Virus record (IMG/VR): IMGVR_UViG_3300029911_000010
Location: 40,428-104,427 of that record
DNA from: a virus
DNA: 64,000 nucleotides
Reading direction: 5' to 3' (one strand)
Shown: in pieces, positions 1-64,000 of the stretch
Position numbering within the stretch: the first letter of the stretch is position 1
Layout: each line of letters begins with the position of its first letter
Notes under the pieces: model-generated
What the model was told of the DNA's origin: nothing
The model's input: the letters and a program-made list of their open reading frames with translations, nothing else
The model's database searches: none
Translations under genes and position numbers: made by a program

Positions 1-50
1 CTTTGGGTTGTTGGTTGGCGTAAACAGGCTGATCAAAGGTTTGTTTGTCA

Positions 51-248
51 CTAGATCACCAGATGAATCTTTGTTTGAGACAGATCGGCGGGAAGATCGC
101 ATTGCAAGTCGACGTGAAGGATCTGCCCGTCGTATTCCATGTCCTGAATTTTTACGTCGACGCCGTACAGCGTTTTAATCAAATGACAGCGCAGAATCAA
201 CCACAGGACAGCGTCGCCAACGGTAGCTTGAGGTTCTGATTCAAACAT
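51..248 (-). CDS. Small hypothetical protein
   Basis: 65-aa ORF on the dominant coding strand; no recognisable motif. Confidence 0.5.
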   Translation of the reverse strand: MFESEPQATVGDAVLWLILRCHLIKTLYGVDVKIQDMEYDGQILHVDLQCDLPADLSQTKIHLVI

Positions 249-328
249 AGCGATGAGTGTAACAAGACGGCGTCGCCAACGGTAGCTTGAGGTTCTGATT
301 CAAACATAGCGATGAGTGTAACAAGACG
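211..328. repeat. Perfect 59-bp tandem duplication
   Basis: 211-269 is identical to 270-328; it spans the start of ORF 51..248. Confidence 0.9.
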
Positions 329-356
329 GCGAGCCTGACCGAAGCCAGGCTCGCCG
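320..356 (-). terminator. Probable intrinsic terminator
   Basis: Minus-strand hairpin CGGCGAGCCUGGC-UUCG-GUCAGGCUCGCCG followed by UCUUGUU. Confidence 0.7.
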
Positions 357-431
357 GGTGCGTCCATGCACTATACAAGGCAGCGTCGTGCCGCCAGGCC
401 CTGGGCCGAAGCCCAAAGCTCTAAGCTTCCC

Positions 432-809
432 TTAAGCGGCCACTTGGACGTCGTCGCTGTCCGACGTGTCCCAGCAGGGGTTGGCCCCTGCCAGCGTGCC
501 GTTGTTGAGAGTCAGCATCTTACTGGCACCGCTGGTCAGGTCGACCATGATCGGTGTCGGTGTGCTGATGATGGTGATGTCTCCCCGATCGATCGCGTCG
601 GCGAATGCCTGGTGCTGCCGTCGAGCAGTCGAGCGGTCGGGACCCTGCCCGATGGCCTCAAGGATGTTGCCGAACACGCTGTACTGCTCGTTGTTGGCGA
701 GCTTGACGCCGTGCGGCGGAAGGAACCCGAAATTGCGTTCCTGGCCGCAGGTATTCTGTACCGTGCTGGTCAGGCAAGATTTGTCGAAATGTCCGGATCG
801 TTCACTCAT
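432..809 (-). CDS. Putative virion structural protein
   Basis: Start re-called at ATG 809 (AGGAG SD); beta-rich composition; near the capsid module. Confidence 0.55.
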   Translation of the reverse strand: MSERSGHFDKSCLTSTVQNTCGQERNFGFLPPHGVKLANNEQYSVFGNILEAIGQGPDRSTARRQHQAFADAIDRGDITIISTPTPIMVDLTSGASKMLTLNNGTLAGANPCWDTSDSDDVQVAA

Positions 810-895
810 TGTAATTCTCCTGATTTCAAAGTTCGCAGGCAACCACCGGCGGATAAATTTGAGCCCAAACTCCGCCGGCAGTCGCCATCGATTCG

Positions 896-1342
896 TTAAG
901 CCCGTGCAGCGGGCTGTTGATATTGCGTGGCTTGGGCTGCCTTGATCGTCAGGATCGAGTTGTAGAGCAGCGGGTTCTGCGCCAGACTGGCGGCAGCCTG
1001 CTTAACTGCAACGGCGTGCTCCTGGGTGGCGGCGGCCTTCGTCCGGCCATTCATGCCGTTGGCGCTCATGTAGCCGTCCAGCTCGGCGATCATCTTGCCG
1101 AACGGACTGGGATTGGCGGCAGCGGCTTGCTTCTGGTAGCGGGGGTCTTCTTCGATGGTTCGCAGGCGGGAAGCCAGGTCCAGGAGTTCCTGGGCCTGAA
1201 TCTGGTCAGCAGGGGCGATGCCGGCGCTGGCCAGCTTGCTGAAAAATACTTCAGCGCTGACGTTGGTGAAAAGAGTGTTGTAGGCCGTCTGGAAGTCGGG
1301 AAGGGCCGGGGTCGATGCTTGGGCTTGAGTTTGGGCAGACAC
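896..1342 (-). CDS. K-x-A-motif putative virion/head protein
   Basis: GTG start after GGAGG; KLAS, KQAA (x2), KAAA and KAAQ motifs. Confidence 0.6.
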   Translation of the reverse strand: MSAQTQAQASTPALPDFQTAYNTLFTNVSAEVFFSKLASAGIAPADQIQAQELLDLASRLRTIEEDPRYQKQAAAANPSPFGKMIAELDGYMSANGMNGRTKAAATQEHAVAVKQAAASLAQNPLLYNSILTIKAAQATQYQQPAARA

Positions 1343-1394
1343 GATAGTCCTCCGTGACAAGTTACAGGCCCGATCCTTTCAGGCCACTGCATGA

Positions 1395-1424
1395 ATATTA
1401 ACCGGCAGGGGGCAGGGGATGCAA
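1395..1424 (-). promoter_or_regulatory. Sigma70-like promoter
   Basis: TTGCAT-18-TAATAT upstream of 896..1342 and just downstream of a terminator. Confidence 0.5.
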
Positions 1425-1463
1425 GCGCCGATGGTTTACAAAGGTTGTTTTGCGATAGCTAAA

Positions 1464-1489
1464 GAAAAGCCGCCGGGTGGCGGCTTTTC
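1464..1489. terminator. Bidirectional intrinsic terminator
   Basis: GAAAAGCCGCC-GGGT-GGCGGCTTTTC. Confidence 0.75.
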
Positions 1490-1572
1490 GATGATGATCA
1501 CTTGTCAGGTGACGAATCTGTCGGATGGGATGAATCTGTCGGACGGGTGGCAGAGTCGACGACAACAAAAGG

Positions 1573-2190
1573 TCAGTCGTTTTCGACTTTCGTATCATCC
1601 AGCACGTCGCTTCCACATACCGGACATATATCGTCTTCAGCGCCAAGCGTGAAATCGCAAGACGTGCAAACCCTGCCGCCGTGCGATTTTGCCGCCGTAC
1701 GATTGAGTTCAGTGTCGGCAATGTATCTCTCGCGTGATCGTCTGTGCATCTCGTCGTAGCAGCTGCACGGTTCCAGCGCTGCGTACCTGTTTGCCGCGAT
1801 ACAGCCGGGACATCGGTAATAATGCAACGGCTCTGCACCGTAGGAGGATACACGTTGCAGTATCGATAAAATGCGCAACTGCGGAGTATCGACGCTGGTG
1901 ATCACGCTATTGAAGTAAGCTGATTTCACCAATCCTTCAATTTTCATCACTTCGTTGATCATCATCAGATAGAAAGCGACGCAGCATTCAGGCACGTTTG
2001 AATGCAAACCGCACGTCGCGTCGTGTACCGTCTTGGGATCGTTGGTTGATAGTCCGAGACGACGTACCAGATCGACGCCTTCGGGGGATGACTTGAAATC
2101 GAATTTATATTTCTTCACGGGAAACTCCAGGTTAGTAGTCTTTGTGGTCGCAAAGCCAGTCGACAACATGAGACGCGTGCAGACACTCAC
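1573..2190 (-). CDS. Cys-rich hypothetical protein (zinc-ribbon-like C-terminus); start uncertain
   Basis: CPGC, CSC, CTSC...CPVC motifs. Confidence 0.55.
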   Translation of the reverse strand: MSVCTRLMLSTGFATTKTTNLEFPVKKYKFDFKSSPEGVDLVRRLGLSTNDPKTVHDATCGLHSNVPECCVAFYLMMINEVMKIEGLVKSAYFNSVITSVDTPQLRILSILQRVSSYGAEPLHYYRCPGCIAANRYAALEPCSCYDEMHRRSRERYIADTELNRTAAKSHGGRVCTSCDFTLGAEDDICPVCGSDVLDDTKVEND

Positions 2191-2386
2191 AATCTACTAC
2201 TTCGCCACTGGTTCCGGAATAGATTGTGACATCACACATTTGGGTCTCGTAGTTTAATCTGACCGTGAACAAACACGGATGCTCACGCGGTGTGACAAAT
2301 GTTCCAGCCATGTCGCAAGCTACGTGTGAAAGCAAATCAAAATTAGGTTCTTGCATGATGCCTTTGGGTTGAATGACAGGGGTCAA
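2132..2386 (-). CDS. Hypothetical protein
   Basis: ATGA-coupled to the upstream ORF. Confidence 0.5.
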   Translation of the reverse strand: MTPVIQPKGIMQEPNFDLLSHVACDMAGTFVTPREHPCLFTVRLNYETQMCDVTIYSGTSGEVVDCECLHASHVVDWLCDHKDY

Positions 2387-2610
2387 TTGTTATCGTTTTC
2401 TGGTTCTGGTCCCCATTCCTCGGTGTCGGGGCCGATCAGTTCCAGGTTGGGGAGAGCGTCGAGGTTTTCCATCCGCTTGCCGGTTACCTCGCGGATGGCA
2501 TTGCGAAGTTTGCGGGCCAGCTGCCGGTAATGCTTGTAAGGCGGCTGCGACTCCAAGGATTTGATCAGCTCTTTCACAACCGGGCCGGGAATCTTGGCAT
2601 AGCTCTTCAT
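2383..2610 (-). CDS. Hypothetical protein
   Basis: AAGGAG SD; 75-aa helical protein. Confidence 0.6.
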   Translation of the reverse strand: MKSYAKIPGPVVKELIKSLESQPPYKHYRQLARKLRNAIREVTGKRMENLDALPNLELIGPDTEEWGPEPENDNN

Positions 2611-3194
2611 GAGGCTCCTTATTTTTTACGGCGCTCATTCATCCACTGATCCATCGTCTTACCGTCGAACACGTCTCGCTCGACTTCGTCCATGCTGTTC
2701 AAGATGAACATCCGTACGAGCAGCAGGACACAGAACAAAATAACAAGGCCAACGACCATCGTGCCGATAACTTCCATGTAGACTCCTGGTTAGCGGGTAA
2801 GAAAAATCCGCAGTCGACGCGATGGGATGAAAGTCTATACGACCAACCGCTGCGGAGCCGGCCGGAGTACGTGCAAGCTCTCTACGGAAGCTCGCAGTCC
2901 CGTCTAAACACAGCATTGGGGACCTGCCGCGTCATCGCTCACGTCAATCACGATTACGTTTCAATCATACGTCGCGGGGGCTTAGTTTCGTCAGATGCTT
3001 TTTGCAAAGCCACGATCGCATTCAAAGCAGCCGCCAACACGGACACGGATCGATAGGGGATTGTAACGCGGACAATTTCTGTGCCGCCAAGCAAGGGATC
3101 GGTTGTGATCACCAGCTGCGTTGCCGCTTCATTATCTTCAACACCTATGAATGGTTCCAGTGAAAGTCAACTCAGGTAAGGATGCGACGTTGAC

Positions 3195-3413
3195 TCAGTC
3201 GGCCAGCTTCAAGTTCAAATCGGCCAGCACGCGTTCGATTTCACGCAAGCTGACCCGACCGAAATTCTTGTAAGCCAGAAGGTCATCAGGCGTCTTTGCG
3301 ATAAGCTCTCTGATGGTGTTGACGTTGGCCTTGAACAAACATCTGCGGGCTCGATGTGATGACAAGTGCAACAGTTCGACGCTGCGATCGAGAACATTGA
3401 TTTCTTCTGACAT
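3195..3413 (-). CDS. Stand-alone RNA polymerase alpha-subunit C-terminal-domain-like protein
   Basis: LDRSVELLHLSSHRARRCL..ANVNTIRELI....DLL..KNFGRVSLREI matches the alpha-CTD pattern L.LS.R..NCL....I..I.EL.......LL...NFG.KSL.EI. Confidence 0.85.
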   Translation of the reverse strand: MSEEINVLDRSVELLHLSSHRARRCLFKANVNTIRELIAKTPDDLLAYKNFGRVSLREIERVLADLNLKLAD

Positions 3414-3501
3414 GGAAACTCCGGGTTAGAGGTCACTGGGTAGGGGAATGCCCGCGTGGGCTAAACTCTCTCATTTCTTTTGACGCATTTCAAGTTGAAA
3501 T

Positions 3502-4533
3502 TTACGTCGCAACCGCCTGAGCCGTAACATGCGGGCATTGGCCGTAGATATGCTTGGCTTTGTTACAGTTAGAACACAACAGTTGCCAATTGTCCTTCGG
3601 AAATCCGGCAGCTTTAAGCCGGCGGTAAAGCCTTAATCCGCCGCTGCCGTGTGCTCGACGATCATCAGCCCCCTTACCGTCGATGTGATCAATTTCTAGA
3701 AACTGCGGCAATGTTTCCGGACAACCAGGACACGAACATTTACTACCGTAGGCTTCGATGATTTCGGCGCGGAGTCGATCATGCTTGCGATTAGATTTTT
3801 TCCGACTCATTATCAAATGCCGCTCACACATTGTCTTGTCTTCGACTGCAAGTTGATCACAGTGCTGGGCAACACAAATCCCTTTGTCTTTCCGATTAGC
3901 GTAATCGTTCTTGTCTTCTTCTCGACAGTCGTCGCAATACCTATTGACTCCGTTGGTCGGTTTATCGCATTGCGTGCATTTGCCAGCCTGCTGTCGCTCC
4001 GCTGTTTTCTGCCGCCTTACTTCTCGGCACTGATCACATCGGACAGTCCCCGGTTCAACATAAGCCGGGCAGCTTTGACACAGACCGGCACGAAGACGAG
4101 CGTTGTAACGCGGAATATCTTCGATTCGTTCCAGCTGCAAAGCGTAACAGTACCGACAACGATCCTGCTCGGCATCAATGTAAAACGCGCCGCATTCGAT
4201 GCAAATCCCCTGAGCAAGCCGCTCAGCGGATTCGGTCTCTTTGATCGCTTGAGATTGCACGGCAAGTTCGGCAGCAGTCATAATCTGCCGGTTTCGTTGC
4301 TTTATAAGACACAGATCACAGTAAACTGAATCAACACCGGCCGGTTGTGTACAGCCAGTCGTCACGCATAAACCGGTCTGCTTGCGTCGAAGATATTTCT
4401 CGTGATCTTTTTGCTTAGCGACATCTGTGTGATACTGACATCTAGCTTTTCCCGGTAAAGCCGGTTGACTGCACGAACAACATAAACCCCGTTCACGCCG
4501 ACTTCGTTGTACATCTGCCGAATGAATCGCCAT
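3502..4533 (-). CDS. HNH endonuclease with N-terminal tandem Cys zinc-finger repeats (probable homing endonuclease)
   Basis: C-terminal EIDHIDG...QLLCSNCNKAKH; about six CxxC...CxxC/H repeats; lower GC than its neighbours. Confidence 0.8.
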   Translation of the reverse strand: MAIHSADVQRSRRERGLCCSCSQPALPGKARCQYHTDVAKQKDHEKYLRRKQTGLCVTTGCTQPAGVDSVYCDLCLIKQRNRQIMTAAELAVQSQAIKETESAERLAQGICIECGAFYIDAEQDRCRYCYALQLERIEDIPRYNARLRAGLCQSCPAYVEPGTVRCDQCREVRRQKTAERQQAGKCTQCDKPTNGVNRYCDDCREEDKNDYANRKDKGICVAQHCDQLAVEDKTMCERHLIMSRKKSNRKHDRLRAEIIEAYGSKCSCPGCPETLPQFLEIDHIDGKGADDRRAHGSGGLRLYRRLKAAGFPKDNWQLLCSNCNKAKHIYGQCPHVTAQAVAT

Positions 4534-4584
4534 GACGAACTCCTTAAAAACAGAGACCGTTCGAGAATTATCTCGAACGGTCTA

Positions 4585-4613
4585 AGTCTAGTCAGAGTTG
4601 TAAGCGAAGTCAA
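4585..4613 (-). promoter_or_regulatory. Sigma70-like promoter for the HNH gene
   Basis: TTGACT-17-TAGACT immediately after the capsid stop codon. Confidence 0.6.
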
Positions 4614-5552
4614 TCAGACAAAGTCCGCACGGGCCAGCCCTGACGTGAAGCCAATCGTGCCGCCCATGGTCTCATAGGCGAAAAATTCCAACATAAAGGC
4701 TTCGCGCCTAATGTACATAGTCGTGTCTTCAAGCACATAGGACTTGCCGATGAACTTGGGATCACTGAACATGTACATCGTGTTGGTCGGGACCAGACCC
4801 TTCTTGATCGTGATCACCCAGGTCTTGCCCATGAACTCCTGGAGCGTCCAGCCGTTCTTCATGATGTCCTGAGACAGGTCGCCACCCATCTCGTTGCGGC
4901 CGAACTTGCACACATCCTTGATCGTGATGTGGTTGATGAGGATCGTGTGGACCTCCAGCGAGCTGGGGGTGTTGGGCATGATCTTCATCGCATCTTCCAG
5001 CGTATCGCGGGTGATGCCACCGGCAATCACTTCGTACTGGACGACGCCGCTGGTCGGGACAACCAGGCCGGGGCCGACGATCGCGGTGTTGATGGCGCGG
5101 ATGAATTTAGAATCTTCCTCTGCCAACATGTCCTTGATCGCGTTATCACTGAGCACCTGGCGGATGTCCATGATCCAGGTCCGCAGCTCGTCCACGTCTT
5201 TGGTGAAACGGGGCGTGACGATACGGTCGAACATGACGCGGTAGCGGGGACCGCGAATGTACAGGTTCTGCGGCAAGGTCGCGAACGCGATGCTGATGGC
5301 AGCAGGCGAATTCGGTTCCTTGTCGACCACCTTGACCGGCTTGTCGGTGTCGACCTGGCGGTCCAGCTCATCGTTGCCGATGGGCGTGGCCGGCAGGATG
5401 CGGCGGTAAAAGCCGTCTTCACGCATCTTCGTACGCGTGAAGTCGTTGATGGAATCTTCGGCCTGTTTGATCAGGCCGTTATCACGAGAGCCAAGCTGCT
5501 GAAAAAGCGTTTGATTCAGCAGCTTAGTTTCTTCGGGGGAGAGCTGAACCAT
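4614..5552 (-). CDS. Major capsid protein (HK97 fold)
   Basis: 312 aa; DELRTWIMDIRQVLSDNAIKDMLAEED resembles the strand plus spine-helix pattern; strongly biased codons; order protease-scaffold-decoration-capsid. Confidence 0.8.
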   Translation of the reverse strand: MVQLSPEETKLLNQTLFQQLGSRDNGLIKQAEDSINDFTRTKMREDGFYRRILPATPIGNDELDRQVDTDKPVKVVDKEPNSPAAISIAFATLPQNLYIRGPRYRVMFDRIVTPRFTKDVDELRTWIMDIRQVLSDNAIKDMLAEEDSKFIRAINTAIVGPGLVVPTSGVVQYEVIAGGITRDTLEDAMKIMPNTPSSLEVHTILINHITIKDVCKFGRNEMGGDLSQDIMKNGWTLQEFMGKTWVITIKKGLVPTNTMYMFSDPKFIGKSYVLEDTTMYIRREAFMLEFFAYETMGGTIGFTSGLARADFV

Positions 5553-5557
5553 TTTTA

Positions 5558-5600
5558 GATCCTCCGTGATCAGTTAAAAGTCACCGCCATCCTTGGCGGC
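5558..5600 (-). promoter_or_regulatory. Two CsrA-type hairpins in the capsid leader
   Basis: GCCGCC-AAGGAU-GGCGGU (5583-5600) and GAUC-ACGGAG-GAUC over the SD (5558-5571). Confidence 0.7.
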
Positions 5601-5621
5601 ATGAAACACTCTGCCATCAGC

Positions 5622-6164
5622 TTAGGCGCTGGGGGGCAGATACACAGGCCAGAAGGCAACCGCCTCATAGCCATAACCGTTGTCGACCAATCCACGCGAC
5701 ACAACGCCGCAGATCGTGTTCGTGCCGAGCGTGCCCGGCGTGAGCATACCTGCCAGCACCGCACCGCTGTTGACCAGGGGGCTGGTCAGGTGGGTGTTGG
5801 GCGGGTAGGTCTGGGTGTCGTCGTAGTTGGTCGAAACCAACTCGTAGGCACCGACCGCGACCAGGAACATCAGCACGCCGGTCGGATTGATGGCAATGAA
5901 GACGTCCTTGGTGGTCGCAGCATCACCGCCGTCATTCTGCACGTCGGGGTCATCCGACGCCTGGAAATTGAACAGCGGCATGACCGGACTGTTACCCACG
6001 CCCAAGACCGCGTAGCCATTGGCATTCAGGGAGCAGCAAGCCCCCGGCGGCACACGAGTCTGGACGGACGGATCGAACTTGCCCTCGAAATCGAGAGCAT
6101 TGGGACGCGGCCAGCCCTTGAGGGGGTTGAGCGTCTGGGAAGTCATTTGACGAGGAGCAGCCAT
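5622..6164 (-). CDS. Capsid decoration/cement-like protein
   Basis: Start re-called at ATG 6164 (leader nearly identical to the capsid leader); beta-rich 180 aa immediately upstream of the capsid gene. Confidence 0.6.
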   Translation of the reverse strand: MAAPRQMTSQTLNPLKGWPRPNALDFEGKFDPSVQTRVPPGACCSLNANGYAVLGVGNSPVMPLFNFQASDDPDVQNDGGDAATTKDVFIAINPTGVLMFLVAVGAYELVSTNYDDTQTYPPNTHLTSPLVNSGAVLAGMLTPGTLGTNTICGVVSRGLVDNGYGYEAVAFWPVYLPPSA

Positions 6165-6169
6165 TTTAA

Positions 6170-6211
6170 GATCCTCCGTGATCAGTTGGAAACGAGCCAT
6201 CCATCCTTGGA
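6170..6211 (-). promoter_or_regulatory. Two CsrA-type hairpins in the decoration-gene leader
   Basis: UCC-AAGGAU-GGA (6200-6211) and GAUC-ACGGAG-GAUC (6170-6183). Confidence 0.65.
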
Positions 6212-6234
6212 GGCCCTAATTCGTTGGTGAAAAC

Positions 6235-6699
6235 TTATCCTTCTTTGTTGACGAGCCGTTCGAGACCAAGCCCGTTGAACAAACGACGATCGGAATCCAT
6301 CATGTTCGACGTGTGAGCGCCGACCACGACGGTGTTTGGAAGCTTTTCCAGCAACACCGAGCCGCCGTCAGATGCCTGCTTCTCGGCGGCACCCAGGCGA
6401 TCCTTGGGATGGGCGGATTTGAGCTGTGCCAGTTCGGCTTTGGCTTCCGCCAGCTTGGTAACGGCCGAACCGAGGATGGCCAGCGTTTCGTTGTGGCTGG
6501 CCAGCTTGGTGGTCATCGTGTCGGTTTGATTCTTGCCGAGAACGCCGGAATCGACCATCTGCTGGACGAGTCCGGGAATCCGCTCGGCGGCGGTCTTCTG
6601 TGCTCCGCGAATCTCCGTGACTTCGTCCACTGCACGCTTACCCAGCGCACTGGACACTTCTACGAAGCGGAGCATGTTGTTTGCGAGTTCGGGTTTCAT
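6235..6699 (-). CDS. Coiled-coil head assembly protein (K-x-A motifs)
   Basis: Start at ATG 6699 after GGAGG; KTAA, KLAS, KLAE, KSAH, KQAS. Confidence 0.6.
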   Translation of the reverse strand: MKPELANNMLRFVEVSSALGKRAVDEVTEIRGAQKTAAERIPGLVQQMVDSGVLGKNQTDTMTTKLASHNETLAILGSAVTKLAEAKAELAQLKSAHPKDRLGAAEKQASDGGSVLLEKLPNTVVVGAHTSNMMDSDRRLFNGLGLERLVNKEG

Positions 6700-6735
6700 T
6701 GTGACAGCCTCCATGCTGCTTGTTGGGTTGATTTC

Positions 6736-8064
6736 TTACCGGACAGCCGCTGCAGCGGCTTGCTTTTGACGGCTGCGGCCGATCACCTCAACGAGATAAG
6801 CTCGGGCCGCCTGCTTAACTTGTTCGCTGACACCGGCGTCAGCGGCTGCCACCTGCATGCCTGGAGGCGGGCCACCGGCTCCCGGAGGAGGGCCACCCAT
6901 GCCTGGAGGCGGGCCACCGGCTCCCGGAGGAGGGCCACCCATGCCCGGAGGGCCGCCAGCGCCTGGAGGCGGGCCACCGGCCCCCGGAGGGCCACCGGCA
7001 CCACCGCCGCCGGCCTGTTCTTCCTGGTAGGCCTGCATGAACTGCTCGGGCGTGATGCCCATCTGTTGCAGCATGGCCATGATTTGTTGAATATCGCCGC
7101 CACCGCCGCCAGAAGGGTCATCGCCGCCGGAGGGATCGCCGCCCGGAGGCGGGCCACCAGCGCCAGGGGGAGGGCCGCCCATGCCGGGAGGGGGAGCGCC
7201 GCCGCCTGCGGGATCTTCGTCACCGCCGGGAGGAGGAGCGCCGCCGCCGTCTTCGCCCTTGCCGTCGCCGCCGGCCTTCACCCGCTGCTGCACACGCTGC
7301 TGGCAGTAGTTAATGACGCGATCGGCATCGGATTCGGCTTCCTTGATGATTTCCACCAGGGTGTCCTGCACCATGCGGTCGGCGGCAGCCTTGTCCATCG
7401 TGCCGTCGATCAAGCCGGCCAGTTCCCAGCCTGCCTGGCGGCTGAGTTGAGGATTGACCGGTTGAGCCACCTGCTGGGCAGTCTGCTGGGGCTGGGCAGC
7501 TGCGCCTTCCTTGGTGACGTTGGTCTGCACTTCATTGGCGATCTGGGCACAGAGAAGCTCACCCAACGAAGAGATCTCGCCGGCCAGCTTCTGCAGCGGG
7601 TCATTGGCCAGATCGGTGGCGTACTTGCCGCCATTGAGTTCGCTGTTGTCGGTGCGGGCCGGATGGGTGGTGGGCTTCTTGTAGCCCTTGTCTTCCTTGG
7701 TGGTCTTGGTCTTGGGCACGTCCTCCCCGGTCGGCGTGGCTCGAAGCCCAATGTTGTACTGGTCGGCCTCGGCAGTCCCCGGCTCACCTACGCCACCGGA
7801 CTTGGCAGTGCCGGCTTCGGGTGTGGAGTCGACCGAGGGCTTGCCCTGGTCGGCCTTGACGTCCTTGGTGTTCTCGGCCGAGCGGAAGCCTTCTTTGGCT
7901 TTCTCGGTCCGGTCGTCGACCTTTTTCACGGGGTGAGTGGTTTCGCCGCCGATGCTTCCGGGTTCAGTGTGAGCCTCGGCAGTCTTGGCAATCGTTGAAG
8001 CGGCGCTGGATTCCACGCGAGCAAGATACGCTTCGATCGTGGAAAGCTGGTGTTGAGCAGACAT
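6736..8064 (-). CDS. Putative scaffold protein with Gly/Pro-rich tract
   Basis: Lies between protease and capsid genes; low complexity; many K-x-A motifs. Confidence 0.6.
   Translation of the reverse strand: MSAQHQLSTIEAYLARVESSAASTIAKTAEAHTEPGSIGGETTHPVKKVDDRTEKAKEGFRSAENTKDVKADQGKPSVDSTPEAGTAKSGGVGEPGTAEADQYNIGLRATPTGEDVPKTKTTKEDKGYKKPTTHPARTDNSELNGGKYATDLANDPLQKLAGEISSLGELLCAQIANEVQTNVTKEGAAAQPQQTAQQVAQPVNPQLSRQAGWELAGLIDGTMDKAAADRMVQDTLVEIIKEAESDADRVINYCQQRVQQRVKAGGDGKGEDGGGAPPPGGDEDPAGGGAPPPGMGGPPPGAGGPPPGGDPSGGDDPSGGGGGDIQQIMAMLQQMGITPEQFMQAYQEEQAGGGGAGGPPGAGGPPPGAGGPPGMGGPPPGAGGPPPGMGGPPPGAGGPPPGMQVAAADAGVSEQVKQAARAYLVEVIGRSRQKQAAAAAVR
6856..6939. repeat. 42-bp tandem repeat (GGPPPGAGGPPPGM), with degenerate copies to about 7240
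   Basis: 6856-6897 is identical to 6898-6939. Confidence 0.85.
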
Positions 8065-8110
8065 CCTTGTCTCCTAAAATTGCATCCTGCTGATCGGCCG
8101 AGGCTCGGCC

Positions 8111-9595
8111 TCACATCACCTTATTCTGCCCGATAGCAAGGGACGCTGTCAAATGGAAGTCGTGGTCACTGGCTGCCATTCTGTACAAGGCAGCCAGTTT
8201 GTAAAGACCGTAGTCCTCGGCAAGTTCGCCGGCACCGGGTACGTCCGAAGCCGACTTTTCTAAAGTTGATTTGCATTCCGGGGTCGGCAAATGCCGCAAT
8301 TCGCACCGCATGGCACGCTCGGCAGCCGCATCCTGGGTCAACCCGTGAGACCCCTGGAGGTTGCGAGCAAGGGCTCTGATCGGTGTCGTGGCGACAGCGT
8401 CGGAACACGCATATTTGTTGAACGATAACCGGGCGTCAAACTTGGGATTCTGCGCAATCGTCGTGAAAATACCCGGCAGGCAGACCGAAGCCGCCTTGAC
8501 AAGATCCGGTCGGCTGGTCCAACGGGCAAAGTCGGCCAGGGTCAACATCACCTTCTGATCAGCCAGGGCTCCCAATGACGCAGCAGCCTTTTCGCTGCCG
8601 GGCATGCCCAGCAAGGCCAGCTGCTCGTCGCTGATCGTTCCCTGCACGACAGGGTGGAAACTCTTGCGCACCGGCTCGGACGGCCGCATCCCTTGTTCCT
8701 GCCGGGCCAGCGCCATGGCCAGCTTGGTCTGCCCCATTAGCTTGGAATTCCAGTTGTAGGGAAAATCCTGGCTCAGACACACCGCCAGCGGCGCAGTGAC
8801 GTTAAGCATTTCAGCCATCTCGGCTCCGGGGATGAAATCCTGGTGACTGGCGGCTTTCTCCAGCCAGTCAGCCTTGGTGCCGTAGGCCGTGCGATCAGCC
8901 GGCCGAAACACGTCAGAAATGTCGAAAAACGATGGCGTCGGATTATCGACGTGCAGGATGTGTCCGTCGAAGGCGACCTTGGCCAGATTCTTGGAGCAGC
9001 CGCCGTACTTGCAGGTTCCCTCGGTGCAGTATTCCTCACGGGTGCGAGCCTTGTGCTGGCAGCCGCTGCAGACGTCAAAAGGCACCCGGCAAGCCATCGA
9101 GACTGCCAGGTCTTCGTCCTTAGCCAGCTTCTCCAGCTCTCGGCTGGCGACAAAGCCACCGTTGCGATCCGCCGCCGACTTCTCTCCGTTGAGCGCCGCC
9201 AGCAGCTCAACGCGGCTCATCGGCAGATTCATCGCCGACTTTTCCACCCGGCCGTAGCTTAGCCGTGGATCTTTGTTCTGGTGGTTGCGATACCAGCGGG
9301 CGTACTTCTCAAACGTATTGTGATAATCCTTGAGCGTCTGCTCGGTCCAACCGTCGCCGTTGCGATTAGGTCCCCACTTCTCGGTAGAGCCCATGGCCAG
9401 CAAGTGAACCGGCACTTCGTCCTTGGCAAACTTGATGGAGTCCAGGATGTCCAGGAACGCCGGAGCCGTAGCCCCGGCCAGCTTTATGAAGTCGCTGCGA
9501 TCGCTGCCGATCAGACCGCGACTGGAGACCTTGATCATCTGCGCAATGGGCTGGTCCCAATTCCATCCTGACGGGCTGAAAATCTTGATCATCAT
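8111..9595 (-). CDS. Prohead (capsid maturation) protease with Cys-rich insertion
   Basis: NRNGDGW, YRNHQNKD, VSMACRVPFDVCSGC, SFFDISDVFRPAD resemble HK97/herpes-type serine prohead protease motifs. Confidence 0.75.
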   Translation of the reverse strand: MMIKIFSPSGWNWDQPIAQMIKVSSRGLIGSDRSDFIKLAGATAPAFLDILDSIKFAKDEVPVHLLAMGSTEKWGPNRNGDGWTEQTLKDYHNTFEKYARWYRNHQNKDPRLSYGRVEKSAMNLPMSRVELLAALNGEKSAADRNGGFVASRELEKLAKDEDLAVSMACRVPFDVCSGCQHKARTREEYCTEGTCKYGGCSKNLAKVAFDGHILHVDNPTPSFFDISDVFRPADRTAYGTKADWLEKAASHQDFIPGAEMAEMLNVTAPLAVCLSQDFPYNWNSKLMGQTKLAMALARQEQGMRPSEPVRKSFHPVVQGTISDEQLALLGMPGSEKAAASLGALADQKVMLTLADFARWTSRPDLVKAASVCLPGIFTTIAQNPKFDARLSFNKYACSDAVATTPIRALARNLQGSHGLTQDAAAERAMRCELRHLPTPECKSTLEKSASDVPGAGELAEDYGLYKLAALYRMAASDHDFHLTASLAIGQNKVM

Positions 9596-9604
9596 CGACT
9601 CCTG

Positions 9605-11014
9605 CTATTGATGCTGACGGGCGGCGTGCAGCTTGTCCAGTATAGCCTGGGCTTCGGGATGTTCCTGCATGTACTGTTGATGTGACGCCAAAGTGGCATT
9701 GCGCTGTTGTACGTACGGATCGTAGCCTTTACCTAATAGCAACGGACCTGCCAGCGTCGCCGCAATCTGCGCTCCCGTACCGCCTCCACGACTCCACAGA
9801 CTGGGTTTCGCAAGACCACGGCCAGCTGATAAAACACCAGGCAGAGCTTCACCGTGAATACCGAGCGGCAGCTCGGCATTAACGTTTGCCATAATATCAG
9901 TCGGGAACGGGCTCTTGGGGTCGGCGGCCAAACGTTGCACGGTATTCAGAATGCCGGCTGACTGAGGCGTCGGCGCAGCCGGACCGGTAGCCATGTGGTC
10001 GTTGAACAGCCGGTGAAAAGCGTCTGCTCGGGTGGCGTAGTCTGGCATGTTCGATCCCGAACCAACGCCGCCTTGCTGTTCGTGATCATACAGATCACGG
10101 AGAAACTGCGTAGCACTGGCGACGTGGTTGGCCCGCGTCTGCCCAGTCGAGTTGGCCAGCATCGTTGATTTGGACATATCGCCCAGCCCGTGCGATGCAG
10201 CTGTGTCTTGCAGCAATTTGGTCTGCTCTGGCGTGAATTTAGAGTAGTCGCTCACCGGTGAGCTGGGATTCATGGCCCGAATTGCCGCAAGCTGCACGTT
10301 ACGACCGCCATCTACGAGCGTCTTATAAACGGCAGGCGGTACTTTGCCTTCAATACCTTTCATGAACGCGTCGGTGTTGACCATTGAGTCTATGCCGCCT
10401 CTTAGCCCCAGCCAGTCAACACCCTTATGCAAGTTGTTCATGGCCGCGTTGTAGGCCGGGCGACCGACTAGATTCCAGCTGGCAAGACCGCCGATACCTA
10501 AACCCACGTTAGATCCGGCGTTGCTGATCATGTCGTTAAGACCACGCGGAAAATCAGTCATTAGCTTGACGGCGTTGGAGTGCCCTTGCCAGGCTGCGTC
10601 CTGTTGTGCGTTGTTGAGTTCCTGGGCTTGCTGCAAATTCTTCGTGGCTGAACCATCCGGCGGGTTCATGTAATTGCCCAGCTGCTTCAAGCCGTAATGC
10701 AGACCGCCGCCGATGGCACCGCCGGCCAAAGCTCCGGTCAAGGCGCTGCGCCACGGATGCTTTTCGCGTCCGGGCTCGTCGTTCATGTAGTCGCTGGCCA
10801 TGCCAATGCCGCCGCCGATGCCGGCACCCGCCAGACCAGCCAGCAGTGAATCGCCACCGACAGCGTACGGATTTGCCGGTGCTGCCGGTGCTGCCGGTGC
10901 TGCCGCACCGGTCTTTTTCAGGCCGGCCTTTTTAACCATCCGGACGGCGCAGGCTCGCTTGGCCAGAATGTCGCTGGCTTCCTTGACGGTCATGTTTTTT
11001 AAGTCAAGCGGCAT
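9605..11014 (-). CDS. Glycine-zipper putative internal virion/ejection protein
   Basis: GLAGAGIGGGIG and GALAGGAIGGGL; N-terminal KEAS, KRAC, KKAG, KTG. Confidence 0.55.
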   Translation of the reverse strand: MPLDLKNMTVKEASDILAKRACAVRMVKKAGLKKTGAAAPAAPAAPANPYAVGGDSLLAGLAGAGIGGGIGMASDYMNDEPGREKHPWRSALTGALAGGAIGGGLHYGLKQLGNYMNPPDGSATKNLQQAQELNNAQQDAAWQGHSNAVKLMTDFPRGLNDMISNAGSNVGLGIGGLASWNLVGRPAYNAAMNNLHKGVDWLGLRGGIDSMVNTDAFMKGIEGKVPPAVYKTLVDGGRNVQLAAIRAMNPSSPVSDYSKFTPEQTKLLQDTAASHGLGDMSKSTMLANSTGQTRANHVASATQFLRDLYDHEQQGGVGSGSNMPDYATRADAFHRLFNDHMATGPAAPTPQSAGILNTVQRLAADPKSPFPTDIMANVNAELPLGIHGEALPGVLSAGRGLAKPSLWSRGGGTGAQIAATLAGPLLLGKGYDPYVQQRNATLASHQQYMQEHPEAQAILDKLHAARQHQ

Positions 11015-11020
11015 CTGATC

Positions 11021-12427
11021 CTACTTTTTGACGTTGCCCGGCTGCGGAGCTGCCGGCTTAGGCATCGGGTCAACAGGAGCCGGCTGGGTATCCTTGAGAC
11101 CTTTTTCAAGATCCAGCATCTGCCCGTGCTCGAACGGTTGGACGTTGCCCTGGAGATATCGCTGCAGATGCGAACGCATGAGCGCCGGCTGAGAAGCGGC
11201 ACGGGGCGTAAGCCGCGAGATCTCGTTATAGGCGTGCAGCACTTCGTCGGGTTCATGACCACCGATCACGGGATCATTCATCATGTCAGACAGCATCGAC
11301 TGTGTCTGAATCTGCTGCAGCTTGGCGGCATGCCTGGGATCTTCCAGTTCTTCATAGGGTCCGGCTACTGGATCACCGGACTCCTGCTTAAAAGGGTTGA
11401 GAACTTCTCCAAACAGATTCTTGGCGTCGCTGACCATGTCCATCAGCTTGATCGGCGTGGCTGCCGACTTAGTCAATAGATTGAACGACGCGTCCTTGAC
11501 TGGTCCGTGAATCAGCGGACCCAGGATATCCTGCTTGTGGATTTCGGCCGCCGTCTTGGCGGCGGCTTCCGCATTGCGAAACTGGATGACGTCCTTGGCC
11601 AGCTTGACGCAGCGGGTCAGCGCCGACCAGGGCATCTGTTGCGGCTCGACGGCGACGACCTGCTTGCCCCAGTTGACGCTGTCGCCTCGAAGCGAGTTCT
11701 CGGCCATCTTGTTACGAGTGAATACCCAGTCCATCACCGCCTGGCCGTTGGCACCGTGATAAACTTCGGCGGTTTTTTCCACCAGGGCGAAAGGCAAATG
11801 CCGCTCCGGCGACTGACGGAAGTAGTCACCTAGTTCGCCCATGGCTCCGATCAGCTTCTGGTAAGCGTCGCTGGCGTTGACGCGGGCGTCAGCCGCCTGC
11901 TTGGTCAACTTCTCGTCCAGACCCATCGCCAGCGACAATGCCGACTTCTTGGGACACGTGCAATGCTCCATCGGACGATGGCATTCTTTGCAGTGGTCAG
12001 CCGTCTTGAGCAGGCCGGCCACCTGGATTGAAGCCGCCTTGATCATCGACACGTTCGGCTGGCGGAGATTGTGATCAAGGAAGAACGCCGGGCCACTGCC
12101 ATACTCGTTTGACACGGTGGCGTAAGCCTCGTCGGCTGCCGTCTTGACCTGCTTGGGCCAGATGCGATCGATTACCTGGTCGGGATCTGCCAGGGGAAAG
12201 TCGGCGAACTTTTCCAGGGCATTGTCGTTCTCCTGCCGCTGGTAAGTCTGCCGCCCGGTGTTGTAGGCGTACGATGCAAAGCGAACCATGTCCGGACCCC
12301 AGCTGGAGTCGCGGGCGATCTTCTCGATCGCATCGACAGGAGACATCTCGTCTTCATCGACCAAGGTCACTGCTTGCTTGACGGCAAGAATGACTTTGTT
12401 TTCAGCTTCCTTGCTGAGCGTCTGCAT
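11021..12427 (-). CDS. K-x-A-rich putative virion protein
   Basis: More than 10 K-x-A motifs; SD in hairpin UGGUC-AGGAG-GACCA. Confidence 0.6.
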   Translation of the reverse strand: MQTLSKEAENKVILAVKQAVTLVDEDEMSPVDAIEKIARDSSWGPDMVRFASYAYNTGRQTYQRQENDNALEKFADFPLADPDQVIDRIWPKQVKTAADEAYATVSNEYGSGPAFFLDHNLRQPNVSMIKAASIQVAGLLKTADHCKECHRPMEHCTCPKKSALSLAMGLDEKLTKQAADARVNASDAYQKLIGAMGELGDYFRQSPERHLPFALVEKTAEVYHGANGQAVMDWVFTRNKMAENSLRGDSVNWGKQVVAVEPQQMPWSALTRCVKLAKDVIQFRNAEAAAKTAAEIHKQDILGPLIHGPVKDASFNLLTKSAATPIKLMDMVSDAKNLFGEVLNPFKQESGDPVAGPYEELEDPRHAAKLQQIQTQSMLSDMMNDPVIGGHEPDEVLHAYNEISRLTPRAASQPALMRSHLQRYLQGNVQPFEHGQMLDLEKGLKDTQPAPVDPMPKPAAPQPGNVKK

Positions 12428-13481
12428 GTTGGTCCTCCTGACCAGTCGGCTTTCTCGGCGCTGGCAATGCCAGTTTCTCGATGCCGTCCATTGTACGCGG
12501 TTTTCGCCCAGACGAAAGTTCGAGCATTTCGTGGGTACGCAGCTCTGCGGCCGCGTCGTCGTAACGTTCCACCGGTTTGCCAGTAATCAGCTTCCTGCCC
12601 TTTTCACCGACCGCCCAGTTCAATCCTTTGAGCGTGGCGGCGATGTTGCTGAGCAGCTGGCTTTGCGGCACACCGTCGCCAGCCGCCGCTTGTTCCATGG
12701 TCTTGATTTGTATATGCACCTGAAACAGATCCATGACATTGAAGCGATTGACTTCGAAATTCTGCGCAGCCATCGCTGAGCGGTGCTTCAAACGAGTAAA
12801 CGTATGATTGTCCAACCACGGAGCAACGTCGTCCTTGCCCTGGGCGATTACGCCTTTGTGGAATCCGCACTGCAGGATGTAGTCCAACACCGCAGGCCCG
12901 CCGAAGTAGGCGAACATTTTGGTCGTCGGGTCGAAAAACGGTTCACTCAGCGGCGAGCGGCTGAACGTCATCATCTGCGGATTGTCGGGGTCATTATTGT
13001 TGTTGCGCTGCGGCTGATTCATCGTTTGATCCAGCCCGGCGTTGATGGCGGCTTCGTACGCCGGCATCAGCACGCGGTCGACAATCCAGCCGGTGTTTTT
13101 CAACCGCCCACGCACGTCGAAGAACATGGCGGAATACCACCGAATCATCTCCGGTCGTGTACCCAGCTCGTCGGCGATGACCTGGTCGGTACAGCCGTTG
13201 AGAATGCGGGACTCGATGATAGTGATCATCCGGTTGTTGACCTGCTGCTCGGAGTACAGCTGGTAAGCCAGGAAGACCCCCAAGTCGCGCCAAGCCAGCT
13301 GCTCCCGCGTAGCCTGATCAGCCGAGCGGTATCGCAGCACGAATTCCCTGAACCGTCGGACGTACTCGTCGTCGCTCTTGACGCATCGCTTGACCGGCGT
13401 GTTGTCGATCATCTGCAACACACGATCAAACCGCCACCCTGGCGGTCGGAACGGACTGAATCTGTGAAACCTGACTTGCAC
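12402..13481 (-). CDS. Hypothetical protein (possible HTH segment)
   Basis: 359-aa ORF; DQVIADELGTRPEMIRWY. Confidence 0.6.
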   Translation of the reverse strand: MQVRFHRFSPFRPPGWRFDRVLQMIDNTPVKRCVKSDDEYVRRFREFVLRYRSADQATREQLAWRDLGVFLAYQLYSEQQVNNRMITIIESRILNGCTDQVIADELGTRPEMIRWYSAMFFDVRGRLKNTGWIVDRVLMPAYEAAINAGLDQTMNQPQRNNNNDPDNPQMMTFSRSPLSEPFFDPTTKMFAYFGGPAVLDYILQCGFHKGVIAQGKDDVAPWLDNHTFTRLKHRSAMAAQNFEVNRFNVMDLFQVHIQIKTMEQAAAGDGVPQSQLLSNIAATLKGLNWAVGEKGRKLITGKPVERYDDAAAELRTHEMLELSSGRKPRTMDGIEKLALPAPRKPTGQEDQHADAQQGS

Positions 13482-13492
13482 GATTTACCTTT

Positions 13493-13837
13493 CTACGGTT
13501 GTTCACGAAAACATTCAGGCAGAGGAGCATCGAAAACTTTGAGCTTCGTGTTGGCCTCACCGACCAAGCGATCGAGAACGTCGGCATCATCACCCGGATT
13601 GGTGCCATCAGGCAGCCCGATCATAAAACGCGGACCACCGGGACTGAATACGTTAATCGTCTTGACCTTGTTGCGTCGTATGATCCGACCAAAGTTCCAT
13701 TTCGAAGACGTCGGATCAGCTTCCAGCCATGTCATGATCTCCGGGGTGACTTCAACTTGTCGGTTGAACGGTTTGATAAAGTTTCCTTGTTCTGGAGCCA
13801 GTTCGCCACATTCGCGTGGGTCATTCCACCATTCCAT
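13493..13837 (-). CDS. Hypothetical protein
   Basis: GAGGAG SD; 114 aa. Confidence 0.55.
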   Translation of the reverse strand: MEWWNDPRECGELAPEQGNFIKPFNRQVEVTPEIMTWLEADPTSSKWNFGRIIRRNKVKTINVFSPGGPRFMIGLPDGTNPGDDADVLDRLVGEANTKLKVFDAPLPECFREQP

Positions 13838-13855
13838 GGAAAACTCCTCTTAGTC

Positions 13856-14464
13856 TTAAGCTCCGGTACCGATACTTTCATGTGAGCGCACGGCGATGCG
13901 GTACGTGCCGGTTGCGGCCAGCTTGACGTACAGTTTACGGTTTACGCCGATGTTGCGGTTGGGCAGAGCGTCCTGATTTTTGAATGTGATATCCAAATTG
14001 GCGTGCAGCGGGCTCGCACCGGTGATGGTTGCAAACACCCGGTACAGTTCCTGCTCAGCCGAAGGAATCTGTACTTGGGCAGTGCCGCCAACCGCGTCGG
14101 CCGTCCACGACTGGTCAGTGACGATGTTAAAGTCATCCACGACTTCCAACACCCGATGGCTGGTGTTGTAGCCGGACGTGGGGCTGCTGGCCACGACAAC
14201 CACATCGCCTACCTTACAAGCCAGGGCGCTGTTGGGATTCATTTCAACGTAGCAATAGCCGTTGCCGTCGTTGGTGATCAGGTACACCGGCACGGCCACC
14301 AGCGGCGACGCGAACGCCCGGCTAAACAAATCGGCGGTCACGGTTCCGCCGCCGATCAGAATGATCGTGATGTAGTCCAACGTGCAGCGGCCGGGGTAAG
14401 ACAAAGCCACGATCTGATTGGAGCCAACGGTGGTCACGGAAAATTCTTTTTCGTATGGCGTCAC
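13856..14464 (-). CDS. Beta-rich putative structural protein
   Basis: KVGDVVVVAS..GYN...RVLEVVD resembles small beta-barrel tail/decoration modules; GGAGG SD. Confidence 0.55.
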   Translation of the reverse strand: MTPYEKEFSVTTVGSNQIVALSYPGRCTLDYITIILIGGGTVTADLFSRAFASPLVAVPVYLITNDGNGYCYVEMNPNSALACKVGDVVVVASSPTSGYNTSHRVLEVVDDFNIVTDQSWTADAVGGTAQVQIPSAEQELYRVFATITGASPLHANLDITFKNQDALPNRNIGVNRKLYVKLAATGTYRIAVRSHESIGTGA

Positions 14465-14722
14465 TTGTGCTGGCCTCCGTGCCAGTGAAAGTAAAATGCG
14501 TCGGCAGCTTCGATAAGCGGGCCGCGAATTTCAGGGTGCAAATCCTTGAGTCGTTTAGACGACTTCTGACAGTTACAGGCTCGACACAACCGGACAGCGT
14601 TACCGGGTTTCAAGCCGTTTCCTCGCGATAACGGTCGAACGTGATCGGTACAGGTCGCGGTTGCTTTGACGTATGACGGTCAAACGGCTGTACCTATCGT
14701 TGAGCAGGTCTAGTGCTTGCAT
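14461..14722 (-). pseudogene. Internally deleted, frameshifted HNH homing endonuclease remnant
   Basis: Frame A gives MQALDLLNDRYSRLTVIRQ; a shifted frame gives DHVRPLSRGNGLKPGNAVRLCRACNCQKS through to a stop at 14461. Confidence 0.7.
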
Positions 14723-14724
14723 GA

Positions 14725-17451
14725 TCAGTCTCCAGATTCTTCCATATCTGGGTCTTGTATTTCGTCGAGTCGTGGCTCGATTGTCTTCTCCTTTAGGAAT
14801 AACACTATATCTGCGAGGCTTTCAAAGGCATTTCGCAGCGAATCTTCCATCTCCGGCAAAGAATTTTTGCCATACCGCTCCTTGAAATCATCTTGATGCC
14901 AGTAAAAAAGGAAGAGCAACCGGCCCAGCTTGTCGACGGCTTTCATCAGGTCAGGCAAGTGGCGGTCCACCAGCGAGTCCTGCCGCACCGACTTGAGCAT
15001 GCCGGAGATCATCGAAGTGTCGAACACCTCTTTCTGCCCTTCCTGGCCGGCTTGCTGGGCAGTCTGCACCGCCTTCTGGTCGGGCATCAGGAATGGATCA
15101 TAGATCCGAGGATCAGTCTGCGAGCTGTCCAACCCCGACACCGGCACATGCTCGCTCTGGGGATAGATGGCGTTGACTGAATTGTAGCCGACCTGTTCAC
15201 TACCGTACTCGGGAGCCGGCATGACTGGGGCGTAGGGGCCACCGGACTGCAGATCGCCGCTGGGATAGTAGCCTGCGGTCTTTTCTCGCGGATAGCTCTT
15301 GGCGTATACGACGCGGTACTGCACCGGCGATCCGCTCATGCCGTTGCTGTGAACCTGGGCTTGCTTGAGCATCGCGGCTGCTTCGCTTTCGCCGAGCCCG
15401 TGATCGCGAATCAGACAGAACAGACCATGCCGCCACGGCATGCGCTCGCAGCCTCGCTTGATGGTCTGAATGGACACTTCGCTGTGATCGCCCCACATCT
15501 TCATGGACGCGGTCTTGGTGGTGAACAGCAGTTGAATGTCACCGATGTCGCCGGGGACGATCGGCTTGGGGTCTGAGCCGTCTGAGTCCCAACCAACCGG
15601 GCCGCCGATACTGCTCTTGCTGGGACCGTCGCCGTCGTCTTTCTTGGGCTTGGGCGGATCTTTGAGCTTCATGAACTTGAAAGTATCGGGCACGTGCAAC
15701 GTGCCGGCAGCCGCCCGCAACTTGGTGCCGGGGCGGTCGTTGATCACTAGCAAAGCATCGTAGTTGCTGACATAGCCGCCGTCGCCGGAATAGGACGAAG
15801 GCTCAGTCACCTTGGGCAAACCGCTGGCACGCCCGGCTTTCCAGTCCTCGTAGCCCTTGAAGTCGACCTTGTAACGCTTGTCCTCGTAAACCTTGCTGAC
15901 AACAAACGGGACAGTGCCCTCTCCGGCCTGGTTGATCGCCAGGTAGGTGCCGCCCTTGGACAACGTCTCGGAGTTGCCCAGACCTTTGAACCATTCGCGG
16001 AAATCGTTCTCCGACTCGATTGTTTTGGTCCACAACGACGTGCGGTGACCGTTAAGCCACGACTTCTCGCCGTCGCCCAATCGCACCACCGTACAAAAGT
16101 TCTTTTGCCCGTCGTTGGCACTGGGGGCCTGGACCACCAGCATGCGGCCGAATTCGCCGGGCTTCTCCAGCACTTCGTAGATGCCGGTCTCGTGCGGATT
16201 TGTCAGTTCCGTTCGCACTTGAGTGTTGTACGCATGGCTGATTTCGTCGCCCTTGCGCTCGTCCTTGACCAGATAGCCGTGGTGCAGGAGCTTTTCTTTA
16301 TCCTTCTCGGGAAGTTCCTTGTTGACCGTGAGGCTGACATCCGGGTCAGTGAGAATCTTGACCTTGGGCTTCTTGTCATCTTCGGGCGGCTGGGCTTCCT
16401 TAAGCAGCGAAAAATCCAGTTCACTTCGCGGCTTGTTCGGCGCAATGCGGGTTTCCCACTCGGCTCCTTTGATCAGGCAGTTGGCGGCTTCCTCGGCTGC
16501 CTGCTTGATTCGCAGGCCGACGCGATGGAAGAAATCGCTGCCATAGAACTTATCGAAGGCGACCTTGATGCCGGGGTAGCGCTGGGAGATGTTGTAGGCT
16601 CCTTCCAGCAGGCTGACATCGGTCGCCAGGAAGTCTTCCAGCGACAGTGGGACGTCGGCTAAGGCCGCCTTGACGGGGCTGGCGGGCAGCTTGCTGACGT
16701 CAACTTTGCGATCGGCCGGGGCGTTGGGCCATAGGAAGTTGGCTTGCTTGGTGGCAATGGCCGCCAGCAACGGCAGCGCCGGCACCGCCCAACCGGCCAC
16801 GTCGCGATTGCCGACGCGGATGTAATCCGGCAGCGGTGATTCCGCAGACCGACCTTCGCGGGCGGCAGCAGCTTTGGCCTGTAGTCGCTCCAGAGCACTG
16901 CCGTATTTGTTGTGCGGCGGCGGATAGCTGAGACGTTCGATGTTGGGGGCAATGCCGCCCAGCTGCCAGGTATCCTTGGCCGAGCCTTCGCCCAGGACGT
17001 GCGGCTTGCGGCTGAGGATGTAGTTGACCCAGTTTTCCTTCATGGGCACGAAGGAGTCCTGATTCTTGATATACAAAAGCTCGTGGCCCTTGAGATCACC
17101 GTTGAGGAAGAAGATCGGGGCGTACAGCCACTGCTTGCCGATCTTGAAGCCGAACACGCCGACAGCCTTGGTGTTGTCGTCGTTGCGGTCGACCAGCTGG
17201 AAGCCGACGATGTAGTCGATCAGGCGGGGAGCCTTATCCTTGAGATAGGCATACCCAAGTGAAGAGAAGGATTGCTCAAAGCCCTGCTCCTGCTCGCCGC
17301 CGATGCTCGCCCATTTGATGCCGGGACCCTTGGCCAGTCCGCGAATGTGCATGACCAGCTGCAGCGGTGTCGCGTCGCTGGTGTAAAATTGACCGGCATC
17401 CGTAGCGTGCTTGATGAACGTAATGTGCTTCCGTGCAGTTGTAATTGCCAT
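14725..17451 (-). CDS. Large putative virion protein
   Basis: 908 aa with K-x-A motifs (KHAT, KWAS, KQAN, KAAL, KQAA, KGAE, KEAQ, KTAS, KTAG). Confidence 0.65.
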   Translation of the reverse strand: MAITTARKHITFIKHATDAGQFYTSDATPLQLVMHIRGLAKGPGIKWASIGGEQEQGFEQSFSSLGYAYLKDKAPRLIDYIVGFQLVDRNDDNTKAVGVFGFKIGKQWLYAPIFFLNGDLKGHELLYIKNQDSFVPMKENWVNYILSRKPHVLGEGSAKDTWQLGGIAPNIERLSYPPPHNKYGSALERLQAKAAAAREGRSAESPLPDYIRVGNRDVAGWAVPALPLLAAIATKQANFLWPNAPADRKVDVSKLPASPVKAALADVPLSLEDFLATDVSLLEGAYNISQRYPGIKVAFDKFYGSDFFHRVGLRIKQAAEEAANCLIKGAEWETRIAPNKPRSELDFSLLKEAQPPEDDKKPKVKILTDPDVSLTVNKELPEKDKEKLLHHGYLVKDERKGDEISHAYNTQVRTELTNPHETGIYEVLEKPGEFGRMLVVQAPSANDGQKNFCTVVRLGDGEKSWLNGHRTSLWTKTIESENDFREWFKGLGNSETLSKGGTYLAINQAGEGTVPFVVSKVYEDKRYKVDFKGYEDWKAGRASGLPKVTEPSSYSGDGGYVSNYDALLVINDRPGTKLRAAAGTLHVPDTFKFMKLKDPPKPKKDDGDGPSKSSIGGPVGWDSDGSDPKPIVPGDIGDIQLLFTTKTASMKMWGDHSEVSIQTIKRGCERMPWRHGLFCLIRDHGLGESEAAAMLKQAQVHSNGMSGSPVQYRVVYAKSYPREKTAGYYPSGDLQSGGPYAPVMPAPEYGSEQVGYNSVNAIYPQSEHVPVSGLDSSQTDPRIYDPFLMPDQKAVQTAQQAGQEGQKEVFDTSMISGMLKSVRQDSLVDRHLPDLMKAVDKLGRLLFLFYWHQDDFKERYGKNSLPEMEDSLRNAFESLADIVLFLKEKTIEPRLDEIQDPDMEESGD

Positions 17452-17487
17452 TGCTTTCCGTCCGTGAAAAGGGCATCAGTTTATTTC

Positions 17488-17517
17488 ACTATAACAACCT
17501 ACCGCCTAATGCTCCAA
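17488..17517 (-). promoter_or_regulatory. Sigma70-like promoter
   Basis: TTGGAG-18-TATAGT in the intergenic gap. Confidence 0.4.
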
Positions 17518-17520
17518 ATA

Positions 17521-20500
17521 TCACGGGTTGTTACTGGCGGCTGGGTTCGGACGAACGACTCGCCCAATTTGCTGCCCCATCGAGTTTTGAGCTGTCCAAT
17601 CGATCCAGGCCCCTGGTGTTTTAGCTGCCTGCTCTTCCAACTTGGCGACGCGAAATCGGTCAAAATCCCACAATGTCTTGCGGGCAGCCTGTTGCCCGGC
17701 TCCGTGATCCGCCGATGCGAACATGTCTCGCGGGTCGGTTCCCCCGGACCATCCGCCGGCCGTGTCTTGTTGTATGCGATCAGTGACGCGACGGGCTCCG
17801 CCGAATAACGCTTCGCCTAGACCGCCTCCGATAGTCTTGACGCCGGTTGTTCCAGTCGGCGTAACATTGGCCAGCGCTTTTACACCGGCAGGGATTTCAA
17901 CGACTGGATTAAACGAATGACGCGTAGGAGTCATTCGCTTACTCTCGTCGTTGATCTGCATACCGGTGCCGACTGCGTAGTTCACTCCCATGCGCAAAGG
18001 CATACCTTCGATCGACCCGTCCCAGTTGCTGACACCGGTATAGTCTGCTCCCCGATTCAACGCTACGCGGGCGTCTGTGCCGGCATCGCCGAAAACACGA
18101 GCAGGGATGAACGTCGTCGGCATGGCAGCTGTCATGCCAGTCATGCCCAAATTCATTCCATCACGCCAATTGAACTTGCTTGGATCTTTCCACGTCTCGT
18201 CGCTGATAGGATCGATCAATGAACGATTGACCTCCTCGTTGGCCGCCACCGCCCCTTCGGTCGAATTTATCTGGTTGACACCTTCCATAACCCACGGAAT
18301 ATACGGACTTAACTTGTTCAATGCAGCACCGGTACGTGAAACGCCTCTGGCGAAAGGCGTCATCTTGGCAAACTGTTCGACGTTTCTCGTAGCATTCCCT
18401 GTCCAGGCAAAACGACTCATCGGCATATATCCGCCGCTGGTGCCACGTGCCAGGTTGCTGCCTAACCGGTAAGTGTTGGCAGCTCCAGCCGCTGCCGGCG
18501 CTGCCATGCGATTCCATGCAACCAGACGAGCAGCGTCAACTGCGACAGGTGCCATCAATGTCATCCGACCGGCGTGCAACATTTGACTCGTGCGTTGATC
18601 GGATATACCGCGTTCACGCATCAGCTGATCGTATTTGGTAGACTTAGTCTGTTTCGTCAAATCCAGTAACTGCTCGGCCTGGTTTGTCGTCTGTGTAAGC
18701 TGATCCCACAGTTGTTTGCGTGTTTCGTAGTCAGCGCCGCTGGACTGGTTGTACTGCTGAATCAACTGATTTCGCTGTGCAACAGCGGCATTAAGCTGAT
18801 TGTCCATGGCGACGATCTGAGGATCGGCTTTCATCTGCTGAGTCACCTCAGCCATAATTTTGAGAGTGTCCGGCGACGGCTGCGACTCTTCGGCGGCAGG
18901 AGTCGGAGTTGACGGAGTCGTAGCTGCCGGAGCAGGCGGTCCCATGACCGGGGCCGCCGGCGTCGGGGCCGGAGCCGCCGGCGCTACCACCGCAGGCTGC
19001 GGGGCAGGAACTGCAGGGACTGGCGTCGCGGGCGGGGTCGGACTTGCAGGAGCAACTGATGTCGACAACGGAGGTAGCTGAGGCCGAGATGGCTGCTTTG
19101 CCAGACTGCCGAGCCAGCGCTCGGGATTGTCGAGGTGACCGTCTGTTTCACGTTGCTGTCCTCCGAATAGTCCTTTTGTCAGCGAACCCAGAGCGCTGTA
19201 GTCCAAATTGCCAAAGATCGCCGCCGGAGCCAGCGGTCCCAGTTTGTTGATCAGCGGGGCTTCCATGCCCAGCATCTTGCCCCCCATCAGCGAATTAGGG
19301 CTGTAGCTGTCAAAGAAGTGTTGCGGCTTGTACGGCTCGGGCTTCGGCGCTGCAGAAGCTAGCGGCGATGCTGGAGCGGTCGGAGCCGTAGGAGCTGAGA
19401 TCGATCCGCCAGCCGGCTTGCTGCCGTCCGTGGCAGATCCCCCGGAGCCGCCGCTTAACTCGGCGCTGACTTTGAGACCAGCCTCCGGCGTGTGAATCAA
19501 GCCCTGCCGCCCAAAGTCTACTGCCTTAGCCAGGCTGGGCACGAAGCTGGTGCCTTCTTCGTCGCTGACTGCGCCGCGATGGGCAGCGTCCAGCAACGAG
19601 CCCTTGAGACCCGATCCATACATACGGACCATCCAGTCCGGGTCTTGTGCCAGGTTAGCCATGCCCCGAACCATCTCGGCCTTGAAAGGCGGTGGCTTGT
19701 CGTGAACCTTGACCTTCTTGACGCCGAACTCCGCCAGATCCTTCTGCACGGACGGGCGGATCTTGGTGCCGATCGAGTAATGCAACACCGGCTTCTCAAG
19801 ATACTTGTCGCGGGCCAGCGACGGCTCTACATCCTGAGCGTCTTTGCGGGGTTCGTAGATGTGCTCCAGCGTTGAGTACGGCACCATGTCGTCGGGAACG
19901 TATTCGCCCATCTCATCCGTCAGTCGAACGTGATTGATCAGTCCACGGCTCAGCAGCTCGACGTTGCGGCGGTGAGCCTTGATGCCGGCGTTGCTCATTG
20001 CGTCGCCAAACACCTTGGTGAAGTACCGCCGGCCTTCGCCAATGCCCTTGTGTTCTACCACCTTGGCGGGATTGGGCCAGCCCTCGGAGATCACGTCTCC
20101 GGCTTCCACCCGGTCACCGGGGTTGACAGTGAGGTTATGACCAGCCGCAACGTAGTGTCGCTCGCCGCCGATCCAGGCGTACTTGCCGCCGGCCGGAGCA
20201 TCTTCGGATCGTCCCACTGGTCCGTCCACTTCACTGTGAGTGGCACCGCCCTTGAACACTTTAGGCACCTGGATCATCTGACTGATGGTATCAAAGCCGC
20301 TGACCGCCTTGCCCTCGCCGGCCACGCCGCCGGTGTGCTTGGAACTGAGCTGTGCCTGACTCAAAGGCTCGCTGAACGCCTGGACGGCGGCCAAGCCCGG
20401 CAACTCGCCCCTACCCGGCAGCGTACCGTTCTCCCGCACGCCGGCATCGCGGGCATAGATGCCACCTTCGATGCTGCCGCCAATGATCGGGCTACGCACC

Positions 20501-22488
20501 AGGATGCGACCCAGACCACGGTGTTTGAGGTCGGCGGCGATCTTGGGCGTGATAACCGTGTTGCGTTTATACGGCCCCGTGTCCTTGGCCAGCAGCGCTC
20601 CTTCATTGTCCGGATCTTCGGTGTCGACCGGCATCCCCCGCATGTTATCGCGGTTGTCGCCTTGATTCTCGTGATCATTGTCGACAACGACCAGCCGGTG
20701 AGCTACCTGGTTGAGCTGCTTAGAGTTCGAGACGATCGCCCCGTTGGCAAGGACGAACAGGTGGTCCGGGTGGTCTACTTCGATGTCGTAGGTTGGCACC
20801 ACGCCGACGTACTCCTTCTCGACGTAGGAGTAAACAAAGTCGTCTTGACGGGTCTGCGGTTCCATCCCTTGCAGCAAATCAGCCAACACCTGGGCTTTGC
20901 GACCGGGCAGCGGGATGTATCGGGCGAACTTGAGGATCGAGTCGCGGTTGTTGATGACGATGCACCACCCGTCATGGTTTCCCTTTTCGGCGACATCGAC
21001 CCGTCGTATCGGACAGGAGTGGATGCCGAACCGTAGGGCCAATAGATCGCGGACGGTATAGACCATGATCTCTGACGTCATCGTGAGGATGATCGCGGGG
21101 ACCGTCGAGTTATTGGTCAGCGTGACGCATCCGTCCGATTCATAGACGCCAGCGATCATCGCCGCGACGGATGGGTTGTCCCATCGGTACGCCTCGGACG
21201 GGACGCACTTCTCGTGGGCGAACTTGCCGAGCACACCCAGTTTCCGCAACCAAGTTCGCAGCCGGTTCCGCTGTCCGTGCCCGGTACGTTGCCGATCTAG
21301 GACGGCGTATTCGTAGGGGTGGCCTTCGCCTCGCCATCGCAGTTCCAAACCCAAGGTGATCAAGTAATCGCGTAGGTAGTCGACGAGGACCTGATCGGCG
21401 GTCGACAGGTAGACCGTACTGCCCGTCAGGCCACCGTCCCCTAGCAATAAGCCCAGGAGCAATGCGCGAGGCTCGGACGAGCCTATGGCCCGGTCGTAAC
21501 CGTCGGCAAGTCCTTGGATCGGAGTCAGGCGGAATCCGAATCCGGCCCGGCTCAAGGGTAGCTGCGTCGGCGTGAGAATCGAGTTCTTGTCACCATGTGT
21601 CGTGCCGGCCCGACCACGCCGCATTGTCGCCAAGACCTTATGGTTTTCGGTTGCCTCGACTGTGATAAATGAGTCACGGGCCTTGCCAACGCGGAAGCGA
21701 TAACGCCACACGTCCTTCGGCCCGTTGTCGAATGCGGCTGTGACCTTGACGGGGAACGTATGACCGGAGGCATCGGCCCCCAAGACGAAATCACCTGATT
21801 TGAGCTGCTCAATGTTACAGGACTCGCCATACGGTAGTCGCACCTGTGTGCCACGGGCCAAACACAGAAAGCCCGCGTCCTGGGTGGCAAACTTGACGTC
21901 TATGACGCCCTTACGGGCACCGTAGGAGCCGGCCCAGTATTCCCAGGGGCGAAGACCCTCGCTGTAGCTCCGCATGACCGGCACCGGAATGACGTTGCCC
22001 CGGTGATCGGCGTAAAGCATATCCGAGCCCAGGAGGCTGGACAGGTTCATCTTGTTGCCCCGGCCAGCGCCGGCCAGCTGGTGAGCCAGGGGATTGTCGT
22101 TGGCCTTGGCTTCGTTGAAGACGGCTTCCTGCTGCTCTTTCTGTCTGTCGCCGACCGTGCGGATCAACAACTGCTCACGCTTGTTATCGTCCAGCGTGTC
22201 GTCGTCTAGAATGCGATGGATCTTGGGTTCAATCTGATTGCGAAAGTCGGTTGATGCCTGGCTCTTGCGCAGATGCCTGAGACCAAACGAAAAGCCTCCC
22301 GTATCCTGGGCCACCTGCCGGCCGATGTTGGCAATCTTGTGGGAGATATCGCGATAGCGGTCCGGGTACCGGCGGGCTACGTCGCCAAGAAGCTTGCCCA
22401 GCGATTTTTTATCCAAGGTGCGATCGTAGTCTCGCATGTCCTCGGGAAGGGCATCGTTGACCAGAAGTTGTCCCAGGGTCGTCTGCAC
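17521..22488 (-). CDS. rpoC: Phage RNA polymerase beta-prime C-terminal subunit with intein and long C-terminal extension
   Basis: SYSEGL..EYW..SYGARKGVID..ATQDAGFL (bridge helix) and AVQAFSEPLSQAQLSSKHTGG (trigger loop). Confidence 0.85.
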   Translation of the reverse strand: MQTTLGQLLVNDALPEDMRDYDRTLDKKSLGKLLGDVARRYPDRYRDISHKIANIGRQVAQDTGGFSFGLRHLRKSQASTDFRNQIEPKIHRILDDDTLDDNKREQLLIRTVGDRQKEQQEAVFNEAKANDNPLAHQLAGAGRGNKMNLSSLLGSDMLYADHRGNVIPVPVMRSYSEGLRPWEYWAGSYGARKGVIDVKFATQDAGFLCLARGTQVRLPYGESCNIEQLKSGDFVLGADASGHTFPVKVTAAFDNGPKDVWRYRFRVGKARDSFITVEATENHKVLATMRRGRAGTTHGDKNSILTPTQLPLSRAGFGFRLTPIQGLADGYDRAIGSSEPRALLLGLLLGDGGLTGSTVYLSTADQVLVDYLRDYLITLGLELRWRGEGHPYEYAVLDRQRTGHGQRNRLRTWLRKLGVLGKFAHEKCVPSEAYRWDNPSVAAMIAGVYESDGCVTLTNNSTVPAIILTMTSEIMVYTVRDLLALRFGIHSCPIRRVDVAEKGNHDGWCIVINNRDSILKFARYIPLPGRKAQVLADLLQGMEPQTRQDDFVYSYVEKEYVGVVPTYDIEVDHPDHLFVLANGAIVSNSKQLNQVAHRLVVVDNDHENQGDNRDNMRGMPVDTEDPDNEGALLAKDTGPYKRNTVITPKIAADLKHRGLGRILVRSPIIGGSIEGGIYARDAGVRENGTLPGRGELPGLAAVQAFSEPLSQAQLSSKHTGGVAGEGKAVSGFDTISQMIQVPKVFKGGATHSEVDGPVGRSEDAPAGGKYAWIGGERHYVAAGHNLTVNPGDRVEAGDVISEGWPNPAKVVEHKGIGEGRRYFTKVFGDAMSNAGIKAHRRNVELLSRGLINHVRLTDEMGEYVPDDMVPYSTLEHIYEPRKDAQDVEPSLARDKYLEKPVLHYSIGTKIRPSVQKDLAEFGVKKVKVHDKPPPFKAEMVRGMANLAQDPDWMVRMYGSGLKGSLLDAAHRGAVSDEEGTSFVPSLAKAVDFGRQGLIHTPEAGLKVSAELSGGSGGSATDGSKPAGGSISAPTAPTAPASPLASAAPKPEPYKPQHFFDSYSPNSLMGGKMLGMEAPLINKLGPLAPAAIFGNLDYSALGSLTKGLFGGQQRETDGHLDNPERWLGSLAKQPSRPQLPPLSTSVAPASPTPPATPVPAVPAPQPAVVAPAAPAPTPAAPVMGPPAPAATTPSTPTPAAEESQPSPDTLKIMAEVTQQMKADPQIVAMDNQLNAAVAQRNQLIQQYNQSSGADYETRKQLWDQLTQTTNQAEQLLDLTKQTKSTKYDQLMRERGISDQRTSQMLHAGRMTLMAPVAVDAARLVAWNRMAAPAAAGAANTYRLGSNLARGTSGGYMPMSRFAWTGNATRNVEQFAKMTPFARGVSRTGAALNKLSPYIPWVMEGVNQINSTEGAVAANEEVNRSLIDPISDETWKDPSKFNWRDGMNLGMTGMTAAMPTTFIPARVFGDAGTDARVALNRGADYTGVSNWDGSIEGMPLRMGVNYAVGTGMQINDESKRMTPTRHSFNPVVEIPAGVKALANVTPTGTTGVKTIGGGLGEALFGGARRVTDRIQQDTAGGWSGGTDPRDMFASADHGAGQQAARKTLWDFDRFRVAKLEEQAAKTPGAWIDWTAQNSMGQQIGRVVRPNPAASNNP
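20725..21864 (-). mobile_element. Intein with LAGLIDADG endonuclease (380 aa) in the bridge helix
   Basis: AGFL|CLARGTQV...TYDIEV..DHLFVLANGAIVSN|SKQL; LLGLLLGDG and IAGVYESDG blocks. Confidence 0.9.
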
Positions 22489-22575
22489 CGTTCATTGCCT
22501 ACTCTGCAAAAATTGATTTGTAATAGGCGACCGCCGTCTGGAGTCCGGCGGCCGCCTCATGGATTCCCCCGCAAA

Positions 22576-23595
22576 TCATTTCTCGTCCATGTCATTGGAC
22601 AAATCAGCCAACGGATCGTGCCGTTCAACCGCAACCGGCTCGGCGGATTCAGCTTTGGCGGCCGCCACCACCGGATCTTCGTCTGCCGCCGACTGCGTGG
22701 GCACCGTCTGCACCTGCACGGTTTCTTTCTTGCCCTTGGGCCGCTTGCCGCCCTTGCCGATCGGGCCGTGGGGCCTTTCGCCCTCCAAACCCATCGCGTT
22801 GTGGGCTGCCGTCACTACCGGGTCCAGTGACCGGCCCGTGCTGACCGGCACTGAGTCGTCTTCGGCCATCCCCTCACCGCCCTTGACGAAGGAGGAAAAG
22901 TCGCCCAGCTGCACTGCCGACGAATCGGGCTCTTCGACAATCGGGGGCGGCCGCACCTTGCCGAACATCTGCCGGGCCAGGTCGGCTCCGTCCTTAACCG
23001 CCGGCACCAGCTTGATGCGCTGGGCCTGCTCTTCGGTGGCCCGACTGCGAGCGATGCCCAAATCGATCGCCGCCTGAATGCGGCGCTCGCACTCAGGCGT
23101 GAACACTTCCACATAGATCGGATGCGTGCCGCCGTCTGCTAAGGCCGCGAAGATCGCGTCAGCGGCTGCCGTAACGCCGCTCTTATCCTTCACGCGGATC
23201 GGCGTGACCACGTCACCAGCCCCGGCAGCCTGGTATACCTGTCCGGCAATACGAGGATCGCGACGGGAGTCGGCCGGCACCAAGGTGCCATCCCGCATGC
23301 GCTTGAGGGGTTCCATGGGAACGTCCACCGGACCTTTGGGCTGCCCCATCTGGCTACGGGCCGAGCCTCCCGAGCGGTAATACTGATCCGTGTTGGTATC
23401 GCCGGCCAGCTGCACCGGCGTTCGGGCAGTCTGCAACGGACCACCGGGTCGACCACGTCGGGTCATGGCGTTTCGGTTGTTGATTGCCGACGCTCCTCGG
23501 GGAGCGTAGTAGGCGGCATCCGCCGTCATGTTCGGATTGCGGGGTGCCCCCGAGTCGGCGACTTGCACGACAGATGGGGCTTGTTGCTTGGCCAT
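22576..23595 (-). CDS. Hypothetical low-complexity protein
   Basis: AAGGAG SD; 339 aa. Confidence 0.6.
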   Translation of the reverse strand: MAKQQAPSVVQVADSGAPRNPNMTADAAYYAPRGASAINNRNAMTRRGRPGGPLQTARTPVQLAGDTNTDQYYRSGGSARSQMGQPKGPVDVPMEPLKRMRDGTLVPADSRRDPRIAGQVYQAAGAGDVVTPIRVKDKSGVTAAADAIFAALADGGTHPIYVEVFTPECERRIQAAIDLGIARSRATEEQAQRIKLVPAVKDGADLARQMFGKVRPPPIVEEPDSSAVQLGDFSSFVKGGEGMAEDDSVPVSTGRSLDPVVTAAHNAMGLEGERPHGPIGKGGKRPKGKKETVQVQTVPTQSAADEDPVVAAAKAESAEPVAVERHDPLADLSNDMDEK

Positions 23596-23606
23596 GAATG
23601 AACTCC

Positions 23607-23921
23607 TTAAAAACCGCCAGGCTTGCTGATCAGCGAAGCCCCGGATGGCGGCTGCGGCAGCGACAAGCGGTCAACGATGACCTTGTGCCGTCCGTAACCT
23701 AGATTATGAAGCGTACGATTAAACTTTTCCTGGCCTTCACCGGCATGGCAGACGCTTATAGCGCCCTGCGTGCCGTACTCCGCTGCAACGACAATTGGCG
23801 TACCGTCGTCGTTGAACGCCAGGAACTGGGATGCGTCCAGCTCCAACGGAGGTTCACCGATTCTGGAAATGACGTGCAGCTTCATGCCTACGCCGCCGGC
23901 TTGGTGTTTCGAGCATTCCAA
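23607..23921 (-). CDS. Hypothetical protein; probable start at MKLH (23885)
   Basis: Fits the operon geometry. Confidence 0.5.
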   Translation of the reverse strand: MECSKHQAGGVGMKLHVISRIGEPPLELDASQFLAFNDDGTPIVVAAEYGTQGAISVCHAGEGQEKFNRTLHNLGYGRHKVIVDRLSLPQPPSGASLISKPGGF

Positions 23922-24601
23922 AAGGCACGAATAGCTGACGCCCGATTGCTGACCTGACCCAGCTTCTCGGTGTCAAACGCCTGACCTTCGGCCGCATAGG
24001 AAGCGCTCTTGCCGCCGGCCAGTTGTGGGCTTGCGCCCTGCATCGGCTGAATCGGCGAGATGGCACTGCCTGGGCCTGCGCCGCCAGCTCCGCCGGCCCC
24101 GCCAGCTGGACCACCAGCCGCGCCGGTCTGTTGCTGCATGCCGAAGTTGGTCAAATCGCTCTGGGTCGCCACCATCTCACTGGCGGGGATCTGGACGCCC
24201 AGCGTGTCGGCGATCTTGGCCAGAATCTTGAGGATCTGCAACAATGTCACGTTGACGTCGATCTTGGGCTTGATCGGCTCCATGCCGCCACCGCCGCCGC
24301 CCATGCCTCCTTGCGACTGGATCAGCTGCATGACCTGCTGGACGATTGCTCCCGTGTCGGGAGGCGGAGGCGGCGGAGGTGCCCCGCCACCACCACCGCC
24401 GGAGGGATCGCCGCCGGGAGGGGGAGCAGCGCCGGGAGGAGCGCCACCACCGCCACCGGGAGGAGCGCCAGCGCCGCCACCTGCCGCTGACGGGTCCATT
24501 GCCGGATCTCCGGCCGGGACAAACGCCTGCTTAGAAAAACCAGCCACAGCCTGAATGGCCATGGCGATTGCTTCGGGATTGACAAGATGCTGGTTGCTCA
24601 T
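23888..24601 (-). CDS. Gly/Pro-rich putative virion protein (scaffold-like)
   Basis: Start at ATG 24601; KQAF, KIAD, KSAS; PPGGDPSGG motif shared with 6736..8064. Confidence 0.6.
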   Translation of the reverse strand: MSNQHLVNPEAIAMAIQAVAGFSKQAFVPAGDPAMDPSAAGGGAGAPPGGGGGAPPGAAPPPGGDPSGGGGGGAPPPPPPPDTGAIVQQVMQLIQSQGGMGGGGGGMEPIKPKIDVNVTLLQILKILAKIADTLGVQIPASEMVATQSDLTNFGMQQQTGAAGGPAGGAGGAGGAGPGSAISPIQPMQGASPQLAGGKSASYAAEGQAFDTEKLGQVSNRASAIRAFWNARNTKPAA

Positions 24602-24643
24602 GATTCGCTTCCTTGCGAAAGTTACCGTCCGTGGACGTATTTT

Positions 24644-24672
24644 AGTGTAACCGGCTCGGCGCAATCCGCCAA
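24644..24672 (-). promoter_or_regulatory. Sigma70-like promoter
   Basis: TTGGCG-17-TACACT. Confidence 0.5.
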
Positions 24673-24678
24673 GCTCGT

Positions 24679-27600
24679 CTATTTTTGCTCTTCCAGAATG
24701 TGAACGGCGTCGCCGATTTCGATCTCTTTATTCAACCACGAGGCGATTGCATCCGCCTTGGACCGAAACGTGCGCTCAGGCCGTTTGCTCTTGTTGGTGC
24801 TGGCTGCGTAAATCCCGCCGACATACTCCTGACTGGGCACATGCACCGGCGACTTGAAATCCGCCGGGCTCAAAAGCGAATGGCTGGGCAGCATCCGTTC
24901 CAGGGCTTCGACGCGGGCGGCTTCGTCGGTGGGAACGTGATACTGCATGGCGTCGCCGTCGAAGTCGGCGTTGAATCCCTTAACCACCAGCGGAGAGATC
25001 TGCAGTGTGCTGCCTTTAGTCAGCCTGGGGCGAAACGCCATGATGCCAAAACGATGCAGCACCGGAGCCCGGTTGATGATGACCGGGCGTTCGCCCATTT
25101 CTTCTTCCAACGCCTTGCGGGCCAGCTTTCCTTTGTCCTTAATCTCCTGTAACGCTGCCATCATCGGCATGCCCTGTCGTTTGAGCCGCCGCACGACGAA
25201 CCGGCTGTAGACGTCAAAAGCCCGATCCTCGGGCAAGCCGACGCTGTCCATGTCCAGGTCCGGGTTGGGCGTTATGACAGCCCGACCAACGTTGTCCACC
25301 GTGCTGGAAATCAACTTGCGCTGGACAGTGCCGAACTTGGGGCTGGAGCCGAAGATGCTTCTGAGAATGCCGTGAACTTCTTTGTCCCTGCTCTGCTGTG
25401 TAATCGGCTCCCCCAGACCGGTGACTGCCTTGAAGGCGTTATAGACAGCCAGCCGCTCAGCGCCGACACCTTCGTCGCCGAGCTGCTGCTTCATCTCGCC
25501 CAGATTCTTGTCAGCCTCGTGCAGTTCCTTGTAGAGAAAATTGGGATCGTCCACCAGCGGCACGTTGCTGCCGCTCATCAGACTGACGGGGCGAAACTGC
25601 GGCGGCAGCACCGGCACGCGGCTCATCATCCAGTCCTTGGGATGAATGCCCAGCCTCTTGGCGCTCTTGAGATAGCCCAGCTTGCGAATCGCCGCGTCAC
25701 GACTGGATTTGCTGCCGTGCTCGATCGTCGCCCTGACCTTGGCCAGCTCGCTGTCGACGTTGACCTTGCCCAGCGCCTTGGCGATAGCCGAAGGTCCGGT
25801 CCCGTAGTCGGGCAGGGTGTGCTTGCCCGCCAGCGTGTCCTCGAATTCATTGCCGGTCAAACCCAGCACACGGCGGATGGGTTCTTCCATCACCGGGTTG
25901 GGCATCGCCTCGCTAAGCGGAACGGCTGCCCATTTAGTACCGTGATGGCCGCCGGTCAGCTCTGAGTCGAACAAGCCGCCTTCGATCGGTTCCAGTCCCT
26001 TGTCGAAATGCACCGTGTCGCCGTGCTTGAGGTTACGATCGCCGGCCAGAGTGTCGACGTCCTTGTCGGTCATCGCCATGACGTGCAGCTGCGAGCCGTC
26101 CCGCACGACGTTGATGCCGGAGGCTTTAAGCTGGGCGATGAACTTGTTGTACACCATCGGAACGCGGGGTTCCCTGGGCGTGAAGCCTTGCATGAACTGC
26201 AGCCAGTAGTCGTCGTTCTTCTGCCCGCGAATGGCCCCGGCGTCCCGCAGCACCTGTGTGGCCCCGTGGCTAAGCAATGCGTTGGAGTCCAGCAGGGAGA
26301 TACGCTTAGAGCCTGTTTCGCCGCCTTTGGCCGGCGTCTCATCAGACGAGTAAGCGCCGCCGCCACGCCCCTGGCCTTTACTTTCGGCGGTGTGGTGCAG
26401 CTTCATGAAAAACCGGTTGCCGGTGTAGACTCCGTGGATCGCCTTGCCGCTCTTGGGATCGATTACGTCCTCGGTGTCGGGCAAGCCGTGCTGCTGCATC
26501 AGCTTTTCAACCCAGGCGATGCGATCGGGGATGTTCGGGTCCCAATCCTCCGCCTTGAACGATCGGCCGGTCTTGGCGGCAATGGCTCCCAGCTTGGCTT
26601 CCGCCCACTGAGCGGGGTTGGTGTTGCCGGCGATCAGCATTTTCCCGTTACGACGGGTGACGACGTACCCGGTCGGTACAGTGGGGCAGTACACCGTACC
26701 GTCGTATTGAACCTTCTTCCAATTCTGTGCCTCCAGTACCCGATGCTTTTTCAGGTAGATGGCCGTACGCCACATACTCGACGCAGGCTGCAACGCCACG
26801 TTAGACGATACGCCTTGATAAATCAGCAACCGTTGAAGATCCGCCGCAAGACGAGGCGACATCGTCCCTGCGCCAGTATAATCACGAGCACGCTCTGAGC
26901 TATCCTTGCAGCCGTCGCCGGCCAGGTAGCCATCAAGAAACCGCTGCCGCGTGGCTGGACTCTGCTTGAACACCCACTCCGGGATGAACTTGTCGGCACA
27001 CAGTCCCAGTCCGAGCGACTTGATATAGTCACACAGCCGTTTTGAGGTAACGTGGAATTGCGTGTTATCTTCGTTGTAGTTCCACGCGAACGGCAGCCGC
27101 TTCAACAACTTGACGATGTGCCGGCAGTTAGCTGCATTAGCCGAATGACTTTGGGAGACGTGGACCTTGTCGTCGACGTTGCCCTCAGCGACGTACCATC
27201 CCAGGAACTCGGCCCAATCGCCGGGGTCGATCTCGATCAGGCTCCGGTCACTGCGGCTGTCCTTAGTTTGTCGGTCAATCTGCGGCAGCACGAACGGCTC
27301 GTCCGTGCCTTTGACCGGATTACCGGCAACGGGGACAACCCAGTCGTGGAACGCTATGCGGGAAGCGGGCACCTCTTGCCATGTTGCTCCAGGGTAGCCG
27401 CACTTGGCCCACATACGGTGGTTCGGCGTGACACAGAAGTCCATCAGCTTGTTCTGAAAACGTAACATCGGCCCCTTGTACGGGGCGGCGTGGAACGCCT
27501 CCAATTGGTCCAACAGGTAAAGATTGCCAGTCGGCGTGTGATAGCACGCGAACCGATCTGCGGTCGTGACGTCTTTCCCGAACACCCAGCCTCGTTCGGT

Positions 27601-27735
27601 AAGGAACTCCGTTTGGTCGTCGTAGCACCTGCTAATCACACCTAAAGGATTTAACAGAACCTCGTACGGCTTGCCGCCATTGTCGTGTGGCATCTGGGCG
27701 TCGGGGATGATCGAGGAGACGACACCTTTATCACC
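24679..27735 (-). CDS. RNA polymerase beta C-terminus fused to beta-prime N-terminal catalytic half (in-frame continuation after TGA at 27736-27738)
   Basis: DKGVVS, LNPLGVISR, MKLHH, PVLPPQFRP, NRAPVLH, and NADFDGD at 24952-24972. Confidence 0.9.
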   Translation of the reverse strand, partial: GDKGVVSSIIPDAQMPHDNGGKPYEVLLNPLGVISRCYDDQTEFLTERGWVFGKDVTTADRFACYHTPTGNLYLLDQLEAFHAAPYKGPMLRFQNKLMDFCVTPNHRMWAKCGYPGATWQEVPASRIAFHDWVVPVAGNPVKGTDEPFVLPQIDRQTKDSRSDRSLIEIDPGDWAEFLGWYVAEGNVDDKVHVSQSHSANAANCRHIVKLLKRLPFAWNYNEDNTQFHVTSKRLCDYIKSLGLGLCADKFIPEWVFKQSPATRQRFLDGYLAGDGCKDSSERARDYTGAGTMSPRLAADLQRLLIYQGVSSNVALQPASSMWRTAIYLKKHRVLEAQNWKKVQYDGTVYCPTVPTGYVVTRRNGKMLIAGNTNPAQWAEAKLGAIAAKTGRSFKAEDWDPNIPDRIAWVEKLMQQHGLPDTEDVIDPKSGKAIHGVYTGNRFFMKLHHTAESKGQGRGGGAYSSDETPAKGGETGSKRISLLDSNALLSHGATQVLRDAGAIRGQKNDDYWLQFMQGFTPREPRVPMVYNKFIAQLKASGINVVRDGSQLHVMAMTDKDVDTLAGDRNLKHGDTVHFDKGLEPIEGGLFDSELTGGHHGTKWAAVPLSEAMPNPVMEEPIRRVLGLTGNEFEDTLAGKHTLPDYGTGPSAIAKALGKVNVDSELAKVRATIEHGSKSSRDAAIRKLGYLKSAKRLGIHPKDWMMSRVPVLPPQFRPVSLMSGSNVPLVDDPNFLYKELHEADKNLGEMKQQLGDEGVGAERLAVYNAFKAVTGLGEPITQQSRDKEVHGILRSIFGSSPKFGTVQRKLISSTVDNVGRAVITPNPDLDMDSVGLPEDRAFDVYSRFVVRRLKRQGMPMMAALQEIKDKGKLARKALEEEMGERPVIINRAPVLHRFGIMAFRPRLTKGSTLQISPLVVKGFNADFDGDAMQYHVPTDEAARVEALERMLPSHSLLSPADFKSPVHVPSQEYVGGIYAASTNKSKRPERTFRSKADAIASWLNKEIEIGDAVHILEEQK
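26623..27627 (-). mobile_element. Intein with LAGLIDADG endonuclease (335 aa)
   Basis: VISR|CYDDQTEFLT...VYCPTVPTGYVVTRRNGKMLIAGN|TNP; FLGWYVAEG and FLDGYLAGDG. Confidence 0.9.
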
Positions 27736-30700
27736 TCAGCCGTACCGGCCGCTATTTTGCGACCAGTACGTTTTGTCCCTCCTTTCCACGTAAAGGGTGT
27801 GATTCGGAACAGTGACGCAATACACCATGCCGTCATAAGCGACGACGGTCTCTTCGACACTCTCGTAAGTGTTAGCCTTGCCTTTCTTCCACCACGGTCG
27901 CAAGTGTCGACGGTTGATCCGGGCTCGCCAGTGCCGTTCTTTGGCCCAGTTGTCAGTCCGTGTGACTTCCTTGACGGACGCGCACCAGCCGAGCTTCAAG
28001 CAGATCAACTGCATGTCGTACGCTAAACGCTCGGACGACGTGCTGTATTCCCAGCAGTCACCTTTGTGCCCATCGCCTGCCAGGTAAGCGTCGAAGAAAA
28101 CACCAAGCTGCCGTGGTGGAAGCTCTTGAACGTATTCAGGCACTCGCTCGGTGTAACTGTCGCCCAGCGGTGCGAGTTGTGCAGCCAGCCAGGCATTGCC
28201 GAGTTCAAAACGCTGGTCACCTTCGTTGTAGTAGAACGGTAAACCGAGTCGGTCGATGACATCACGAATCGCAGTAAAGTGCGGCGACTCACGAAACTGT
28301 GCAATCTTGACATAATTACCGACGCACCAGCCTTCGGCGATGTAGTAGCCTAAAAACTCCAGCCAGTCATCCATCGCAACGCGATCGAGTACGACGCGAT
28401 CACTACGGTGCTTCACGTCAACGATGGGGAACGCGTAGAACGGCTGATCTTGTCCGACCCAAGCGCAGTCCTTCTTAAACTGCCATTCGCCCTTGGACGC
28501 ATAAAACTCGCGGGCCGTCACCGCGCTGTATGGCTCGCCTGGACGTGACACCCACAAACGGTGGTCCATCGTCACCAGCATGTCAAGATGTTTGGTGACG
28601 AGCTTGTACATCTCACCTTTGTGCTCGTACGCCCAAACGTGTGTCGGTCGCTGCCACTCCAATTGTTCGGACGCGTTCAGCGTGGCTACCCAGTCATCGA
28701 CCGTCACATCCGCCACGGAAACAAATCCACGGTTTTTCGTCAGCACTCGTGTCTCGGTGTCGAAGCACATCTTGTCACCGACCTGCGTCGGGTGCTTGCT
28801 CTTGACCACCACCACCGGGCCGTCCTTGCCGTCGACCACGTCGGTGACGACACCCTCGTCGTGATGATCCCAGGTGATGCTGGCGTCGGCGAAAGGAGCC
28901 TGCCGCTTCTTGTGAATCTTGTTGGCCGAGTGCTCGCGTTGTTCGGCGGCAATGATTAACGGATCGCCGTGTTTTACCGTGGTGCCGACCTTGATCACAC
29001 CGCGATCGTCCATGTTGTCCAGTGTCTTGCGATCATAACGGCCGGGAAACAATGAGATGTAGTTGCTCTTGCCGATCTTGTGCTGGTCGCTGATTTCCAG
29101 ACCGTGTTGATACATGTGCTCGGAGGTCATCCGCTTGGCCATCGACTCGCTGATGACCGTGGCATCCTCAAAGTTTTGCCCGCCCCACGGCAGATACGCC
29201 ACACGGGCGTTAAGCCCCAACGCCGAAGCACCCTTCTTGTCGGTGAAGTTGGAGTGGGCCATCAACTGACCCTGCGAAAACCGGTCACCGGGTTTTACAG
29301 TCGGCGTCTGGTGGATGAACGTCTTGCGGTTGTACGGATGATTGTTGTACAGCTCCAGCGTGGCCGTCGTGCCATCGTCGTGCTTGACCTTTATGCCTTC
29401 GGGCGTCACGTCCAGCACCCGGCCGCCCTTGTCGGCGAACATGGCACCCATGTGCTTGCCGTACTCATCCTCGTAGCTGCGATTGCCGTTGCTGCCGGGC
29501 ACGGCGTTCTGCACCAGCGGCGACTCAGCGCCAATCACCGGCAGGGCCTGAGTGCTCATACGGCTGGCCATGCTGGCACGTTGCCCCTTGAGCATGCTCT
29601 TGAGCGGAATGAAATGGTCCAGTGGGCTGAACGCATGCTCAAACTGCGGCAACGTCAACGTTACGTCGCGTTTCTTGACCCAGGTCAGCCGGCCGCCCTG
29701 CATGGCCGGAATGCGCTTGTAAGGCAAACCCATGGCTCCAGGAAACGTGACGGTGGTATCGGCAATCTCCTGCGGCGTTTTGTAGACCGTCTTGCCGGTG
29801 TTGACGTCAGTAAAGCTGCCGTACAGCTTGCCGTCTGAACCTTTGCGGGCATTGCCGGCCAGATAGGTGTCTACACCAGCCTTAAAACTTTCCGGGGTCC
29901 GCAAAGGATCGATAAATCCGTAGTGGCTGGGCTGCACCGACCGGGCTTCGTCCGGGATGGCGTCGTAGCTGGGAATGCCGCCTTCGCCCATGCGGCTGAC
30001 CTGGGTGTTCTTGTCCAGGATCTCGGCGGGGTTGATTTCTTCCAGCGACCGGCCGAGCCCCGAGTCCAGCAGCGCCGAATCCAGTTGACCCTGCAGCGGG
30101 CGAGTCGGCATGGATTGCAGATCACCTTTGAAGCCGGCCTTGTATAGCAGCTGCCGCTGCACGCCGGCCCGATCCTTAGCCAACCGCTCGCGGAACAGAT
30201 CCTCGGGGCCGAGAAACCGCTGGTAAGCCAGGTGATCGCGATCGTCGGGAGGTGATTCGCCGCGACTGACCGCCAACAGCCTGCGAGTAATCGACAGCAT
30301 CGCATCTTTGTTGAGATTCTGATGCGGATGATCGAGTGTGTGCTTGGTGACCTCCGGGTCAAGCGTCATTCCTTCGAACGCTTTTCGGATGGCATCATCC
30401 AGCGAGCCTTCGACTTTGCCGCCCAGTACCTTGTCCTTGAGCTTGTGCAGCGCCTGCTCGTCCTTGCCCACGACAGAGTTGGTCTGATGCAGTTCCGGTC
30501 CCCAGGCATCACGAATTTCCTTGTCGCTGGCCCCCATGGTCTTAAGCAACGGCATCAATGGGATGTTGGCGTTGCCCATCTTAATGAAAAAGCGGCCCTT
30601 TTCCGGGTCCAGCCAATACCGATGGCTGGGTCCACCGGCCAACACGTTGGTGTGCGTCTCGATCTCGCCGTTTTCCTTGGTGCGAGTGAACGGGCCGGAC

Positions 30701-31158
30701 AGCAGTCGCGACTGATGCACCAGGGCGTATTCGTTGCCCTTGTTGACGAACGTGCCGCCCTCAGTCAAATGCGGCACCTTAAACAATGTCATGGGCCGCC
30801 TGTCCATCTCCTTGCCGCTGTTGTTGTCGGTCAACACCCAGGTGCCCCGCAGACGACGTCCCAGCGTGTCACCTCGCAAGCTGGCTTCCTTGCGATCCTT
30901 TTTGCTGAACGTATCGCCATCCATCCACTGGACGTCTCGCAACGACAGCGTGTGCTTGAGATTGGACACTGGCTTGAGATTGAGAGCCGCGTCGTAGACG
31001 TTGTCGTATATCGCTTTGCGGGTGGCGTCGATGTCTCCGAAGTTCCGCAAGCCCGCCGGCTCCTTGGGCTTGGGCGATGCTGCCGGCGGCGCAATCGGCC
31101 CAGGTCCGCTAAGCAGATCGGGTTCACTGGGCATGAGGTTGTAAGGAGAATCATCCAT
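27736..31158 (-). CDS. rpoB: Phage RNA polymerase beta subunit (main part) with intein
   Basis: RSVQPSHYGFIDPLRTPES, RASMASRMSTQA, GLNARVAYLPWGGQNFEDA, VGDKM. Confidence 0.9.
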   Translation of the reverse strand: MDDSPYNLMPSEPDLLSGPGPIAPPAASPKPKEPAGLRNFGDIDATRKAIYDNVYDAALNLKPVSNLKHTLSLRDVQWMDGDTFSKKDRKEASLRGDTLGRRLRGTWVLTDNNSGKEMDRRPMTLFKVPHLTEGGTFVNKGNEYALVHQSRLLSGPFTRTKENGEIETHTNVLAGGPSHRYWLDPEKGRFFIKMGNANIPLMPLLKTMGASDKEIRDAWGPELHQTNSVVGKDEQALHKLKDKVLGGKVEGSLDDAIRKAFEGMTLDPEVTKHTLDHPHQNLNKDAMLSITRRLLAVSRGESPPDDRDHLAYQRFLGPEDLFRERLAKDRAGVQRQLLYKAGFKGDLQSMPTRPLQGQLDSALLDSGLGRSLEEINPAEILDKNTQVSRMGEGGIPSYDAIPDEARSVQPSHYGFIDPLRTPESFKAGVDTYLAGNARKGSDGKLYGSFTDVNTGKTVYKTPQEIADTTVTFPGAMGLPYKRIPAMQGGRLTWVKKRDVTLTLPQFEHAFSPLDHFIPLKSMLKGQRASMASRMSTQALPVIGAESPLVQNAVPGSNGNRSYEDEYGKHMGAMFADKGGRVLDVTPEGIKVKHDDGTTATLELYNNHPYNRKTFIHQTPTVKPGDRFSQGQLMAHSNFTDKKGASALGLNARVAYLPWGGQNFEDATVISESMAKRMTSEHMYQHGLEISDQHKIGKSNYISLFPGRYDRKTLDNMDDRGVIKVGTTVKHGDPLIIAAEQREHSANKIHKKRQAPFADASITWDHHDEGVVTDVVDGKDGPVVVVKSKHPTQVGDKMCFDTETRVLTKNRGFVSVADVTVDDWVATLNASEQLEWQRPTHVWAYEHKGEMYKLVTKHLDMLVTMDHRLWVSRPGEPYSAVTAREFYASKGEWQFKKDCAWVGQDQPFYAFPIVDVKHRSDRVVLDRVAMDDWLEFLGYYIAEGWCVGNYVKIAQFRESPHFTAIRDVIDRLGLPFYYNEGDQRFELGNAWLAAQLAPLGDSYTERVPEYVQELPPRQLGVFFDAYLAGDGHKGDCWEYSTSSERLAYDMQLICLKLGWCASVKEVTRTDNWAKERHWRARINRRHLRPWWKKGKANTYESVEETVVAYDGMVYCVTVPNHTLYVERRDKTYWSQNSGRYG
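27754..28767 (-). mobile_element. Intein with LAGLIDADG endonuclease (338 aa)
   Basis: GDKM|CFDTETRVLT...VYCVTVPNHTLYVERRDKTYWSQN|SGRYG; FLGYYIAEG and FDAYLAGDG. Confidence 0.9.
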
Positions 31159-31160
31159 GG

Positions 31161-32105
31161 CTAGTGAAACAAGTCGCCGATCGAATTGCGCACGTGTCCC
31201 AGCAACGACTTCTCGGACGGGTCGGCCTCGGCTTGCATGTCACGGTCAGCACCGCCGCCGGGCGACATGAAGTTTTCCGACACTGGAACGGGCTTGGGCA
31301 TGGCCATGACTTCGCTGGGCCGCTGGGAATACATCCGGCGATTACGGCGATCAATTGCCTTCTGCAACACCTTTGGTCCACTCTGCTTCGTCTCCGCGTC
31401 GTACATCGCCTTGCCGGCGAGACCGCCGCTGCCCAGGCCGTATAACAGATAAAGCTGAGCCACGCGCTGGGTCATGTTGGGATCAGCCAGCCCGCCGAAA
31501 TTCCAGCTCGCCAGACCGCTGGCCTGTTTCTCCTGCAGCTTGTCGTACAGGGCGTCCAGGGCGCTGCCCAGCTGCAAAGCCGTGTCCTGTTGATCTCCGG
31601 CCAGCTTTCCCGCATCAATAGACGTCACACCATGCGGCTTTCTCGCCTTGGGGTAGCTTTCCACCAGAGACCGCTCAAAATCCTGCCGGGCATCTTCCAC
31701 ATCCTGCTCGTTGGCGTCCTGCCGTCGTTTGGACAACAACGCATCCACGCCTTTCCAGCCGCCGTACAAACCCAAACCGCCGGCCACTGCCAGCGTCGGC
31801 GCGTAAGACCAGTGATTTTGGTAGCTGTCGACCATTCCGGCCTTGCCCATGGCCCCCGCCTCTACGGGGATGGGCACGCTGGTGAGCATGGCTCCGGGAT
31901 ACGGATTCTTCTTGCGCCTGGCCGTGGTGTTGTACAAGCCGGTCAGCCCGCGAGCGCCGGCTCCAATACCGAGACCCGCCAGGCCGAGTCCAGCTGCATC
32001 ACGCAGGACTGCTTCCATGTTCAACTGGTTGACGGCATTGACCGCCGTGTTGTCTACTGCGGTCTTGGCCAACCGCGATGCCGTGGCAAAAGGATCAATC
32101 GTCAT
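31161..32105 (-). CDS. Glycine-zipper putative internal virion protein
   Basis: Start at ATG 32105; KTAV, KLAG, KQAS; GLGLAGLGIGAG and other hydrophobic Gly-rich helices. Confidence 0.55.
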   Translation of the reverse strand: MTIDPFATASRLAKTAVDNTAVNAVNQLNMEAVLRDAAGLGLAGLGIGAGARGLTGLYNTTARRKKNPYPGAMLTSVPIPVEAGAMGKAGMVDSYQNHWSYAPTLAVAGGLGLYGGWKGVDALLSKRRQDANEQDVEDARQDFERSLVESYPKARKPHGVTSIDAGKLAGDQQDTALQLGSALDALYDKLQEKQASGLASWNFGGLADPNMTQRVAQLYLLYGLGSGGLAGKAMYDAETKQSGPKVLQKAIDRRNRRMYSQRPSEVMAMPKPVPVSENFMSPGGGADRDMQAEADPSEKSLLGHVRNSIGDLFH

Positions 32106-32514
32106 TGGGTCTCCCAACATAAGGCCGCTGGGCCAGGTTCGGTTTTCCGTCTTCCATGTAATACTCAGACCATTCCACATAGATTATCACCCGCAGGCGG
32201 GTTCGGACAATTCCATCGGTTCCCTTGATCTTTTCCACCAGATGTTCGTGATGGCGGTGCAGGCACTGTGCCCAGCCATTGGTGATCTTGTCCATGACCG
32301 CCATGTACTCTTTGTTCTCGCGGGGGTCACTGGTGTCAAAGATGCGATTGTGCGAGTCGCTGACGCGGGTCAGCCGCTGCTCAAGCTCTTCGGCTGTGCC
32401 GGTAATCGGAAAATGCCCACGATAAGGAGCCCCGTCCACGTCGGCGCGGTTCCAATGCAGGCGGCCACGCTCGCCGCCGTCGACCTGATTCATGAACTTG
32501 ATGAGTGAAGACAC
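32095..32514 (-). CDS. Hypothetical protein
   Basis: 139-aa ORF within the operon. Confidence 0.55.
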   Translation of the reverse strand: MSSLIKFMNQVDGGERGRLHWNRADVDGAPYRGHFPITGTAEELEQRLTRVSDSHNRIFDTSDPRENKEYMAVMDKITNGWAQCLHRHHEHLVEKIKGTDGIVRTRLRVIIYVEWSEYYMEDGKPNLAQRPYVGRPNDD

Positions 32515-32525
32515 GATCGCCTCGG

Positions 32526-32945
32526 TTAGAACATCGGACGCCCGGTGATCGATTTGGGTTTCGTCTGACGACGAATCACGCCTTCTCTGCGGGATCGTGC
32601 GGCTTCGCGGCCGTAAGCCTCGATCAACTCGTTGTTCTTGGCTTCGTCGACGTCCTGGTCGCTAATGTCCTGCGCCTTGGCCGCCAGATGACCAATGCCG
32701 GCTCCGAGCAGCGGCGGTGCCGCCAGGGCGAGCGGGATGCCCCATGACAATGCCGTATTGGCCAGACCGGTGGCACCGTTCCAGGCACTGCCCAACATCG
32801 GCATAAGACCCTCAGCCTGCTTGACCGGTGCGTCCAGGGCGGCTTCCGCCTGCTTGACCGCAGTCAGCATCTCGCCCGGCGTGGTCAGTCCATTGTCGAT
32901 GCACTTGAGCATGAAGCCGAACTTGAAAGCTTGTCTGTCGTCCAT
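32526..32945 (-). CDS. Small putative internal virion protein
   Basis: Start at ATG 32945 (AAGGAG); FKFGFMLKC; KQAE x2; hydrophobic helix. Confidence 0.55.
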   Translation of the reverse strand: MDDRQAFKFGFMLKCIDNGLTTPGEMLTAVKQAEAALDAPVKQAEGLMPMLGSAWNGATGLANTALSWGIPLALAAPPLLGAGIGHLAAKAQDISDQDVDEAKNNELIEAYGREAARSRREGVIRRQTKPKSITGRPMF

Positions 32946-32955
32946 GTGAATCTCC

Positions 32956-33366
32956 TTACCAGGCAATGTCCTTGAGGCCGGGAACAACGGTGCGGCTGCT
33001 GCGCTTTTCCCGAATCTCCCTGACCATCTGCTTAACGTGCCGCTTGTCGTCAGGCATGCCCTGACGCTTGGCCTTTTCGCACAATGCGATCATAGCGTCA
33101 ATGTAGCCGCGATACGCGGTCATCTCGCTGGGATGGTTCCATCCCTTGCCGGTGCGATGATTGCCGATCATGTCGTTGATGCCTTTCAATCGAATCAGGC
33201 AATCCTGGACGGTCATCGAGCCGTACTTTTCATCGTCCCGACCGGTGGCGTCCAGATCGTTCCAGTGAATCAACCCGCCCTCAGCCCACCACAAGTGCAT
33301 GTGAGCGTTTTCCTTGCATGGGTCCTTGAAACGAACCGCATCCGAACTAAGCAAAATGGCCGACAT
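32956..33366 (-). CDS. Hypothetical protein
   Basis: GGAG SD; 136 aa. Confidence 0.55.
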   Translation of the reverse strand: MSAILLSSDAVRFKDPCKENAHMHLWWAEGGLIHWNDLDATGRDDEKYGSMTVQDCLIRLKGINDMIGNHRTGKGWNHPSEMTAYRGYIDAMIALCEKAKRQGMPDDKRHVKQMVREIREKRSSRTVVPGLKDIAW

Positions 33367-33408
33367 GGCTTCTCCATGAACGTTTAGAAAAGTTCTTTTG
33401 TAAACCCG

Positions 33409-33720
33409 TTAAAGTGCCAGCTTAAACTCATCGGCGTCCCAGACCACCGGGCAGCCAAACAAATCCTGAGCGAATCCTTTTTGCCGCAGACTGCTAACGT
33501 GGATGTCCTGACTGCGAGCCAGGTCGACGACGATAGCTGCTTCGACGGACCGGGGCATGTACAACAGTCGCGGACTGACCCGGTGATACTGCTTAAACGC
33601 AAGCAGCGCCTGCTTGACCAGATAGTGGACAACAAACTCACAGGCGTCGATTCCCGTTGCCTGCTCGCGAATTCGAGCTTTGACTGTAAGACCAGTTTTC
33701 GCTGCTTCCTTAACGGCCAT
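33409..33720 (-). CDS. Hypothetical protein, weakly capsid A-domain-like
   Basis: AGGAG SD; PRLLYM...DLFGCPVVWD. Confidence 0.5.
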   Translation of the reverse strand: MAVKEAAKTGLTVKARIREQATGIDACEFVVHYLVKQALLAFKQYHRVSPRLLYMPRSVEAAIVVDLARSQDIHVSSLRQKGFAQDLFGCPVVWDADEFKLAL

Positions 33721-33729
33721 TGCTGTCTC

Positions 33730-34899
33730 CTATCCAAACAACCTGGGTAGAACGGCTTTTACGATACCGAGGTAAACCCCGGTTTGCTTCAAGACATCCT
33801 GTGCGGACTCGGGCATGCCGGTCAACAACCCAAGCGTATTGCCGACCAGTGCGCCAGAAACGTATCCAGCGCCCATGTGCGCAGCTAAATTCGCCATCTG
33901 TACTGGAGTAACCCAGCTTGATCCTTCTTCTCCGCTTCTGCCGCCAGGCATCTGCCGAGCCGCCATCAAAGCCCCCATCGTCGCCCCGGCCAGCTGTGGG
34001 CTGGCCCCGATATCCCACAAAGTCTGCCCCAGTGAGTTGATGTTCACGTCCATGGGCGTCGGTCCCGGACGCGTGGCTGCTTCCCAGGGCATTGTCAGCG
34101 TGTCAAACGCCTCCTTGATGTGCTGCGTCGGCCAGGTAGCCTGCAGGTACGCCGCCACTGCCTGCTTATGCCATTGTCCGGGCTCAGGCAAAAGATCAAT
34201 GTCGGATGCTGCTTTCCAGTTAATGTCAGGCGGGCCGCCTGGTGGAGCATACAACAGCGAATTGTCGTTTAGAGGCTTGCCGGCCGCATGGTTGGCTGCC
34301 ATCCAGGCACCACCGGGAACGGCTCCGGCCAGCCCGCCGACTGCCGCCAGCGTATTTTTCAAACGTCCGCGACGCCAACTGTCAGGCAGGCGGGATTCAA
34401 TCAGCGAGCCGGCACCGTAGCCCAGGCCAGCGCCGACCAGGCCGCTGGTGAGCATTGCCCGCACCGGGCTGGGGTTCATGCCGGTGAACTGCATCTTATC
34501 GGCATCGAAATGCGGGAAGAATCCCGCCCATTCGCCAGCAGTGCGCAGCGCCGGGCTGTAAGCAATCTTGACCCAGCCTTCATCTTCGAGCACCAGTCCG
34601 CTTTTCATCGTCGGCGACCAGACAAATCCCTCATCCGGCACGTCAGCTACGTCGGCCATGGCGGATTTGAGCAATGCAACGTCACGCGCCGGTGATTCAT
34701 CCGGCACATAGAAAGCCACCTTGTGTGTGTCCGGATGCAGGTAGATGCCGATCGGCATGGAAGTATAAACGCCGGAAATGGCACCGCGAATGCCGTCAGC
34801 TTCCGCCGCCAGCTTCTCAGCCGTCGCAATCGCGTCACGGCCGACGCGATACCACGCTGTCATTTGTTCCACGGTGAGAAGAGGTTGTTCGACCTCCAT
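33730..34899 (-). CDS. Glycine-zipper putative internal virion protein
   Basis: KLAA, KSAM, KIAY, KAAS, KQAV, KEAF; several GxxxG helices. Confidence 0.55.
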   Translation of the reverse strand: MEVEQPLLTVEQMTAWYRVGRDAIATAEKLAAEADGIRGAISGVYTSMPIGIYLHPDTHKVAFYVPDESPARDVALLKSAMADVADVPDEGFVWSPTMKSGLVLEDEGWVKIAYSPALRTAGEWAGFFPHFDADKMQFTGMNPSPVRAMLTSGLVGAGLGYGAGSLIESRLPDSWRRGRLKNTLAAVGGLAGAVPGGAWMAANHAAGKPLNDNSLLYAPPGGPPDINWKAASDIDLLPEPGQWHKQAVAAYLQATWPTQHIKEAFDTLTMPWEAATRPGPTPMDVNINSLGQTLWDIGASPQLAGATMGALMAARQMPGGRSGEEGSSWVTPVQMANLAAHMGAGYVSGALVGNTLGLLTGMPESAQDVLKQTGVYLGIVKAVLPRLFG

Positions 34900-34926
34900 G
34901 TCGTCTCCAGCTGTTCAGTTACGTGA

Positions 34927-34956
34927 ATTTTAGCTCATAATGCACTCTGATTACAA
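34927..34956 (-). promoter_or_regulatory. Sigma70-like promoter heading the virion-protein/RNAP operon
   Basis: TTGTAA-18-TAAAAT just downstream of the terminator. Confidence 0.55.
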
Positions 34957-34983
34957 ATAGACATGAAATACACACCCTTAGCG

Positions 34984-35022
34984 CATAGAAAAGCGTCCGG
35001 TTTTGCCGGACGCTTTTCTATG
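34984..35022. terminator. Bidirectional intrinsic terminator after nrdJ
   Basis: 17-bp perfect inverted repeat CATAGAAAAGCGTCCGG-TTTTG-CCGGACGCTTTTCTATG. Confidence 0.8.
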
Positions 35023-35051
35023 TTAATTTCAGCCTCAATTCAACTTCGTGG

Positions 35052-38000
35052 TCACATGATACAGGAATCGCCGCTGCAAGCCAGCTCCTTGCGGACATTG
35101 GTGTGGTCGATGCCGTGCTCGTATCGCGGAAGCTTCTCCCACTCAATCTTGGGGAAGTTCGCGGTGAAGTCGGCAAACTGCTCAGGTGTCAACGGCGTGA
35201 AGGGAGCCTGGGGGTAAACGCCGCCATCAAGCGGCAGGAAAGCCAGGCCACCAACATCTTCCCAGTGAGCGTATACCCATCCGGCCACCTGCGGCCATTC
35301 GTCATCGCCGACGTAAATGGTCACGGACGGATTGTGCTCGGTGTAATGCTTCTTGAACGCCAGCCAGTCTTCCAGCTGACACATGGCGCTGCGGCGGCTC
35401 TTGGTCGCTACCACCTTGCCGCTGACATCAGTCACCAGATCGCTGACCACCATCGAGCCCTCGGGGGCTTTAAGCGGAAAGCTGAAAATAGTCGTGCCCG
35501 GATCACGGTAGCAGACTTCGTGCGGCACGCCCTGATCCTTAAGGAAGCGGCACATGGGGTTGATGTTGCCTACTTCGACGTTGCGGATCATGTGCTGAGC
35601 CAGCCAGCCGCCCATGCTCTGACCGACGCCGTAGCGGGCACCGGAGTTGCCACCAGGCTTGATGCAGGTGACAGCGTTGGACGGGTTGATGCCCAACCGC
35701 TTGGCCCACACACGGTTCTCCGACAGCGCTGTCTGCTTGAGGTGTTCCAACAGACGATGACGATCGGGATTGGAATCACGCAGCAGAGGAGAATCCAAAG
35801 CGCCCAGCAAGTCGACACCCAGCAGTCGCTCGGCTTCGCAGTTTTCCTTCCAGCGAGGCCGCAGATAACTGAAATCAGTCATGGTCGACTGAATGGTGCC
35901 GAAGATGGCAGCCAGCCGCACCTTGCGTTCCAGGATTACTCCGGTGTCCGTAGGCCGCACGATGGGAATCGACAGGTTACAGAACTGCCCATCGGGATGC
36001 AGGATGACTTCACCGCAATTCGACACCAGCATTCCGCCAGTCCAATAGGTGTGCTCGTCGGCGGCGACTGTGATGTCCCACACCGGCTGCGAACCCTCAT
36101 CCGAGATACTGATAATTTCGAAGCTGTGTTTTCTGGTCGGCTGCTCGGTAAGCGCAGCTTGATTCGCCTTTTCCTGTTTGTAGCCCTGCACGAACCCGAT
36201 CATCGTGGCGAACCTGCCCTTGCCCGTCGTGATGTTCAGATCGTAGCTCTCGCGGCATTCGTAAGTGCCGTTGTCAAAACGAACCGCTTTGGCAGCTTTG
36301 GGCGTGTAGTACGACGGGATGCCAAGACCAGACAGCATCTCCTGTACATCAGAGATTATCTTAAAAGACGTCGCCTTGAGTATGACTCGTCCCCCACACA
36401 CCGATCCATTGGCCGAATACAAGCCACGGAGAAATCCACGGATCTTTAATTCGTCGCCGTGTTTGAATCGGGCCGGTACAGATCGCAGGTAGGTATAGGG
36501 CAGCTCGGCGGCCGTTACCGTCGCATCTTCTCCGATCGCGTAAGCGTGACTGCGAATACCCGGACGGTGCGAGAGGTGACTCGGAAAGCGGTCAAGTACG
36601 TCGCCATCATTTTCCCCGACGCAGAGATAAATGAGGTTGTCAGAAGCGGCGTGGACCGAGCCGTCGCCAATCAGTAGACCATCCAGCACGTCGCGGTCGC
36701 ACGGCAGGGATTGCAATCCTAAGTAGCTGGCATCGTCCCGAGTGATGGGACCGACGCAGCGGTCGATCGTCTCAGCATCCTGTGCCTCGATCTTTTCACC
36801 GTGGCTGACAACGCGGTGGTTTTCAGTCCCGAGGAAGAATCCGGCCGTGGTCTGGTAGCGGAATACCGGCTTGACCCCGGTGTAGACCTTACGAGTCACT
36901 TCTGACCAGTGTTTACCTGTCCAGATCACGTCTCCTGTTTTCAGCTCGCCCATCGTGCGAATGCCGTCACGAGTCAATACCGTTGCATTGGCAGGCTGAC
37001 AGGGATTGGTGCCCCAGAGAACGTCAAAGAATGAATCCCCGTACTGGTCGATACGTCGCTGGGGCATCTGCCGAGCCAACCCGCCTCGGTTAAAGATCCC
37101 ACGTTCGCCGCTCTTGGATATCACCAGCGACAACCATTCAGCCAGAAAGACGTGAGCCTCGGGCTTCTCGTCGTACACCGCCGAGTTGTTGGACATGGCC
37201 CGTTGAACGTACAGCGGGTTCTCCCAGTATTTGCCGAACTTGGCTTCCCGCATCAACTGGCTTTTGAGATTGGACAGGCTGATCAGCGCTGCCCGCCGCA
37301 CCCCGCCTAGCTGCCCCACCTGGCCGATGTAGCACATCGAATCATGCACGTCGATGTCACGCAGACGTTTGCCCTCGCGAGCCCGGAAGAGACGGCGGAT
37401 GGCCGTATGCAAATCCGACAGCGGCTTGGGTCCGCTGGCCCGCCCGCCCTTGGTCATCAGCCGAGAACCCTCGGGGCGAATCTCGTGATACTTGATGTCC
37501 AGATCGTAGCCCTCGTAAAGCCGGTACATCAGATGCTTAACGCTGTCACACCAACCCTCAGTAGCGTCGGGCACCACGAACACGTCGGGTACGCTGTTAC
37601 GACGCCGGCGCTGAATACGCGGTAGCTGCTCGACGAATTCACTCTCACACGAGAAACCGCAGCCGGCCCCGGCCATGGAGATGTACAGGTTCTCGGCGAA
37701 GTAGTCGACATCCCTGATACCGGAGTAGCTGCAGTTGTAGATGCCGACGTTGCAGCGGGTCGCCGCCGGCCCGGCCATCTGCATCAACCGCATGCTGGGG
37801 GTGGCTTCCTCGTTGATGATGGAATCCCGCAGCATCTGATAGTCCCCCGCTTCCAATGTGGGCATGCCGTGCTTGCGCAGGTGATACTGGATGAAACCCA
37901 TCACGCGGTCGGTAGATTCGGGATAAGTCTCACGCCGCTTGAAGTCGTCGTTGAAGCGAGCGTACTTGTCGTAGTGCTGGAATCGCTGCAGATCGGTGGT

Positions 38001-38405
38001 GCCCCTGGTTTCGCACAGCCGGGTTTCCTCGCGGATCGCCTCGACCGCCTCGTCGGTGACGCCGGCCAGCGCCGACGCCTCGCGGATCTTACGCCGCTCA
38101 TCACGGAAGAGAACGTACTTGCGTCCCGCGTCGGCTTCGCCAACGGCAAACAACGCCTCTTCCACGAAATTCTGAATTGCCTCGACAGCAATAGTTCCTC
38201 CGATAGATGCGATCAACCGTTCGACACGATCGGTTACCTTCGCGGCCAGCGCCCTCGTGTCGTCATCGAGCGCTCGACCACAATCGTTGACCAGACAAAG
38301 CATGACCACCTGGGTGATCTTACTGCGTTGGTATGTGACCAAATTGCCGGAACGTTTGCGTACCTGTAAAGCTGCAGGCACAACAGTAGAAATGCCAGTC
38401 GACAT
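35052..38405 (-). CDS. nrdJ: Class II (adenosylcobalamin-dependent) ribonucleotide reductase with ATP cone and intein
   Basis: VRKRSG ATP cone, PSMR, NCSY, GGVRRAALISL, GTNP|CGE, TCIKPGG, EHNPSVT, C-terminal CSGDSC; start re-called at ATG 38405. Confidence 0.9.
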   Translation of the reverse strand: MSTGISTVVPAALQVRKRSGNLVTYQRSKITQVVMLCLVNDCGRALDDDTRALAAKVTDRVERLIASIGGTIAVEAIQNFVEEALFAVGEADAGRKYVLFRDERRKIREASALAGVTDEAVEAIREETRLCETRGTTDLQRFQHYDKYARFNDDFKRRETYPESTDRVMGFIQYHLRKHGMPTLEAGDYQMLRDSIINEEATPSMRLMQMAGPAATRCNVGIYNCSYSGIRDVDYFAENLYISMAGAGCGFSCESEFVEQLPRIQRRRRNSVPDVFVVPDATEGWCDSVKHLMYRLYEGYDLDIKYHEIRPEGSRLMTKGGRASGPKPLSDLHTAIRRLFRAREGKRLRDIDVHDSMCYIGQVGQLGGVRRAALISLSNLKSQLMREAKFGKYWENPLYVQRAMSNNSAVYDEKPEAHVFLAEWLSLVISKSGERGIFNRGGLARQMPQRRIDQYGDSFFDVLWGTNPCQPANATVLTRDGIRTMGELKTGDVIWTGKHWSEVTRKVYTGVKPVFRYQTTAGFFLGTENHRVVSHGEKIEAQDAETIDRCVGPITRDDASYLGLQSLPCDRDVLDGLLIGDGSVHAASDNLIYLCVGENDGDVLDRFPSHLSHRPGIRSHAYAIGEDATVTAAELPYTYLRSVPARFKHGDELKIRGFLRGLYSANGSVCGGRVILKATSFKIISDVQEMLSGLGIPSYYTPKAAKAVRFDNGTYECRESYDLNITTGKGRFATMIGFVQGYKQEKANQAALTEQPTRKHSFEIISISDEGSQPVWDITVAADEHTYWTGGMLVSNCGEVILHPDGQFCNLSIPIVRPTDTGVILERKVRLAAIFGTIQSTMTDFSYLRPRWKENCEAERLLGVDLLGALDSPLLRDSNPDRHRLLEHLKQTALSENRVWAKRLGINPSNAVTCIKPGGNSGARYGVGQSMGGWLAQHMIRNVEVGNINPMCRFLKDQGVPHEVCYRDPGTTIFSFPLKAPEGSMVVSDLVTDVSGKVVATKSRRSAMCQLEDWLAFKKHYTEHNPSVTIYVGDDEWPQVAGWVYAHWEDVGGLAFLPLDGGVYPQAPFTPLTPEQFADFTANFPKIEWEKLPRYEHGIDHTNVRKELACSGDSCIM
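36018..37001 (-). mobile_element. Intein with LAGLIDADG endonuclease (328 aa) at the catalytic Cys
   Basis: GTNP|CQPANATVLT...VWDITV..EHTYWTGGMLVSN|CGEV; LDGLLIGDG and FLRGLYSANG. Confidence 0.9.
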
Positions 38406-38557
38406 GGACTGTCTCCAAAACGTCAAACTATATGTGCTCCCGCCAAACAGAAGCATCGTTTGCCGGGATGCAACTGTCTGAGCACACTAACCTAAGTGTG
38501 CATCCCTATTTTCGTATAATTCGTTTTCAAAATCAATACCTGAAAATTCGCTGAAAA

Positions 38558-38887
38558 TCAGGGCCTTCCTATCGGCTGACCTATAGTTGCTCCGACTGCT
38601 TTTCTTAGTTTGAAAAAAGTATCGACCGTCCGTTTCATTGCAGGTGGGATGTCGGGAATGGGCTTGCGCATCTTGACCAAGTCAATGATGGCTGCAGCGG
38701 GAATCGGATCGCCGCCGGCCACTTTCTTTGGTGTCTTGGGTGTCTTGCTTGGCTTGCTTTGAATGGTGCTCGAACTGGTGTCGTCGGTAATCCGCTCGAC
38801 TTCTTGCGGAATGTCGATCGACACGGCCATGCCGCTGGTAACGTTGGATGTCGCAAACCGCCGGACCTGACTGCCGCTCAGTGACAT
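38558..38887 (-). CDS. Hypothetical protein
   Basis: AGGAG SD; KVAG motif. Confidence 0.55.
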   Translation of the reverse strand: MSLSGSQVRRFATSNVTSGMAVSIDIPQEVERITDDTSSSTIQSKPSKTPKTPKKVAGGDPIPAAAIIDLVKMRKPIPDIPPAMKRTVDTFFKLRKAVGATIGQPIGRP

Positions 38888-38901
38888 GACTGTCTCCTAT
38901 C

Positions 38902-41532
38902 TTAGATGTCCTCGTGGCGAGCTAAAAAAGAGGGGGCACGCAACGCCCCGCTGGCTAGTTGTTCCTGGGCACGAACGCGGGCGACACGGCCAATCCAGTC
39001 ATCTGGATTAGCTGCCATGTCAGCCAGAGTCGCGTCGTCAAAGCCAGTGCCGACCTTGCCGACCGGTTCACCACCAGGCTGCAAGCTGTACTGAAATCCG
39101 CCGACCGTGCTGGCCCGCCGGCCTTCGCCAGGGAAAAAACTGTGAATGTGAACATCGTGGTCCTCGGTCAGCTTGCTCTTCATCGGCTTGCCGTGCGTCG
39201 GATGGATCACCACACCTTCACGGGTCAGGGGATTCTTGCCACCGGCGATGTCCTGCCACATCTGCATCGCCTTGCCCGGCTCAGCCTCCTGGCTCAGGTG
39301 GAATCGCCCCGGAGCTGCTGCTTCAAGAAGCGGCAGAATCTCGCCCAGCATAGCACGACGCTCAGCGTAAGACGTTTGATCAAAGTCAACCGGATGCTTC
39401 CCGACTTGCTGGACGTCAAAGAGGGCGTTTCGCAGTTGTATTTTCCGATCTCTTTGCTGGGCAATGGCATTCGCGGGAGTGGCATTGAGGATGCCACCGA
39501 GTTCGGACGGGTGTATGGCTGTTTGCACAGTGTCGGATAGTAATGGGTCTCCCGGATTATCTGCCCCAGCTTCTCCGCCACCGGGCTTGTCGCCTTGTCT
39601 AACGCCGTAAAGTTCACCCCTGAGGACTGATCCAACCAGATTCGGCGGGGTTTGTATTGCTGGTCTGCCATGAAAGAACCTCTCCGTGTGTAAAATGGGC
39701 CGGCCTGTCTGCTTGCTCTGTCGGTAACTGGTCAGCTCCACGCCATCCTTGAGCAACTTGATCAAACTAGAAGCCCCGTCAATCTTAGCCTGCACGCTGG
39801 CAGCCGGATCTAACTTGGACAACGTCTGCTCGATCTGGTCGGCGGGGATCTTGGTGTAGTGAATCTTCTGATACGGCAGTGACTGCGACGGCGTGGTGTT
39901 GATCATCAGCCAATCACGGTCACGCTGGCCGTGCCACTTGGTCAGCATGAAGCGCTCGGGGTGCTTCTTGTCCATCCGCGTGAAGTGAATCTCACCGGGG
40001 GACACCTTGGTCAACATGATCTGGCCGCTGTCGTGTTTCTTAACAGAGCCGCCGCCGTAGCGCCCCAGGGGAATGTCGCCCTCGAAGTCCTTGTAGCCGT
40101 AGCGATGCACGGGCTGCTGCACCGCCAGGATGCGCTGGCCCGGCTCTGGAAGCTCATTGCGGGTCGCCCACGAGTACAAGCCGGTATCCGGGGTGCCGAA
40201 GCGAAAGTCGTAATGCGGGCCAGCCTTCTGCGCCAGGTGATGCTGGATAACCAAGTCGTGGTTCTGACCCGGCTGCAAGGCGTCCCAGTCGCCAAAGTTC
40301 TGCCGGCTGGGCAGGCCGGGAGCGGCGTCGGCTTTCTTCTCGTGCTTTTCTTCGTCGTCCGGCTCGTCTTCCTCCAGCTTGACGTCAGCCTCACGTCGCA
40401 TGATATCCGGCACGGGCGTCTTGGCCGGTACGTAGGGCTTGAATCCCAGCGACGTGTAGAACGCTGCTAACTCTGACGTGCCCAGCGCCTTGTCTTTGTA
40501 CGGGCCGACGTGCAGCTCCAGCGGCTTGTGGCCGTAGGCGTCCAGAACGTGTTCCATCAGCTTGCGAGCCAGTCCCTTTTCACGATGACGCGGCGAAACG
40601 TACAAACCCCTGATCCATCCGGCGTCGTGGCCGGGGACGTCCATTACAGCGACACCGCCGATCTCCCGTCCGTTGCGGGTGATGTCAAACCGGTGCTCGG
40701 GTCCGTGCTGAGCGAAGTTGTCCCGGTAGTCTCCGAAGCGATATTCTTCCGCAAAAGTTGATTTGCTTTTGTCAGCAGCCACTTTCTGGTTTCCGGCGTC
40801 GGCGAAATCTTCAAGGTCGAAAAGATCTGATCCGCCATCGGTTCCAGCTGGTCCACACTGCCTGCCATATCCGCTATCACCTGAGGGATGTACATCTGCA
40901 GCCTTCTTCCTGTATTTGGCGAACATGCCGTCTTCGATTTCACGCGTCGTGTCGGCGTGCTCCAGCCACCATTTGAACTGCGGCATCGTCAGTGAGTAGA
41001 TCGAACCCAGCCCCTTCCAGCCGTCCTCGTAGTTCTCCAAGTACAACCGGCGGGCCTGGTCCTCGTTGATAGCGCCGAAGATAACCTTGTGCTCGTCGAA
41101 GTCTTTGGTGCCGGGGTCAACCTGGTTGACGACGAACACCAGCTCGCAATGCGGGTGCTGATCGCCGATGAACACGTCGACATGATCCTTGTCCCGCCCC
41201 TCAGTGCCCAGGATGTAGCCATAGTGGCTTTTCATCTCCTGAGACCATTCCTTGCCGTCTCGGCTCTTGCCGCTGCGGGTGGAGCCCTTGGGATTTTCAA
41301 TGGAGATGGTCAGCCCGTGAATGTTGAGCTTGCCCTTGGCGTAGTTGCCCGCCTCACGCTGAGCTTCGGTAGGCTCGGTGTCAGTCTTGGCAGCGGCCCG
41401 GTCGATGCGATCCAGGTAATCCGCCAGCTCGCGATTGGCGTGCTGGGCCTGGTCCACCGTGGTATCGGGCACAACCGTTACGCGAATAATACGATGTGAA
41501 ACGCTCAGAATGCTGGTCGGCGAATCTTCCAT
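38902..41532 (-). CDS. Polyvalent protein: InPase-like + GNAT + LigD-type phosphoesterase + ATP-dependent DNA ligase
   Basis: GNY.KG...IENPKGS.R...YGYI..T.G.D.DHVDVFIG...DEHK; GLYVSPRHREKGLA; QHH.A...HYDFR..SWA..H..Y.FEG; KIDG, GELY, FDV, EGVV, GKVGTGF, LRAPSF. Confidence 0.85.
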   Translation of the reverse strand: MEDSPTSILSVSHRIIRVTVVPDTTVDQAQHANRELADYLDRIDRAAAKTDTEPTEAQREAGNYAKGKLNIHGLTISIENPKGSTRSGKSRDGKEWSQEMKSHYGYILGTEGRDKDHVDVFIGDQHPHCELVFVVNQVDPGTKDFDEHKVIFGAINEDQARRLYLENYEDGWKGLGSIYSLTMPQFKWWLEHADTTREIEDGMFAKYRKKAADVHPSGDSGYGRQCGPAGTDGGSDLFDLEDFADAGNQKVAADKSKSTFAEEYRFGDYRDNFAQHGPEHRFDITRNGREIGGVAVMDVPGHDAGWIRGLYVSPRHREKGLARKLMEHVLDAYGHKPLELHVGPYKDKALGTSELAAFYTSLGFKPYVPAKTPVPDIMRREADVKLEEDEPDDEEKHEKKADAAPGLPSRQNFGDWDALQPGQNHDLVIQHHLAQKAGPHYDFRFGTPDTGLYSWATRNELPEPGQRILAVQQPVHRYGYKDFEGDIPLGRYGGGSVKKHDSGQIMLTKVSPGEIHFTRMDKKHPERFMLTKWHGQRDRDWLMINTTPSQSLPYQKIHYTKIPADQIEQTLSKLDPAASVQAKIDGASSLIKLLKDGVELTSYRQSKQTGRPILHTERFFHGRPAIQTPPNLVGSVLRGELYGVRQGDKPGGGEAGADNPGDPLLSDTVQTAIHPSELGGILNATPANAIAQQRDRKIQLRNALFDVQQVGKHPVDFDQTSYAERRAMLGEILPLLEAAAPGRFHLSQEAEPGKAMQMWQDIAGGKNPLTREGVVIHPTHGKPMKSKLTEDHDVHIHSFFPGEGRRASTVGGFQYSLQPGGEPVGKVGTGFDDATLADMAANPDDWIGRVARVRAQEQLASGALRAPSFLARHEDI

Positions 41533-41553
41533 GACTAAATCATCCAGCTCACC

Positions 41554-41581
41554 TTGACTTCACCTGTTCGGGTGATATCAT
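41554..41581 (+). promoter_or_regulatory. Sigma70-like promoter of csrA with palindromic operator in the spacer
   Basis: TTGACT-TCACCTGTTCGGGTGA-TATCAT (TGn extended -10). Confidence 0.65.
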
Positions 41582-41626
41582 ACTGACCGTTCATCGAAGT
41601 CAAACCTCTATCGAAAGGAGTCGATC

Positions 41627-42055
41627 ATGCTAGTTCTCAGTCGCAAGCGTGACCAGGCCGTCCGAATCGGAAAAGACATTCGCGTCATGGTCACCGACAT
41701 TCGCGGTGACAAAGTTCGTATCGGTACGAACGCTCCACCGTGCTACAGAGTGTACCGCAAAGAGATCTACGATGGAATCCTCAGGGAAATCGCAGCCGGC
41801 GGCAGCCCTCCGGAAGAGCGGATCAAGTCCGGCGCTGGCCAATTGGTGCTAAGCCGCCAGCGTGACGAAAAGCTGTACGTCATCGATCCGGCCGACTGGA
41901 ATAAGCCCCTGGTCAGCATCACGGTAGTGGATATTCGCGGCGATAAGATACGTCTCGGCTTTGAGGCAGACAGATCGCTTGACGTGGACCGCGAGGAGGT
42001 CTATAAGTTGAAATCAGCCGGAGCCGATGCGAAAGCAGGCCAAACGGCGGTCTGA
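41627..42055 (+). CDS. csrA: Tandem two-domain CsrA/RsmA translational regulator
   Basis: MLVLSRK...IG.DI.V.V..IRGDKVRIG..AP....V.R.EI, then a second QLVLSRQ...ITVVDIRGDKIRLGFEA.....V.REEV; AAGGAG SD. Confidence 0.92.
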   Translation: MLVLSRKRDQAVRIGKDIRVMVTDIRGDKVRIGTNAPPCYRVYRKEIYDGILREIAAGGSPPEERIKSGAGQLVLSRQRDEKLYVIDPADWNKPLVSITVVDIRGDKIRLGFEADRSLDVDREEVYKLKSAGADAKAGQTAV

Positions 42056-42080
42056 GTCATTTGTACTACTCCAAGCAGAT

Positions 42081-42115
42081 CACCCTGGCGCTTACAACGC
42101 CAGGGTGGTTTGTTT
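42081..42115 (+). terminator. Intrinsic terminator after csrA
   Basis: CACCCTGGCG-CTTACAA-CGCCAGGGTG followed by GTTTGTTT. Confidence 0.75.
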
Positions 42116-42205
42116 ATGTAGACAGCTGCACAACCGTAAAGCCTCTGTCAATCCATTCTCCTTCGAGTCTTTCAAGGGGCTGAAATGGTGAAAAATCCCC
42201 GCCGG

Positions 42206-42757
42206 TCATGCAGCCGTCGTATCCTTGGCTGTATCCGTACGCCCCAGCACGCCCCTCTTCCTTATCGCAACTGTCACATGAAAATCGTATTTCCCCTCGT
42301 TAGGCAAACTGCTTAAGCCGTAGCTGCGCCGCAACTCCTGCAACTCCGGTGAATGCACCCGCAGTATCCAGCACTTAGCCACATCAGGCCAGCCAGCCGG
42401 CTCCAGCTCCATTAGACGGCCGATGGTGTAGGTGAACGTCTTGCCGCGATCGTTGAGCAGCTTGTCAGTCCCGCCGATGATGGAGATATCCTCGGGGCGG
42501 AACACAGTGATGTGGGCGTCCAGCTTGCCTTCGTGCAGCGGCAGCTCGATGCCGGTTTCGTCCATGGCATCAAAGATGCCGCGAACCATGGCATTGGGCA
42601 CCGACAGCAGGCCGTAGGGCTTATCGCGGTGCTGGGCGACGTACAACCGGCCTGACAGGTTGTAGGCCGGCACCTGGTCATTGGCAATCTTCTCGCCCAG
42701 GCGGTACGCCTGGTTGTGCCAGTAACTGAAATTGTCGATGGGGCTCAGAACGCTCAT
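42206..42757 (-). CDS. 2H phosphoesterase family protein
   Basis: Two HxT motifs, AHITVF and FHVTVA. Confidence 0.8.
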   Translation of the reverse strand: MSVLSPIDNFSYWHNQAYRLGEKIANDQVPAYNLSGRLYVAQHRDKPYGLLSVPNAMVRGIFDAMDETGIELPLHEGKLDAHITVFRPEDISIIGGTDKLLNDRGKTFTYTIGRLMELEPAGWPDVAKCWILRVHSPELQELRRSYGLSSLPNEGKYDFHVTVAIRKRGVLGRTDTAKDTTAA

Positions 42758-42912
42758 TGCACTGCAGGTCCGAAAACGTGATAGCCGAGCAACGCAAGCA
42801 GGATGAAAACCACAAGCCAGGCGCTTGATCGCCGTTCAAACGGCCATAAGACTACGCCGCTGAAAACGACGGAAATCACGAAAATGATCCAAAACCAATT
42901 TCCAGCATTCAT
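42754..42912 (-). CDS. 52-aa two-helix membrane protein (absent from the ORF track)
   Basis: MNAGNWFWIIFVISVVFSGVVLWPFERRSSAWLVVFILLALLGYHVFGPAVQ; GGAG SD; ATGA coupling. Confidence 0.7.
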   Translation of the reverse strand: MNAGNWFWIIFVISVVFSGVVLWPFERRSSAWLVVFILLALLGYHVFGPAVQ

Positions 42913-42961
42913 GGTAACTCTCCGGTGAAATTACTTGCCGCCAGTTCGACGCCTATCCTGT

Positions 42962-43351
42962 TCACTTCTGATCCATCGATAAGCGAGGATCGGGTCTGTC
43001 AGCCGACTGAACCTGACGAACCATGCGCTGACGAGTTTGCTGCACGTCAGGATTGCCGGCAATGGCAACCAGCTGGGCCGCTACCTCCGGGGGCAGCATC
43101 TGGTTAGCCATGTTGACCATGTTGGTGTTGTGTTCCTGCATGGCGGCTTGCAGCTGCTCGATGGACTTGCCGTGAGCATCGACCACGGGATTACCCCGTA
43201 TCGCCTGGATGACCATGACAGCCACCTGACCGATGATCCATATCAAGATGGCGACGTTGGAAAGCGACCACTCACTGCCGCCAGTAGACGGAGGCAGCTG
43301 GCCGAGAACGACGAAGTATCCGAGGGGAATAAGAGAAAGAAGGAAAGCCAT
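42962..43351 (-). CDS. Membrane protein
   Basis: Two N-terminal hydrophobic segments then a coiled region; AAGGAG SD. Confidence 0.55.
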   Translation of the reverse strand: MAFLLSLIPLGYFVVLGQLPPSTGGSEWSLSNVAILIWIIGQVAVMVIQAIRGNPVVDAHGKSIEQLQAAMQEHNTNMVNMANQMLPPEVAAQLVAIAGNPDVQQTRQRMVRQVQSADRPDPRLSMDQK

Positions 43352-43398
43352 GGTCACTCCTTTGACCCAACCTCAGTTTGTACCCTGTCTTAGATTGC

Positions 43399-43427
43399 AT
43401 AATACTCGACGATAGTCACTGGTACAA
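43399..43427 (-). promoter_or_regulatory. Sigma70-like promoter
   Basis: TTGTAC-17-TATTAT. Confidence 0.5.
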
Positions 43428-43697
43428 ACGATACCCCTCGTACTGATCTCCCCTGTGATAGTTTGCCGGGCAGTCGCATGCTTCGGTCAACAGCGCCAGC
43501 GCCGCCCGCACGCTGGCTTGCGAATGGCCCCAAACAGGCCCGATCCTCTTGCCCGACGCCCGGCACTCCACCACGACGCAGGCTTGCTTCTTACTGACCT
43601 TGGGGTTTATCGCCGATCCAAAGTAAACCGTGGCTCCGGCAGTCTTGGAGCTGCCACCTCGGCTGGATGTGCGCTGGCGGGGACGACGCATGGACAT
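43416..43697 (-). CDS. Basic hypothetical protein
   Basis: 93-aa ORF in the operon. Confidence 0.5.
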   Translation of the reverse strand: MSMRRPRQRTSSRGGSSKTAGATVYFGSAINPKVSKKQACVVVECRASGKRIGPVWGHSQASVRAALALLTEACDCPANYHRGDQYEGYRLYQ

Positions 43698-43698
43698 A

Positions 43699-44559
43699 TT
43701 ATTGCTGCTCGCCGGATTTTCTCAGCTTGGTAATCCGTCGCTTGGGCCGGCGACTTAGCTTGTCAGCAAACGCCTTTCGCGGGTCAGGGTCATCAACAGG
43801 TTTGCTTTCGCTGGCATTGCCCAGCGCCAGAATCTTCTCGGCACCGGGAATCAGCTTGGCAATGATCAGTACGCTTCGCGGGTGCATCGGCGTGCCGCTC
43901 TTACTGTAAGCTTCCAGTTGGTCGTACACCTGCTGGGCCGTGGCGGCGATGGTGCCGGCTGGCATTTCCTGGAAGTCCGGGTCGACCGCCAGCTTGAGAC
44001 GGATCTCGCTGACCGTGATACTGATCATGTGACCGGCAGCAACCGCCTGGCCGTCGCCCGGCGGAACGATCATGTTGTTCTGGGCTGCCCAGTTGGCGAC
44101 GTTCCTGCTGAGCACAAGCCGGGGCATGGCGTTGTGTGCGCCGGGCACCAGGGCACATAGCTCCTGGATTCGCAGCAAGATGTCTTTCTCCAGGGCTTCC
44201 ACCCGGCTGGTCTGCCCAGCCATCGACGCCGCATCCCGCTTGCGATACAGGGATGTCAGGTGATCCTCCAACGTCTTTTGCATCGTCGTCCGCTCGTGAG
44301 CCGACAAGCCGCCGACTGGCATGGGCGAATGGCCGGTTTCACGCCTGGACATCTCGCGGGCGAAATTGCTGGCAAAGAACCGGTCAACCCGGCAACCACA
44401 CGGGTAAAGCCGCCAGATCTGCTGGGCGGGCACCGTCGAGGCATCACAGCCGGAGAAGCCCTGCACCGGCCTTTGACAGCTAGGGCAGGGAGTCTCCAAC
44501 TGCGAAGTCAGCGACTTGGAGTAGATCTGGGGCCTGTTGTACGGCGAGGTGTCGCTCAT
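43699..44559 (-). CDS. Hypothetical protein with N-terminal zinc ribbon
   Basis: CPSC...PCGC; basic C-terminal motif. Confidence 0.6.
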   Translation of the reverse strand: MSDTSPYNRPQIYSKSLTSQLETPCPSCQRPVQGFSGCDASTVPAQQIWRLYPCGCRVDRFFASNFAREMSRRETGHSPMPVGGLSAHERTTMQKTLEDHLTSLYRKRDAASMAGQTSRVEALEKDILLRIQELCALVPGAHNAMPRLVLSRNVANWAAQNNMIVPPGDGQAVAAGHMISITVSEIRLKLAVDPDFQEMPAGTIAATAQQVYDQLEAYSKSGTPMHPRSVLIIAKLIPGAEKILALGNASESKPVDDPDPRKAFADKLSRRPKRRITKLRKSGEQQ

Positions 44560-45725
44560 GGTAACAGTTTAGCGTTCTTCATCGCCGGGACCATCACGCG
44601 GTTGACCTGCATGTCCAGGCGTCCGTTCATCTGTATCAGTCGGCGGATGGAGGCTTCGGCTGCCAGAAGCCGGGTCATGGGATCGTCAGCTGACAACGGC
44701 GCTGGATTGTCGGCCGGATGATTGACCACTTCCTGGGTCTTGACCTCCAGCGGGCCAAAGCAGCCGCCCAGCGCCTGCTGGGGAAGCGTAGTCCAGTTGA
44801 CCGCCGCCTTGAACGTGCCGCTGGACGTAGACCAGCAGGCGGCACGCACTGACGGATTTCCGGAGTCCAACGGTTGGTAGATCGCCTTGTGATAGCCCGA
44901 CGCCCAGCGGGCCACCGCGCAGTTGGCCTGCTCCATGGCATTGATCACGTCGGCCGGCACCAGGTCGTAGCTGACGCCCTGGTTGTTGGTGTCGTTGCAG
45001 TAGACTATGCCTCGAAGGCCGGCCGTCACCGCCAGCCAGACCTGGGCGTTGATTTCGGCCGCCGTGGCGTAACGACGATCGACTGCCCAGTTGTTGAACT
45101 GGTTGCCCAGGCCGATGCAGCCGATCTTGGGCTTGTTGGACCACTGATTCATGACCGACAGCACGTGGGTGACAATCTCCAGGCTGGAGCTGGCCGACCA
45201 GCCTGCCAGCGGATAAATGTCGTTGCCCAGCCAGTCAGCCGCCTTGATGTAGTGCTGGTAGATGGCCGGGGCCTGTCCGTTGGGCCAGCTCATCACGTAG
45301 TTGTTGCTGAACATGACGGCCACCGGCAGCTTGGGCGCTACCGTTTTCATCGTCGAGTAAGCCAGCTGTAACGTGTTGGGATCGATCTTGGACGAATCCG
45401 GCTCGTCGCCGTGCAGCCACGCCAGCAAGCCAACCGTCAAGGCATCCCGCGACAAGCCGGCCTGGTCGGTGAACTCAGCCAGGGGAGCCCGCATCTGCCA
45501 CAATTCGTTGACAGTAGCCTCGGACGACCAGTGATTAACGTTGTAGCCCTGGGGGATCTCGACGACGGTGTTGATGCCGCGTCGCTTCCAACGGACAAAA
45601 TCCTCGCTGGACGGCTGCCACACGCCAATCGGGAAGTACGGCGGCGTTGAGAGGGTGATTTGGGGCACGACTGTCTCGACGGCCAGTGTCGAAACATCTG
45701 GTCTCGTCGCAGATCCGGTTGTCAT
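44556..45725 (-). CDS. Putative glycoside hydrolase-like TIM-barrel protein
   Basis: FPIGVWQ, GINTV, AWLHGDEPD, DIYP, GLRGIVY resemble clan GH-A-like barrels. Confidence 0.55.
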   Translation of the reverse strand: MTTGSATRPDVSTLAVETVVPQITLSTPPYFPIGVWQPSSEDFVRWKRRGINTVVEIPQGYNVNHWSSEATVNELWQMRAPLAEFTDQAGLSRDALTVGLLAWLHGDEPDSSKIDPNTLQLAYSTMKTVAPKLPVAVMFSNNYVMSWPNGQAPAIYQHYIKAADWLGNDIYPLAGWSASSSLEIVTHVLSVMNQWSNKPKIGCIGLGNQFNNWAVDRRYATAAEINAQVWLAVTAGLRGIVYCNDTNNQGVSYDLVPADVINAMEQANCAVARWASGYHKAIYQPLDSGNPSVRAACWSTSSGTFKAAVNWTTLPQQALGGCFGPLEVKTQEVVNHPADNPAPLSADDPMTRLLAAEASIRRLIQMNGRLDMQVNRVMVPAMKNAKLLP

Positions 45726-45753
45726 GAATTCTCCTGTAAAACAACTTTTACGG

Positions 45754-46245
45754 TTAGTCCTCGTTCGTTTCCAGCTGACTCAAAACGTCGTTGCCGTTCA
45801 TGTTGGCCCGCTCCTTGATGGCAGCTGCGTCCCAGCGGTCGCAGTCGCTCAAAGCCTCAATCACGGCGTCCTGGGCCTGCTCGGCGCTCTGCCCGGCGGC
45901 ATAGCCTTGAGAGTCGGGTCGCAGCGAACGCCAGATCGCCAGCAGGTTGGCCCGAACGTAGCGATTAAAGTTGACCTGGCTGCGTCCGGGGCCGGCGCTG
46001 GGCTGCTTCTTGGTGTGCCCGGCCACATTCAGCAACTGTTGAGCTTGCGATACGTAGACAAAGGCGTTGACGACGGAGTACAGGTGAGGCGAGTAGCTGC
46101 TGATCATGCACGGATACTCAGCCGGCTTACTCTTCCATTCGATCTGCTGCCATCCCCTTTCTTCCTCGTATTGGCGGCAGTACGACTCCCAGGCTTGCTC
46201 GGACGGGATGATTGTCCATCCCGATCCTGTTTCTTTTGTGTCCAT
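45754..46245 (-). CDS. Hypothetical protein
   Basis: 163-aa ORF in the operon. Confidence 0.55.
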   Translation of the reverse strand: MDTKETGSGWTIIPSEQAWESYCRQYEEERGWQQIEWKSKPAEYPCMISSYSPHLYSVVNAFVYVSQAQQLLNVAGHTKKQPSAGPGRSQVNFNRYVRANLLAIWRSLRPDSQGYAAGQSAEQAQDAVIEALSDCDRWDAAAIKERANMNGNDVLSQLETNED

Positions 46246-46246
46246 G

Positions 46247-46495
46247 TCAATTGTTTCCGTTAAGGCGTTTTTGTTCTTTGACCAGCCATCTCTGGTTGCG
46301 ATCGGCCCAGGCAGTCAGCAATGACTTTCGCCGGTAGCCGGTCTTGTCCCGCAGACGTTTGAGAATAGAGCGGATGGTCTCCGTGGGAATATCCAGCTCA
46401 ATGCTCATCTCAATGCAGGTCGAGCCGACCGGCAGACGCATTGCCACGACAATTTCTTTGTAGCTAAGCTCCGGCTTTTCCGTCATCGTTATCAT
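46247..46495 (-). CDS. LuxR-type HTH protein
   Basis: LSYKE...EMSIELDIPTETIRSILKRLRDKTG. Confidence 0.65.
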   Translation of the reverse strand: MITMTEKPELSYKEIVVAMRLPVGSTCIEMSIELDIPTETIRSILKRLRDKTGYRRKSLLTAWADRNQRWLVKEQKRLNGNN

Positions 46496-47358
46496 AGATT
46501 CTCCACGACTTGTTCAACTTCGCTGTTGTCTCCGATGGCGGGAATCTGCGGATAGTGCTGTTGCGTCGGGTTGTAGACAAATGCCCTGCCGTCGTGTCCG
46601 CAGACGTCGACCGGCCCATCCCAGATATACCTGTCCAAATTAGTCTCAATGAACGATAGGCGGCGTAGAAGCGTCAGCGATGATACGCACTGCGCGGTGT
46701 TGCCGGTCTTGCGACGAAGATTTTCGTACCCCTGCAAATTGTCGCCCCGGATGCCGACCTTCATCCACCACCACTCGTACGGGCAGTTGTACAGGTGTTT
46801 TTGCTTGTCCATCAAGCTGCGACCGATGGCGGCCGCCGGCTGGGTCTTACGCCGCAGCGCCCGAGGCAGATCCAACGCCCGCAGATCATCGGCATAGGCC
46901 ACCATGCTGGTCTCGACAATCCGCGTCCACATATCCCTGTACCGCTCCTCATAGTCGATGGTGAACAGCTCGTTGCTGTCGAAGTAGTGATACATCGCCC
47001 CGCTTAGATAACACGGCGACAGCGGCATGCAGCCGCTGATCTGTCTGACCAGCCGGTCGGGATGGCTGACATCGTCGTCGTCCCAGAACATGACGTACTT
47101 GCCGCAATCCAGTGCCGCACGCAAACCGACAATTACCATGTCATGCAGGCTGACAGGCTGATGAACCATAAGCAAGGCGGCATTGCTCATGTCGTTTCTG
47201 GTGACGATTTCCCTCTCGTAGTTTTCGTCGTTGATGATGATCAACAGCTTTTTATTCAAATAGGTCTGGGCATTGAACGACCGGATCGATCGGCAGAGAA
47301 GCCCAAGCCGATCCGGACGGCTGATGCAGATCCCGATGATTGTTCCCGAGTCAGACAT
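46492..47358 (-). CDS. Glycosyltransferase, GT2-like
   Basis: SFNAQTY.NKKLLII, FWDDDDVSHPDRL; start at ATG 47358. Confidence 0.75.
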   Translation of the reverse strand: MSDSGTIIGICISRPDRLGLLCRSIRSFNAQTYLNKKLLIIINDENYEREIVTRNDMSNAALLMVHQPVSLHDMVIVGLRAALDCGKYVMFWDDDDVSHPDRLVRQISGCMPLSPCYLSGAMYHYFDSNELFTIDYEERYRDMWTRIVETSMVAYADDLRALDLPRALRRKTQPAAAIGRSLMDKQKHLYNCPYEWWWMKVGIRGDNLQGYENLRRKTGNTAQCVSSLTLLRRLSFIETNLDRYIWDGPVDVCGHDGRAFVYNPTQQHYPQIPAIGDNSEVEQVVENL

Positions 47359-47366
47359 GGCTGTCC

Positions 47367-48251
47367 TTATTTGTTGATAGTGATAACGACGGGGCACTGG
47401 TCGATCCAAGGCCGCATGTTAAAGACGTCGGAAGGCATAGTCCCACCGAAGCCTATCTGCACGCTGGTCGGCTCGATGTGCAGCCGGGTAACCTGATCCA
47501 GCGTAAAATATTTACGTCGAATTGCCTGCACGCCGCAACGATAACAAGTTTCCGCGTGCGTAGTGATGATTCCCTCATCCTCCCAGCTTCTAAGTTCTGA
47601 CGTGTCGTTGATGCGTGCCGGAAAAACCTGCATGTTGTCATTCAACACGAATGAAGCGCTGGCCTGCCAACAACTCGGACACGATCGCACACAAACAATT
47701 CGAGAATCCAGCCACGGTTTAAGCAACGGCAAGTCGACCTTAATCCACCCACGCAACGTTGCTTCGATCATGTTGCAGCCGCCGTGATGGACGACGGTCT
47801 TGGTCATCTCGTACGGCAGCATATACTGCTGGCCGTCGACCCAGGCGTAACACACGGACGGCTGACCATCCAGATGTCCGGTGATCTCCACGTTGGCCAT
47901 CTTCGGCGAAATATTAGTGTGAATTGACGGGTTACCGCCCAAGGCAATCAGCGTGAAATATGTGTCGTGTAAATCGGCAGCATCGTGCTTGGTCAGGTCA
48001 ACTTTAGCCTCGGTACATATCAAACCGATGTGCTCATCTGCACCGACCTTCAAGCGCATCTTGCTCTTGGCAGCTGTGAAGTCGGTGGTTAGCTCCACCC
48101 TGGCGGTTACGATCGGCTGCGCCCCGTGATGCTCGCTCCACGAACCTGACATGGCAGACATGGCAGTAGTATCATCCGGCAGCGACAGCAAGGCAGAAGG
48201 AGCGGCGGCAGAACCCAGGGCTAAACGCAGGAAATCTCGACGTGTGGACAC
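47367..48251 (-). CDS. Hypothetical protein with twin-arginine-like N-terminus
   Basis: MSTRRDFLRLALGSAAA; GGAGG SD. Confidence 0.6.
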   Translation of the reverse strand: MSTRRDFLRLALGSAAAPSALLSLPDDTTAMSAMSGSWSEHHGAQPIVTARVELTTDFTAAKSKMRLKVGADEHIGLICTEAKVDLTKHDAADLHDTYFTLIALGGNPSIHTNISPKMANVEITGHLDGQPSVCYAWVDGQQYMLPYEMTKTVVHHGGCNMIEATLRGWIKVDLPLLKPWLDSRIVCVRSCPSCWQASASFVLNDNMQVFPARINDTSELRSWEDEGIITTHAETCYRCGVQAIRRKYFTLDQVTRLHIEPTSVQIGFGGTMPSDVFNMRPWIDQCPVVITINK

Positions 48252-48316
48252 GGTAAAACCTCCGATGAACTTAAGTGCTCGTCGGAGGTTTTACCCGAAA
48301 GGGTGAGCCAGCTCAA
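48252..48316 (-). promoter_or_regulatory. SD-sequestering hairpin overlapping a promoter and operator
   Basis: 14-bp perfect IR 48252-48265/48282-48295; TTGAGC-17-TAAAAC; operator 48291-48306. Confidence 0.6.
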
Positions 48317-48319
48317 GAG

Positions 48320-48625
48320 TTAAGCCATCTCGACTAGACAATGTGTCGGGTCGATAAAAGGCTCTGCGACTAATAGACGGCAAGTGGGCGTCCCGTCGTT
48401 GACGGGCTCGGTGGGGTCCAAGTCAACGGCAATACGCCGCACGAAAGCTTCGTTGGGGATCATCTCGGAGAGATAAAACCCCAGTCCTCGAAGCTCGCGA
48501 GCGGTGATGTGCCGCCGCCGGCTGTAGGGCTGTTCCTGGTCGTTCTTCATTGGCGGGAACCTGCATGATACCGTTGGCCTCCATACCGTTTGCTGTATCC
48601 TGGATGCAATTAGGGTTGTACGCAA
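48320..48625 (-). CDS. Hypothetical protein; start uncertain
   Basis: ORF track; possible start at MKND. Confidence 0.4.
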   Translation of the reverse strand: MRTTLIASRIQQTVWRPTVSCRFPPMKNDQEQPYSRRRHITARELRGLGFYLSEMIPNEAFVRRIAVDLDPTEPVNDGTPTCRLLVAEPFIDPTHCLVEMA

Positions 48626-48698
48626 TCGGTGTACCGTGAAAGATACTACCCAGACTACCGGGGGCAGGTAAAGAGAATTCTAGAAAAATCCACCAGGA

Positions 48699-49067
48699 TC
48701 AGGCCATCGGGATGCTGATCGGCGGAATCAGGGCTCCGCCGCCGGGGATCAATACGTTGGCGGCGAACTTCAAGGCAAAGTTGAGAATCACCGGGACGAC
48801 TGCCGCGAAGATAGCGTCGGCGTTGGCGGCAATCCGCAGCCGGTTGGCTTCCAGCAGCGCCAAAGCTTGATCATTAACCTGGTCGAGCGTGTCCTGGTCA
48901 CCGGCAGCGCCGGCGTCGATAGCAATGCCGACGATGTTCAAGGCGTAGGTCTGCAGATCACTTTCGGCACCCTGGATGATCGGAGCCAAAGCCTCAGACA
49001 ACGTCTGGGCGGTGATGGTCTTGAGATCGGTAATTCCGGCTGGGGTGATACGATAAAGCTGCATCAT
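48699..49067 (-). CDS. Helical protein with hydrophobic C-terminus
   Basis: Start re-called at MMQLY; follows the lipoprotein gene. Confidence 0.5.
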   Translation of the reverse strand: MMQLYRITPAGITDLKTITAQTLSEALAPIIQGAESDLQTYALNIVGIAIDAGAAGDQDTLDQVNDQALALLEANRLRIAANADAIFAAVVPVILNFALKFAANVLIPGGGALIPPISIPMA

Positions 49068-49104
49068 GGATTTTGCCCGCAGAAGAACCCACAGAAGAAC
49101 ACAG

Positions 49105-49509
49105 TTAGTTGGTCGCCGGCTTGGCTCCGCCAGCGGTGAGCACTTCACGTAGGATCTTGGTGTCGTTGAGGTTGGCTTGCAGCTTATAAGACGGCAGCTT
49201 GGCGTTGGCGTGGTCGTAAACGTCGGTGCGATTGCACACGTCGTTGAGCGGCGCTGAAATAGTGCTGGCCTGCACCGTGGGGTTGACCAGCTCACTGCGG
49301 ACAAAGGACGACTGGCCCAGGTCGTGCGTCCGAGTAGCCATGTCCAGCGTAGTATCGGCGTTGATGTAGGCGTCGTGACGGTTCAGCACGCGGGTGGTAG
49401 TGCCGGAGATCTTGGTGGTGTCGATCTGGGTGCTCAAGACCGAGCAGCCGGCCAGCAAGCCGATACAGAGCAGTTGAAGTACGCGAAACGATGACTTGGC
49501 ATGACGCAT
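49105..49509 (-). CDS. Lipoprotein
   Basis: Signal peptide with lipobox LLAG|C; AAGGAG SD. Confidence 0.7.
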   Translation of the reverse strand: MRHAKSSFRVLQLLCIGLLAGCSVLSTQIDTTKISGTTTRVLNRHDAYINADTTLDMATRTHDLGQSSFVRSELVNPTVQASTISAPLNDVCNRTDVYDHANAKLPSYKLQANLNDTKILREVLTAGGAKPATN

Positions 49510-49725
49510 GGCCGGCTCCTTGAACAACTGAGGTTAGTCTGACGGGGCAAGCGTCCATTCTTGCCTGCGGCTCAGCCACGTTCTTCCGTCAGAAAACCCT
49601 CAGCCGACATCGCCGTGGCGCAAAACAACTTTTGTCATCCTTAACTTCTTCCGCCACACGGCGGGCAACGGAAGAACGGCAGCGCTTGAAAATCTAAATT
49701 AGCAGCTCACAGTTGTCAATAGCTT

Positions 49726-50445
49726 TCACTTGAGCACCGGGGTTTGTCTGCCGTCCATAATGTACCGGCGGCACCATTTGACCACGGCCGAGCGATGCTG
49801 CCCGTGAGCCTTGAACCTCGTGCTGATTGCCTGGGGATTGCCCCGGTCTTCGTTGGAGTACGCCAGCTTGTAGGTCCGGTTCAGCCGACCGCTTTCGGCC
49901 ATCGCCGTGTAAGACAGGACGATGTCTTCGCCGTTGCCCGTGGGCACGCCGGGCAGCTCGCGGATGTGCTTGGTGCCCCAGGCCACCGCACGGCCGCACA
50001 GCCACGGGCTGGTGATCAGAGCACGAGTCAGGACGATCTCACACGGGCCAACCACCAGATGGGGCGTGTAGTTGCCGTCCAGCGTCGGCTGGCGTCCAAT
50101 CAAGCCGTGAATCGTCAGCGGATCTTTCTTGTGATAATCGTGCAGCGCGTCAATGGTTGAAGCCGGCAACAGCAGGTCGTCGTCGACGATCATCACCGAG
50201 TTGCCTTCGGCGGCAGCGCCCATCATGTAGCGGGGGTACAGGCCAAAATCGTGATGAGACCTGACGTAATGCACCTTGTCCTTCAAGTCGTCGAACACGC
50301 CTGGCGGCAAAGGGCTGGCAACGCTGGCGTCCCAGACGATGATCTCGCCGATGTTGTGGCAGCCGTGATACTGCTTGACAAAACGGATCACGTTGGCGGA
50401 TCTGGCCCAGTTCATGATCACCACGGAAATGCGGTCTGTTCTCAC
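49726..50445 (-). CDS. Glycosyltransferase, GT64/exostosin-like GT-A fold
   Basis: SVVIMNWAR, EIIVWD, IVDDDLL, NGEDIVLS; GTG start after AGGAG. Confidence 0.7.
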   Translation of the reverse strand: MRTDRISVVIMNWARSANVIRFVKQYHGCHNIGEIIVWDASVASPLPPGVFDDLKDKVHYVRSHHDFGLYPRYMMGAAAEGNSVMIVDDDLLLPASTIDALHDYHKKDPLTIHGLIGRQPTLDGNYTPHLVVGPCEIVLTRALITSPWLCGRAVAWGTKHIRELPGVPTGNGEDIVLSYTAMAESGRLNRTYKLAYSNEDRGNPQAISTRFKAHGQHRSAVVKWCRRYIMDGRQTPVLK

Positions 50446-50447
50446 GA

Positions 50448-51218
50448 TTAACTCCTGGCAACGGTCATCGGCATGAAGACAGTGTGGTCCTGCCAGTCGA
50501 TCAGGGTTGCCTTGCCCCAGTCGCTGCCGTTGGGATTGATGCGATTGTGAAGAAGATTGTCGTTGCCGATGCAAATGTGGATCGCCCTGGACTTGCCGAT
50601 AGTCGTGTCGACGTCCTGCTGGCCGGCCTCGCTGGGGCCGCAGTTAGGCAACACGCACCTGTGGTCGAGATTGACAAAACTGCACTTGATGTTCACGGCT
50701 TTCTCAGCCCGGAATATCAGATCGCAGTCCTCGTAGCCCCAGCCGGCGTTCATGTGCTCGTCATAGCCACCCAGCTGCGCCATCGCCGCCGCCGATGCAG
50801 CAATGCGGCCATTGCCGCCAGGGGAGGATATGACGCCCAACACGGCCTGAGGGTTACCGGGCAGGACGTGCCGCAAATTGCCCAGCTGCGACAGGTAGTC
50901 TTGATCCAGCAGACTGTCGGCATCGACGTTGACGATAATGTCGGCTTGCTCGGCCATCGCCAGGCGGATCGCCACGTTCTTGGCGTGCGACATGATGAAT
51001 CGGGGGGCGGCGAACTCACGGTAAACCTTGACGATGCCGGCATGGATGTTGTTGACCATCGTGCGGCGCACCCAATCGAACGATCCCTGACTGCAGTTGT
51101 AGTCCAGGACGATAAACACGTAGTTGTCCTCGGGACGCGTCATCGCCACATTGTTCAGCAACGTAGTCTGCAGATTGGCCAGCCGGTCCCGGCACGTTGT
51201 GACAAAGGCAGTCTTCAT
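50448..51218 (-). CDS. Glycosyltransferase, GT2/GT7-like
   Basis: VLDYNCS, AKNVA, VDAD, LGGYDE..GWGYEDCD. Confidence 0.8.
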   Translation of the reverse strand: MKTAFVTTCRDRLANLQTTLLNNVAMTRPEDNYVFIVLDYNCSQGSFDWVRRTMVNNIHAGIVKVYREFAAPRFIMSHAKNVAIRLAMAEQADIIVNVDADSLLDQDYLSQLGNLRHVLPGNPQAVLGVISSPGGNGRIAASAAAMAQLGGYDEHMNAGWGYEDCDLIFRAEKAVNIKCSFVNLDHRCVLPNCGPSEAGQQDVDTTIGKSRAIHICIGNDNLLHNRINPNGSDWGKATLIDWQDHTVFMPMTVARS

Positions 51219-51480
51219 GACAAAACCAGGTAGGACAGGCTCACTGACCGGGGTTATGCCCCGGCTTTCCTGAGCGTGTAAACAGGAGCGTTCGCAAAGA
51301 TGCAAGGGCCGGGTTACCGGGGTATCTTTTACCCTTGAGTGAATCAAAGATCCACAAGTCATCCCTGCCAGCCTGTCCAGAAGACGTCGTTACGGGTTTT
51401 TTCCCCGGCATCTTCCACTGTTTATCGTGCCGGCTCATGAGACGTCATGACACGTCACCCGCTTCCGGCACGACCCTGAT

Positions 51481-54400
51481 TTAACTCTTAGGAGCTGGGG
51501 TTGGACCCCACGGATTGCCTCCATGCCAGATGTCCCACTGTTTGCCACCGTACTCCGGTGCCAGCGCTGCGCTCAAGCCCAAGGCTCCAGCGCCGCCCAG
51601 TGCTCCGCCGATGCCCGGCGCTCCGCCGGCACCGAACGCCAGTCCGGCTAATGACATGATCAAACCTAACACTGCGGTGATCTTTTGTGCCGGCTCCCAA
51701 CTGTTATTCTTATTGAAGCCAAGTTGCTTTAACATCGGGTCCAGAAAACTCATCAATCCGACAATAGCTGTCGCCCCGCCTGCACCGCCGGTCATTGCCT
51801 TCGCCATCAACTGCGTCATTTTCGGATCACTCTTGATGATGTTGGTAATTCGCTCTCCGGCTGCATCATCTCCACCACGATAAGCTGCAAGCTCTTTGCC
51901 TAAACTGGCGACAACCGGATCACTGCCTCCGGCAGATGCCATAATCTGAGGAGCTAGTTGTTTGACTAGCGAACTATTGGCGAGCCGTTTAATAGCTTCG
52001 GGGTCATTCTGTTGAGCTGCTGAAATATCGCTGGCCATCTGTCGTTTGGCTGGATCGGTGGCTAACGACCAGATATTCTTTACTCCGCTCATAAAATCAC
52101 CAGCAGTCGGCTTGACCTTATCGAACGCATCGAACGCCGGACCGCCTGCCGCCTCTGTCATCCGAATCGGACCGTACGCCTGGTTGCGCACCGCCGTGGC
52201 AGCAGCATTGGGGTCTTCGCCGGGCAACGGCTTACCTTGCAAGGCGGTCTGCTGATCCTGTGCGTTTCGCCGTGCTGCCTCTAGCAGCTTGTTCGGATCG
52301 CCGTTGGCTTGCTGAATATCACCTGGCGTAAGCATGCCGCTGCTCATCGCCACTTGCGTCTTCATCTCGGGATTGACGCCAGGCCCGGAAGCGTTCTGAA
52401 TATTTCCCAGCTGCTGAGTTACACTGTCGTTCCACTGTGCCGCTGACATGCCGTGCTGCTTGGCTACCTCGACAGCTCGTGCTGCTCGCTGATGCAAATC
52501 GTAAGCGCTGCCGACGCCAGTGGCCGTTAATGCAGCCAGGTTGGTGCCACGACCGAGGTTTCTCATCAAGCTGGTAGGCGTGCCTGCTTCCATTCCGCCA
52601 GTGCCAGCCCGAACCCAGTCCAATGTCTTAGCGACCGGACCTTCCGCCCCGATCGCCTTAGTGAAACCACTGTTTGGAGCAACTGCCTTACTGATCTGAC
52701 CTAGTCCTCCTCGCAAACGGTTGGCGGAGCCGGCCAGTGTGGATGCAACTTCGGCCGGGTTGGTGTAGCCGAGCGTAGACCCCATCGCAAAGTCGTGTGT
52801 GGCCTGATTAAAACTCTGCAGCGCCTTATTTTCCGGCGCAAGCGCCCGCAGACCACTGGTGCCGGCACCGACCGCCAATCCGCCCAGCGTCATCGCCTTT
52901 TGTGCATTGCCGCCGGTCTGGTTGGGAAACAGCTTGTCCAGACTGCTGCCGGTAAAATTGCTGAGCATGGCTGTGTTGGCCGTGCGCAAATAAGGATTGG
53001 TCAGCATGCGACGTAATCCGCTCGCACCAGCTGCACCTTCCATCTGCCGGCCCACCGCCGGATTGAAAGCCGCCGCACCAGTCAAACCGCCCAGCCCTCG
53101 CCACATCAATTCGTGCTGCAGCTGTCCGGTGTTGGGATCGACGTCGCCGAAGTCCTTGCCCAGCTCAGCGCCAGTGCTCTGTCCGGCGTAACCGCCAAAC
53201 AGCGTCTGGGCTGCAGACATGCCGACGTTGCCGACCTGCTTGGCCCGCTGCATTGCAGTCATTGGCGGCTTGACTGGCGTGCCGGGAGCGGGAGCCGGCG
53301 TTTCGCCGGCCGGCGTCGCTGCTGCCGCTGTTTCGCCGGCAGGAGCTGGAGCTGGAGCAGGAGCTGGAGCAGGCGGTGAACCCGGACTCGGTGGCAACTC
53401 TGCTTCACCAGGCATGCCCAGCCGGCCCGTGGAAGGCGCTGAGGGCCTGGATGGAGCAGGCATGACAGACTCAGCAACCGGTCGCGGCTGAGGCGAAGGT
53501 TGAGGCCGCATTCGCGGAGGCGTATACAATCCTCTGGAAGGTGCGACCGGTGGCTCAAGATTCATCTTGGGCAGCGGGTTGGCCCCGTATAACATTGAAG
53601 CCGGCGGCCGCGTTTTCAGCGCCTCCTGCATCCCGCTCGCCATACCCTTGCCGGCTTCGCCCATGCCGCCCAAGCCCTTGGTTTCCTCACCAGCGCCGAA
53701 CAAGCCCTTGGCGCCTTCGACCAGCGCAGGGCCTTCCTTGGCAATTGCGCCGAACTCGCTGGCTGCCTTCTCCAGCTGCTCCAAGCCGTCAAGCAGCTCG
53801 TCGATGGCCGAGGGCTCCATCACGGCAGCCAGCTTGACGATCGTGTCGGCAGTCTGGTGCAGGCTCATGCCCCGCTCAAAACAGCCGTGCAGGAAGCCGG
53901 CGGCAAACGGGGACAGCGCAAAAGCTGATTTGCGATGCTCGGGCCACGGCTTGCCGCAGCGGTTGCAATTTCCGTCGTCGCCCCGTTCCATTGATGCCCC
54001 GCAATGCGGGCAATTCTCCCCCTCATGGCCGCCTGTCTTGAATCGGCTGGTCATCGCCGTGTCGAGCATCCGCTCATTGTCCAGATCACGCTTGGTCGAT
54101 CCCGGTGGCATACGACGCATAACCTCAGTCAAATCGTCGTTCTTGTGGTGTTGGTCGAGATATCCTGTGCCCAGGCCGTACAAGCCGCCCAGGCCGCCGC
54201 CAATGGCAGCGCCAGCCCCGGTATGCCCGCCAGCGATGTTTCCGCCCAGGGCTCCCACGCCAGCGCCCAGGCCGCCCATCAGCAAAGCTTTGAGCAACCC
54301 CTGCTTGCCCGGACTGGCCATCATATTGGGAATGGGAGTGGCGTCGTCCTGGATGATATCCGGCATCCAGTTGCTCTGCCCCTGCTCAACGCGGGCCTTC

Positions 54401-54573
54401 TCCCACGGCTCCAGATCCTCGCGGCGGTCGCCAATGGGCACAAACGACCGCAGCAGGCGTCCGGGAATGCCGGGGCTTGCGCCGGCGGCGGCCTTGGCCA
54501 GGGTGTCGTATGACTTCTTGTACTGATGGCGTGGCAGCCGTGCAATGCGGACAGCCTGGCTGGTCTCGGGCAT
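51481..54573 (-). CDS. Large glycine-zipper putative ejection/internal virion protein
   Basis: Start at ATG 54573; several GxxxG helices, a small Zn ribbon, a Pro-rich tract, K-x-A motifs. Confidence 0.6.
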   Translation of the reverse strand: MPETSQAVRIARLPRHQYKKSYDTLAKAAAGASPGIPGRLLRSFVPIGDRREDLEPWEKARVEQGQSNWMPDIIQDDATPIPNMMASPGKQGLLKALLMGGLGAGVGALGGNIAGGHTGAGAAIGGGLGGLYGLGTGYLDQHHKNDDLTEVMRRMPPGSTKRDLDNERMLDTAMTSRFKTGGHEGENCPHCGASMERGDDGNCNRCGKPWPEHRKSAFALSPFAAGFLHGCFERGMSLHQTADTIVKLAAVMEPSAIDELLDGLEQLEKAASEFGAIAKEGPALVEGAKGLFGAGEETKGLGGMGEAGKGMASGMQEALKTRPPASMLYGANPLPKMNLEPPVAPSRGLYTPPRMRPQPSPQPRPVAESVMPAPSRPSAPSTGRLGMPGEAELPPSPGSPPAPAPAPAPAPAGETAAAATPAGETPAPAPGTPVKPPMTAMQRAKQVGNVGMSAAQTLFGGYAGQSTGAELGKDFGDVDPNTGQLQHELMWRGLGGLTGAAAFNPAVGRQMEGAAGASGLRRMLTNPYLRTANTAMLSNFTGSSLDKLFPNQTGGNAQKAMTLGGLAVGAGTSGLRALAPENKALQSFNQATHDFAMGSTLGYTNPAEVASTLAGSANRLRGGLGQISKAVAPNSGFTKAIGAEGPVAKTLDWVRAGTGGMEAGTPTSLMRNLGRGTNLAALTATGVGSAYDLHQRAARAVEVAKQHGMSAAQWNDSVTQQLGNIQNASGPGVNPEMKTQVAMSSGMLTPGDIQQANGDPNKLLEAARRNAQDQQTALQGKPLPGEDPNAAATAVRNQAYGPIRMTEAAGGPAFDAFDKVKPTAGDFMSGVKNIWSLATDPAKRQMASDISAAQQNDPEAIKRLANSSLVKQLAPQIMASAGGSDPVVASLGKELAAYRGGDDAAGERITNIIKSDPKMTQLMAKAMTGGAGGATAIVGLMSFLDPMLKQLGFNKNNSWEPAQKITAVLGLIMSLAGLAFGAGGAPGIGGALGGAGALGLSAALAPEYGGKQWDIWHGGNPWGPTPAPKS

Positions 54574-54585
54574 CCTTGCTCCTTT

Positions 54586-54641
54586 GCCGCCCATCCATGA
54601 GCGACACAGACCATATTACTCCCCAGACGGTTTCTCGACAA
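54586..54641 (-). promoter_or_regulatory. Promoter plus CsrA-hairpin cassette, copy 1
   Basis: TTGTCG-17-TAATAT then GUCGCUC-AUGGAU-GGGCGGC. Confidence 0.55.
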
Positions 54642-55083
54642 TCACAGGACACGACACGGCGATTTGACTCGGTAGTTGATTATCGCCGGTCCGACGTATT
54701 ACTGCTTGCGCATGCAACCCGAACTTCGGAATGGTCATAGCACTCAGTTTTACTTCGACGGGAAACGTATGCCCCTTGCGGTGTCGTCCGCGCAACGGAA
54801 GACCACTGCCCATTTCACGCACACGCGGCTCGTTCATGTAGCCGTCACGCAAAAGCGGATGACGCTTTTTAACGTCGTCGGGAATGAGAATCTCAATCTT
54901 CTCGCCGATAACTTCCGAGCGGGCATAACCGAACAAAAATTCGGCCTGGGCATTGAACACGACGATTTGTCCGTCGTCAGCGATGACCACAATGGCGTCG
55001 GCGCTGGCCTCCAATGCCTTAAGGTAAATCTGTTCGAGCGCTTCGACGGAATAGTACAGCTTGTTTCTTTGTTCATTGTCCAT
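54616..55083 (-). CDS. Stand-alone PAS domain protein (FixL-like)
   Basis: DAIVVI..DGQIVVFNAQAEFLFGY...EVIG.KIEILIP....RH.....Y...RKGHTFPVEV. Confidence 0.85.
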   Translation of the reverse strand: MDNEQRNKLYYSVEALEQIYLKALEASADAIVVIADDGQIVVFNAQAEFLFGYARSEVIGEKIEILIPDDVKKRHPLLRDGYMNEPRVREMGSGLPLRGRHRKGHTFPVEVKLSAMTIPKFGLHAQAVIRRTGDNQLPSQIAVSCPVIVEKPSGE

Positions 55084-55555
55084 ATGCCGCCTCTTGTCCG
55101 TGTGCAGCCTCAGCGTGACCTTCCGAAGCCACGGCGATGGCGGCTTCGATACATGATCCGGCTATCAACCCGTAAGGCACGCAAACGTTCTCCAGAATCC
55201 ACGGACCGAAACGATGGTCTATCTCAAGAAACAATTCTTTGTTAGTAAAACTATGTCCAACCGTCCGGTAGAACTCACGCAGCTCATCGGCCTTGTCGCG
55301 GTACCACTGTTTCACTTCTTCGGTCAGTTGTAACGGTGACTCGTACTTACCCATGTGTCGCTGTAACACTTCGCTCTGGGCACGGCGCATCATGTAGTCC
55401 AGCATTTTATCGATTCGCTTATCGTGCTGGTGGACTAACGTCTCCAACACTCCGAACTTAGCCGCTTGCCGTACTAGAAACAATATAACGAGTACGAATC
55501 CAGCGAAAACCGAACCAGCCATACCGATAATTGTCAGACCGACTTCTATCGTCAT
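55073..55555 (-). CDS. Single-TM membrane protein
   Basis: N-terminal TM helix; start at ATG 55555 after AAGGAG. Confidence 0.6.
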   Translation of the reverse strand: MTIEVGLTIIGMAGSVFAGFVLVILFLVRQAAKFGVLETLVHQHDKRIDKMLDYMMRRAQSEVLQRHMGKYESPLQLTEEVKQWYRDKADELREFYRTVGHSFTNKELFLEIDHRFGPWILENVCVPYGLIAGSCIEAAIAVASEGHAEAAHGQEAAYGQ

Positions 55556-55588
55556 TTCTGTACTCCTTTGCTTGCTGCTCGTCATTTT

Positions 55589-55646
55589 TGCTGCTCGTCC
55601 GTGAGCGGCACAGATCGATATTACTCCGCAGAAGGTTTATCGACCA
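55589..55646 (-). promoter_or_regulatory. Promoter plus CsrA-hairpin cassette, copy 2
   Basis: TGGTCG-17-TAATAT then GCUC-ACGGAC-GAGC; similar in sequence to copy 1. Confidence 0.55.
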
Positions 55647-55813
55647 GCGATCATGATTTGCGGTAGAAATGCTTGACCGGATCGCGGACTTCGATCATCC
55701 ACCAGCGGTAGGCGACAAACCAGAAGGCCGTCATCGACCAGCCGAATATCGGCTCGCCGCATCCGCTCCAAATACGGCTGAGAAACCGCCGGCTCAGTCA
55801 GATGGACACCCAT

Positions 55814-56104
55814 TCAACCATTTGCTCGATCATCTTTTTTCTCGACAAATACAGGAACGTAGTCGCCTCCTGTCCTGAGGCTCTGATCAAACTTCCGGCA
55901 GTTGCTGGCAAACTGTTCCGGGTCGGCGATCAGTTGCGGGCAGAATTCGATCCCGACGAGCTTGGCCAGATCCGTGTATATGTCACGCCAGCACAAATCG
56001 TCGGCTCGTCGGGTCACTACTTTGCGGATAGCGTGATGGAGCTTCAATATTTCGGCTTTAAGCTCCTGGTTGTTCATCGCGTCGATGTCTAAGTCTTTGC
56101 TCAT
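55814..56104 (-). CDS. Hypothetical protein
   Basis: ATGA-coupled small ORF. Confidence 0.55.
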   Translation of the reverse strand: MSKDLDIDAMNNQELKAEILKLHHAIRKVVTRRADDLCWRDIYTDLAKLVGIEFCPQLIADPEQFASNCRKFDQSLRTGGDYVPVFVEKKDDRANG

Positions 56105-56415
56105 AGGTTTATCTCCGCCGGCTTAGCCTTCTTGATTACATCCCTGAATAACGTCAGCTCGTACTTCTCGAACACAGAGTATTCGCCGTCGACGGGCATG
56201 TGGAATGGATCGCCGGGCTCGTACTGATCGACCCGGTACAGTGATTCATCAAAGTCACGAGATCCAGCCATGACGCGAAAGCGGAAGAAGATGTCCGGGC
56301 CGCCTTTGTATTCCGGGTACGACTCGACCTTCATGAACAGGCCGGCCTTGCTCTTCTCAGTGAACAGCACGCCGTTCGGCTGGTTGACCAGTTCGTAGAA
56401 ACTCAGCTTGAGCAT
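56101..56415 (-). CDS. Hypothetical protein
   Basis: Part of a tightly packed small-ORF array. Confidence 0.55.
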   Translation of the reverse strand: MLKLSFYELVNQPNGVLFTEKSKAGLFMKVESYPEYKGGPDIFFRFRVMAGSRDFDESLYRVDQYEPGDPFHMPVDGEYSVFEKYELTLFRDVIKKAKPAEINL

Positions 56416-56421
56416 GATGCC

Positions 56422-56628
56422 TCACGTCAGGGTGCCAACAATGTTCTCCAGTTCGACGGCGACAGCCCGGTAGATCACCGACCGTGTTTCCTGCTGAGGA
56501 ATTGACAGCGCATCGTTGGGAGTATCGGCCGACTCGCGGATAGCCTGGGCCAGCAACGCCAACACCAATCCTGGGCCGTGCTGATTTACGACACCAATCA
56601 GCACGTTCTTTAATTCCGCCGTGGTCAT
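56422..56628 (-). CDS. Hypothetical protein
   Basis: ATGA-coupled. Confidence 0.5.
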   Translation of the reverse strand: MTTAELKNVLIGVVNQHGPGLVLALLAQAIRESADTPNDALSIPQQETRSVIYRAVAVELENIVGTLT

Positions 56629-56837
56629 GTCAGTATCTCCTTTTCGCGAATGAAATGCTTGCAGACCTTGCCGCAGCCGTCATGATCACCTAACACGTCG
56701 CGAAAAATGAGGTCGCACTTGCCGCAGCGCTCACACCAACCGCCCGGCATGGACCAGCAATGCAACCCCAGCCAGCAAGGCGACCAGGGATGATGACCGG
56801 CAATGAACAGGTACAGCTGGTGAAACAGGTATCGCAT
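56625..56837 (-). CDS. Small Cys/His-rich protein
   Basis: C..GLH.W....CERCG. Confidence 0.5.
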   Translation of the reverse strand: MRYLFHQLYLFIAGHHPWSPCWLGLHCWSMPGGWCERCGKCDLIFRDVLGDHDGCGKVCKHFIREKEILT

Positions 56838-56845
56838 GGCTCACA

Positions 56846-57799
56846 TCATACAGCGGGCACGGCTGCCTGCCCATTACCGTTGTAACTTGGTGTTCCAGTA
56901 TATCCCTCGGACAGCTTTGATCGTTGAAACGCAGAATCGGTCTTGCGCCGGTTAATCATCGCATCCCGCATCCTCTGTCGTCGCTCGGGAGTCCAGGAAG
57001 CCCGCTGCTTGGCCCGGCCGGCTTCCTTACGAGCTTGCTTATCCGCTGTCTCCTGCGCTGTTGGGTCACGCCGGGGTGATTCAGGCTCGGTCTCAGACTC
57101 ACGCTCACGCGGAATAGGCGGCGAACGATACGGCAAATCAGGATGGGCCAGATGCCCGTTGATGGTGACCTGCCCGACCGACAGGTGCTTGCGGCTTCGC
57201 CCCAGCGCCAGCTCGTCAACCAGGGCGTCGTCGGCTTCCTGTCCGATACTGCCGGCTGCCTTCTCTATAGCCTGCTGTGCGCTGACCATCAGGCCGCGAT
57301 CTTGAGGTGAGACCACCAGACGCTCCAGCAGGCAACTCAACACCTGCAAGCCGCCGTTGATCACCCGCAGAACGTTGGCCCCGGTCAGGCGAGTCAGCTC
57401 CAGTTGCGACCCGTCGTGGTAGTATCGCACGAGCATGTTGACGTCCAGCGGGATGTCGCCACGCTCGTCCGTGTAAGGCGGGGCTTCCAGCACCAGCTTG
57501 GCAGGCTCGGGCTCGTCCACCGCCTTTACCTCCACGGCAGCCGGCGGGTTGTACGGTGCAGCCAGCGGGTGGATTTCGCCCTTGGGCAAGGGAACCACGG
57601 CGGGAACCGGGGAACCGACAGGGAAGAAAGGGAACATCAGCGGCTCGTTGCGCTGGTTCTCTCGGGCAAAGCCGTGCAGCTCATTGACAAACTGCATCCA
57701 CAGCGCTGCCAGCTGCATGGGCACCTGGCAGTCCACCTTCTGCATCAAGATGGTATAGGTGGCAATGACGTCTTCCAGCGTTTGATCTTCCTTGACCAT
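56846..57799 (-). CDS. Hypothetical protein with NUMOD-like basic tail
   Basis: WTPERRQRMRDAM. Confidence 0.55.
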   Translation of the reverse strand: MVKEDQTLEDVIATYTILMQKVDCQVPMQLAALWMQFVNELHGFARENQRNEPLMFPFFPVGSPVPAVVPLPKGEIHPLAAPYNPPAAVEVKAVDEPEPAKLVLEAPPYTDERGDIPLDVNMLVRYYHDGSQLELTRLTGANVLRVINGGLQVLSCLLERLVVSPQDRGLMVSAQQAIEKAAGSIGQEADDALVDELALGRSRKHLSVGQVTINGHLAHPDLPYRSPPIPRERESETEPESPRRDPTAQETADKQARKEAGRAKQRASWTPERRQRMRDAMINRRKTDSAFQRSKLSEGYTGTPSYNGNGQAAVPAV

Positions 57800-57815
57800 G
57801 ACGATCTTCCTTGCG

Positions 57816-58106
57816 TTACTGCCCGTTGGGCTGCATGGGGGTTGTCGGAATCAGCTCGAACGTGACATAGCGGCCCTGACTCGCGACATTCCACTGCACT
57901 TTCCAGTGCTCACTGTACGCCTTGGTGATCCGGTCCTGCAAGCACAAGTTGGGCACGATGCCGCACCGGACAATATCAAGAGTTCCGCTCAACGCTGGAA
58001 TGGGATGATTGTCATCCTCGTTGAACAAGGCGTCCAGCTGAATGTCGATGAAGTTGGTGATGTGCTCGAAGGCGTCATCACCGGTGCATTGAAGTGGCGT
58101 GATCAT
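57816..58106 (-). CDS. Hypothetical protein
   Basis: AGGA SD. Confidence 0.5.
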   Translation of the reverse strand: MITPLQCTGDDAFEHITNFIDIQLDALFNEDDNHPIPALSGTLDIVRCGIVPNLCLQDRITKAYSEHWKVQWNVASQGRYVTFELIPTTPMQPNGQ

Positions 58107-58126
58107 GTTGTTCCTGATTAAACTGG

Positions 58127-59428
58127 TTAAGACTGCAAAAGAGGTTTAGAACTTACGGGTATCAGCTTGGTGACCTTGCGAACCGGCCGGCGGCGCAGCT
58201 CCTCGCTCAACGTGGGCTTTAGCTCGGCGGCAAGCTTGGTCACGCCGCCGGGCAGCAGATCGTTTAACACCGCTGCGACTATTTCCGGGGTAAGGTCATG
58301 GGCTTCGTCAAATAAAAGACTAACCCTATGGTTCAGCGGGTTCGACTGCTGATAATGACGCAAAACATCGGTCAGAGTAGCGCCGGCATCACCCAGGCTA
58401 TCGTTGGATTCTACCGGCGGCGCGGGATTGGCGTCTGCATCGGCCACGGCGTCAGGCAGGGCAGCCGGCGGCATGATCGGCGGCACCCAGCTGTCTTCAC
58501 GCATCCGGGCACGGGTGAAGTCATTGACTATCTGGTCTGCGGCGGCAGCCATGGAATCCTGCTCGGCCACCATCTCACGTATTTCTTGCGCTGGGTCGAT
58601 GCCCATACTGTGCAGGATAGCTTGCTCGTTGTACTGCCGAAGGCGATCCACGTACTCCCGCGACGCTGCTCCGCCGTCGCGGTTAGGCATCCCGAGATAT
58701 TCACGTACGAACGCATCGCCGTTTCGATTGATGTACGGCGTGCCGATATGGCTACCCTGACCGGTCGTTGAGACACCAACTGAACCCTCGGGACCTTGCG
58801 GGCCTGGATCTCCCGGCGGCGGCTCAATGTACGCAGTCGGCGATATTGACGAAAACGGGATAATCGTCTGTTCGGGTCTTGGCCGCATGCGAGTGGTCAT
58901 CGTGCGGATGGCTGCCCCGCTGACGCCGTCGATGGCGTACTGGCGGATCTCGTTGAGAATGCTGCGGTAGTAGCCGGCGTAGTAGCTCACGTCGTCGGTG
59001 TCGACGCCGCTGTCCTGAACGCCGCAGCCTCGGGGAAGGTAAACCTGACGTCCACTGTCAGGCCGATCGTCGTTCTCCAGTGACATTGTCGCCGCCCGCC
59101 AGGGCAGCCAGTAATGCCGGTAGATCGGGCCGTTAGCCGACAGGTTGCAGTTGAACGCAGGACGCCACAGACGCGGCAGATCACGCGGCCCCCACAGCAG
59201 CTCGTGAAAGTTGCCGTTGAACCACAGATCAGGCACGCCCATCAGGTTGGTCATGGCCTGGTACAAGTTGGAAGCCGAGCCCGGCGCAACCGTTCGCAGA
59301 CCCCACCACGGATTGAGATACAGATCATGGCCGACCTGGTTGCTGTACTCCGTAAGCGAGTCGTGTGTTTCAGACCGATACAGCAACGACTGAGCTGGTG
59401 ATTGTCGAGCTGGGGGTGCTTCGCTCAT
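58127..59428 (-). CDS. Mosaic hypothetical protein containing a capsid-like fragment
   Basis: NDFTRARMRED versus capsid NDFTRTKMRED; GGAGG SD. Confidence 0.65.
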   Translation of the reverse strand: MSEAPPARQSPAQSLLYRSETHDSLTEYSNQVGHDLYLNPWWGLRTVAPGSASNLYQAMTNLMGVPDLWFNGNFHELLWGPRDLPRLWRPAFNCNLSANGPIYRHYWLPWRAATMSLENDDRPDSGRQVYLPRGCGVQDSGVDTDDVSYYAGYYRSILNEIRQYAIDGVSGAAIRTMTTRMRPRPEQTIIPFSSISPTAYIEPPPGDPGPQGPEGSVGVSTTGQGSHIGTPYINRNGDAFVREYLGMPNRDGGAASREYVDRLRQYNEQAILHSMGIDPAQEIREMVAEQDSMAAAADQIVNDFTRARMREDSWVPPIMPPAALPDAVADADANPAPPVESNDSLGDAGATLTDVLRHYQQSNPLNHRVSLLFDEAHDLTPEIVAAVLNDLLPGGVTKLAAELKPTLSEELRRRPVRKVTKLIPVSSKPLLQS

Positions 59429-59445
59429 ACATCCTCCATGATAAC

Positions 59446-59546
59446 TACATCCGGCAGGAGTCGAACCTGCGAACCCCTCGGTCTCGCCCTGCAGGGGGCA
59501 CCTCGGGGTTTACCTGCGTACCATTAAGCCACTCTGGCACGGACGT
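59446..59546 (-). ncRNA. tRNA-like RNA with aberrant anticodon arm
   Basis: Acceptor ACGUCCG/CGGAUGU, D arm CCAGAGUGGCUUAAUGG, T arm GCAGG-UUCGACU-CCUGC; no canonical anticodon stem-loop. Confidence 0.75.
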
Positions 59547-59549
59547 ACG

Positions 59550-59840
59550 TCATTCGCTTTCGGCCACCCGGATATTCTTGATCTCGTGCAGTGGCTGTTG
59601 GATGGTTGTCCCGTGATAGTCAAAGACCGCCACCGGGATCACACTGACCACCTCGGACTTGCGGCCCATGTCGCTGACCGTCTCGGTTACTATCTTGCTG
59701 GAGATCTTCACAGTTTGTTCGTGCCCGTCCGGAAACTTAACCAGCAGCTTGCCACTCTTAGGTATTTTGAACTCTACGCTGCCGACAAACACCTTGCGGC
59801 TGCCCCAGTCGTTCTCGTATTTAATCTTGGCCCATTTCAT
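59550..59840 (-). CDS. Hypothetical protein
   Basis: GGGAG SD; 96 aa. Confidence 0.6.
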   Translation of the reverse strand: MKWAKIKYENDWGSRKVFVGSVEFKIPKSGKLLVKFPDGHEQTVKISSKIVTETVSDMGRKSEVVSVIPVAVFDYHGTTIQQPLHEIKNIRVAESE

Positions 59841-59849
59841 TGCTTCTCC

Positions 59850-60359
59850 CTAGCTTTGATATCCGGCGGGAATCACACACTTGAGAGCATACCGTTCGGT
59901 AGTTCCAGGGATCAGCTCGATACCAATAACCGTTACCGTCTTACCGGCGATCGTCCGCTGGTGGCCGATCGCCCCTTCCCAGATCCTTATATTGCTATTG
60001 CCGTCAACTTGCCAGCTCACGTATCTGGCCTCCGGCACCGGCCCAGGATCGGCGGTGGGAATCAGCTTGAAAATCTCCTCTTGATCCCGTTTGACCAGCA
60101 ACTGCACCCGCGCGGGGTCTCGCCACGGGATAGCCTGAAAGGTCTTGTAAAAATCATCCAGGTTGGCGCAGTTCTTGGCCGCCACGTACACGGAGCACTC
60201 CATGTACTTGGTGCCGCCGGCCAGGTAATCGACGCGGACAAGGTCCACGCCGCTTTCCCTGGACAGCCGCTTGACCAACTCGTGAGGCTCGCCCTGCTTC
60301 TCGTTGCCGTCATCCTCGCTGCAGCTGAGGATTAGAACAAAGTTGGTGACCACGCTCAT
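59850..60359 (-). CDS. Hypothetical protein
   Basis: GGGAG SD; 169 aa. Confidence 0.6.
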   Translation of the reverse strand: MSVVTNFVLILSCSEDDGNEKQGEPHELVKRLSRESGVDLVRVDYLAGGTKYMECSVYVAAKNCANLDDFYKTFQAIPWRDPARVQLLVKRDQEEIFKLIPTADPGPVPEARYVSWQVDGNSNIRIWEGAIGHQRTIAGKTVTVIGIELIPGTTERYALKCVIPAGYQS

Positions 60360-60528
60360 CGCTTCTCCCTTCGCGGGATTCGCAGCACCCGCAGAAACCA
60401 GTGAAACATCATCTCAAATACACCCCGGACCCGACCCATGTCCTGAGTCGGCCGGCCGCACCGGGGACAGAAGTTGGCTCTCTGCCGCACCTCGCAGCAG
60501 ACCGGGCACCAGCGGACGTAGATCTTGT

Positions 60529-60819
60529 TCATGTGCTACCCCTTATGCCGAGGTATTGCCAGTAAGTCCTTTCGTCTTCGTCCATCATGTCCTTGATGGC
60601 GTTGTCGCTGAGCACTGCCCGGATATCCATTTTCCAGGTCCTCAACTCGTCGACGTCCTTGGTGAACCTGGGCGTCATGAGCTTGTGCCAAACCCGGCGA
60701 GGCTGGCACCACTTGCTCAGCCAGGCAAGACAGCGCTCCAAAAGCCCCGGCGTGGCAGCTAGCGGAGCCAAGGGCACAGCAACGAAGAAACGACTGAGGA
60801 ATTGACGACGGCTAAGCAT
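60529..60819 (-). CDS. Twin-arginine N-terminus fused to a 30-aa major-capsid fragment
   Basis: MLSRRQFL; 28/30 aa identity to capsid residues encoded at 5127-5216. Confidence 0.75.
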   Translation of the reverse strand: MLSRRQFLSRFFVAVPLAPLAATPGLLERCLAWLSKWCQPRRVWHKLMTPRFTKDVDELRTWKMDIRAVLSDNAIKDMMDEDERTYWQYLGIRGST

Positions 60820-61006
60820 GACTGGCCTTCTGATAACTCTCTACAACGGCTAGAAGCTGTATGTACAGCGTCTCCTCGTCAGTCTGTTCTACTCTATCCA
60901 TCACGTCCAGCACGAACTGACGGATGGACTCTATACGATCAACGGGCTCGGCGTCATCAAGACCGTCGACATATTCGTTGCGAAGTTGTCCAAGAGGAAG
61001 TTCCAT
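60812..61006 (-). CDS. Small acidic hypothetical protein
   Basis: 64 aa; operon geometry. Confidence 0.5.
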   Translation of the reverse strand: MELPLGQLRNEYVDGLDDAEPVDRIESIRQFVLDVMDRVEQTDEETLYIQLLAVVESYQKASHA

Positions 61007-61008
61007 GG

Positions 61009-61260
61009 CTACTCTGCTTTCTGTTCTTCCATCGCCGCGATCGCCGTCTTCTCCGCTTCCAGCTGCCCAATCCGCCGTTGCAGATACCAGACAGCCTTCT
61101 GTAGATCTTCCGACGTGTCAGCCGCCTTCTTGCCGGCCCTGGAAATGTATTTGACTGCGTTGCCCAGGCAAAAGTCCAAATCCCACGCCTCGATCACTTT
61201 GATCGCCTCGTAAGGATTGTCCTTGCCGCCGTAATGTGCCGGGTGGTTGACTCTGCTCAT
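61009..61260 (-). CDS. DUF3310 family protein (T7 gp1.7-like)
   Basis: VNHPAHY...EAI..I....FCLGNAVKYISRAGKK...EDLQKAVWYL. Confidence 0.88.
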   Translation of the reverse strand: MSRVNHPAHYGGKDNPYEAIKVIEAWDLDFCLGNAVKYISRAGKKAADTSEDLQKAVWYLQRRIGQLEAEKTAIAAMEEQKAE

Positions 61261-61262
61261 GA

Positions 61263-61994
61263 TCAGGCTCCCGCGTCTCCGAATTCCTGTTTCAGCTTCA
61301 AGTACGTCTGGCGGCGAACTTCCAGCCGCTCCGCCTCCTCGGCCTTCGCTGCCTCGGCCTCTTCCTTCTCACGCACGGCGGTGAGGTTGAGCGTATGGCT
61401 GGCAGCTTTGACGAAGATGGTGGCCGTCTGCACGGACGGTCCAATACTGTCCTCGCTGGTGCCGCCGTGCGACTGGATGATCTCCATAGCCTCCTGGATT
61501 GCCGCCTGCGTGACCGTTGTGCAGTCGGGATGCTTGGCCCTGGTCTGCATCGGCACCAGCTTCTCGCCGCAGCTGATCGAATAGTCGCAGCCCTGGCCGA
61601 ACTGCTTCATGTACAGGAAGAAGTCGGCCGACACGGCTTCTTCCTTGCGCTTCTCTTCCTGTGTAGGCGGGGCTTCCAGCCCGTGATGTCTTCGCCCGTA
61701 TTGATCCACCTGATCGTTGACCACGATGAGGTTGGCCACGGCAGTACAGTTGACCACGATGAGGTTGGCCACGGCAGTACAGTCGGAGACCACCGAGGTG
61801 ACCTTGCCTAACACGGACGGGTCGTAGACTTCCACCTTGCCGGTCAGCGAGCCGTCTGCCTCGCGGTCGATCCTGACAACGGCTTGATCCTTGGCGATAC
61901 CGGCCAGCCGCAGCGCCGTGGTGATCTCCCGGCGGGCGTCCTCGGGTGTCTTGCCGTCGCCGGTCATGTCGATGGTCTTGTCGGTTTTGAGCAT
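61263..61994 (-). CDS. Hypothetical protein
   Basis: Start re-called at ATG 61994 after AAGGA; internal 11-aa duplication. Confidence 0.55.
   Translation of the reverse strand: MLKTDKTIDMTGDGKTPEDARREITTALRLAGIAKDQAVVRIDREADGSLTGKVEVYDPSVLGKVTSVVSDCTAVANLIVVNCTAVANLIVVNDQVDQYGRRHHGLEAPPTQEEKRKEEAVSADFFLYMKQFGQGCDYSISCGEKLVPMQTRAKHPDCTTVTQAAIQEAMEIIQSHGGTSEDSIGPSVQTATIFVKAASHTLNLTAVREKEEAEAAKAEEAERLEVRRQTYLKLKQEFGDAGA
61716..61781. repeat. 33-bp perfect tandem duplication (CTAVANLIVVN x2)
   Basis: 61716-61748 is identical to 61749-61781. Confidence 0.9.
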
Positions 61995-62019
61995 ATCTTT
62001 CCTTTCAGTTGTGCCTGCT

Positions 62020-62047
62020 ATTTTGCCCTGTTCGGGTGAAAGGTCAA
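62020..62047 (-). promoter_or_regulatory. Promoter with palindromic operator in the spacer
   Basis: TTGACC-TT-TCACCCGAACAGGGCA-AAAT; weak -10. Confidence 0.5.
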
Positions 62048-62053
62048 GAGCCG

Positions 62054-62082
62054 ATAAAATGAGCCGGCGGCGGGCCGGCTCA
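62054..62082 (-). terminator. Intrinsic terminator
   Basis: UGAGCCGGC-CCGCC-GCCGGCUCA followed by UUUUAU. Confidence 0.7.
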
Positions 62083-62120
62083 GGAGCGTTACAAATCAAC
62101 TTTTGCGGTGAAGCCAACTT

Positions 62121-63890
62121 CTAAGGCTTGGGTATCGGACGGCTGACTGGCTGAGTGGCGGCCACCGACCGGGCTCCAGCCGTGACACCGTCATAATGCA
62201 GTAAATAACCTGTCTTGGGCAACGACAAATCTGTGAACTTGTCGTTGCGGACATTGAACAGGCTGTCCCACGACTGCGTAGTCATGAATCCGACTTTAGA
62301 CAGATAGTTGACCGCGTTGGGAGACGGTGATCCCCTGTGTGTTCCGGGCCAGATGTTATGCACAATCAGGGAAAAACCCTTCGTGTCCACGGCGTTGATC
62401 CATACCGCAGAGTCCCAGCCGTAGCCAATGCGCAAATTAGGAGCCAGATAGGCATTGCTGGACAACAGGATGCTGCCCGCCGGAGCCGATCCAAAGACAT
62501 TGATGAAATTACCGTCCGTGCCGGTGTTGATCCCGGTGTTATTGAAGATCATCAAATCTTCAATCGTACCGAACGGCCCGCTGGGCGTGACTGCGATCTG
62601 GCCGGTGCCGCTGATGTTAAACACATTGTCGCGAATCATGACGTGGTGGCCGACCTCGTCGATCACCAGCTGTGCGCCATCAACATAGTTGTTAGCGTAA
62701 ACCACCCAAGTCGCCTGCTGATCCGGAGTCTGTCCGGGGCTGGGCGAGATTGCGAACGTGCTGGAATGCAGCAGGTTGTTGGTGACATAAACGAAATGCC
62801 CGATCCGGGTGTCGACCGTGGTCTTCTGTGCCTCCGCCTCATCGTCGTCCGGATACTGCTTGGTCAGATCATTGCCCGACACCAGAACGCCCACGACATC
62901 GTCATCGTTGATCCGTACACAATGCGCCCGAGTGGTGTTGGTCATCTGGTTGCCGGTGATGGTCCAGCCGCTGCCGTCCACCCAGGTCAAGTAGCCCCTC
63001 ACGCCTTTAAGCAACGGAGCCTGGTTGTTCTCCACCACTACGCCTTGCGGCTGCAGGGTGCCGTTGATCGCGTCGCCGACATTAAGGAAGGTATTGCGCC
63101 GGACCACCAGGTTGGAGCCGCCCGCCCAGACCGCATAGCTGTTCAAGTCATCCGCCGGCCCGGCGGTCACTGCGTTGGGCGAATCAAACGCCAGGTCCTG
63201 TATCGTGATGTTCCAGCAGTCGGTGCCGACAAACAAAATGGCCTGTGAGCCATCGACGGGAGCAAACATCAAACTGGGAGCCGTGCCGACGCCGTAAGCG
63301 CCCAGCAGCTGATCGTGACCATTGAACCACAACGTCGTGGTCACCGGGTAAACCTGGTTACGGCAAAGAAAGATCTCGGTGTTGCTGCCGAACAACGAGA
63401 ACCCCTTGTCGACAGTTTTCAACGGATGATCAGGTGATATGCCTGAATTGGCGTCCGATCCGTTGATTCCGTCCACGTAGTAGGCGACACGGGTGTCCGC
63501 AGCGATCGTGGCCTGGGTGGTGGCCGTGGATATCGCCCCATTGTCATCAGTTAGAGTCATGGTGATCGTGTAAATGCCGGCCTGGTCGTAAACATGCCCG
63601 GCGTTGAAACCGATCAGTGAATTATGTTGGCCGGCCGGGTCGCCAAAGTCCCAGCGGTAATCTGCGGTCAGCGGCGAGCCGTGATTGAGCGTGGACTGGA
63701 TGGCGCTGACGTTAATCGCCTCGCCGGTTGTAACGCTAGTCTGCATGGCAGTCAGCACCGCCTTAGTCGGCTGAGCCAACATCCAGGCAGCCGGTCGGGT
63801 TGCCGGCCGGGTAGCAGTAGGTAAAGGTTTCGGAGCGGCCAAGACCATGACGGACATGAGCGATACGAGGATCGCAGATAGACAACGCAT
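62121..63890 (-). CDS. Secreted PKD-domain plus right-handed beta-helix protein
   Basis: Signal peptide; YRWDFGD...HVY..AG.YTIT.T.TD (PKD); YYVD...GSDANSG....PLKT then parallel beta-helix repeats; start ATG 63890. Confidence 0.8.
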   Translation of the reverse strand: MRCLSAILVSLMSVMVLAAPKPLPTATRPATRPAAWMLAQPTKAVLTAMQTSVTTGEAINVSAIQSTLNHGSPLTADYRWDFGDPAGQHNSLIGFNAGHVYDQAGIYTITMTLTDDNGAISTATTQATIAADTRVAYYVDGINGSDANSGISPDHPLKTVDKGFSLFGSNTEIFLCRNQVYPVTTTLWFNGHDQLLGAYGVGTAPSLMFAPVDGSQAILFVGTDCWNITIQDLAFDSPNAVTAGPADDLNSYAVWAGGSNLVVRRNTFLNVGDAINGTLQPQGVVVENNQAPLLKGVRGYLTWVDGSGWTITGNQMTNTTRAHCVRINDDDVVGVLVSGNDLTKQYPDDDEAEAQKTTVDTRIGHFVYVTNNLLHSSTFAISPSPGQTPDQQATWVVYANNYVDGAQLVIDEVGHHVMIRDNVFNISGTGQIAVTPSGPFGTIEDLMIFNNTGINTGTDGNFINVFGSAPAGSILLSSNAYLAPNLRIGYGWDSAVWINAVDTKGFSLIVHNIWPGTHRGSPSPNAVNYLSKVGFMTTQSWDSLFNVRNDKFTDLSLPKTGYLLHYDGVTAGARSVAATQPVSRPIPKP

Positions 63891-64000
63891 AGGAAACTCC
63901 TTGAACGTAAACGGCCTCCGGCCCGGAATGTTGGCAGTGAGGATGCCCCAGGCAGGCAGGTAAGTCAAACAAATAGATATATCCGGCTCGTTGGCGAGCC

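Follow-up and report, generated by a model that had tools for sequence, protein, structure and literature searches.

Introduction

RegA of phage T4 is a translational repressor whose targets are the ribosome-binding sites of several mRNAs of the same phage. Its fold is unrelated to that of CsrA, and it recognizes AU-rich single-stranded sites on early mRNAs. In the CsrA-FliW-Hag system of Bacillus subtilis, CsrA controls translation of the very abundant, self-assembling flagellin via two sites, one of which is a Shine-Dalgarno (SD) hairpin. Homologs of csrA are found in about 1.2% of phage genomes (PMC7366521). Knockdown of gp28, the CsrA homolog of phage PTXU04, gives small plaques (PMC11879866), and RsmQ of plasmid pQBR103 rewires host translation (PMC9928087). 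The SELEX consensus of CsrA is RUACARGGAUGU, in which ACA and GGA are invariant and GGA lies in a hairpin loop (PMC4347634).

Here we describe an uncultured jumbo phage that probably controls its own translation, since it has its own CsrA as well as CsrA-site-shaped hairpins on its ribosome sites. A first-pass annotation of this DNA knew of no described equivalent, and within the paper collection that we searched we likewise found no published combination of a phage csrA with covarying operators on the phage's own genes.

Results

The window analyzed is a 64-kb stretch (positions 40,428 to 104,427) of the IMG/VR record IMGVR_UViG_3300029911_000010, and all coordinates refer to it. The 104-kb record covers about 47% of the approximately 200-kb phage genome. 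By homology to Salmonella phage Arash, the phage encodes its own multisubunit RNA polymerase. A recognizable family is missing for most of its genes. The family comparison comprised 81 loci and 60+ relatives, and 15 relatives were near-complete (at least 90% complete); hairpin counts in relatives were taken from 21-kb capsid neighbourhoods.

The first-pass annotation had listed 19 hairpins presenting GGA in the loop. All 19 sequences are present at the positions given (Table 1). The csrA site is on the plus strand; the others are all on the minus strand, the coding one. Six of them have stems of only 2-4 bp and 0 to -0.6 kcal/mol when folded alone. When the strength of a site was taken as the free energy of its listed sequence folded alone, 11 of the 19 were robust (-2.7 to -11.2 kcal/mol) and the others marginal or barely hairpins. 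The site at 12430-12444 was ruled out as an A-N-GGA loop, its loop being an AGGAG pentaloop. Two sites were not counted, 54570-54579 with its 2-bp stem and 41523-41536, whose AUG starts the 876-aa gene. The start codon itself also lies inside the loop or stem at 8059-8072. At 6200-6211 the listed stem has only 3 bp; in the MFE fold an additional A-U pair forms, and the loop shrinks to the tetraloop AGGA. The pair closing the loop is most often C-G. In five leaders another hairpin, not on the SD, lies 23-56 nt upstream, and a repeated element of approximately 45 nt has copies at the 54586-54605 and 55589-55610 hairpins.

Table 1. Hairpin sites and csrA-associated features in the window. Energies are for the listed sequence folded alone.
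Position	Strand	Feature	Energy (kcal/mol)	Remarks
1347..1385	-	Dual site, leader of 148-aa gene (896-1342)		Two sites, spacing 23 nt
1347-1358	-	GUC-ACGGAG-GAC, weak SD site of 148-aa gene	-0.6	Barely a hairpin
1367-1385	-	GGCCUGA-AAGGA-UCGGGCC, leader of 148-aa gene	-10.5	Robust
5558..5571	-	GAUC-ACGGAG-GAUC, SD of major capsid protein gene (4614-5552)	-1.9	Marginal
5583..5600	-	GCCGCC-AAGGAU-GGCGGU, non-SD, capsid leader	-11.2	Robust; 27 nt from SD GGA
6170..6183	-	GAUC-ACGGAG-GAUC, SD of 180-aa gene (5622-6164) upstream of capsid gene	-1.9	Marginal
6200..6211	-	UCC-AAGGAU-GGA, weak upstream site, leader of 180-aa gene	-2.0	Marginal
6705..6718	-	CAGC-AUGGAG-GCUG, SD of 154-aa gene (6235-6699)	-3.6	Robust; hairpin in 4/8 orthologs
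8059..8072	-	AGAC-AAGGAU-GUCU, over start codon of 442-aa gene (6736-8064)	-3.0	Robust; SD hairpin in 6/26 orthologs
12430..12444	-	UGGUC-AGGAG-GACCA, SD of 468-aa gene, GGA in loop	-5.2	Robust
14470..14485	-	CUGGC-ACGGAG-GCCAG, SD of 202-aa gene (13856-14464)	-6.9	Robust
17455..17470	-	CUUUUC-ACGGAC-GGAAAG, SD of 908-aa gene	-0.3	Barely a hairpin; hairpin in 6/26 orthologs
24604..24619	-	UUCGC-AAGGAA-GCGAA, SD of 237-aa gene	-4.8	Robust
41523..41536	-	AGUC-AUGGAA-GAUU, at start of 876-aa gene	-0.1	Barely a hairpin
41554..41581	+	Predicted sigma70-like promoter of csrA (TTGACT, 16-nt spacer, TG, TATCAT)		10/12 positions, extended -10
41610..41625	+	AUCGA-AAGGAG-UCGAU on csrA SD, candidate autoregulatory operator	-2.7	Robust
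41627..42055	+	csrA, 142-aa single chain, two tandem CsrA domains		Pfam PF02599, 3e-32
42081..42115	+	Terminator-like hairpin and T-rich tail 3' of csrA (CACCCTGGCG-loop-CGCCAGGGTG-GTTTGTTT)		Read from sequence
43352..43367	-	GGUCA-AAGGAG-UGACC, SD of 129-aa gene without assigned function	-4.9	Robust
54570..54579	-	GC-AAGGAU-GC, 2-bp stem	-0.2	Barely a hairpin
54586..54605	-	8-bp hairpin, AUGGAU loop, leader of 1030-aa gene	-10.0	Robust
55589..55610	-	UGCCGCUC-ACGGAC-GAGCAGCA, leader of 160-aa gene	-8.5	Robust
59430..59443	-	UAUC-AUGGAG-GAUG, marginal, SD of 433-aa gene	0.0	No stable fold alone; barely a hairpin

In the whole 104-kb record, the loop is closed by four or more Watson-Crick pairs at 10 out of 40 ANGGA SD sites, compared with 0.4 in flank shuffles that keep the hexamer fixed. 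This is the enrichment over SD-preserving controls that the first-pass annotation had proposed as a check. Allowing one G-U pair raises the number to 13 SD hairpins (binomial p = 2e-11). ANGGA sites within coding sequence and on the antisense strand showed no excess over background. The hairpins are strand-biased (34 on the coding strand vs. 3 on the opposite strand) and sit at a fixed position, the SD distance from start codons. None of the 89 ANGGA-SD sites in six other phages (338 genes), three of which carry csrA (F116, PSTCR8lys, and 219E41.2), forms such a hairpin (Fisher p = 3.4e-6), while the 81 loci of the phage family contain 144 hairpins against 6.6 expected. MFE folds of 81-nt leaders gave no significant excess of SD-in-loop structures (10 vs. 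7.5 ± 2.2). The A-N-GGA(N) hairpins on ribosome sites are a real, selected class.

The stems vary and covary among relatives while loop sequence and size stay constant; the first-pass annotation had noted, from this one genome, that stems differ from site to site around a constant loop. At the capsid-gene hairpin, pairing is 74.7% across 60 distinct relatives, compared with 55.7 ± 2.0% in shuffles (0/500 as high); cells changed on both sides number 60 vs. 22, and the covariation score is 0.426 vs. 0.151 (0/500 as high; slid controls at most 0.24). Compensatory changes were seen also at the upstream neighbour of the capsid gene (ortholog alignment A2), with 74.9% vs. 58.1% paired and a covariation score of 0.452 vs. 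0.209 (0/500 as high). Conservation throughout the family is concentrated on these two genes (81/138 vs. 38/589 for all others). A hairpin comparable to the upstream non-SD hairpin of the capsid leader was found in only 6 of 69 distinct relatives.

The consensus of the family hairpins is AACAnGGAGGT, and its ACAnGGAGGU part matches the SELEX consensus of CsrA and the CsrA/RsmE recognition motif at the sequence level. Conservation of the A that stands two bases ahead of GGA is at least 90%, and the base adjoining GGA on the 5' side was counted as C (24), T (21), or A (9). As an SD extension would fix A beside GGA, the free base there indicates that the motif is that of CsrA, and the earlier claim that an SD alone does not explain the loops is borne out. 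The non-SD hairpins, considered in leaders that contain an SD hairpin as well, have stems of 7-9 bp (5 bp in the capsid leader) and carry the same loop, mostly A(C/A)GGAU, which by its sequence is the CsrA optimum. Many stems are worth only -0.1 to -3 kcal/mol, which is more in keeping with an element clamped by a protein than with a structure that stands on its own.

The phage csrA predicted in the first-pass annotation was confirmed. It is the only plus-strand gene in its region, and the PF02599 match in its product comprises two stretches. Aligned to solved CsrA chains, domain 1 keeps LVLSRK and R-K-E-I-Y, domain 2 reads LVLSRQ ... VDREEVY, and both keep the beta1 L-x-L-x-R motif and the Arg44-type residue, so that the key RNA-binding residues are intact. 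The best PDB matches of an AF2 model were CsrA chains (rmsd 2.6-2.8 Å over approximately 54 residues), with weak Foldseek E-values. Early expression of csrA by the host RNA polymerase is plausible because in the 104-kb record only one other intergenic site matches as well as its sigma70-like promoter. The terminator-like hairpin downstream is absent from the consensus-scan listing. In the closest relatives the csrA SD hairpin has compensatory stems, TCGA/TCGA, TGGA/TCCA, and CAGG/CCTG, the last read by eye.

PF02599 was detected in 14 of the 15 near-complete relatives. The fifteenth encodes a 129-aa protein that falls below the Pfam threshold but is homologous to domain 2 (pairwise E = 9e-8), bringing CsrA-like genes to 15/15. 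Relatives G011-G013 carry csrA twice and lack strict hairpins, and incomplete relatives without a detected csrA have 1-3 hairpins. Hairpin number in the 21-kb capsid neighbourhoods did not follow csrA detection, copy number, or type.

The proposal that the hairpins mark virion genes was only loosely upheld. Csr-type hairpins are carried also by csrA and by genes without assigned function, and within the genome the enrichment of virion over non-virion leaders is weak (10/57 structural-module genes vs. 4/50 elsewhere, p = 0.16). The product of the 908-aa gene has a homolog in phage Arash whose annotation is structural. No Pfam or PHROG match was found for the 237-aa gene or for the 5622-6164 gene, earlier labeled 'decoration'. 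Besides csrA, the predicted targets comprise the major capsid gene with its upstream neighbour, genes that are sheath-like or tube-like, and some ten more.

Discussion

We favor, with moderate confidence, the reading that the hairpins are CsrA-type translational operators; from it we infer that the hairpins are bound, by which protein, with what effect on translation, and when. The GGA core of the SD, presented in the A-N-GGA-N loop of a short stem, would be clamped by a CsrA-family protein that competes with the 30S ribosomal subunit. The binder is most likely the phage's own tandem CsrA, apparently transcribed early by the host RNA polymerase from the sigma70-like promoter, and the same operator on the csrA mRNA would make autoregulation possible. 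One bivalent CsrA could bridge an SD hairpin and the non-SD hairpin upstream. The outcome would be repression, lifted once abundant late mRNAs titrate CsrA, and such titration would amount to threshold or dosage control and not to a simple clock.

Alternatively, the same operators could be read mainly by host CsrA. The phage protein would then act chiefly on host mRNAs or compete with host CsrA, and the late mRNAs of the phage would be tuned to, or sponge, the host Csr state. The motif is the generic bacterial CsrA consensus, the number of hairpins does not follow phage csrA copy number or type, and for CsrA homologs of phages and plasmids the general proposal is that their targets belong to the host (PMC7366521; PMC11879866; RsmQ, PMC9928087). 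We nevertheless consider this explanation unlikely, in view of the CsrA-like gene in every near-complete family member and the same, compensatorily changing operator on the csrA mRNA. The bacterial bins (MAGs) holding related contigs disagree among themselves on taxon, pointing to no single host and hence to no particular host CsrA.

Quite unlikely, in our estimate, is a design of the ribosome site that needs no protein, in which an SD in a loop or a 5'-proximal stem maximises initiation or mRNA stability. The likeness to CsrA sites would be convergent, as any SD in a hexaloop resembles one. Such an efficiency element also predicts the observed concentration of conservation, the steadiest carriers being two head genes regarded as the most highly expressed. 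The anti-SD sequence of the 16S rRNA tail is the textbook basis on which G17 and T18 of the 3' arm would also extend SD pairing, and the csrA-carrying phages F116, PSTCR8lys, and 219E41.2 lack the hairpins. However, many stems are too weak alone and not dominant in longer folds, and within the loop conservation falls on the A two before GGA rather than on the neighbouring base, which SD pairing would favor. The non-SD upstream hairpins carry the same loop, reading ANGGAU; csrA, presumably without need for maximal expression, has a hairpin; and none occurs in four unrelated phages with a GC content of 53-63%.

Operators for a different phage RNA-binding protein, a RegA-like or coat-protein-like repressor to which csrA is unrelated, would find room among the many genes without a recognizable family. 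This is very improbable, since every position of the loop and its closing pair agrees with the CsrA consensus and csrA, with the same operator on its own leader, makes a second binder unnecessary. Action on DNA, at sites of a dimeric DNA-binding protein or at hairpin promoters of the phage's own multisubunit RNA polymerase, would suit inverted repeats but is disfavored and hardly credible, given the strand bias, the fixed SD distance, and arms that covary around a conserved spacer, the opposite of a protein-DNA operator.

Returning to the CsrA-operator reading, the candidate sites resemble those of translational repression by RsmE at hcnA (structure PDB 2JPP) and by CsrA at glgC (Pseudomonas and E. 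coli) in the A-N-GGA-N loop over the SD with a C-G closing pair, in additional upstream GGA sites within bridging distance, and in the presence of a CsrA-family protein that keeps the beta1 and Arg44-type residues. They differ in that the candidate targets are the virus's own structural genes, the virus itself encodes the regulator as a single tandem chain, the SD sites have G and not U after GGA, and Rfam revealed no CsrB/RsmY/RsmZ-like sponge RNA. The abundant structural protein with two candidate leader sites recalls CsrA-FliW-Hag; in contrast to that system, no FliW homolog was found in the record or in five near-complete relatives, and a coupling of phage CsrA control to assembly, by analogy, would be pure speculation. 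PTXU04 gp28, the rsmM-type gene of F116, and RsmQ of pQBR103 are likewise CsrA-family genes on mobile elements, but their products are thought to act on host mRNAs. F116, PSTCR8lys, and 219E41.2 have no hairpin-presented ANGGA on their own genes, unlike the jumbo phage with its covarying set, and thus a phage csrA alone does not imply a self-regulon. As a phage-encoded regulator proposed to act at its own ribosome-binding sites, the jumbo phage CsrA would be comparable to T4 RegA, with the difference that its sites are GGA hairpins on late structural genes.

Shine-Dalgarno hairpins in the phage leaders

The first-pass annotation had listed 19 hairpins with GGA in the loop at ribosome-binding sites, and all 19 sequences were found where it had placed them. 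Eleven gave isolated folds of -2.7 to -11.2 kcal/mol, three folded at about -2 kcal/mol (the hairpin on the Shine-Dalgarno (SD) site of the capsid gene, the twin of that hairpin at 6170, and site 6200), and five were essentially unstable alone (sites 1347, 17455, 41523, 54570 and 59430). Two of the weak sites, 41523-41536 and 54570-54579, were not counted as hairpins, and the loop at 12430 is AGGAG and not A-N-GGA. In the whole record, 13 SD hairpins and five leader hairpins present GGA in an A-N-GGA loop with the consensus A[C/T/A]GGAG. The loop A of the SD hairpins lies 11-16 nt ahead of the start codon, so the elements overlap the SD/start region as a translational operator does. Minimum free energy (MFE) folds of 81-nt leaders contained no significant excess of SD-in-loop structures, and the SD hairpin of the major capsid protein (MCP) gene was missing from one such fold. 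That many stems are weak is in keeping with an element clamped by a protein.

Enrichment was assessed for the 110 genes called in the whole record. ANGGA motifs at SD distance were counted when a 5- or 6-nt loop was directly flanked by at least four Watson-Crick pairs, and in the null the eight bases on each side were shuffled while the hexamer was kept. Ten of the 40 ANGGA-SD sites in the 104-kb record formed hairpins versus 0.4 in these SD-preserving shuffles. When one G-U pair was permitted, the count rose to 13 SD hairpins (binomial p = 2 × 10−11), and looser criteria agreed, with stems of at least five pairs in 20 leaders versus 7.0 ± 2.5. Intragenic and antisense ANGGA sites formed hairpins at the rate expected by chance. 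The same pipeline found 0 of 89 ANGGA-SD sites in hairpins (Fisher p = 3.4 × 10−6) in six other phages, namely D3, RSL1, Arash and the csrA carriers F116, PSTCR8lys and Vibrio 219E41.2. Over 81 loci of the phage family, 144 hairpins were observed versus 6.6 expected, and stems of at least five pairs occurred at 16.2% of SD sites versus 1.4% in coding sequence. A bias towards virion genes, as initially proposed, had the right direction in this genome (10/57 in the structural module versus 4/50 elsewhere) but was weak (p = 0.16).

The phage and its relatives

The virus record comprises 104,427 bp, of which the 64-kb window is the final part; its completeness is about 47% (CheckV), and nearly all genes are carried by the minus strand. 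The closest deposited phage is Salmonella phage Arash, with an MCP identity of 29%, and megablast against deposited phages returned nothing nearer and no close cultured relative. IMG/VR contained 108 relatives with MCP identities of 61-87% on contigs of up to 235 kb, some with terminal repeats, which makes the record a fragment of an uncultured jumbo-phage family of about 200 kb. No tRNA genes were found in the window, and the hairpin-bearing genes had almost no Pfam or PHROGs matches. Three large proteins match RNA polymerase genes of Arash, and the phage thus has its own multisubunit RNA polymerase, split in pieces. The features are collected in the table.

Features of the window and of one relative (last line)
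Feature	Position	Strand	Description
MCP gene	4614-5552	-	matches phrog_2522
Upstream neighbour of MCP	5622-6164	-	180 aa
RNA polymerase-like genes	17521-31158	-	1655, 1004 and 1140 aa; match Arash 'DNA-directed RNA polymerase subunit beta' genes (tblastn 3e-28 to 4e-86)
Multidomain protein gene	38902-41532	-	876 aa; InPase (1e-54), GNAT acetyltransferase, LigD 3'-phosphoesterase and ligase OB-like domains
csrA	41627-42055	+	142 residues, two CsrA domains
CyVA-1 RNA (RF02965)	42131-42208	-	full-length Rfam match, 47 bits vs gathering score 41.4
Structured leader	49510-49725	-	~190 nt, before a 134-aa gene
Sigma70-like promoter	49719		TTGACA, 17-nt spacer, TAGATT
Repeated element, two copies	54586-54630 and 55589-55635	-	~45 nt, ahead of 1030-aa and 160-aa genes
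CsrA-like gene of G014	L132:1252-1641	+	129 aa

Conservation and covariation of the stems

For the alignment of MCP leaders, 60 distinct relatives were used and the loop served as anchor. Around the family consensus AACAnGGAGGT the stems varied widely (GATC/GATC, GCAC/GTGC, TTTC/GAAA, AAAC/GTTT, TAAC/GTTA, GGAAC/GTTCC, GGAC/GTCC and AGAC/GTCT). The covariation score was 0.426 versus 0.151, with 0/500 shuffles as high, and controls with a slid partner stayed at or below 0.24. In the five-pair helix 74.7% of the cells were paired versus 55.7 ± 2.0 in shuffles, and both sides had changed in 60 cells versus 22 in shuffles; neither value was reached in 500 shuffles. The upstream neighbour of the MCP gene, in an alignment of its own, likewise scored 0.452 versus 0.209 (0/500 shuffles as high), and the stems of the two genes are different in one and the same genome. 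By ortholog group, SD hairpins were present in 42/69 MCP leaders and 39/69 leaders of the upstream neighbour, versus 38/589 for all other groups pooled (p = 1 × 10−40). The hairpin structure is thus maintained by selection, as expected of a CsrA-type mRNA operator.

The phage CsrA

The csrA product matches PF02599 with E = 3 × 10−32 and 110.8 bits (cut-off 27) in two stretches of a single chain, which places it in the CsrA family, and CsrA chains in the PDB match it at 1e-8 to 1e-10. Domain 1, aligned to solved CsrA, has LVLSRK ... VYRKEIY; the sequence of domain 2 reads LVLSRQ ... VDREEVY. Of the RNA-binding residues of the family, in beta1 L-x-L-x-R(R/K) and the beta5 Arg44-Glu-Ile region, the L-x-L-x-R motif and the Arg44-type residue are conserved in the two domains. 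CsrA is usually a homodimer of chains of about 55-75 aa, and the phage protein is a fused variant that might fold as an intramolecular pseudo-dimer; its single-sequence AF2 model (pLDDT 70) had CsrA chains as the top structural matches. The gene is a stand-alone plus-strand unit with a terminator-like hairpin 3' of it and a sigma70-like promoter (10/12 positions plus TG); the 104 kb contain only one other intergenic promoter of this kind. The SD of csrA lies inside the hairpin AUCGA-AAGGAG-UCGAU, which is retained in the closest relatives with the stems TCGA/TCGA, TGGA/TCCA and CAGG/CCTG. The gene of the 876-aa multidomain protein is divergent from csrA.

Of the 15 relatives with a completeness of at least 90%, 14 have a PF02599 match. 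The exception is G014, a complete genome with terminal repeats, in which no CsrA reaches the Pfam level. It encodes a protein that has 30% identity to domain 2 of the tandem CsrA (pairwise E = 9 × 10−8) and shares the insertion, so that the family includes a divergent CsrA-like lineage; a similar 140-aa ORF occurs in the relative G009. The closest relative, G001, also has a two-domain single-chain CsrA (163 aa; L095 and L111 denote the same locus). In G007 (L096), G020 and G028 the csrA match lies within open frames of 113-174 aa, but the ORF scan of G007 gave a 58-aa csrA only, and the remaining relatives have an ordinary CsrA of 57-78 aa, sometimes as two genes. Among the relatives, no link of hairpin count to the presence of csrA was seen, a test of little power because nearly all complete genomes have csrA. 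G011-G013, with two csrA genes, lack a strict hairpin in the MCP neighbourhood.

Candidate binding partners of the hairpins

Judged from sequence, the hairpins are somewhat more likely than not translational operators of the CsrA type, and the protein that acts on them is most likely the tandem CsrA of the phage itself. The original observation is confirmed, and its interpretation as a phage CsrA regulon timing virion-protein synthesis is supported in part. The CsrA of the host might bind the hairpins instead, which we consider unlikely. The MAG labels of family contigs (L120-L129) are uninformative about this host, because they disagree completely: the bins belong to eight unrelated phyla or orders (Nanopelagicales, Nannocystaceae, Gemmataceae, Phycisphaerae, Zixiibacteriota, Bdellovibrionales, Methylococcales and Saccharibacteria), most likely as a result of mis-binning.

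Alternatively, the hairpins could be a design of the ribosome site that is independent of any protein. That the hairpins cluster on the two head genes of highest expression would also be expected of a pure expression-optimising element, but the loops make this explanation improbable. The conserved loop base is an A two positions 5' of GGA (at least 90%), while the base adjoining GGA is C in 24, T in 21 and A in 9 cases, and pairing with 16S rRNA would fix A. In the SELEX consensus of CsrA, RUACARGGAUGU, ACA and GGA are invariant and GGA lies in a hairpin loop (PMC4347634); the family consensus has ACA, GGA and the next G and U in common with it. Five leaders of this phage (tube-like, sheath-like, a 148-aa gene, MCP and its upstream neighbour) contain a second, non-SD hairpin, with stems of up to 9 bp and loops that are mostly A(C/A)GGAU, the CsrA optimum. 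The spacings are 23, 27, 29, 43 and 56 nt, all within the distance over which CsrA is said, after Mercante et al. 2009, to bridge to a second site (about 10-63 nt). Among the relatives, an upstream second site at the MCP gene was seen in only 6/69 versus 2.4 ± 1.4 by chance, which weakens the CsrA reading. A DNA-level operator was dismissed, as strand bias and a conserved spacer with variable arms rule against it.

The repeated element consists of ACCkTCTGsGGAGTAATATsGwTCTGTG and, after it, an 8-bp hairpin whose loop is AYGGAY, and looks like a duplicated promoter-plus-leader unit.

Antagonists and other RNAs

A search for Csr/Rsm antagonists yielded neither FliW nor a sponge RNA with multiple GGA motifs in the record, which represents about 47% of the genome and had no strongly GGA-dense intergenic region. 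The Rfam scan of the window returned CyVA-1 only and no CsrB/RsmY/RsmZ-type RNA. CyVA-1 lies 76 nt past the csrA stop, convergent with csrA, and its conserved apical loop is GAAGGAGAA. As a family-level partner RNA it was rejected, since 27 related phage records lack it, as do the csrA neighbourhoods of 20 relatives. The promoter at 49719 is, besides that of csrA, the only strong intergenic sigma70-like promoter. The structured leader behind it (z = -2.26) holds four ANGGA motifs versus about 0.9 expected; it is unconvincing as a sponge RNA in spite of these values, but may be one more target of CsrA or may serve in titration.

A possible regulatory circuit and comparison with known systems

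More tentatively, and with considerable doubt, the family may have a private, self-contained circuit. A single-chain CsrA with two non-identical RNA-binding faces would be made early by host transcription and would bridge the ANGGAU hairpin and the ANGGAG SD hairpin on each major virion mRNA. Synthesis of capsid, sheath and tube would be kept below a threshold until late transcripts out-titrate CsrA, the structural mRNAs acting as their own sponge without an sRNA antagonist. If true, no virus-encoded CsrA regulon on viral structural genes would precede this one, and, tandem forms having been surveyed within the phage family, the protein would be the first tandem CsrA in nature. Confirmation of the candidate operators would in itself extend the gene-expression programmes of jumbo phages by a post-transcriptional layer and would show that a global bacterial regulator had been converted to viral autoregulation. 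The single-chain CsrA and the short RNA operators that match it might also yield orthogonal translational switches.

In agreement with the first-pass annotation, which knew of no described equivalent, the literature, the coverage of which was incomplete, yielded no report of a phage with CsrA-type operators on structural genes of its own. The plasmid-encoded RsmQ acts on host mRNAs (PMC9928087). Among 2,517 phage genomes csrA was catalogued in 30 (about 1%), and its role was termed obscure (PMC7366521). Knockdown of the csrA homolog of phage PTXU04 resulted in small plaques, its role in the phage life cycle being previously untested according to the authors (PMC11879866). To the question of what CsrA does in phages, the present family gives a concrete, testable answer in the form of a defined, covarying set of candidate operators on its own capsid, tail and csrA mRNAs.

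Follow-up and report, generated by a model that had tools for sequence, protein, structure and literature searches.

A conserved stop codon in the catalytic motif of a phage RNA polymerase beta gene and the short translational bypass proposed to cross it

How does a phage express its RNA polymerase (RNAP) when a stop codon stands in the middle of a catalytic motif of the beta gene? The question is raised by the 64,000-nucleotide stretch of DNA analysed here (the window), which belongs to a 104-kb record, 47% complete, of an uncultured phage with a genome of approximately 220 kb. The minus strand at 27724-27756 reads AGC GGC CGG TAC GGC TGA GGT GAT AAA GGT GTC GTC, giving SGRYG*GDKGVV, and the GGC-TGA-GGT within it (27733-27741) amounts to a stop codon plus one repeated Gly codon inside the RNAP beta motif.

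A stop codon within the RNAP beta motif

Across approximately 80 homologues the family motif is GDK[ML]-SGRYGDKGV[VI], a near-invariant sequence whose sole variation is Tyr/Phe/His, Asp/Asn and Gly/Ser, and because these homologues read SGRYG-DKGVV, the window DNA carries exactly six extra bases, or two codons. A first-pass annotation of the sequence had described an in-frame UGA between Gly codons of the beta motif, two surplus codons and a position between two inteins, and all of this is borne out (Table 1), as is its remark that the next in-frame ATG (27693) lies past the conserved Lys; this ATG is also the first of any ATG, GTG or TTG, 14 codons after the Asp. Identity to the nearest cultured RNAP beta is approximately 29%, and a search among GenBank phages returned no DNA match, only distant inteins.

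Table 1. Layout of the interrupted RNAP beta gene in the window
Feature	Position	Strand	Basis or remark
RNAP beta N-terminal extein, 797 aa, ends ...VGDKM	28768..31158	-	Pfam Rpb2 domains 2, 3, 6
Intein 1, 338 aa, Cys1 ... Gln-Asn, +1 Ser, LAGLIDADG motifs	27754..28767	-	Clade always accompanied by the break
12-bp RNA hairpin	27741..27770	-	5' arm 27759-27770, loop 27753-27758, 3' arm 27741-27752
Putative take-off codon GGC, the Gly of SGRYG	27739..27741	-	Sequence reading
In-frame stop TGA, the entire coding gap of the window allele	27736..27738	-	Sequence; four other runs
Putative landing codon GGT	27733..27735	-	Sequence reading
Resumed coding DKGVVSSIIPDAQMPHDNGGKPYEVLLNPLGVISR, with conserved Lys of GxKG motif	27628..27732	-	pN/pS; no start codon
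Window-specific 9-bp hairpin, begins in stop codon and spans landing codon	27716..27737	-	Not conserved in relatives
Intein 2, 335 aa, LAGLIDADG	26623..27627	-	ORF reading, domain match
Beta C-terminal part fused to beta-prime N-terminal half (NADFDGD), including stop codon	24679..26622	-	Pfam Rpb2_6, Rpb1_2

The first-pass annotation had looked to raw reads to confirm the six bases, and we find them in assembled contigs from four other peat-metagenome runs, possibly of one sampling campaign, which are identical to the window at 27736-27741 and show no indel. Apart from the break the 2160-codon frame is intact, and in two relatives whose genomes are 90% and 100% complete, Rpb2_6 matches nothing besides the broken gene. 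The usual stop of the genome is TGA, which ends 46 of 94 long ORFs; this, together with the use of TAA and TAG by relatives, led us to reject selenocysteine insertion or a reassignment of TGA to Gly or Trp. As judged by these sequence comparisons, the break is neither an error nor the mark of a dead gene. It also stands alone in its surroundings, in that a scan of the 104-kb record for hop-like sites returned nothing comparable and only four other matched-codon cases, which have weaker upstream folds (-4 to -13 kcal/mol versus -22) and, in three of the four, a start codon within 3-8 codons; in the fourth (record position 95502) the first start is codon 19.

Insert variation, downstream coding and an upstream hairpin

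Twenty-six diverged homologues (45-60% identity) stop at ...N-SGRYG behind the same type of intein, and these homologous breaks are present in assemblies made independently from other samples. An IMG/VR search with the pattern N-S-G-R-Y-G-xx-D-K-G gave no match besides the window's own record. At the DNA level the comparison comprises six related alleles, namely the window and L005, L051, L011, L006 and L055, in which SGRYG is followed by inserts of 5, 6, 7, 7, 9 and 11 nt: TGAGGT in the window, TAGGT in L005, TGAAGGC in L051, TAACGAT in L055, TGACTAAAGGT in L011 and TAACTAAGC in L006. A stop (TGA, TAG or TAA) directly follows the putative take-off codon in every allele, with C as the next base in three of the six, a weak termination context in E. 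coli. After every insert comes GAY AAR GG, in frame 0, +1 or +2. With insert lengths of 5-11 nt, downstream coding thus resumes in all three frames; neither plain readthrough nor any single frameshift can therefore be the common mechanism. In the window, L005, L051 and L011, the codon that directly precedes GAY is the first GGY encountered 3' of the take-off GGY (+6, +5, +7 and +11, respectively), and L006 and L055 contain only near-cognate landing codons, AGC and GAT, each matching at two of three positions. The Gly-stop-Gly arrangement that the first-pass annotation proposed to look for in related phages therefore recurs in part: the SGRYG-stop break is found in 26 homologues and the GGY landing codon in four of six alleles, but the gap varies in length and two alleles are devoid of GGY.

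The codons that follow the insert bear the signature of translated sequence. Over the 13 codons from the insert to the first ATG, pN/pS is 0.26 with pS near saturation, as compared to 0.98 and 2.16 in the other frames, indicating that these codons are under purifying selection. We found no ATG, GTG or TTG able to start the downstream part before the conserved Lys in the window, L051 or L006; L005, L011 and L055 do have a TTG or GTG upstream in the downstream frame, although these candidates are not conserved. The alleles consequently lack the shared start ahead of the conserved residues that would characterize a split gene. Gene callers split the beta gene in every relative and begin the downstream ORF at a Met (e.g. 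P0145).

Immediately 5' of the break, all six alleles can form a 12-bp hairpin whose final base is also the initial base of the take-off Gly codon; the intein codons T-Y-W-S make up its 5' arm, and its 3' arm consists of the S-G-R-Y codons of the extein followed by the G that opens the take-off codon. Across the alleles 72 of 72 cells are paired, and compensatory changes occur at two pairs (TCG/AGC to TCA/AGT, and C..G to G..C via a Ser codon change from AGC to TCC); given that the six alleles are mutually related, the covariation rests on these two events. Fold z-scores range from -3.7 to -5.8, and synonymous change is suppressed in the arms, which also code for conserved residues (pS of 0.26 versus 0.84 and 0.76 in the flanks). 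The hairpin has no U-tract after it, and we rejected an intrinsic terminator for that reason. The idea of a structural stimulator near the site, put forward in the first-pass annotation, survives in altered form. Its small CGGCCG-GUA-CGGCUG hairpin is displaced by the longer conserved one, and for its downstream hairpin, GAGGUGAUA/UGUCGUCUC, there is a prediction in the window and a weak one in L005, but relatives show no conservation of it; the candidate stimulator is instead the 12-bp hairpin 5' of the take-off codon.

Routes across the break

We consider that the break is probably crossed by a short programmed bypass during translation, with the 5' hairpin and the stop in the A site as its drivers. 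According to this model, the ribosome would decode the N-terminal part of beta, intein 1 and SGRYG, and then pause, its P site holding peptidyl-tRNA-Gly on GGC and its A site a slowly decoded UGA. At this point the 3' arm of the hairpin would be the 12 nt up to and including the P-site codon's first base, and the 5' arm and loop would already lie outside the ribosome. Zipping of the helix could then pull the mRNA from the exit side, whereupon the tRNA-Gly anticodon would release, the ribosome would move a few bases forward and the tRNA would re-pair on the next GGY (GGU at +6 in the window) before decoding restarts at GAU AAA. Pairing of exiting mRNA has been put forward as a driver of forward movement (10.1101/2024.12.09.627546). 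The outcome would be a single chain with canonical SGRYG-DKGVV, from which splicing of inteins 1 and 2 would yield a beta/beta-prime-N fusion subunit.

The hop, what the hairpin does in it and how efficient it would be are inferred, and we prefer a bypass because it is the only route by which all alleles obtain the canonical motif; with readthrough or frameshifting, 2-4 variable residues would enter an otherwise near-invariant sequence. The recurrence of the break, the resumption of coding in three frames, the purifying selection downstream and the missing start codon in the window, L051 and L006 lend support to the stop-hop that the first-pass annotation had suggested. The gap behaves as non-coding, since inserts of 5-11 nt are followed in any frame by sequence that restores the conserved protein. 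The annotation's pairing of matched Gly codons as take-off and landing sites fits GGC/GGT in the window and the GGY codons of L005, L051 and L011, which one tRNA could read, but does not extend to L006 (AGC) and L055 (GAT), so that either landing needs no full pairing or both of these alleles work differently or poorly. Hops of this kind reportedly occurred at approximately 1% in the E. coli constructs of 1987, a rate that seems low for an enzyme that is essential, unless the hairpin increases it.

An alternative that we regard as unlikely is that two polypeptides are made: translation would terminate at the stop, the downstream chain would be produced separately and the fragments would assemble non-covalently. 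The downstream chain might arise, for example, from a post-termination ribosome that keeps its deacylated tRNA-Gly, slides to the landing codon and resumes without initiator tRNA, or from an unusual start. Separate ORFs would be expected to show the same independence of frame, gene callers do annotate two ORFs, TTG or GTG codons are available in L005, L011 and L055, and multisubunit RNAPs tolerate some natural splits. Yet the absence of any ATG, GTG or TTG before the conserved Lys in the other three alleles leaves this route without a conserved start, the break falls inside a near-invariant motif and not in a variable loop, and neither the repeated Gly codon nor the hairpin has a part in ordinary initiation; to our knowledge, restart without an initiator occurs only in ribosome-recycling mutants. 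Even less probable in our estimation is removal at the RNA level, whereby a phage or host activity recognizing the hairpin would cut or edit out the mini-insert ahead of ordinary translation. The conserved hairpin does end right at the junction, another RNAP family has a group I intron at this very codon boundary, an intron whose TAAC start is shared by two of the inserts, but 5-11 nt is too small for a self-splicing core, matched Gly codons in four of six alleles would go unexplained and we know of no enzyme that removes such short pieces from mRNA. An Rfam ribozyme search of positions 17000-32000 returned no match, including to the group I core RF00028, which was matched in L030 only, a member of the other RNAP family.

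The remaining explanations carry little weight. Readthrough in the window combined with -1 and +1 frameshifts in the relatives, with 2-4 extra residues kept in the motif, would suit the in-frame insert of the window and the fact that UGA is the leakiest stop; we nonetheless judge it very improbable, given that the relatives would require three different types of recoding that place the variable peptides xG, LG, EG, LTKG, xLS and ND into a near-invariant motif. Nor is a single stop codon kept in frame across relatives, as readthrough or selenocysteine insertion would entail: the inserts also lie in the +1 and +2 frames, UAA and UAG serve as well as UGA, and TGA has an ordinary stop function in this genome. 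We give equally little credence to a decayed or dispensable gene, or to a truncated downstream protein with Met 27693 as its first residue and no Lys loop. This Met is where gene callers place the beginning of the downstream ORF (P0145), and a record that is 47% complete makes a second polymerase possible in the source genome; against this, the 13 codons before the Met are under purifying selection, the break persists across a deep clade, and the gene is the sole beta gene in the two most complete relatives, with the rest of its frame intact. Finally, that the record is a metagenome contig would allow for an assembly or sequencing error, an explanation rendered practically negligible by the identical contigs of four other runs and by the homologous breaks in independent assemblies of other samples.

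Known systems and the linked intein

The one bacterial case of translational bypassing that has been studied well is T4 gene 60 (PMC5009743), in which take-off occurs at GGA-UAG (10.1101/2022.08.31.505936; PMC5009743). Like gene 60 and the MobA cassette, the site described here has a Gly take-off codon followed by a stop and, in four alleles, a landing codon for the same tRNA (10.1101/2022.08.31.505936; PMC5009743), and it further resembles gene 60 in that the landing codon would set the resumed frame, that mRNA structure lies near the take-off codon and that a selfish homing element is linked to a site within an essential phage gene. The two differ in the length of the gap (50 nt versus 2-8 nt here), in the gene and element concerned (a topoisomerase gene and free-standing MobA versus RNAP beta and a LAGLIDADG intein) and in where the take-off codon is placed, namely in the 5' side of a stem-loop in gene 60 and at the 3' end of the helix here, with the helix 5' of the codon. 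We found neither sequence homology to gene 60 or the MobA cassette nor a take-off stem-loop of the gene 60 type, and no proven natural bypass has a gap nearly as short as 2-8 nt. A closer likeness in scale is to the synthetic stop-hops of E. coli (Weiss et al. 1987), in which matched codons surround a stop; as summarized in a 2016 recoding review, 9 nt specify one residue, as in the window, and the shifts include +5 and +6, as in L005 and the window (PMC5009743). As far as that summary goes, those hops were engineered and had no stimulatory structure, in contrast to a natural and conserved site with a hairpin, and according to the same review no stop-hop was known from nature (PMC5009743).

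The +1 frameshift of prfB (RF2) likewise combines a stop in the A site with an RNA duplex just 5' of the P-site codon that pushes the ribosome forward, although that duplex is SD:anti-SD and not the mRNA hairpin proposed here, and the shift is by one base onto an overlapping codon and not to a non-overlapping codon 5-11 nt away. The byp elements of Magnusiomyces capitatus mitochondria measure 27-55 nt. From their description in the review, these are likewise short non-coding inserts in conserved coding sequence, hopped between matched codons, that appear mobile or insert-derived (PMC5009743); they differ in being mitochondrial, in using an unassigned sense codon and not a stop, and in occurring many times per genome, as opposed to one site in one intein clade.

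Intein 1 displays the features of a homing intein with Hint and LAGLIDADG parts (CFD..., VTMDH, ...QN followed by S, LGYYIAEG and YLAGDG), and its hallmark residues (Cys1, the block B TxxH, the C-terminal Asn, the +1 Ser and the two LAGLIDADG motifs) are invariant alignment columns; a penultimate His is absent. Precomputed Pfam LAGLIDADG_3 matches are present on homologues P0002-P0004, which have additional insertions, and on P0008 and P0009, whose lengths are close to that of ORF1 of the window. No relatives of the intein were found in GTDB genomes, and a Y-L-S-L-N-type junction pattern had no match in IMG/VR. The 26 stop-bearing inteins fall into a single deep clade of the intein tree, within which P0014 and P0020 are nested read-through members that have His where the hairpin requires a Tyr codon. 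Separately, we observed that the insert occupies exactly the codon boundary at which another RNAP family has its group I intron, and that the first four bases of this intron recur in some inserts.

One broader and more speculative reading, which we consider possible though not likely, is that stop-hops with an exit-side hairpin are a general natural decoding device carried by selfish elements; the mini-insert may represent remnants of the ends of a group I intron or a barrier to such an intron, and the intein clade may keep the insert harmless by means of a hairpin formed partly from its own last codons. If true, a protein-splicing element would encode an RNA signal that repairs a neighbouring break. 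The site constitutes a natural series of 2-8 nt gaps in which a single defined hairpin of 30 nt is present and an essential catalytic motif serves as the read-out; this makes it possible to test what drives the forward movement of the ribosome, over what distance a hairpin can pull and how strict the pairing at the landing codon must be. For annotation, screens that treat a stop codon in a catalytic motif as the sign of a pseudogene would wrongly discard the only RNA polymerase of these phages.

An in-frame stop in a viral RNA polymerase gene

The stop lies within a single minus-strand frame (31158 to 24679) encoding an RNA polymerase (RNAP) beta/beta-prime fusion with two inteins, in which it is the only stop (see table). 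The IMG/VR virus record from which the window comes spans 104 kb, is judged 47% complete and has one tRNA gene (Pro), with none inside the window, and TGA is the commonest ordinary stop of this genome. The RNAP layout across 17521-31158 is unusual in that beta and the catalytic half of beta-prime are fused in one frame, while the C-terminal half of beta-prime (17521-22488) contains a third LAGLIDADG intein and is found three ORFs further downstream; the intervening ORFs lack Pfam matches. A 130-nt contig from another metagenome run, X4, aligns at 27635-27718 with 8 differences and passes from mid-extein straight into ...SR/TNPAQWA; it ends before reaching the proposed hop site and reveals that a strain lacking intein 2 co-occurs.

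Features of the interrupted RNAP gene and inserts at the break
Feature	Position	Strand	Detail
RNAP beta, N-terminal part	first in frame 31158-24679	minus	
Intein 1	27754-28767	minus	after beta N-terminal part
Short extein SGRYG-stop-GDKGVV...GVISR	between intein 1 and intein 2	minus	
Intein 2	26623-27627	minus	
Remaining beta fused to beta-prime half	last in frame, to 24679	minus	with NADFDGD
12-bp helix	27741-27770	minus	RNAalifold
Hairpin 5' arm		minus	intein codons T-Y-W-S; RNAalifold
Hairpin 3' arm		minus	S-G-R-Y codons and first G of take-off codon; RNAalifold
Proposed take-off codon GGC	27739-27741	minus	
Insert, window			TGAGGT, 6 nt
Insert, L005			TAGGT, 5 nt
Insert, L051			TGAAGGC, 7 nt
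Insert, L011			TGACTAAAGGT, 11 nt
Insert, L006 (= L010)			TAACTAAGC, 9 nt
Insert, L055			TAACGAT, 7 nt

Re-reading of the window gave bases at the break identical to those of the first-pass annotation, and contigs from four other peat-metagenome runs span the stop with zero differences. Among the best 120 of about 830 homologues, intein-free members are beta/beta-prime-N fusions of ~1475-1500 aa with the motif GDK[ML]-SGRYGDKGV[VI], and those whose intein at the intein 1 site is of another type have N/SGRYGDKGV without a break. A further 26 proteins, at 45-60% identity, all terminate precisely at ...Y[WL]SxN-SGRYG. Relative to its family the window thus has the two extra codons originally proposed, and the stop is conserved across a single intein clade. 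A quick tree of the inteins places the stop-bearing ones in one deep clade, within which two read-through proteins (P0014 and P0020) are nested; both carry His where the helix described below needs a Tyr codon, which suggests joint loss of insert and helix.

Inserts and a predicted helix in six alleles

We read the insert, defined as the bases between TAC GGY and GAY AAR GG, in the window and five further alleles from related phages. A stop codon begins the insert in all six. Their alignment gives a deletion series derived from a single ancestral insert, and the frame in which coding continues varies among the alleles between 0, +1 and +2. The first GGY 3' of the take-off GGY directly precedes GAY in four of the six, namely the window, L005, L051 and L011 (shifts of +6, +5, +7 and +11, respectively), so that the matched Gly codons sought in relatives recur in L005, L051 and L011; they do not in the sister alleles L006 (6033-6060) and L055 (7923-7950), which have no GGY landing codon and place AGC and GAT, respectively, before GAY AAR. 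Each of these matches the take-off codon at two of three positions, and either landing tolerates such pairing or decoding differs there.

A helix ending on the take-off codon is predicted in 6/6 alleles, with 72/72 cells paired and compensatory changes at two pairs, compared with 17-54% paired when the arms were slid by 1-3 columns. Single-sequence folds at the hairpin have z-scores of -3.7 to -5.8. The arms show a synonymous divergence of 0.26, compared with 0.84 for the 30 upstream codons and 0.76 for the downstream side. Gap and helix (16 bp) both reach their greatest length in L011. Of the two hairpins initially suggested to flank the site, one is displaced by this helix and the other is specific to the window.

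Probable translation across the break

For the 13 codons that lead from Asp to the first ATG, pN/pS is 0.26 with near-saturated synonymous change; in the other two frames the same bases give 0.98 and 2.16. No ATG, GTG or TTG able to start the stretch after the break is present in the window, L051 or L006; L005, L011 and L055 have candidate start codons, but these are not conserved. In two relatives, 90% and 100% complete, the broken gene is the sole beta gene. These sequence patterns indicate that the gene is in use and that ribosomes have to get past the break. The resumed K-G-V codons (27724-27732, and the corresponding positions of L005 and L011) read AAAGGAG or AAAGGUG, resembling an SD sequence and the CsrA-bound GGA motif.

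Translational bypassing fits the combination of an A-site stop, a Gly codon in the P site, a second, matching Gly codon within a few bases and the recovery, whatever the frame, of a near-invariant motif; we therefore regard the stop-hop put forward in the first-pass annotation as the probable reading. Four other explanations fit the six alleles less simply than bypassing: a separate downstream chain, which would have to restart without a start codon; loss of the insert at the mRNA level; readthrough or frameshifting that leaves 2-4 extra residues in the product; and decay of the gene. Under bypassing, with GGC in the P site and the stop in the A site, the 3' arm would still lie within the ribosome, the 5' arm and loop having already emerged, so that zipping of the helix could pull the mRNA from the exit side and shift the ribosome forward, making the helix a putative driver. 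Elsewhere, at ~55075 (record position 95502, minus strand), CAA-TGA is followed by CAA at +7, with a 151-codon open frame in which no start codon occurs before codon 19; the fold upstream of it is weak, at -9.4 kcal/mol, and the site is probably an ordinary gene junction.

Relation to known systems and origin of the insert

As proposed, the RNAP site would share its mode of working with gene 60 and synthetic stop-hops. It does not belong to the gene 60/MobA cassette, from which it differs in gene, mobile element, helix geometry and a gap of only 2-8 nt, and with which it has no homology. For gene 60, pull by pairing of the exiting mRNA has been put forward as the driver (10.1101/2024.12.09.627546), and helix zipping at the RNAP site would also be akin to the way in which the SD duplex pushes the ribosome in prfB. 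According to a 2016 review (PMC5009743), stop-hops were not known from nature, and we found no report of this site in the literature.

L030, a locus of another viral RNAP family (motif SNRHG/QKGT), carries a bona fide 470-nt group I intron (2999-3468; Rfam RF00028, 52.8 bits) immediately downstream of an intein related to intein 1. Located between the SNRHG Gly codon and QKGT, the intron occupies the codon boundary at which the mini-insert lies, and it starts TAAC, as do the L006 and L055 inserts. Given the shared boundary and TAAC, we speculate that the mini-insert may be what is left of an intron or may block intron invasion.

Follow-up and report, generated by a model that had tools for sequence, protein, structure and literature searches.

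A possible phage cargo polyprotein with K-x-A motifs between its enzymes and a LigD-type phosphoesterase-DNA ligase core

One open reading frame (ORF) of an uncultured phage of about 220 kb encodes four enzymes in a single chain of 876 aa, with short K-x-A motifs between several of them. Is the chain cut at these motifs, by which protease, and where would the products act? Here, we report a computational analysis of this locus and its relatives. The window, that is, the whole stretch of DNA that was analyzed, comprises 64,000 nt (positions 40,428 to 104,427 of the IMG/VR virus contig IMGVR_UViG_3300029911_000010). Positions of all features in the window are collected in Table 1.

Table 1. Features of the 876-aa protein and of other genes in the window
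Feature	Position	Strand	Details
ORF P0001, InPase - GNAT - LigD-type phosphoesterase (PE) - ATP-dependent DNA ligase polyvalent protein	38902..41532	-	ATG start, 876 aa
Leader-like N terminus, aa 1-37	41422..41532	-	R-E-L-A (34-37); pLDDT <50 for aa 1-22
InPase domain (PF18823), aa 56-191	40960..41367	-	E 1.3e-54, full profile length
K-K-A, aa 209-211, first putative cleavage site	40900..40908	-	C-terminal edge of InPase module
Spacer, aa 212-249, disordered, acidic	40786..40899	-	pLDDT 25-45; ends D-L-F-D-L-E-D-F-A-D-A-G-N-Q, then K-V-A
K-V-A, aa 250-252, second putative cleavage site	40777..40785	-	12 residues ahead of first GNAT strand
GNAT acetyltransferase, aa 262-367	40432..40749	-	PF13508 42.4 bits, PF00583 40.3 bits, both above cut-offs
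K-K-A, aa 399-401, third putative cleavage site	40330..40338	-	Before PE module
LigD-type 3'-phosphoesterase (LigD_N, PF13298), aa 430-531	39940..40245	-	53.9 bits
ATP-dependent DNA ligase (nucleotidyltransferase + OB), aa 553-875	38908..39876	-	phrog_114, E 1.9e-16
Tandem CsrA-like gene	41627..42055	+	Divergent from 876-aa ORF, 94-bp spacer
Separate 2H-SAK phosphoesterase, 183 aa	42206..42757	-	Leader begins M-S-V-L-S-P, ends E-K-I-A (aa 22-25)
Prohead protease candidate, 494 aa	8111..9595	-	N-terminal ~230 aa with T4 gp21/assemblin fold; rest a helical C-terminal half
Major capsid protein, 312 aa	4614..5552	-	phrog_2522; single K-Q-A, aa 29-31; leader begins M-V-Q-L-S-P-E-E

The four enzymes and their gene

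All four enzymes named in a preliminary description of this DNA (InPase, GNAT acetyltransferase, PE, and ligase) were recovered with Pfam or PHROG profiles, and the ligase was backed by Foldseek. In the PDB, the GNAT domain weakly matched 5isv, a RimI-type enzyme. Profile matches of the PE in the PDB were 3p43, 3p4h, and 3n9b; in a family comparison, its residues H432, H440, D442, R444, and H476 were invariant, and Y480 was nearly so. The ligase is strongly divergent: Pfam ligase models scored below their cut-offs on aa 553 to 875, and the best profile E value against the PDB was 3e-5, with DNA ligases throughout among the PDB profile matches. The top Foldseek matches of its AF2 model were all ATP-dependent DNA ligases (best E value, 1.7e-13), including the LigD LIG domains 1vs0 and 6nhx, and no RNA ligase occurred among the top 50 structural matches. 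Residues K583 (the motif I lysine), D585, G586, E640, E772, G773, and K785 were invariant, and K787 was nearly invariant. Judged from sequence, the active-site residues of both PE and ligase are intact.

The order of these two domains recalls LigD of Pseudomonas (PE-LIG-POL) and Mycobacterium (POL-PE-LIG), in which PE is likewise followed by LIG in one chain and the PE has the same His/His/Asp/Arg/His/Tyr set. LigD has a POL domain and a Ku partner, whereas the 876-aa protein has neither, is phage encoded, and is fused to InPase and GNAT with flanking K-x-A motifs. That it lacks a polymerase domain, as described earlier, agreed with the profile searches: the protein had no Pfam match to one, and neither the record nor any of five complete relatives contained LigD_Prim-Pol. 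Ku (PF02735) was likewise found neither in the record, itself 47% complete, nor in the five complete related genomes. Since there is no Ku and no polymerase, the PE-ligase system would not be one of NHEJ.

The InPase domain belongs to the same family as a segment of the Pa193 portal protein gp19 (PDB 9b41; match at aa 636 to 761; E value, 1.1e-29). In the Pa193 portal, the InPase is a C-terminal appendage, and it was unresolved in the portal map, in which residues 94 to 528 were built (PMC11456595); in the 876-aa protein, by contrast, it is the first module of what would be a free polyprotein. In cultured phages, proteins with InPase domains carry virion, internal-head, or portal annotations, and MuF-fused forms of the domain are known as well.

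An InPase is also the hallmark of the polyvalent proteins of phages and conjugative elements, which share with the 876-aa protein the presence of several unrelated enzyme domains per phage polypeptide, shuffled among relatives, and in which GNAT and NUDIX are known companions of InPase (PMC5512222). Iyer et al. (2017) predicted that InPase polyvalent proteins enter the virion and are processed to give individual units (PMC5512222). An in-built zincin-like metallopeptidase, a typical though not obligatory part of polyvalent proteins, was proposed for their processing in that paper, whereas the 876-aa protein has none and would carry a K-x-A code instead; no peptidase family was found among its Pfam or PHROG matches, and C39-like peptidases are present in some of its relatives. 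The same authors noted that, in polyvalent proteins, 2H domains and RNA ligases had never been observed together; because of this, and because the term "LigD" does not occur in the paper, we take the PE-DNA ligase core to be undescribed there.

The gene is divergent from csrA, as had been reported, with the CsrA-like gene on the plus strand and the ORF on the minus strand. A CsrA-type loop proposed around the start codon did not hold up: the 137-nt leader folds no better than shuffled sequences (z, -0.96). In its minimum-energy fold, two bases of the AUG (A and U) take part in a 5-bp stem. Nor are the sequence signals of such a loop distinctive here: 20 of 87 genes of this genome (23%) have two GGA motifs close to the start, and 13% have NUGGA.

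K-x-A motifs in the protein and its family

The domain searches bore out the preliminary placement of three K-x-A motifs at domain borders, since all three lie between Pfam domains; the only other K-x-A in the protein is a KAA at residue 210 that overlaps the first. Their number is ordinary, because about 4.3 would be expected from composition. Their placement is not: all fall within the interdomain segments at aa 192 to 261 and 368 to 429 (Pfam borders). These linkers are matched in the AF2 model by pLDDT values of <50 at aa 213 to 264 and 365 to 404. The products predicted earlier (InPase, GNAT, and PE-ligase) are consistent with where the motifs fall, and PE and ligase are predicted to stay fused because no K-x-A lies between them. 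The acidic spacer resembles leader-like spacers that homologues carry between two K-x-A sites.

In a comparison of the N termini of 120 homologues, the leader of InPase-first proteins was found to end in E-K-L-A, where the 876-aa protein has R-E-L-A; because this site is degenerate, the N-terminal leader may stay on. The preliminary description had missed this degenerate site. At the other end, the chain finishes at H-E-D-I, a point from which longer relatives go on with K-x-A.

Relatives of the PE-ligase module number more than 550 (E value of ≤0.001), and in more than 100 of them the module is joined to widely differing partner domains. At least 15 different partners, placed before or after the core, were counted; they include 2H-SAK, InPase, SNF2, NUDIX, C39-like peptidase, GH24 with LysM, kinases, UDG, SET, and GNAT. 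Throughout this shuffling, the motif keeps to the borders, as K-x-A in preference to K-x-S or K-x-G. The third site of the 876-aa protein is in register with a conserved K-x-[ASG] that precedes the PE start, G-[IL]-P-[DS]-R. Of 37 anchored fused forms, 36 had K-x-[ASG] in the 14-residue window that precedes the PE, versus 5 of 37 in a control window and 17 of 37 in shuffles, and the same 37 windows held K-x-A in 30 cases and the reverse A-x-K in 8; these homologues are related, so such motif counts are not independent events. Stand-alone PE-ligase forms begin M-P-x-x-A-x-G-I-P-D-R, without the lysine. On the far side of the core, 73 of 84 proteins that continue past the ligase carry K-x-[ASG] within 17 residues of its end, versus 26 in a control window. 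Homologues have F/Y-x-K-x-[ASG] after the InPase domain, most N-terminal leaders are closed by K-x-A, and split genes end where fused genes carry K-x-A. When ten of the proteins were mapped with Pfam, nearly all K-x-A motifs lay outside annotated domains.

Inside the modules, K-x-A is about 6-fold depleted (41 observed, 251 expected), which ranks it second in depletion among 302 spaced pairs, and R-x-A is enriched, K seemingly having been replaced by R before x-A. Leaderless stand-alone modules are as depleted as fused ones (6 observed, 35 expected), so the depletion may in part reflect common descent and not selection. More distant members retain K-x-A inside the module even though their phage encodes the protease described below, as was seen for a 144-kb relative. 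Overall, the occurrence of an in-register border motif across a shuffled family, together with the ends of split genes and with the protease and capsid protein described below, gives the polyprotein idea strong comparative support.

Candidate protease, capsid protein, and known processing systems

A candidate for the processing enzyme is encoded in the window. Its model matched T4 gp21 (5jbl) with a VIA-align Z score of 10.4 (rmsd, 3.0; 145 of 165 residues) and a target-normalized TM score of 0.65, followed by the herpesvirus proteases of VZV and CMV (Z scores, 5.9 and 4.3). The Foldseek E value was weak (0.33), and the identification rests on the VIA-align Z and TM scores just given. Neither Pfam nor PHROGs gave a match for the protease and the scaffold-like proteins, and phmmer against the PDB gave none for the protease. 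This candidate contains 14 K-x-A motifs versus 3.7 expected, and in its family no other of 363 pairs is as enriched as K-x-A (1903 observed versus 489 expected; 3.9-fold), with about 15 conserved positions.

The major capsid protein carries the motif as well. K-x-A was present in all 120 of the capsid protein homologues examined, with 155 of 168 occurrences at aa 10 to 35; homologues of this protein in public data number more than 1,500. K-x-A-rich proteins of the head module share with the capsid protein both the motif and leaders of the M-S-V-L-x-P type. These sequence comparisons mark K-x-A as the probable signal at which the phage's own protease for capsid maturation cuts.

Such a code has a parallel in the T4 internal proteins and Alt, which are processed by gp21 at L/I-x-E: the gp21/assemblin fold, a three-residue P3-x-P1 motif, and short leaders are common to both. 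Ejection proteins of phiKZ and SPN3US carry the prohead-protease motif S/A/G-x-E (PMC5694885, PMC7411985, PMC10052503). In T4, phiKZ, and SPN3US, the motif is common to the capsid protein, scaffold-like proteins, the protease itself, and cargo enzymes, and so too is K-x-A here. With a basic P3 residue and Ala at P1, K-x-A is like the V/L/I-x-A|S of herpesvirus assemblin and unlike x-x-E. The known phage sites remove a single propeptide, whereas here the sites would separate several enzymes of one polyprotein. We found no description of a K-x-A prohead cleavage code in the literature.

By capsid protein and protease, the nearest cultured relative is Salmonella phage Arash, whose head proteins are rich in K-x-A and whose capsid protein contains V-K-E-A. 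No homologue of the 876-aa protein was found in Arash, and the PE-ligase module was found in no phage of the INPHARED collection.

Proposed processing, alternatives, and meaning

On balance, and by a modest measure, we favor the reading that the 876-aa protein is a polyvalent cargo polyprotein that is cut at K-x-A by the prohead protease, packaged, and ejected with the DNA. K-x-A would then be the cleavage code (P3 Lys, P1 Ala) of a prohead protease of gp21/assemblin fold, which would also trim the N-terminal leader of the capsid protein and digest itself. If K-x-A is that code, it would follow that the polyprotein enters the prohead and is cut there into the InPase with its leader (aa 1 to 211; about 23 kDa), a 41-aa spacer, the GNAT (aa 253 to 401; about 16 kDa), and the PE-ligase (aa 402 to 876; about 53 kDa). 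All of these would leave the virion along with the DNA. The preliminary description likewise proposed packaging and delivery with the DNA, for repair or circularization or to counter nucleases, any of which may be the role of the products. More speculatively, the PE may turn 3'-phosphate or 3'-ribonucleotide ends into 3'-OH in the cell, the ligase sealing the nick; the pyrophosphatase might drive ligase adenylylation forward, and do likewise for any RNA polymerase packaged alongside; and the acetyltransferase might act on some small-molecule or protein target.

The same motif could also be cut in the cytoplasm, by this or another protease, to yield products that act in replication and are not injected. 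The neighbors of the ORF in this genome, ribonucleotide reductase and csrA rather than head genes, agree with this, as do its leader without a K-x-A site and the existence of stand-alone PE-ligases with neither leader nor motif. Yet proteases of the gp21 and assemblin types work inside procapsids on head components (T4, phiKZ, and SPN3US), the motif and the M-S-V-L-x-P leaders are common to the capsid protein and K-x-A-rich head-module proteins, InPase domains of cultured phages are virion components, and a comparison of related loci places the PE-ligase gene next to a K-x-A-rich protein or the head module. Cytoplasmic cutting is, in our view, unlikely. We give still less credence to an uncleaved multidomain enzyme with four tethered activities, in which K-x-A would be a docking or packaging signal or a site of lysine modification. 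LigD functions as a fused multidomain enzyme. Packaging without processing is found in some polyvalent proteins, e.g., the virion RNA polymerase of N4 (PMC5512222). Gene boundaries speak against an uncleaved enzyme: the ORF comes to its end at H-E-D-I, the separate 2H gene finishes close to the corresponding site, and the first residues of stand-alone modules lie just past the motif. So do the avoidance of the motif within folded PE-ligase modules, with its apparent K-to-R replacement, the conserved K-x-A positions of the protease family, which self-digestion would predict, and a spacing with Ala at P1 that fits the P3-x-P1 logic of gp21 and assemblin proteases.

A further proposal concerns the substrate and is compatible with both packaging and cleavage. 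The PE-ligase core, together with the separate 2H phosphoesterase and with the 2H and kinase modules of relatives, might be a kit that mends tRNA or other RNA cut by host anticodon nucleases or ribotoxins. In many relatives, the core is joined to 2H-SAK phosphoesterases and P-loop kinases, partners that would suit the repair of RNA no less than that of DNA, and a leader-bearing 2H-SAK gene, the counterpart of the first module in many fused homologues, lies 670 bp upstream of the ORF. The Pfam 2H family is named for "Swiss Army Knife" proteins, a term that reportedly goes back to the RNA-repair survey of Burroughs and Aravind in 2016. However, the ligase has the fold, motifs, and OB domain of a DNA ligase, its structural and PDB profile matches are as given above, the PE is of the LigD DNA-repair type, and the SNF2 helicase and uracil-DNA glycosylase partner modules point to DNA. 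We consider RNA repair to be somewhat unlikely.

The favored reading of this one protein may extend to its clade, an extension that we offer tentatively, as falling just short of an even call. A widespread clade of uncultured phages of about 140 to 235 kb would use a previously undescribed K-x-A code, read by a gp21-like prohead protease, and build their injected cargo as cassette polyproteins around a PE-DNA ligase core. Modules flanked by K-x-A and leader-like spacers could be fused, split, and swapped while the mature enzymes remain re-assortable.

If these readings are true, a cleavage code would be available for a large, uncultured, and globally distributed lineage, and the capsid-internal proteome would become predictable, with no data but sequence, in hundreds of metagenomic genomes. 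This would be the first case found of a LigD-type healing and sealing unit as the constant core of phage polyvalent proteins. Such a core would point to an immediate-early requirement, in these phages, for mending nicks or breaks in the genome that enters the cell or for restoring nucleic acid that the host has cut. A polyprotein cut at each module border would be a natural design for modular cargo, relevant to counter-defense and to the engineering of phage-delivered enzymes.

Domains of the 876-residue protein and its K-x-A sites

The protein was found in identical copies from 10 contigs (longest, 183.5 kb). An IMG/VR virus contig of 104 kb, whose final 64 kb make up the window, is rated 47% complete by CheckV, which puts the phage at ~220 kb. 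The four catalytic domains named in the preliminary description, an InPase, a GNAT, a LigD-type 3'-phosphoesterase (PE), and an ATP-dependent DNA ligase, were all recovered with Pfam and PHROGs, the ligase also by Foldseek. The PE domain matched solved LigD-type structures (PDB 3p43, 3p4h, and 3n9b), and its residues H432, H440, D442, R444, and H476 (His/His/Asp/Arg/His) were invariant across the family, with Y480 nearly so. For the divergent ligase domain, Pfam ligase models scored under cut-off, phmmer against the PDB gave no ligase, and DNA ligases were the only PDB hits of a family profile (E value, 3e-5 or weaker). An AF2 model from 36 sequences had pLDDT >90 across most of residues 405-876 and was matched by Foldseek to ATP-dependent DNA ligases only (E value down to 1.7e-13), including archaeal ligases, human LigI/LigIII/LigIV, T4 ligase, Lig E, and the LigD LIG domain. 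Ligase residues K583-x-D-G, E640, E772-G, and K785 were invariant in the family, and K787 was nearly invariant; the catalytic sets of PE and ligase are both intact. As previously claimed, the protein has no polymerase domain; neither Ku nor LigD_Prim-Pol was found in the record (47% complete) or in five complete related genomes. In contrast to LigD of NHEJ, the phage protein is a PE-ligase pair without polymerase, and the genomes searched lack Ku. A terminator-like GC hairpin with a T-run (38933-38949, minus strand) lies within the final ~15 codons of the ORF, not past the stop, and is probably chance (terminator-like sites: 5 found, 3.4 expected in shuffles).

K-x-A occurs in the protein only at 209/210, 250, and 399, exactly at the coordinates first described and, as proposed, outside the domains at their borders. 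The count is ordinary (~4.3 predicted by composition); the unusual aspect is the placement, with none inside any domain. In the AF2 model, pLDDT was <50 at 213-264 and 365-404. Site 209-211 borders the InPase module on its C-terminal side, site 250-252 falls in a disordered linker 12 residues upstream of the first GNAT strand, and site 399-401 comes immediately ahead of the confidence rise into the PE domain; there is no K-x-A between PE and ligase. Cutting after each Ala would release residues 1-211 (leader and InPase), a 41-residue spacer, 253-401 (GNAT), and 402-876 (PE-ligase). The protein's N-terminal site reads R-E-L-A where InPase-first relatives carry E-K-L-A; removal of the leader may therefore fail here, or the protein may be targeted in another way.

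Features of the window, with residue positions for domains and observed/expected K-x-A counts for K-x-A-rich ORFs
Feature	Position	Strand	Details
Four-domain ORF	38902-41532	-	ATG start, 876 residues
InPase domain	residues 56-191		PF18823 (Pfam), E 1.3e-54, whole profile covered
GNAT domain	residues 262-367		two Pfam models over cut-off
LigD_N 3'-phosphoesterase (PE)	residues 430-531		Pfam/PHROGs
ATP-dependent DNA ligase	residues 553-875		phrog_114, E 1.9e-16
Major capsid protein	4614-5552	-	phrog_2522; one K-x-A, residues 29-31
K-x-A-rich ORF	8111-9595	-	14/3.7
K-x-A-rich ORF	11021-12427		16/4.0
K-x-A-rich ORF	14725-17451		12/5.6
K-x-A-rich ORF	33730-34899	-	7/1.9
Ribonucleotide reductase	35052-38456	-	1,134 aa vs 701-position profile
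CsrA-like gene	41627-42055	+	CsrA profile matched in two stretches (tandem domains, one chain)
2H phosphoesterase, separate gene	42206-42757	-	PF22547; own leader and site

K-x-A across the PE-ligase family

A search with residues 400-876 retrieved 556 proteins (E ≤ 0.001), the best 120 of which were 43 to 59% identical over the PE-ligase module; sources included contigs of 195 to 235 kb. Family members reach 2,977 residues, with partner domains placed either ahead of or behind the core (2H-SAK phosphoesterase, InPase, SNF2 helicase, NUDIX, C39-like peptidases, GH24 lysozyme with LysM, P-loop kinases, uracil-DNA glycosylase, SET, histidine phosphatase, GNAT, and inteins). The family thus behaves as polyvalent proteins in the sense of Iyer et al. 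2017 (PMC5512222), who report InPase alongside GNAT and NUDIX and predict that these proteins are packaged; the term "LigD" is missing from their text. In some relatives the core is interrupted: at locus L027:7965-10529 it is divided over two ORFs that enclose another of 272 aa, homologues P0083 and P0092 carry intein Pfam families, and P0015 carries a LAGLIDADG family (PF03161). Mobile elements seem to target the core.

With the conserved G-[IL]-P-D-R start of PE as anchor in 37 fused proteins, K-x-[A/S/G] appeared within the 14 residues ahead of it in 36, against 5/37 when the window was moved another 20 residues upstream and 17/37 in composition-preserving shuffles, all counts coming from related, non-independent homologues. 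K-x-A was the top spaced pair in these windows (30, versus 8 for the reverse A-x-K), and proteins starting with the module begin M-P-x-x-A-x-G-I-P-D-R, without lysine. Up to 17 residues past the ligase end (H-E-D-Y), K-x-[A/S/G] was present in 73 of the 84 proteins that continue (26 in the control window); the 876-residue protein ends at H-E-D-I, the position where other homologues carry the motif. Most fused homologues have a 10- to 35-residue N-terminal leader closing in K-x-A immediately ahead of the first domain, and the junction consensus is [L/M/F]-[E]-K-x-[A 70%, G/S 30%]-[A/D/E/S]. Internal sites are often followed by a leader-like stretch (S-V-L-x-P-E ... E-L-x-x-L-G-I-x-K-x-A), which itself closes in K-x-A and is therefore a spacer flanked by two sites; residues 212-252 look like a degenerate copy of it.

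In ten Pfam-mapped proteins, nearly all K-x-A lay outside annotated domains, most at a border. Inside the PE-ligase module, only one of 302 spaced pairs was more depleted than K-x-A (41 observed, 251 expected); K-x-S and K-x-G were depleted ~2-fold, and R-x-A was enriched. Stand-alone modules without a leader showed depletion equal to that of fused modules, and more distant relatives keep K-x-A within the module even though their phage encodes the protease. A stand-alone subclass without leader or flanking K-x-A (P0033, P0035, P0041, P0051, P0056, P0070, P0081, and P0120) has a conserved, putative ~90-aa C-terminal domain (L-x-Q-A-K-x-E-S-D ... T-H-K-P-T-G-F).

A candidate prohead protease and the capsid protein

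One block of this genome encodes a few proteins with strong K-x-A enrichment. The product of ORF 8111-9595 (494 aa) is a core protein of the clade with >800 homologues of ~495 residues each, and had no Pfam match and no PDB sequence match. An exhaustive structural search with its AF2 model (35 homologues; mean pLDDT, 80.6) placed T4 gp21 (PDB 5jbl) first (Z 10.4; rmsd 3.0; 145/165 residues), then the varicella-zoster (Z 5.9) and cytomegalovirus (Z 4.3) proteases, with unrelated folds lower; Foldseek gave the same fold at a weak E value (probability 0.9; TM 0.65 by target). In the model, the gp21/assemblin fold covers the N-terminal ~230 aa, and a fused scaffold may make up the helical C-terminal half. 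Of 363 spaced pairs scored in this family, K-x-A showed the highest enrichment (1,903 observed, 489 expected), and it occupies some 15 conserved positions, as a self-digesting maturation protease would look. Clustered invariant cysteines (C169, C176, C179, C190, C195, and C200) suggest a metal site, a feature not known from gp21. Known proteases of this fold recognize a P3-x-P1 pattern (L/I-x-E in T4, S/A/G-x-E in phiKZ and SPN3US, and V/L/I-x-A|S in herpesviruses); K-x-A has the same geometry with a new P3, and a non-exhaustive literature check found no earlier description of such a code. The products of 9605-11014, 33730-34899, and 32526-32987 (-) are Gly-zipper or membrane-like proteins with K-x-A clustered in their N-terminal parts.

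In the capsid family, at least one K-x-A was present in 120/120 homologues, and 155 of 168 occurrences fell at residues 10-35, typically as L-E-K-Q-A then V-D; the family is 77 to 95% identical across >100 metagenomic sources, Tara ocean samples included. This conserved N-terminal motif predicts a ~30-residue propeptide. The capsid leader start (M-V-Q-L-S-P-E-E) resembles the leaders of the 2H gene (M-S-V-L-S-P ... E-K-I-A) and of many homologues of the 876-residue protein. We infer that K-x-A is cut, with the prohead protease as the probable cutter; cutting would happen in the prohead, and the resulting fragments would be ejected.

Gene context, possible roles, and a cultured relative

In six related loci, the gene immediately 3' of the polyprotein gene encodes a homologue of the K-x-A-rich 389-residue protein (33730-34899). 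In one complete 224-kb genome, homologues of the 908-, 359-, and 468-residue head-block proteins come immediately after the polyprotein gene, and in another it is two genes away from them. Here, the ribonucleotide reductase gene lies between it and the 389-residue protein's gene; the extra length of the reductase resembles an intein that follows N-P-C and ends in S-N, ahead of C-G-E-V. The 2H phosphoesterase, a separate gene here, is fused at the N terminus in many relatives, so the same kit is split differently among genomes, with gene ends at putative cleavage-site positions. The divergent CsrA-like gene of the preliminary description was confirmed, and it is the sole plus-strand gene of this neighborhood; the CsrA-type loop proposed at the start codon was dropped, since the leader RNA did not exceed shuffled sequences in stability, the minimum-energy fold pairs the A and U of AUG, and the two GGA motifs near the start form a pair common in this genome.

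What the PE-ligase seals is more speculative. Its fold is that of a DNA ligase; the 2H and kinase partner modules of relatives would suit RNA repair as well. The InPase pyrophosphatase might drive ligase adenylylation, in keeping with the more general proposal by Iyer et al. that nucleotidyltransferases have their pyrophosphate removed by InPase (PMC5512222).

In cultured phages, proteins with the InPase domain carry annotations as virion structural, internal head, minor head, DarB-like, or portal proteins. The domain matched residues 636-761 of portal gp19 of Pseudomonas phage Pa193 (PDB 9b41; E 1.1e-29), for which the built model spans residues 94-528 only (PMC11456595). Judged by capsid protein (29% identity) and protease (40% over 222 residues), the closest cultured phage is Salmonella phage Arash (OQ632216.1:141693-160580), in which no homologue of the 876-residue protein was found. 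Virion mass spectrometry of Arash reported RNA polymerase subunits, a pyrophosphatase, a phosphoesterase, and RNA ligases, which its authors note could be carry-over (PMC10585845). Arash capsid protein gp226 has V-K-E-A at 26-29; gp222 is the protease homologue, and the neighboring head proteins gp220, gp223, and gp225 are K-x-A rich, gp223 beginning M-S-V-L-S with K-Q-A at 24-26. Arash, a distant relative of the head module, is usable as a laboratory model for the putative K-x-A code.
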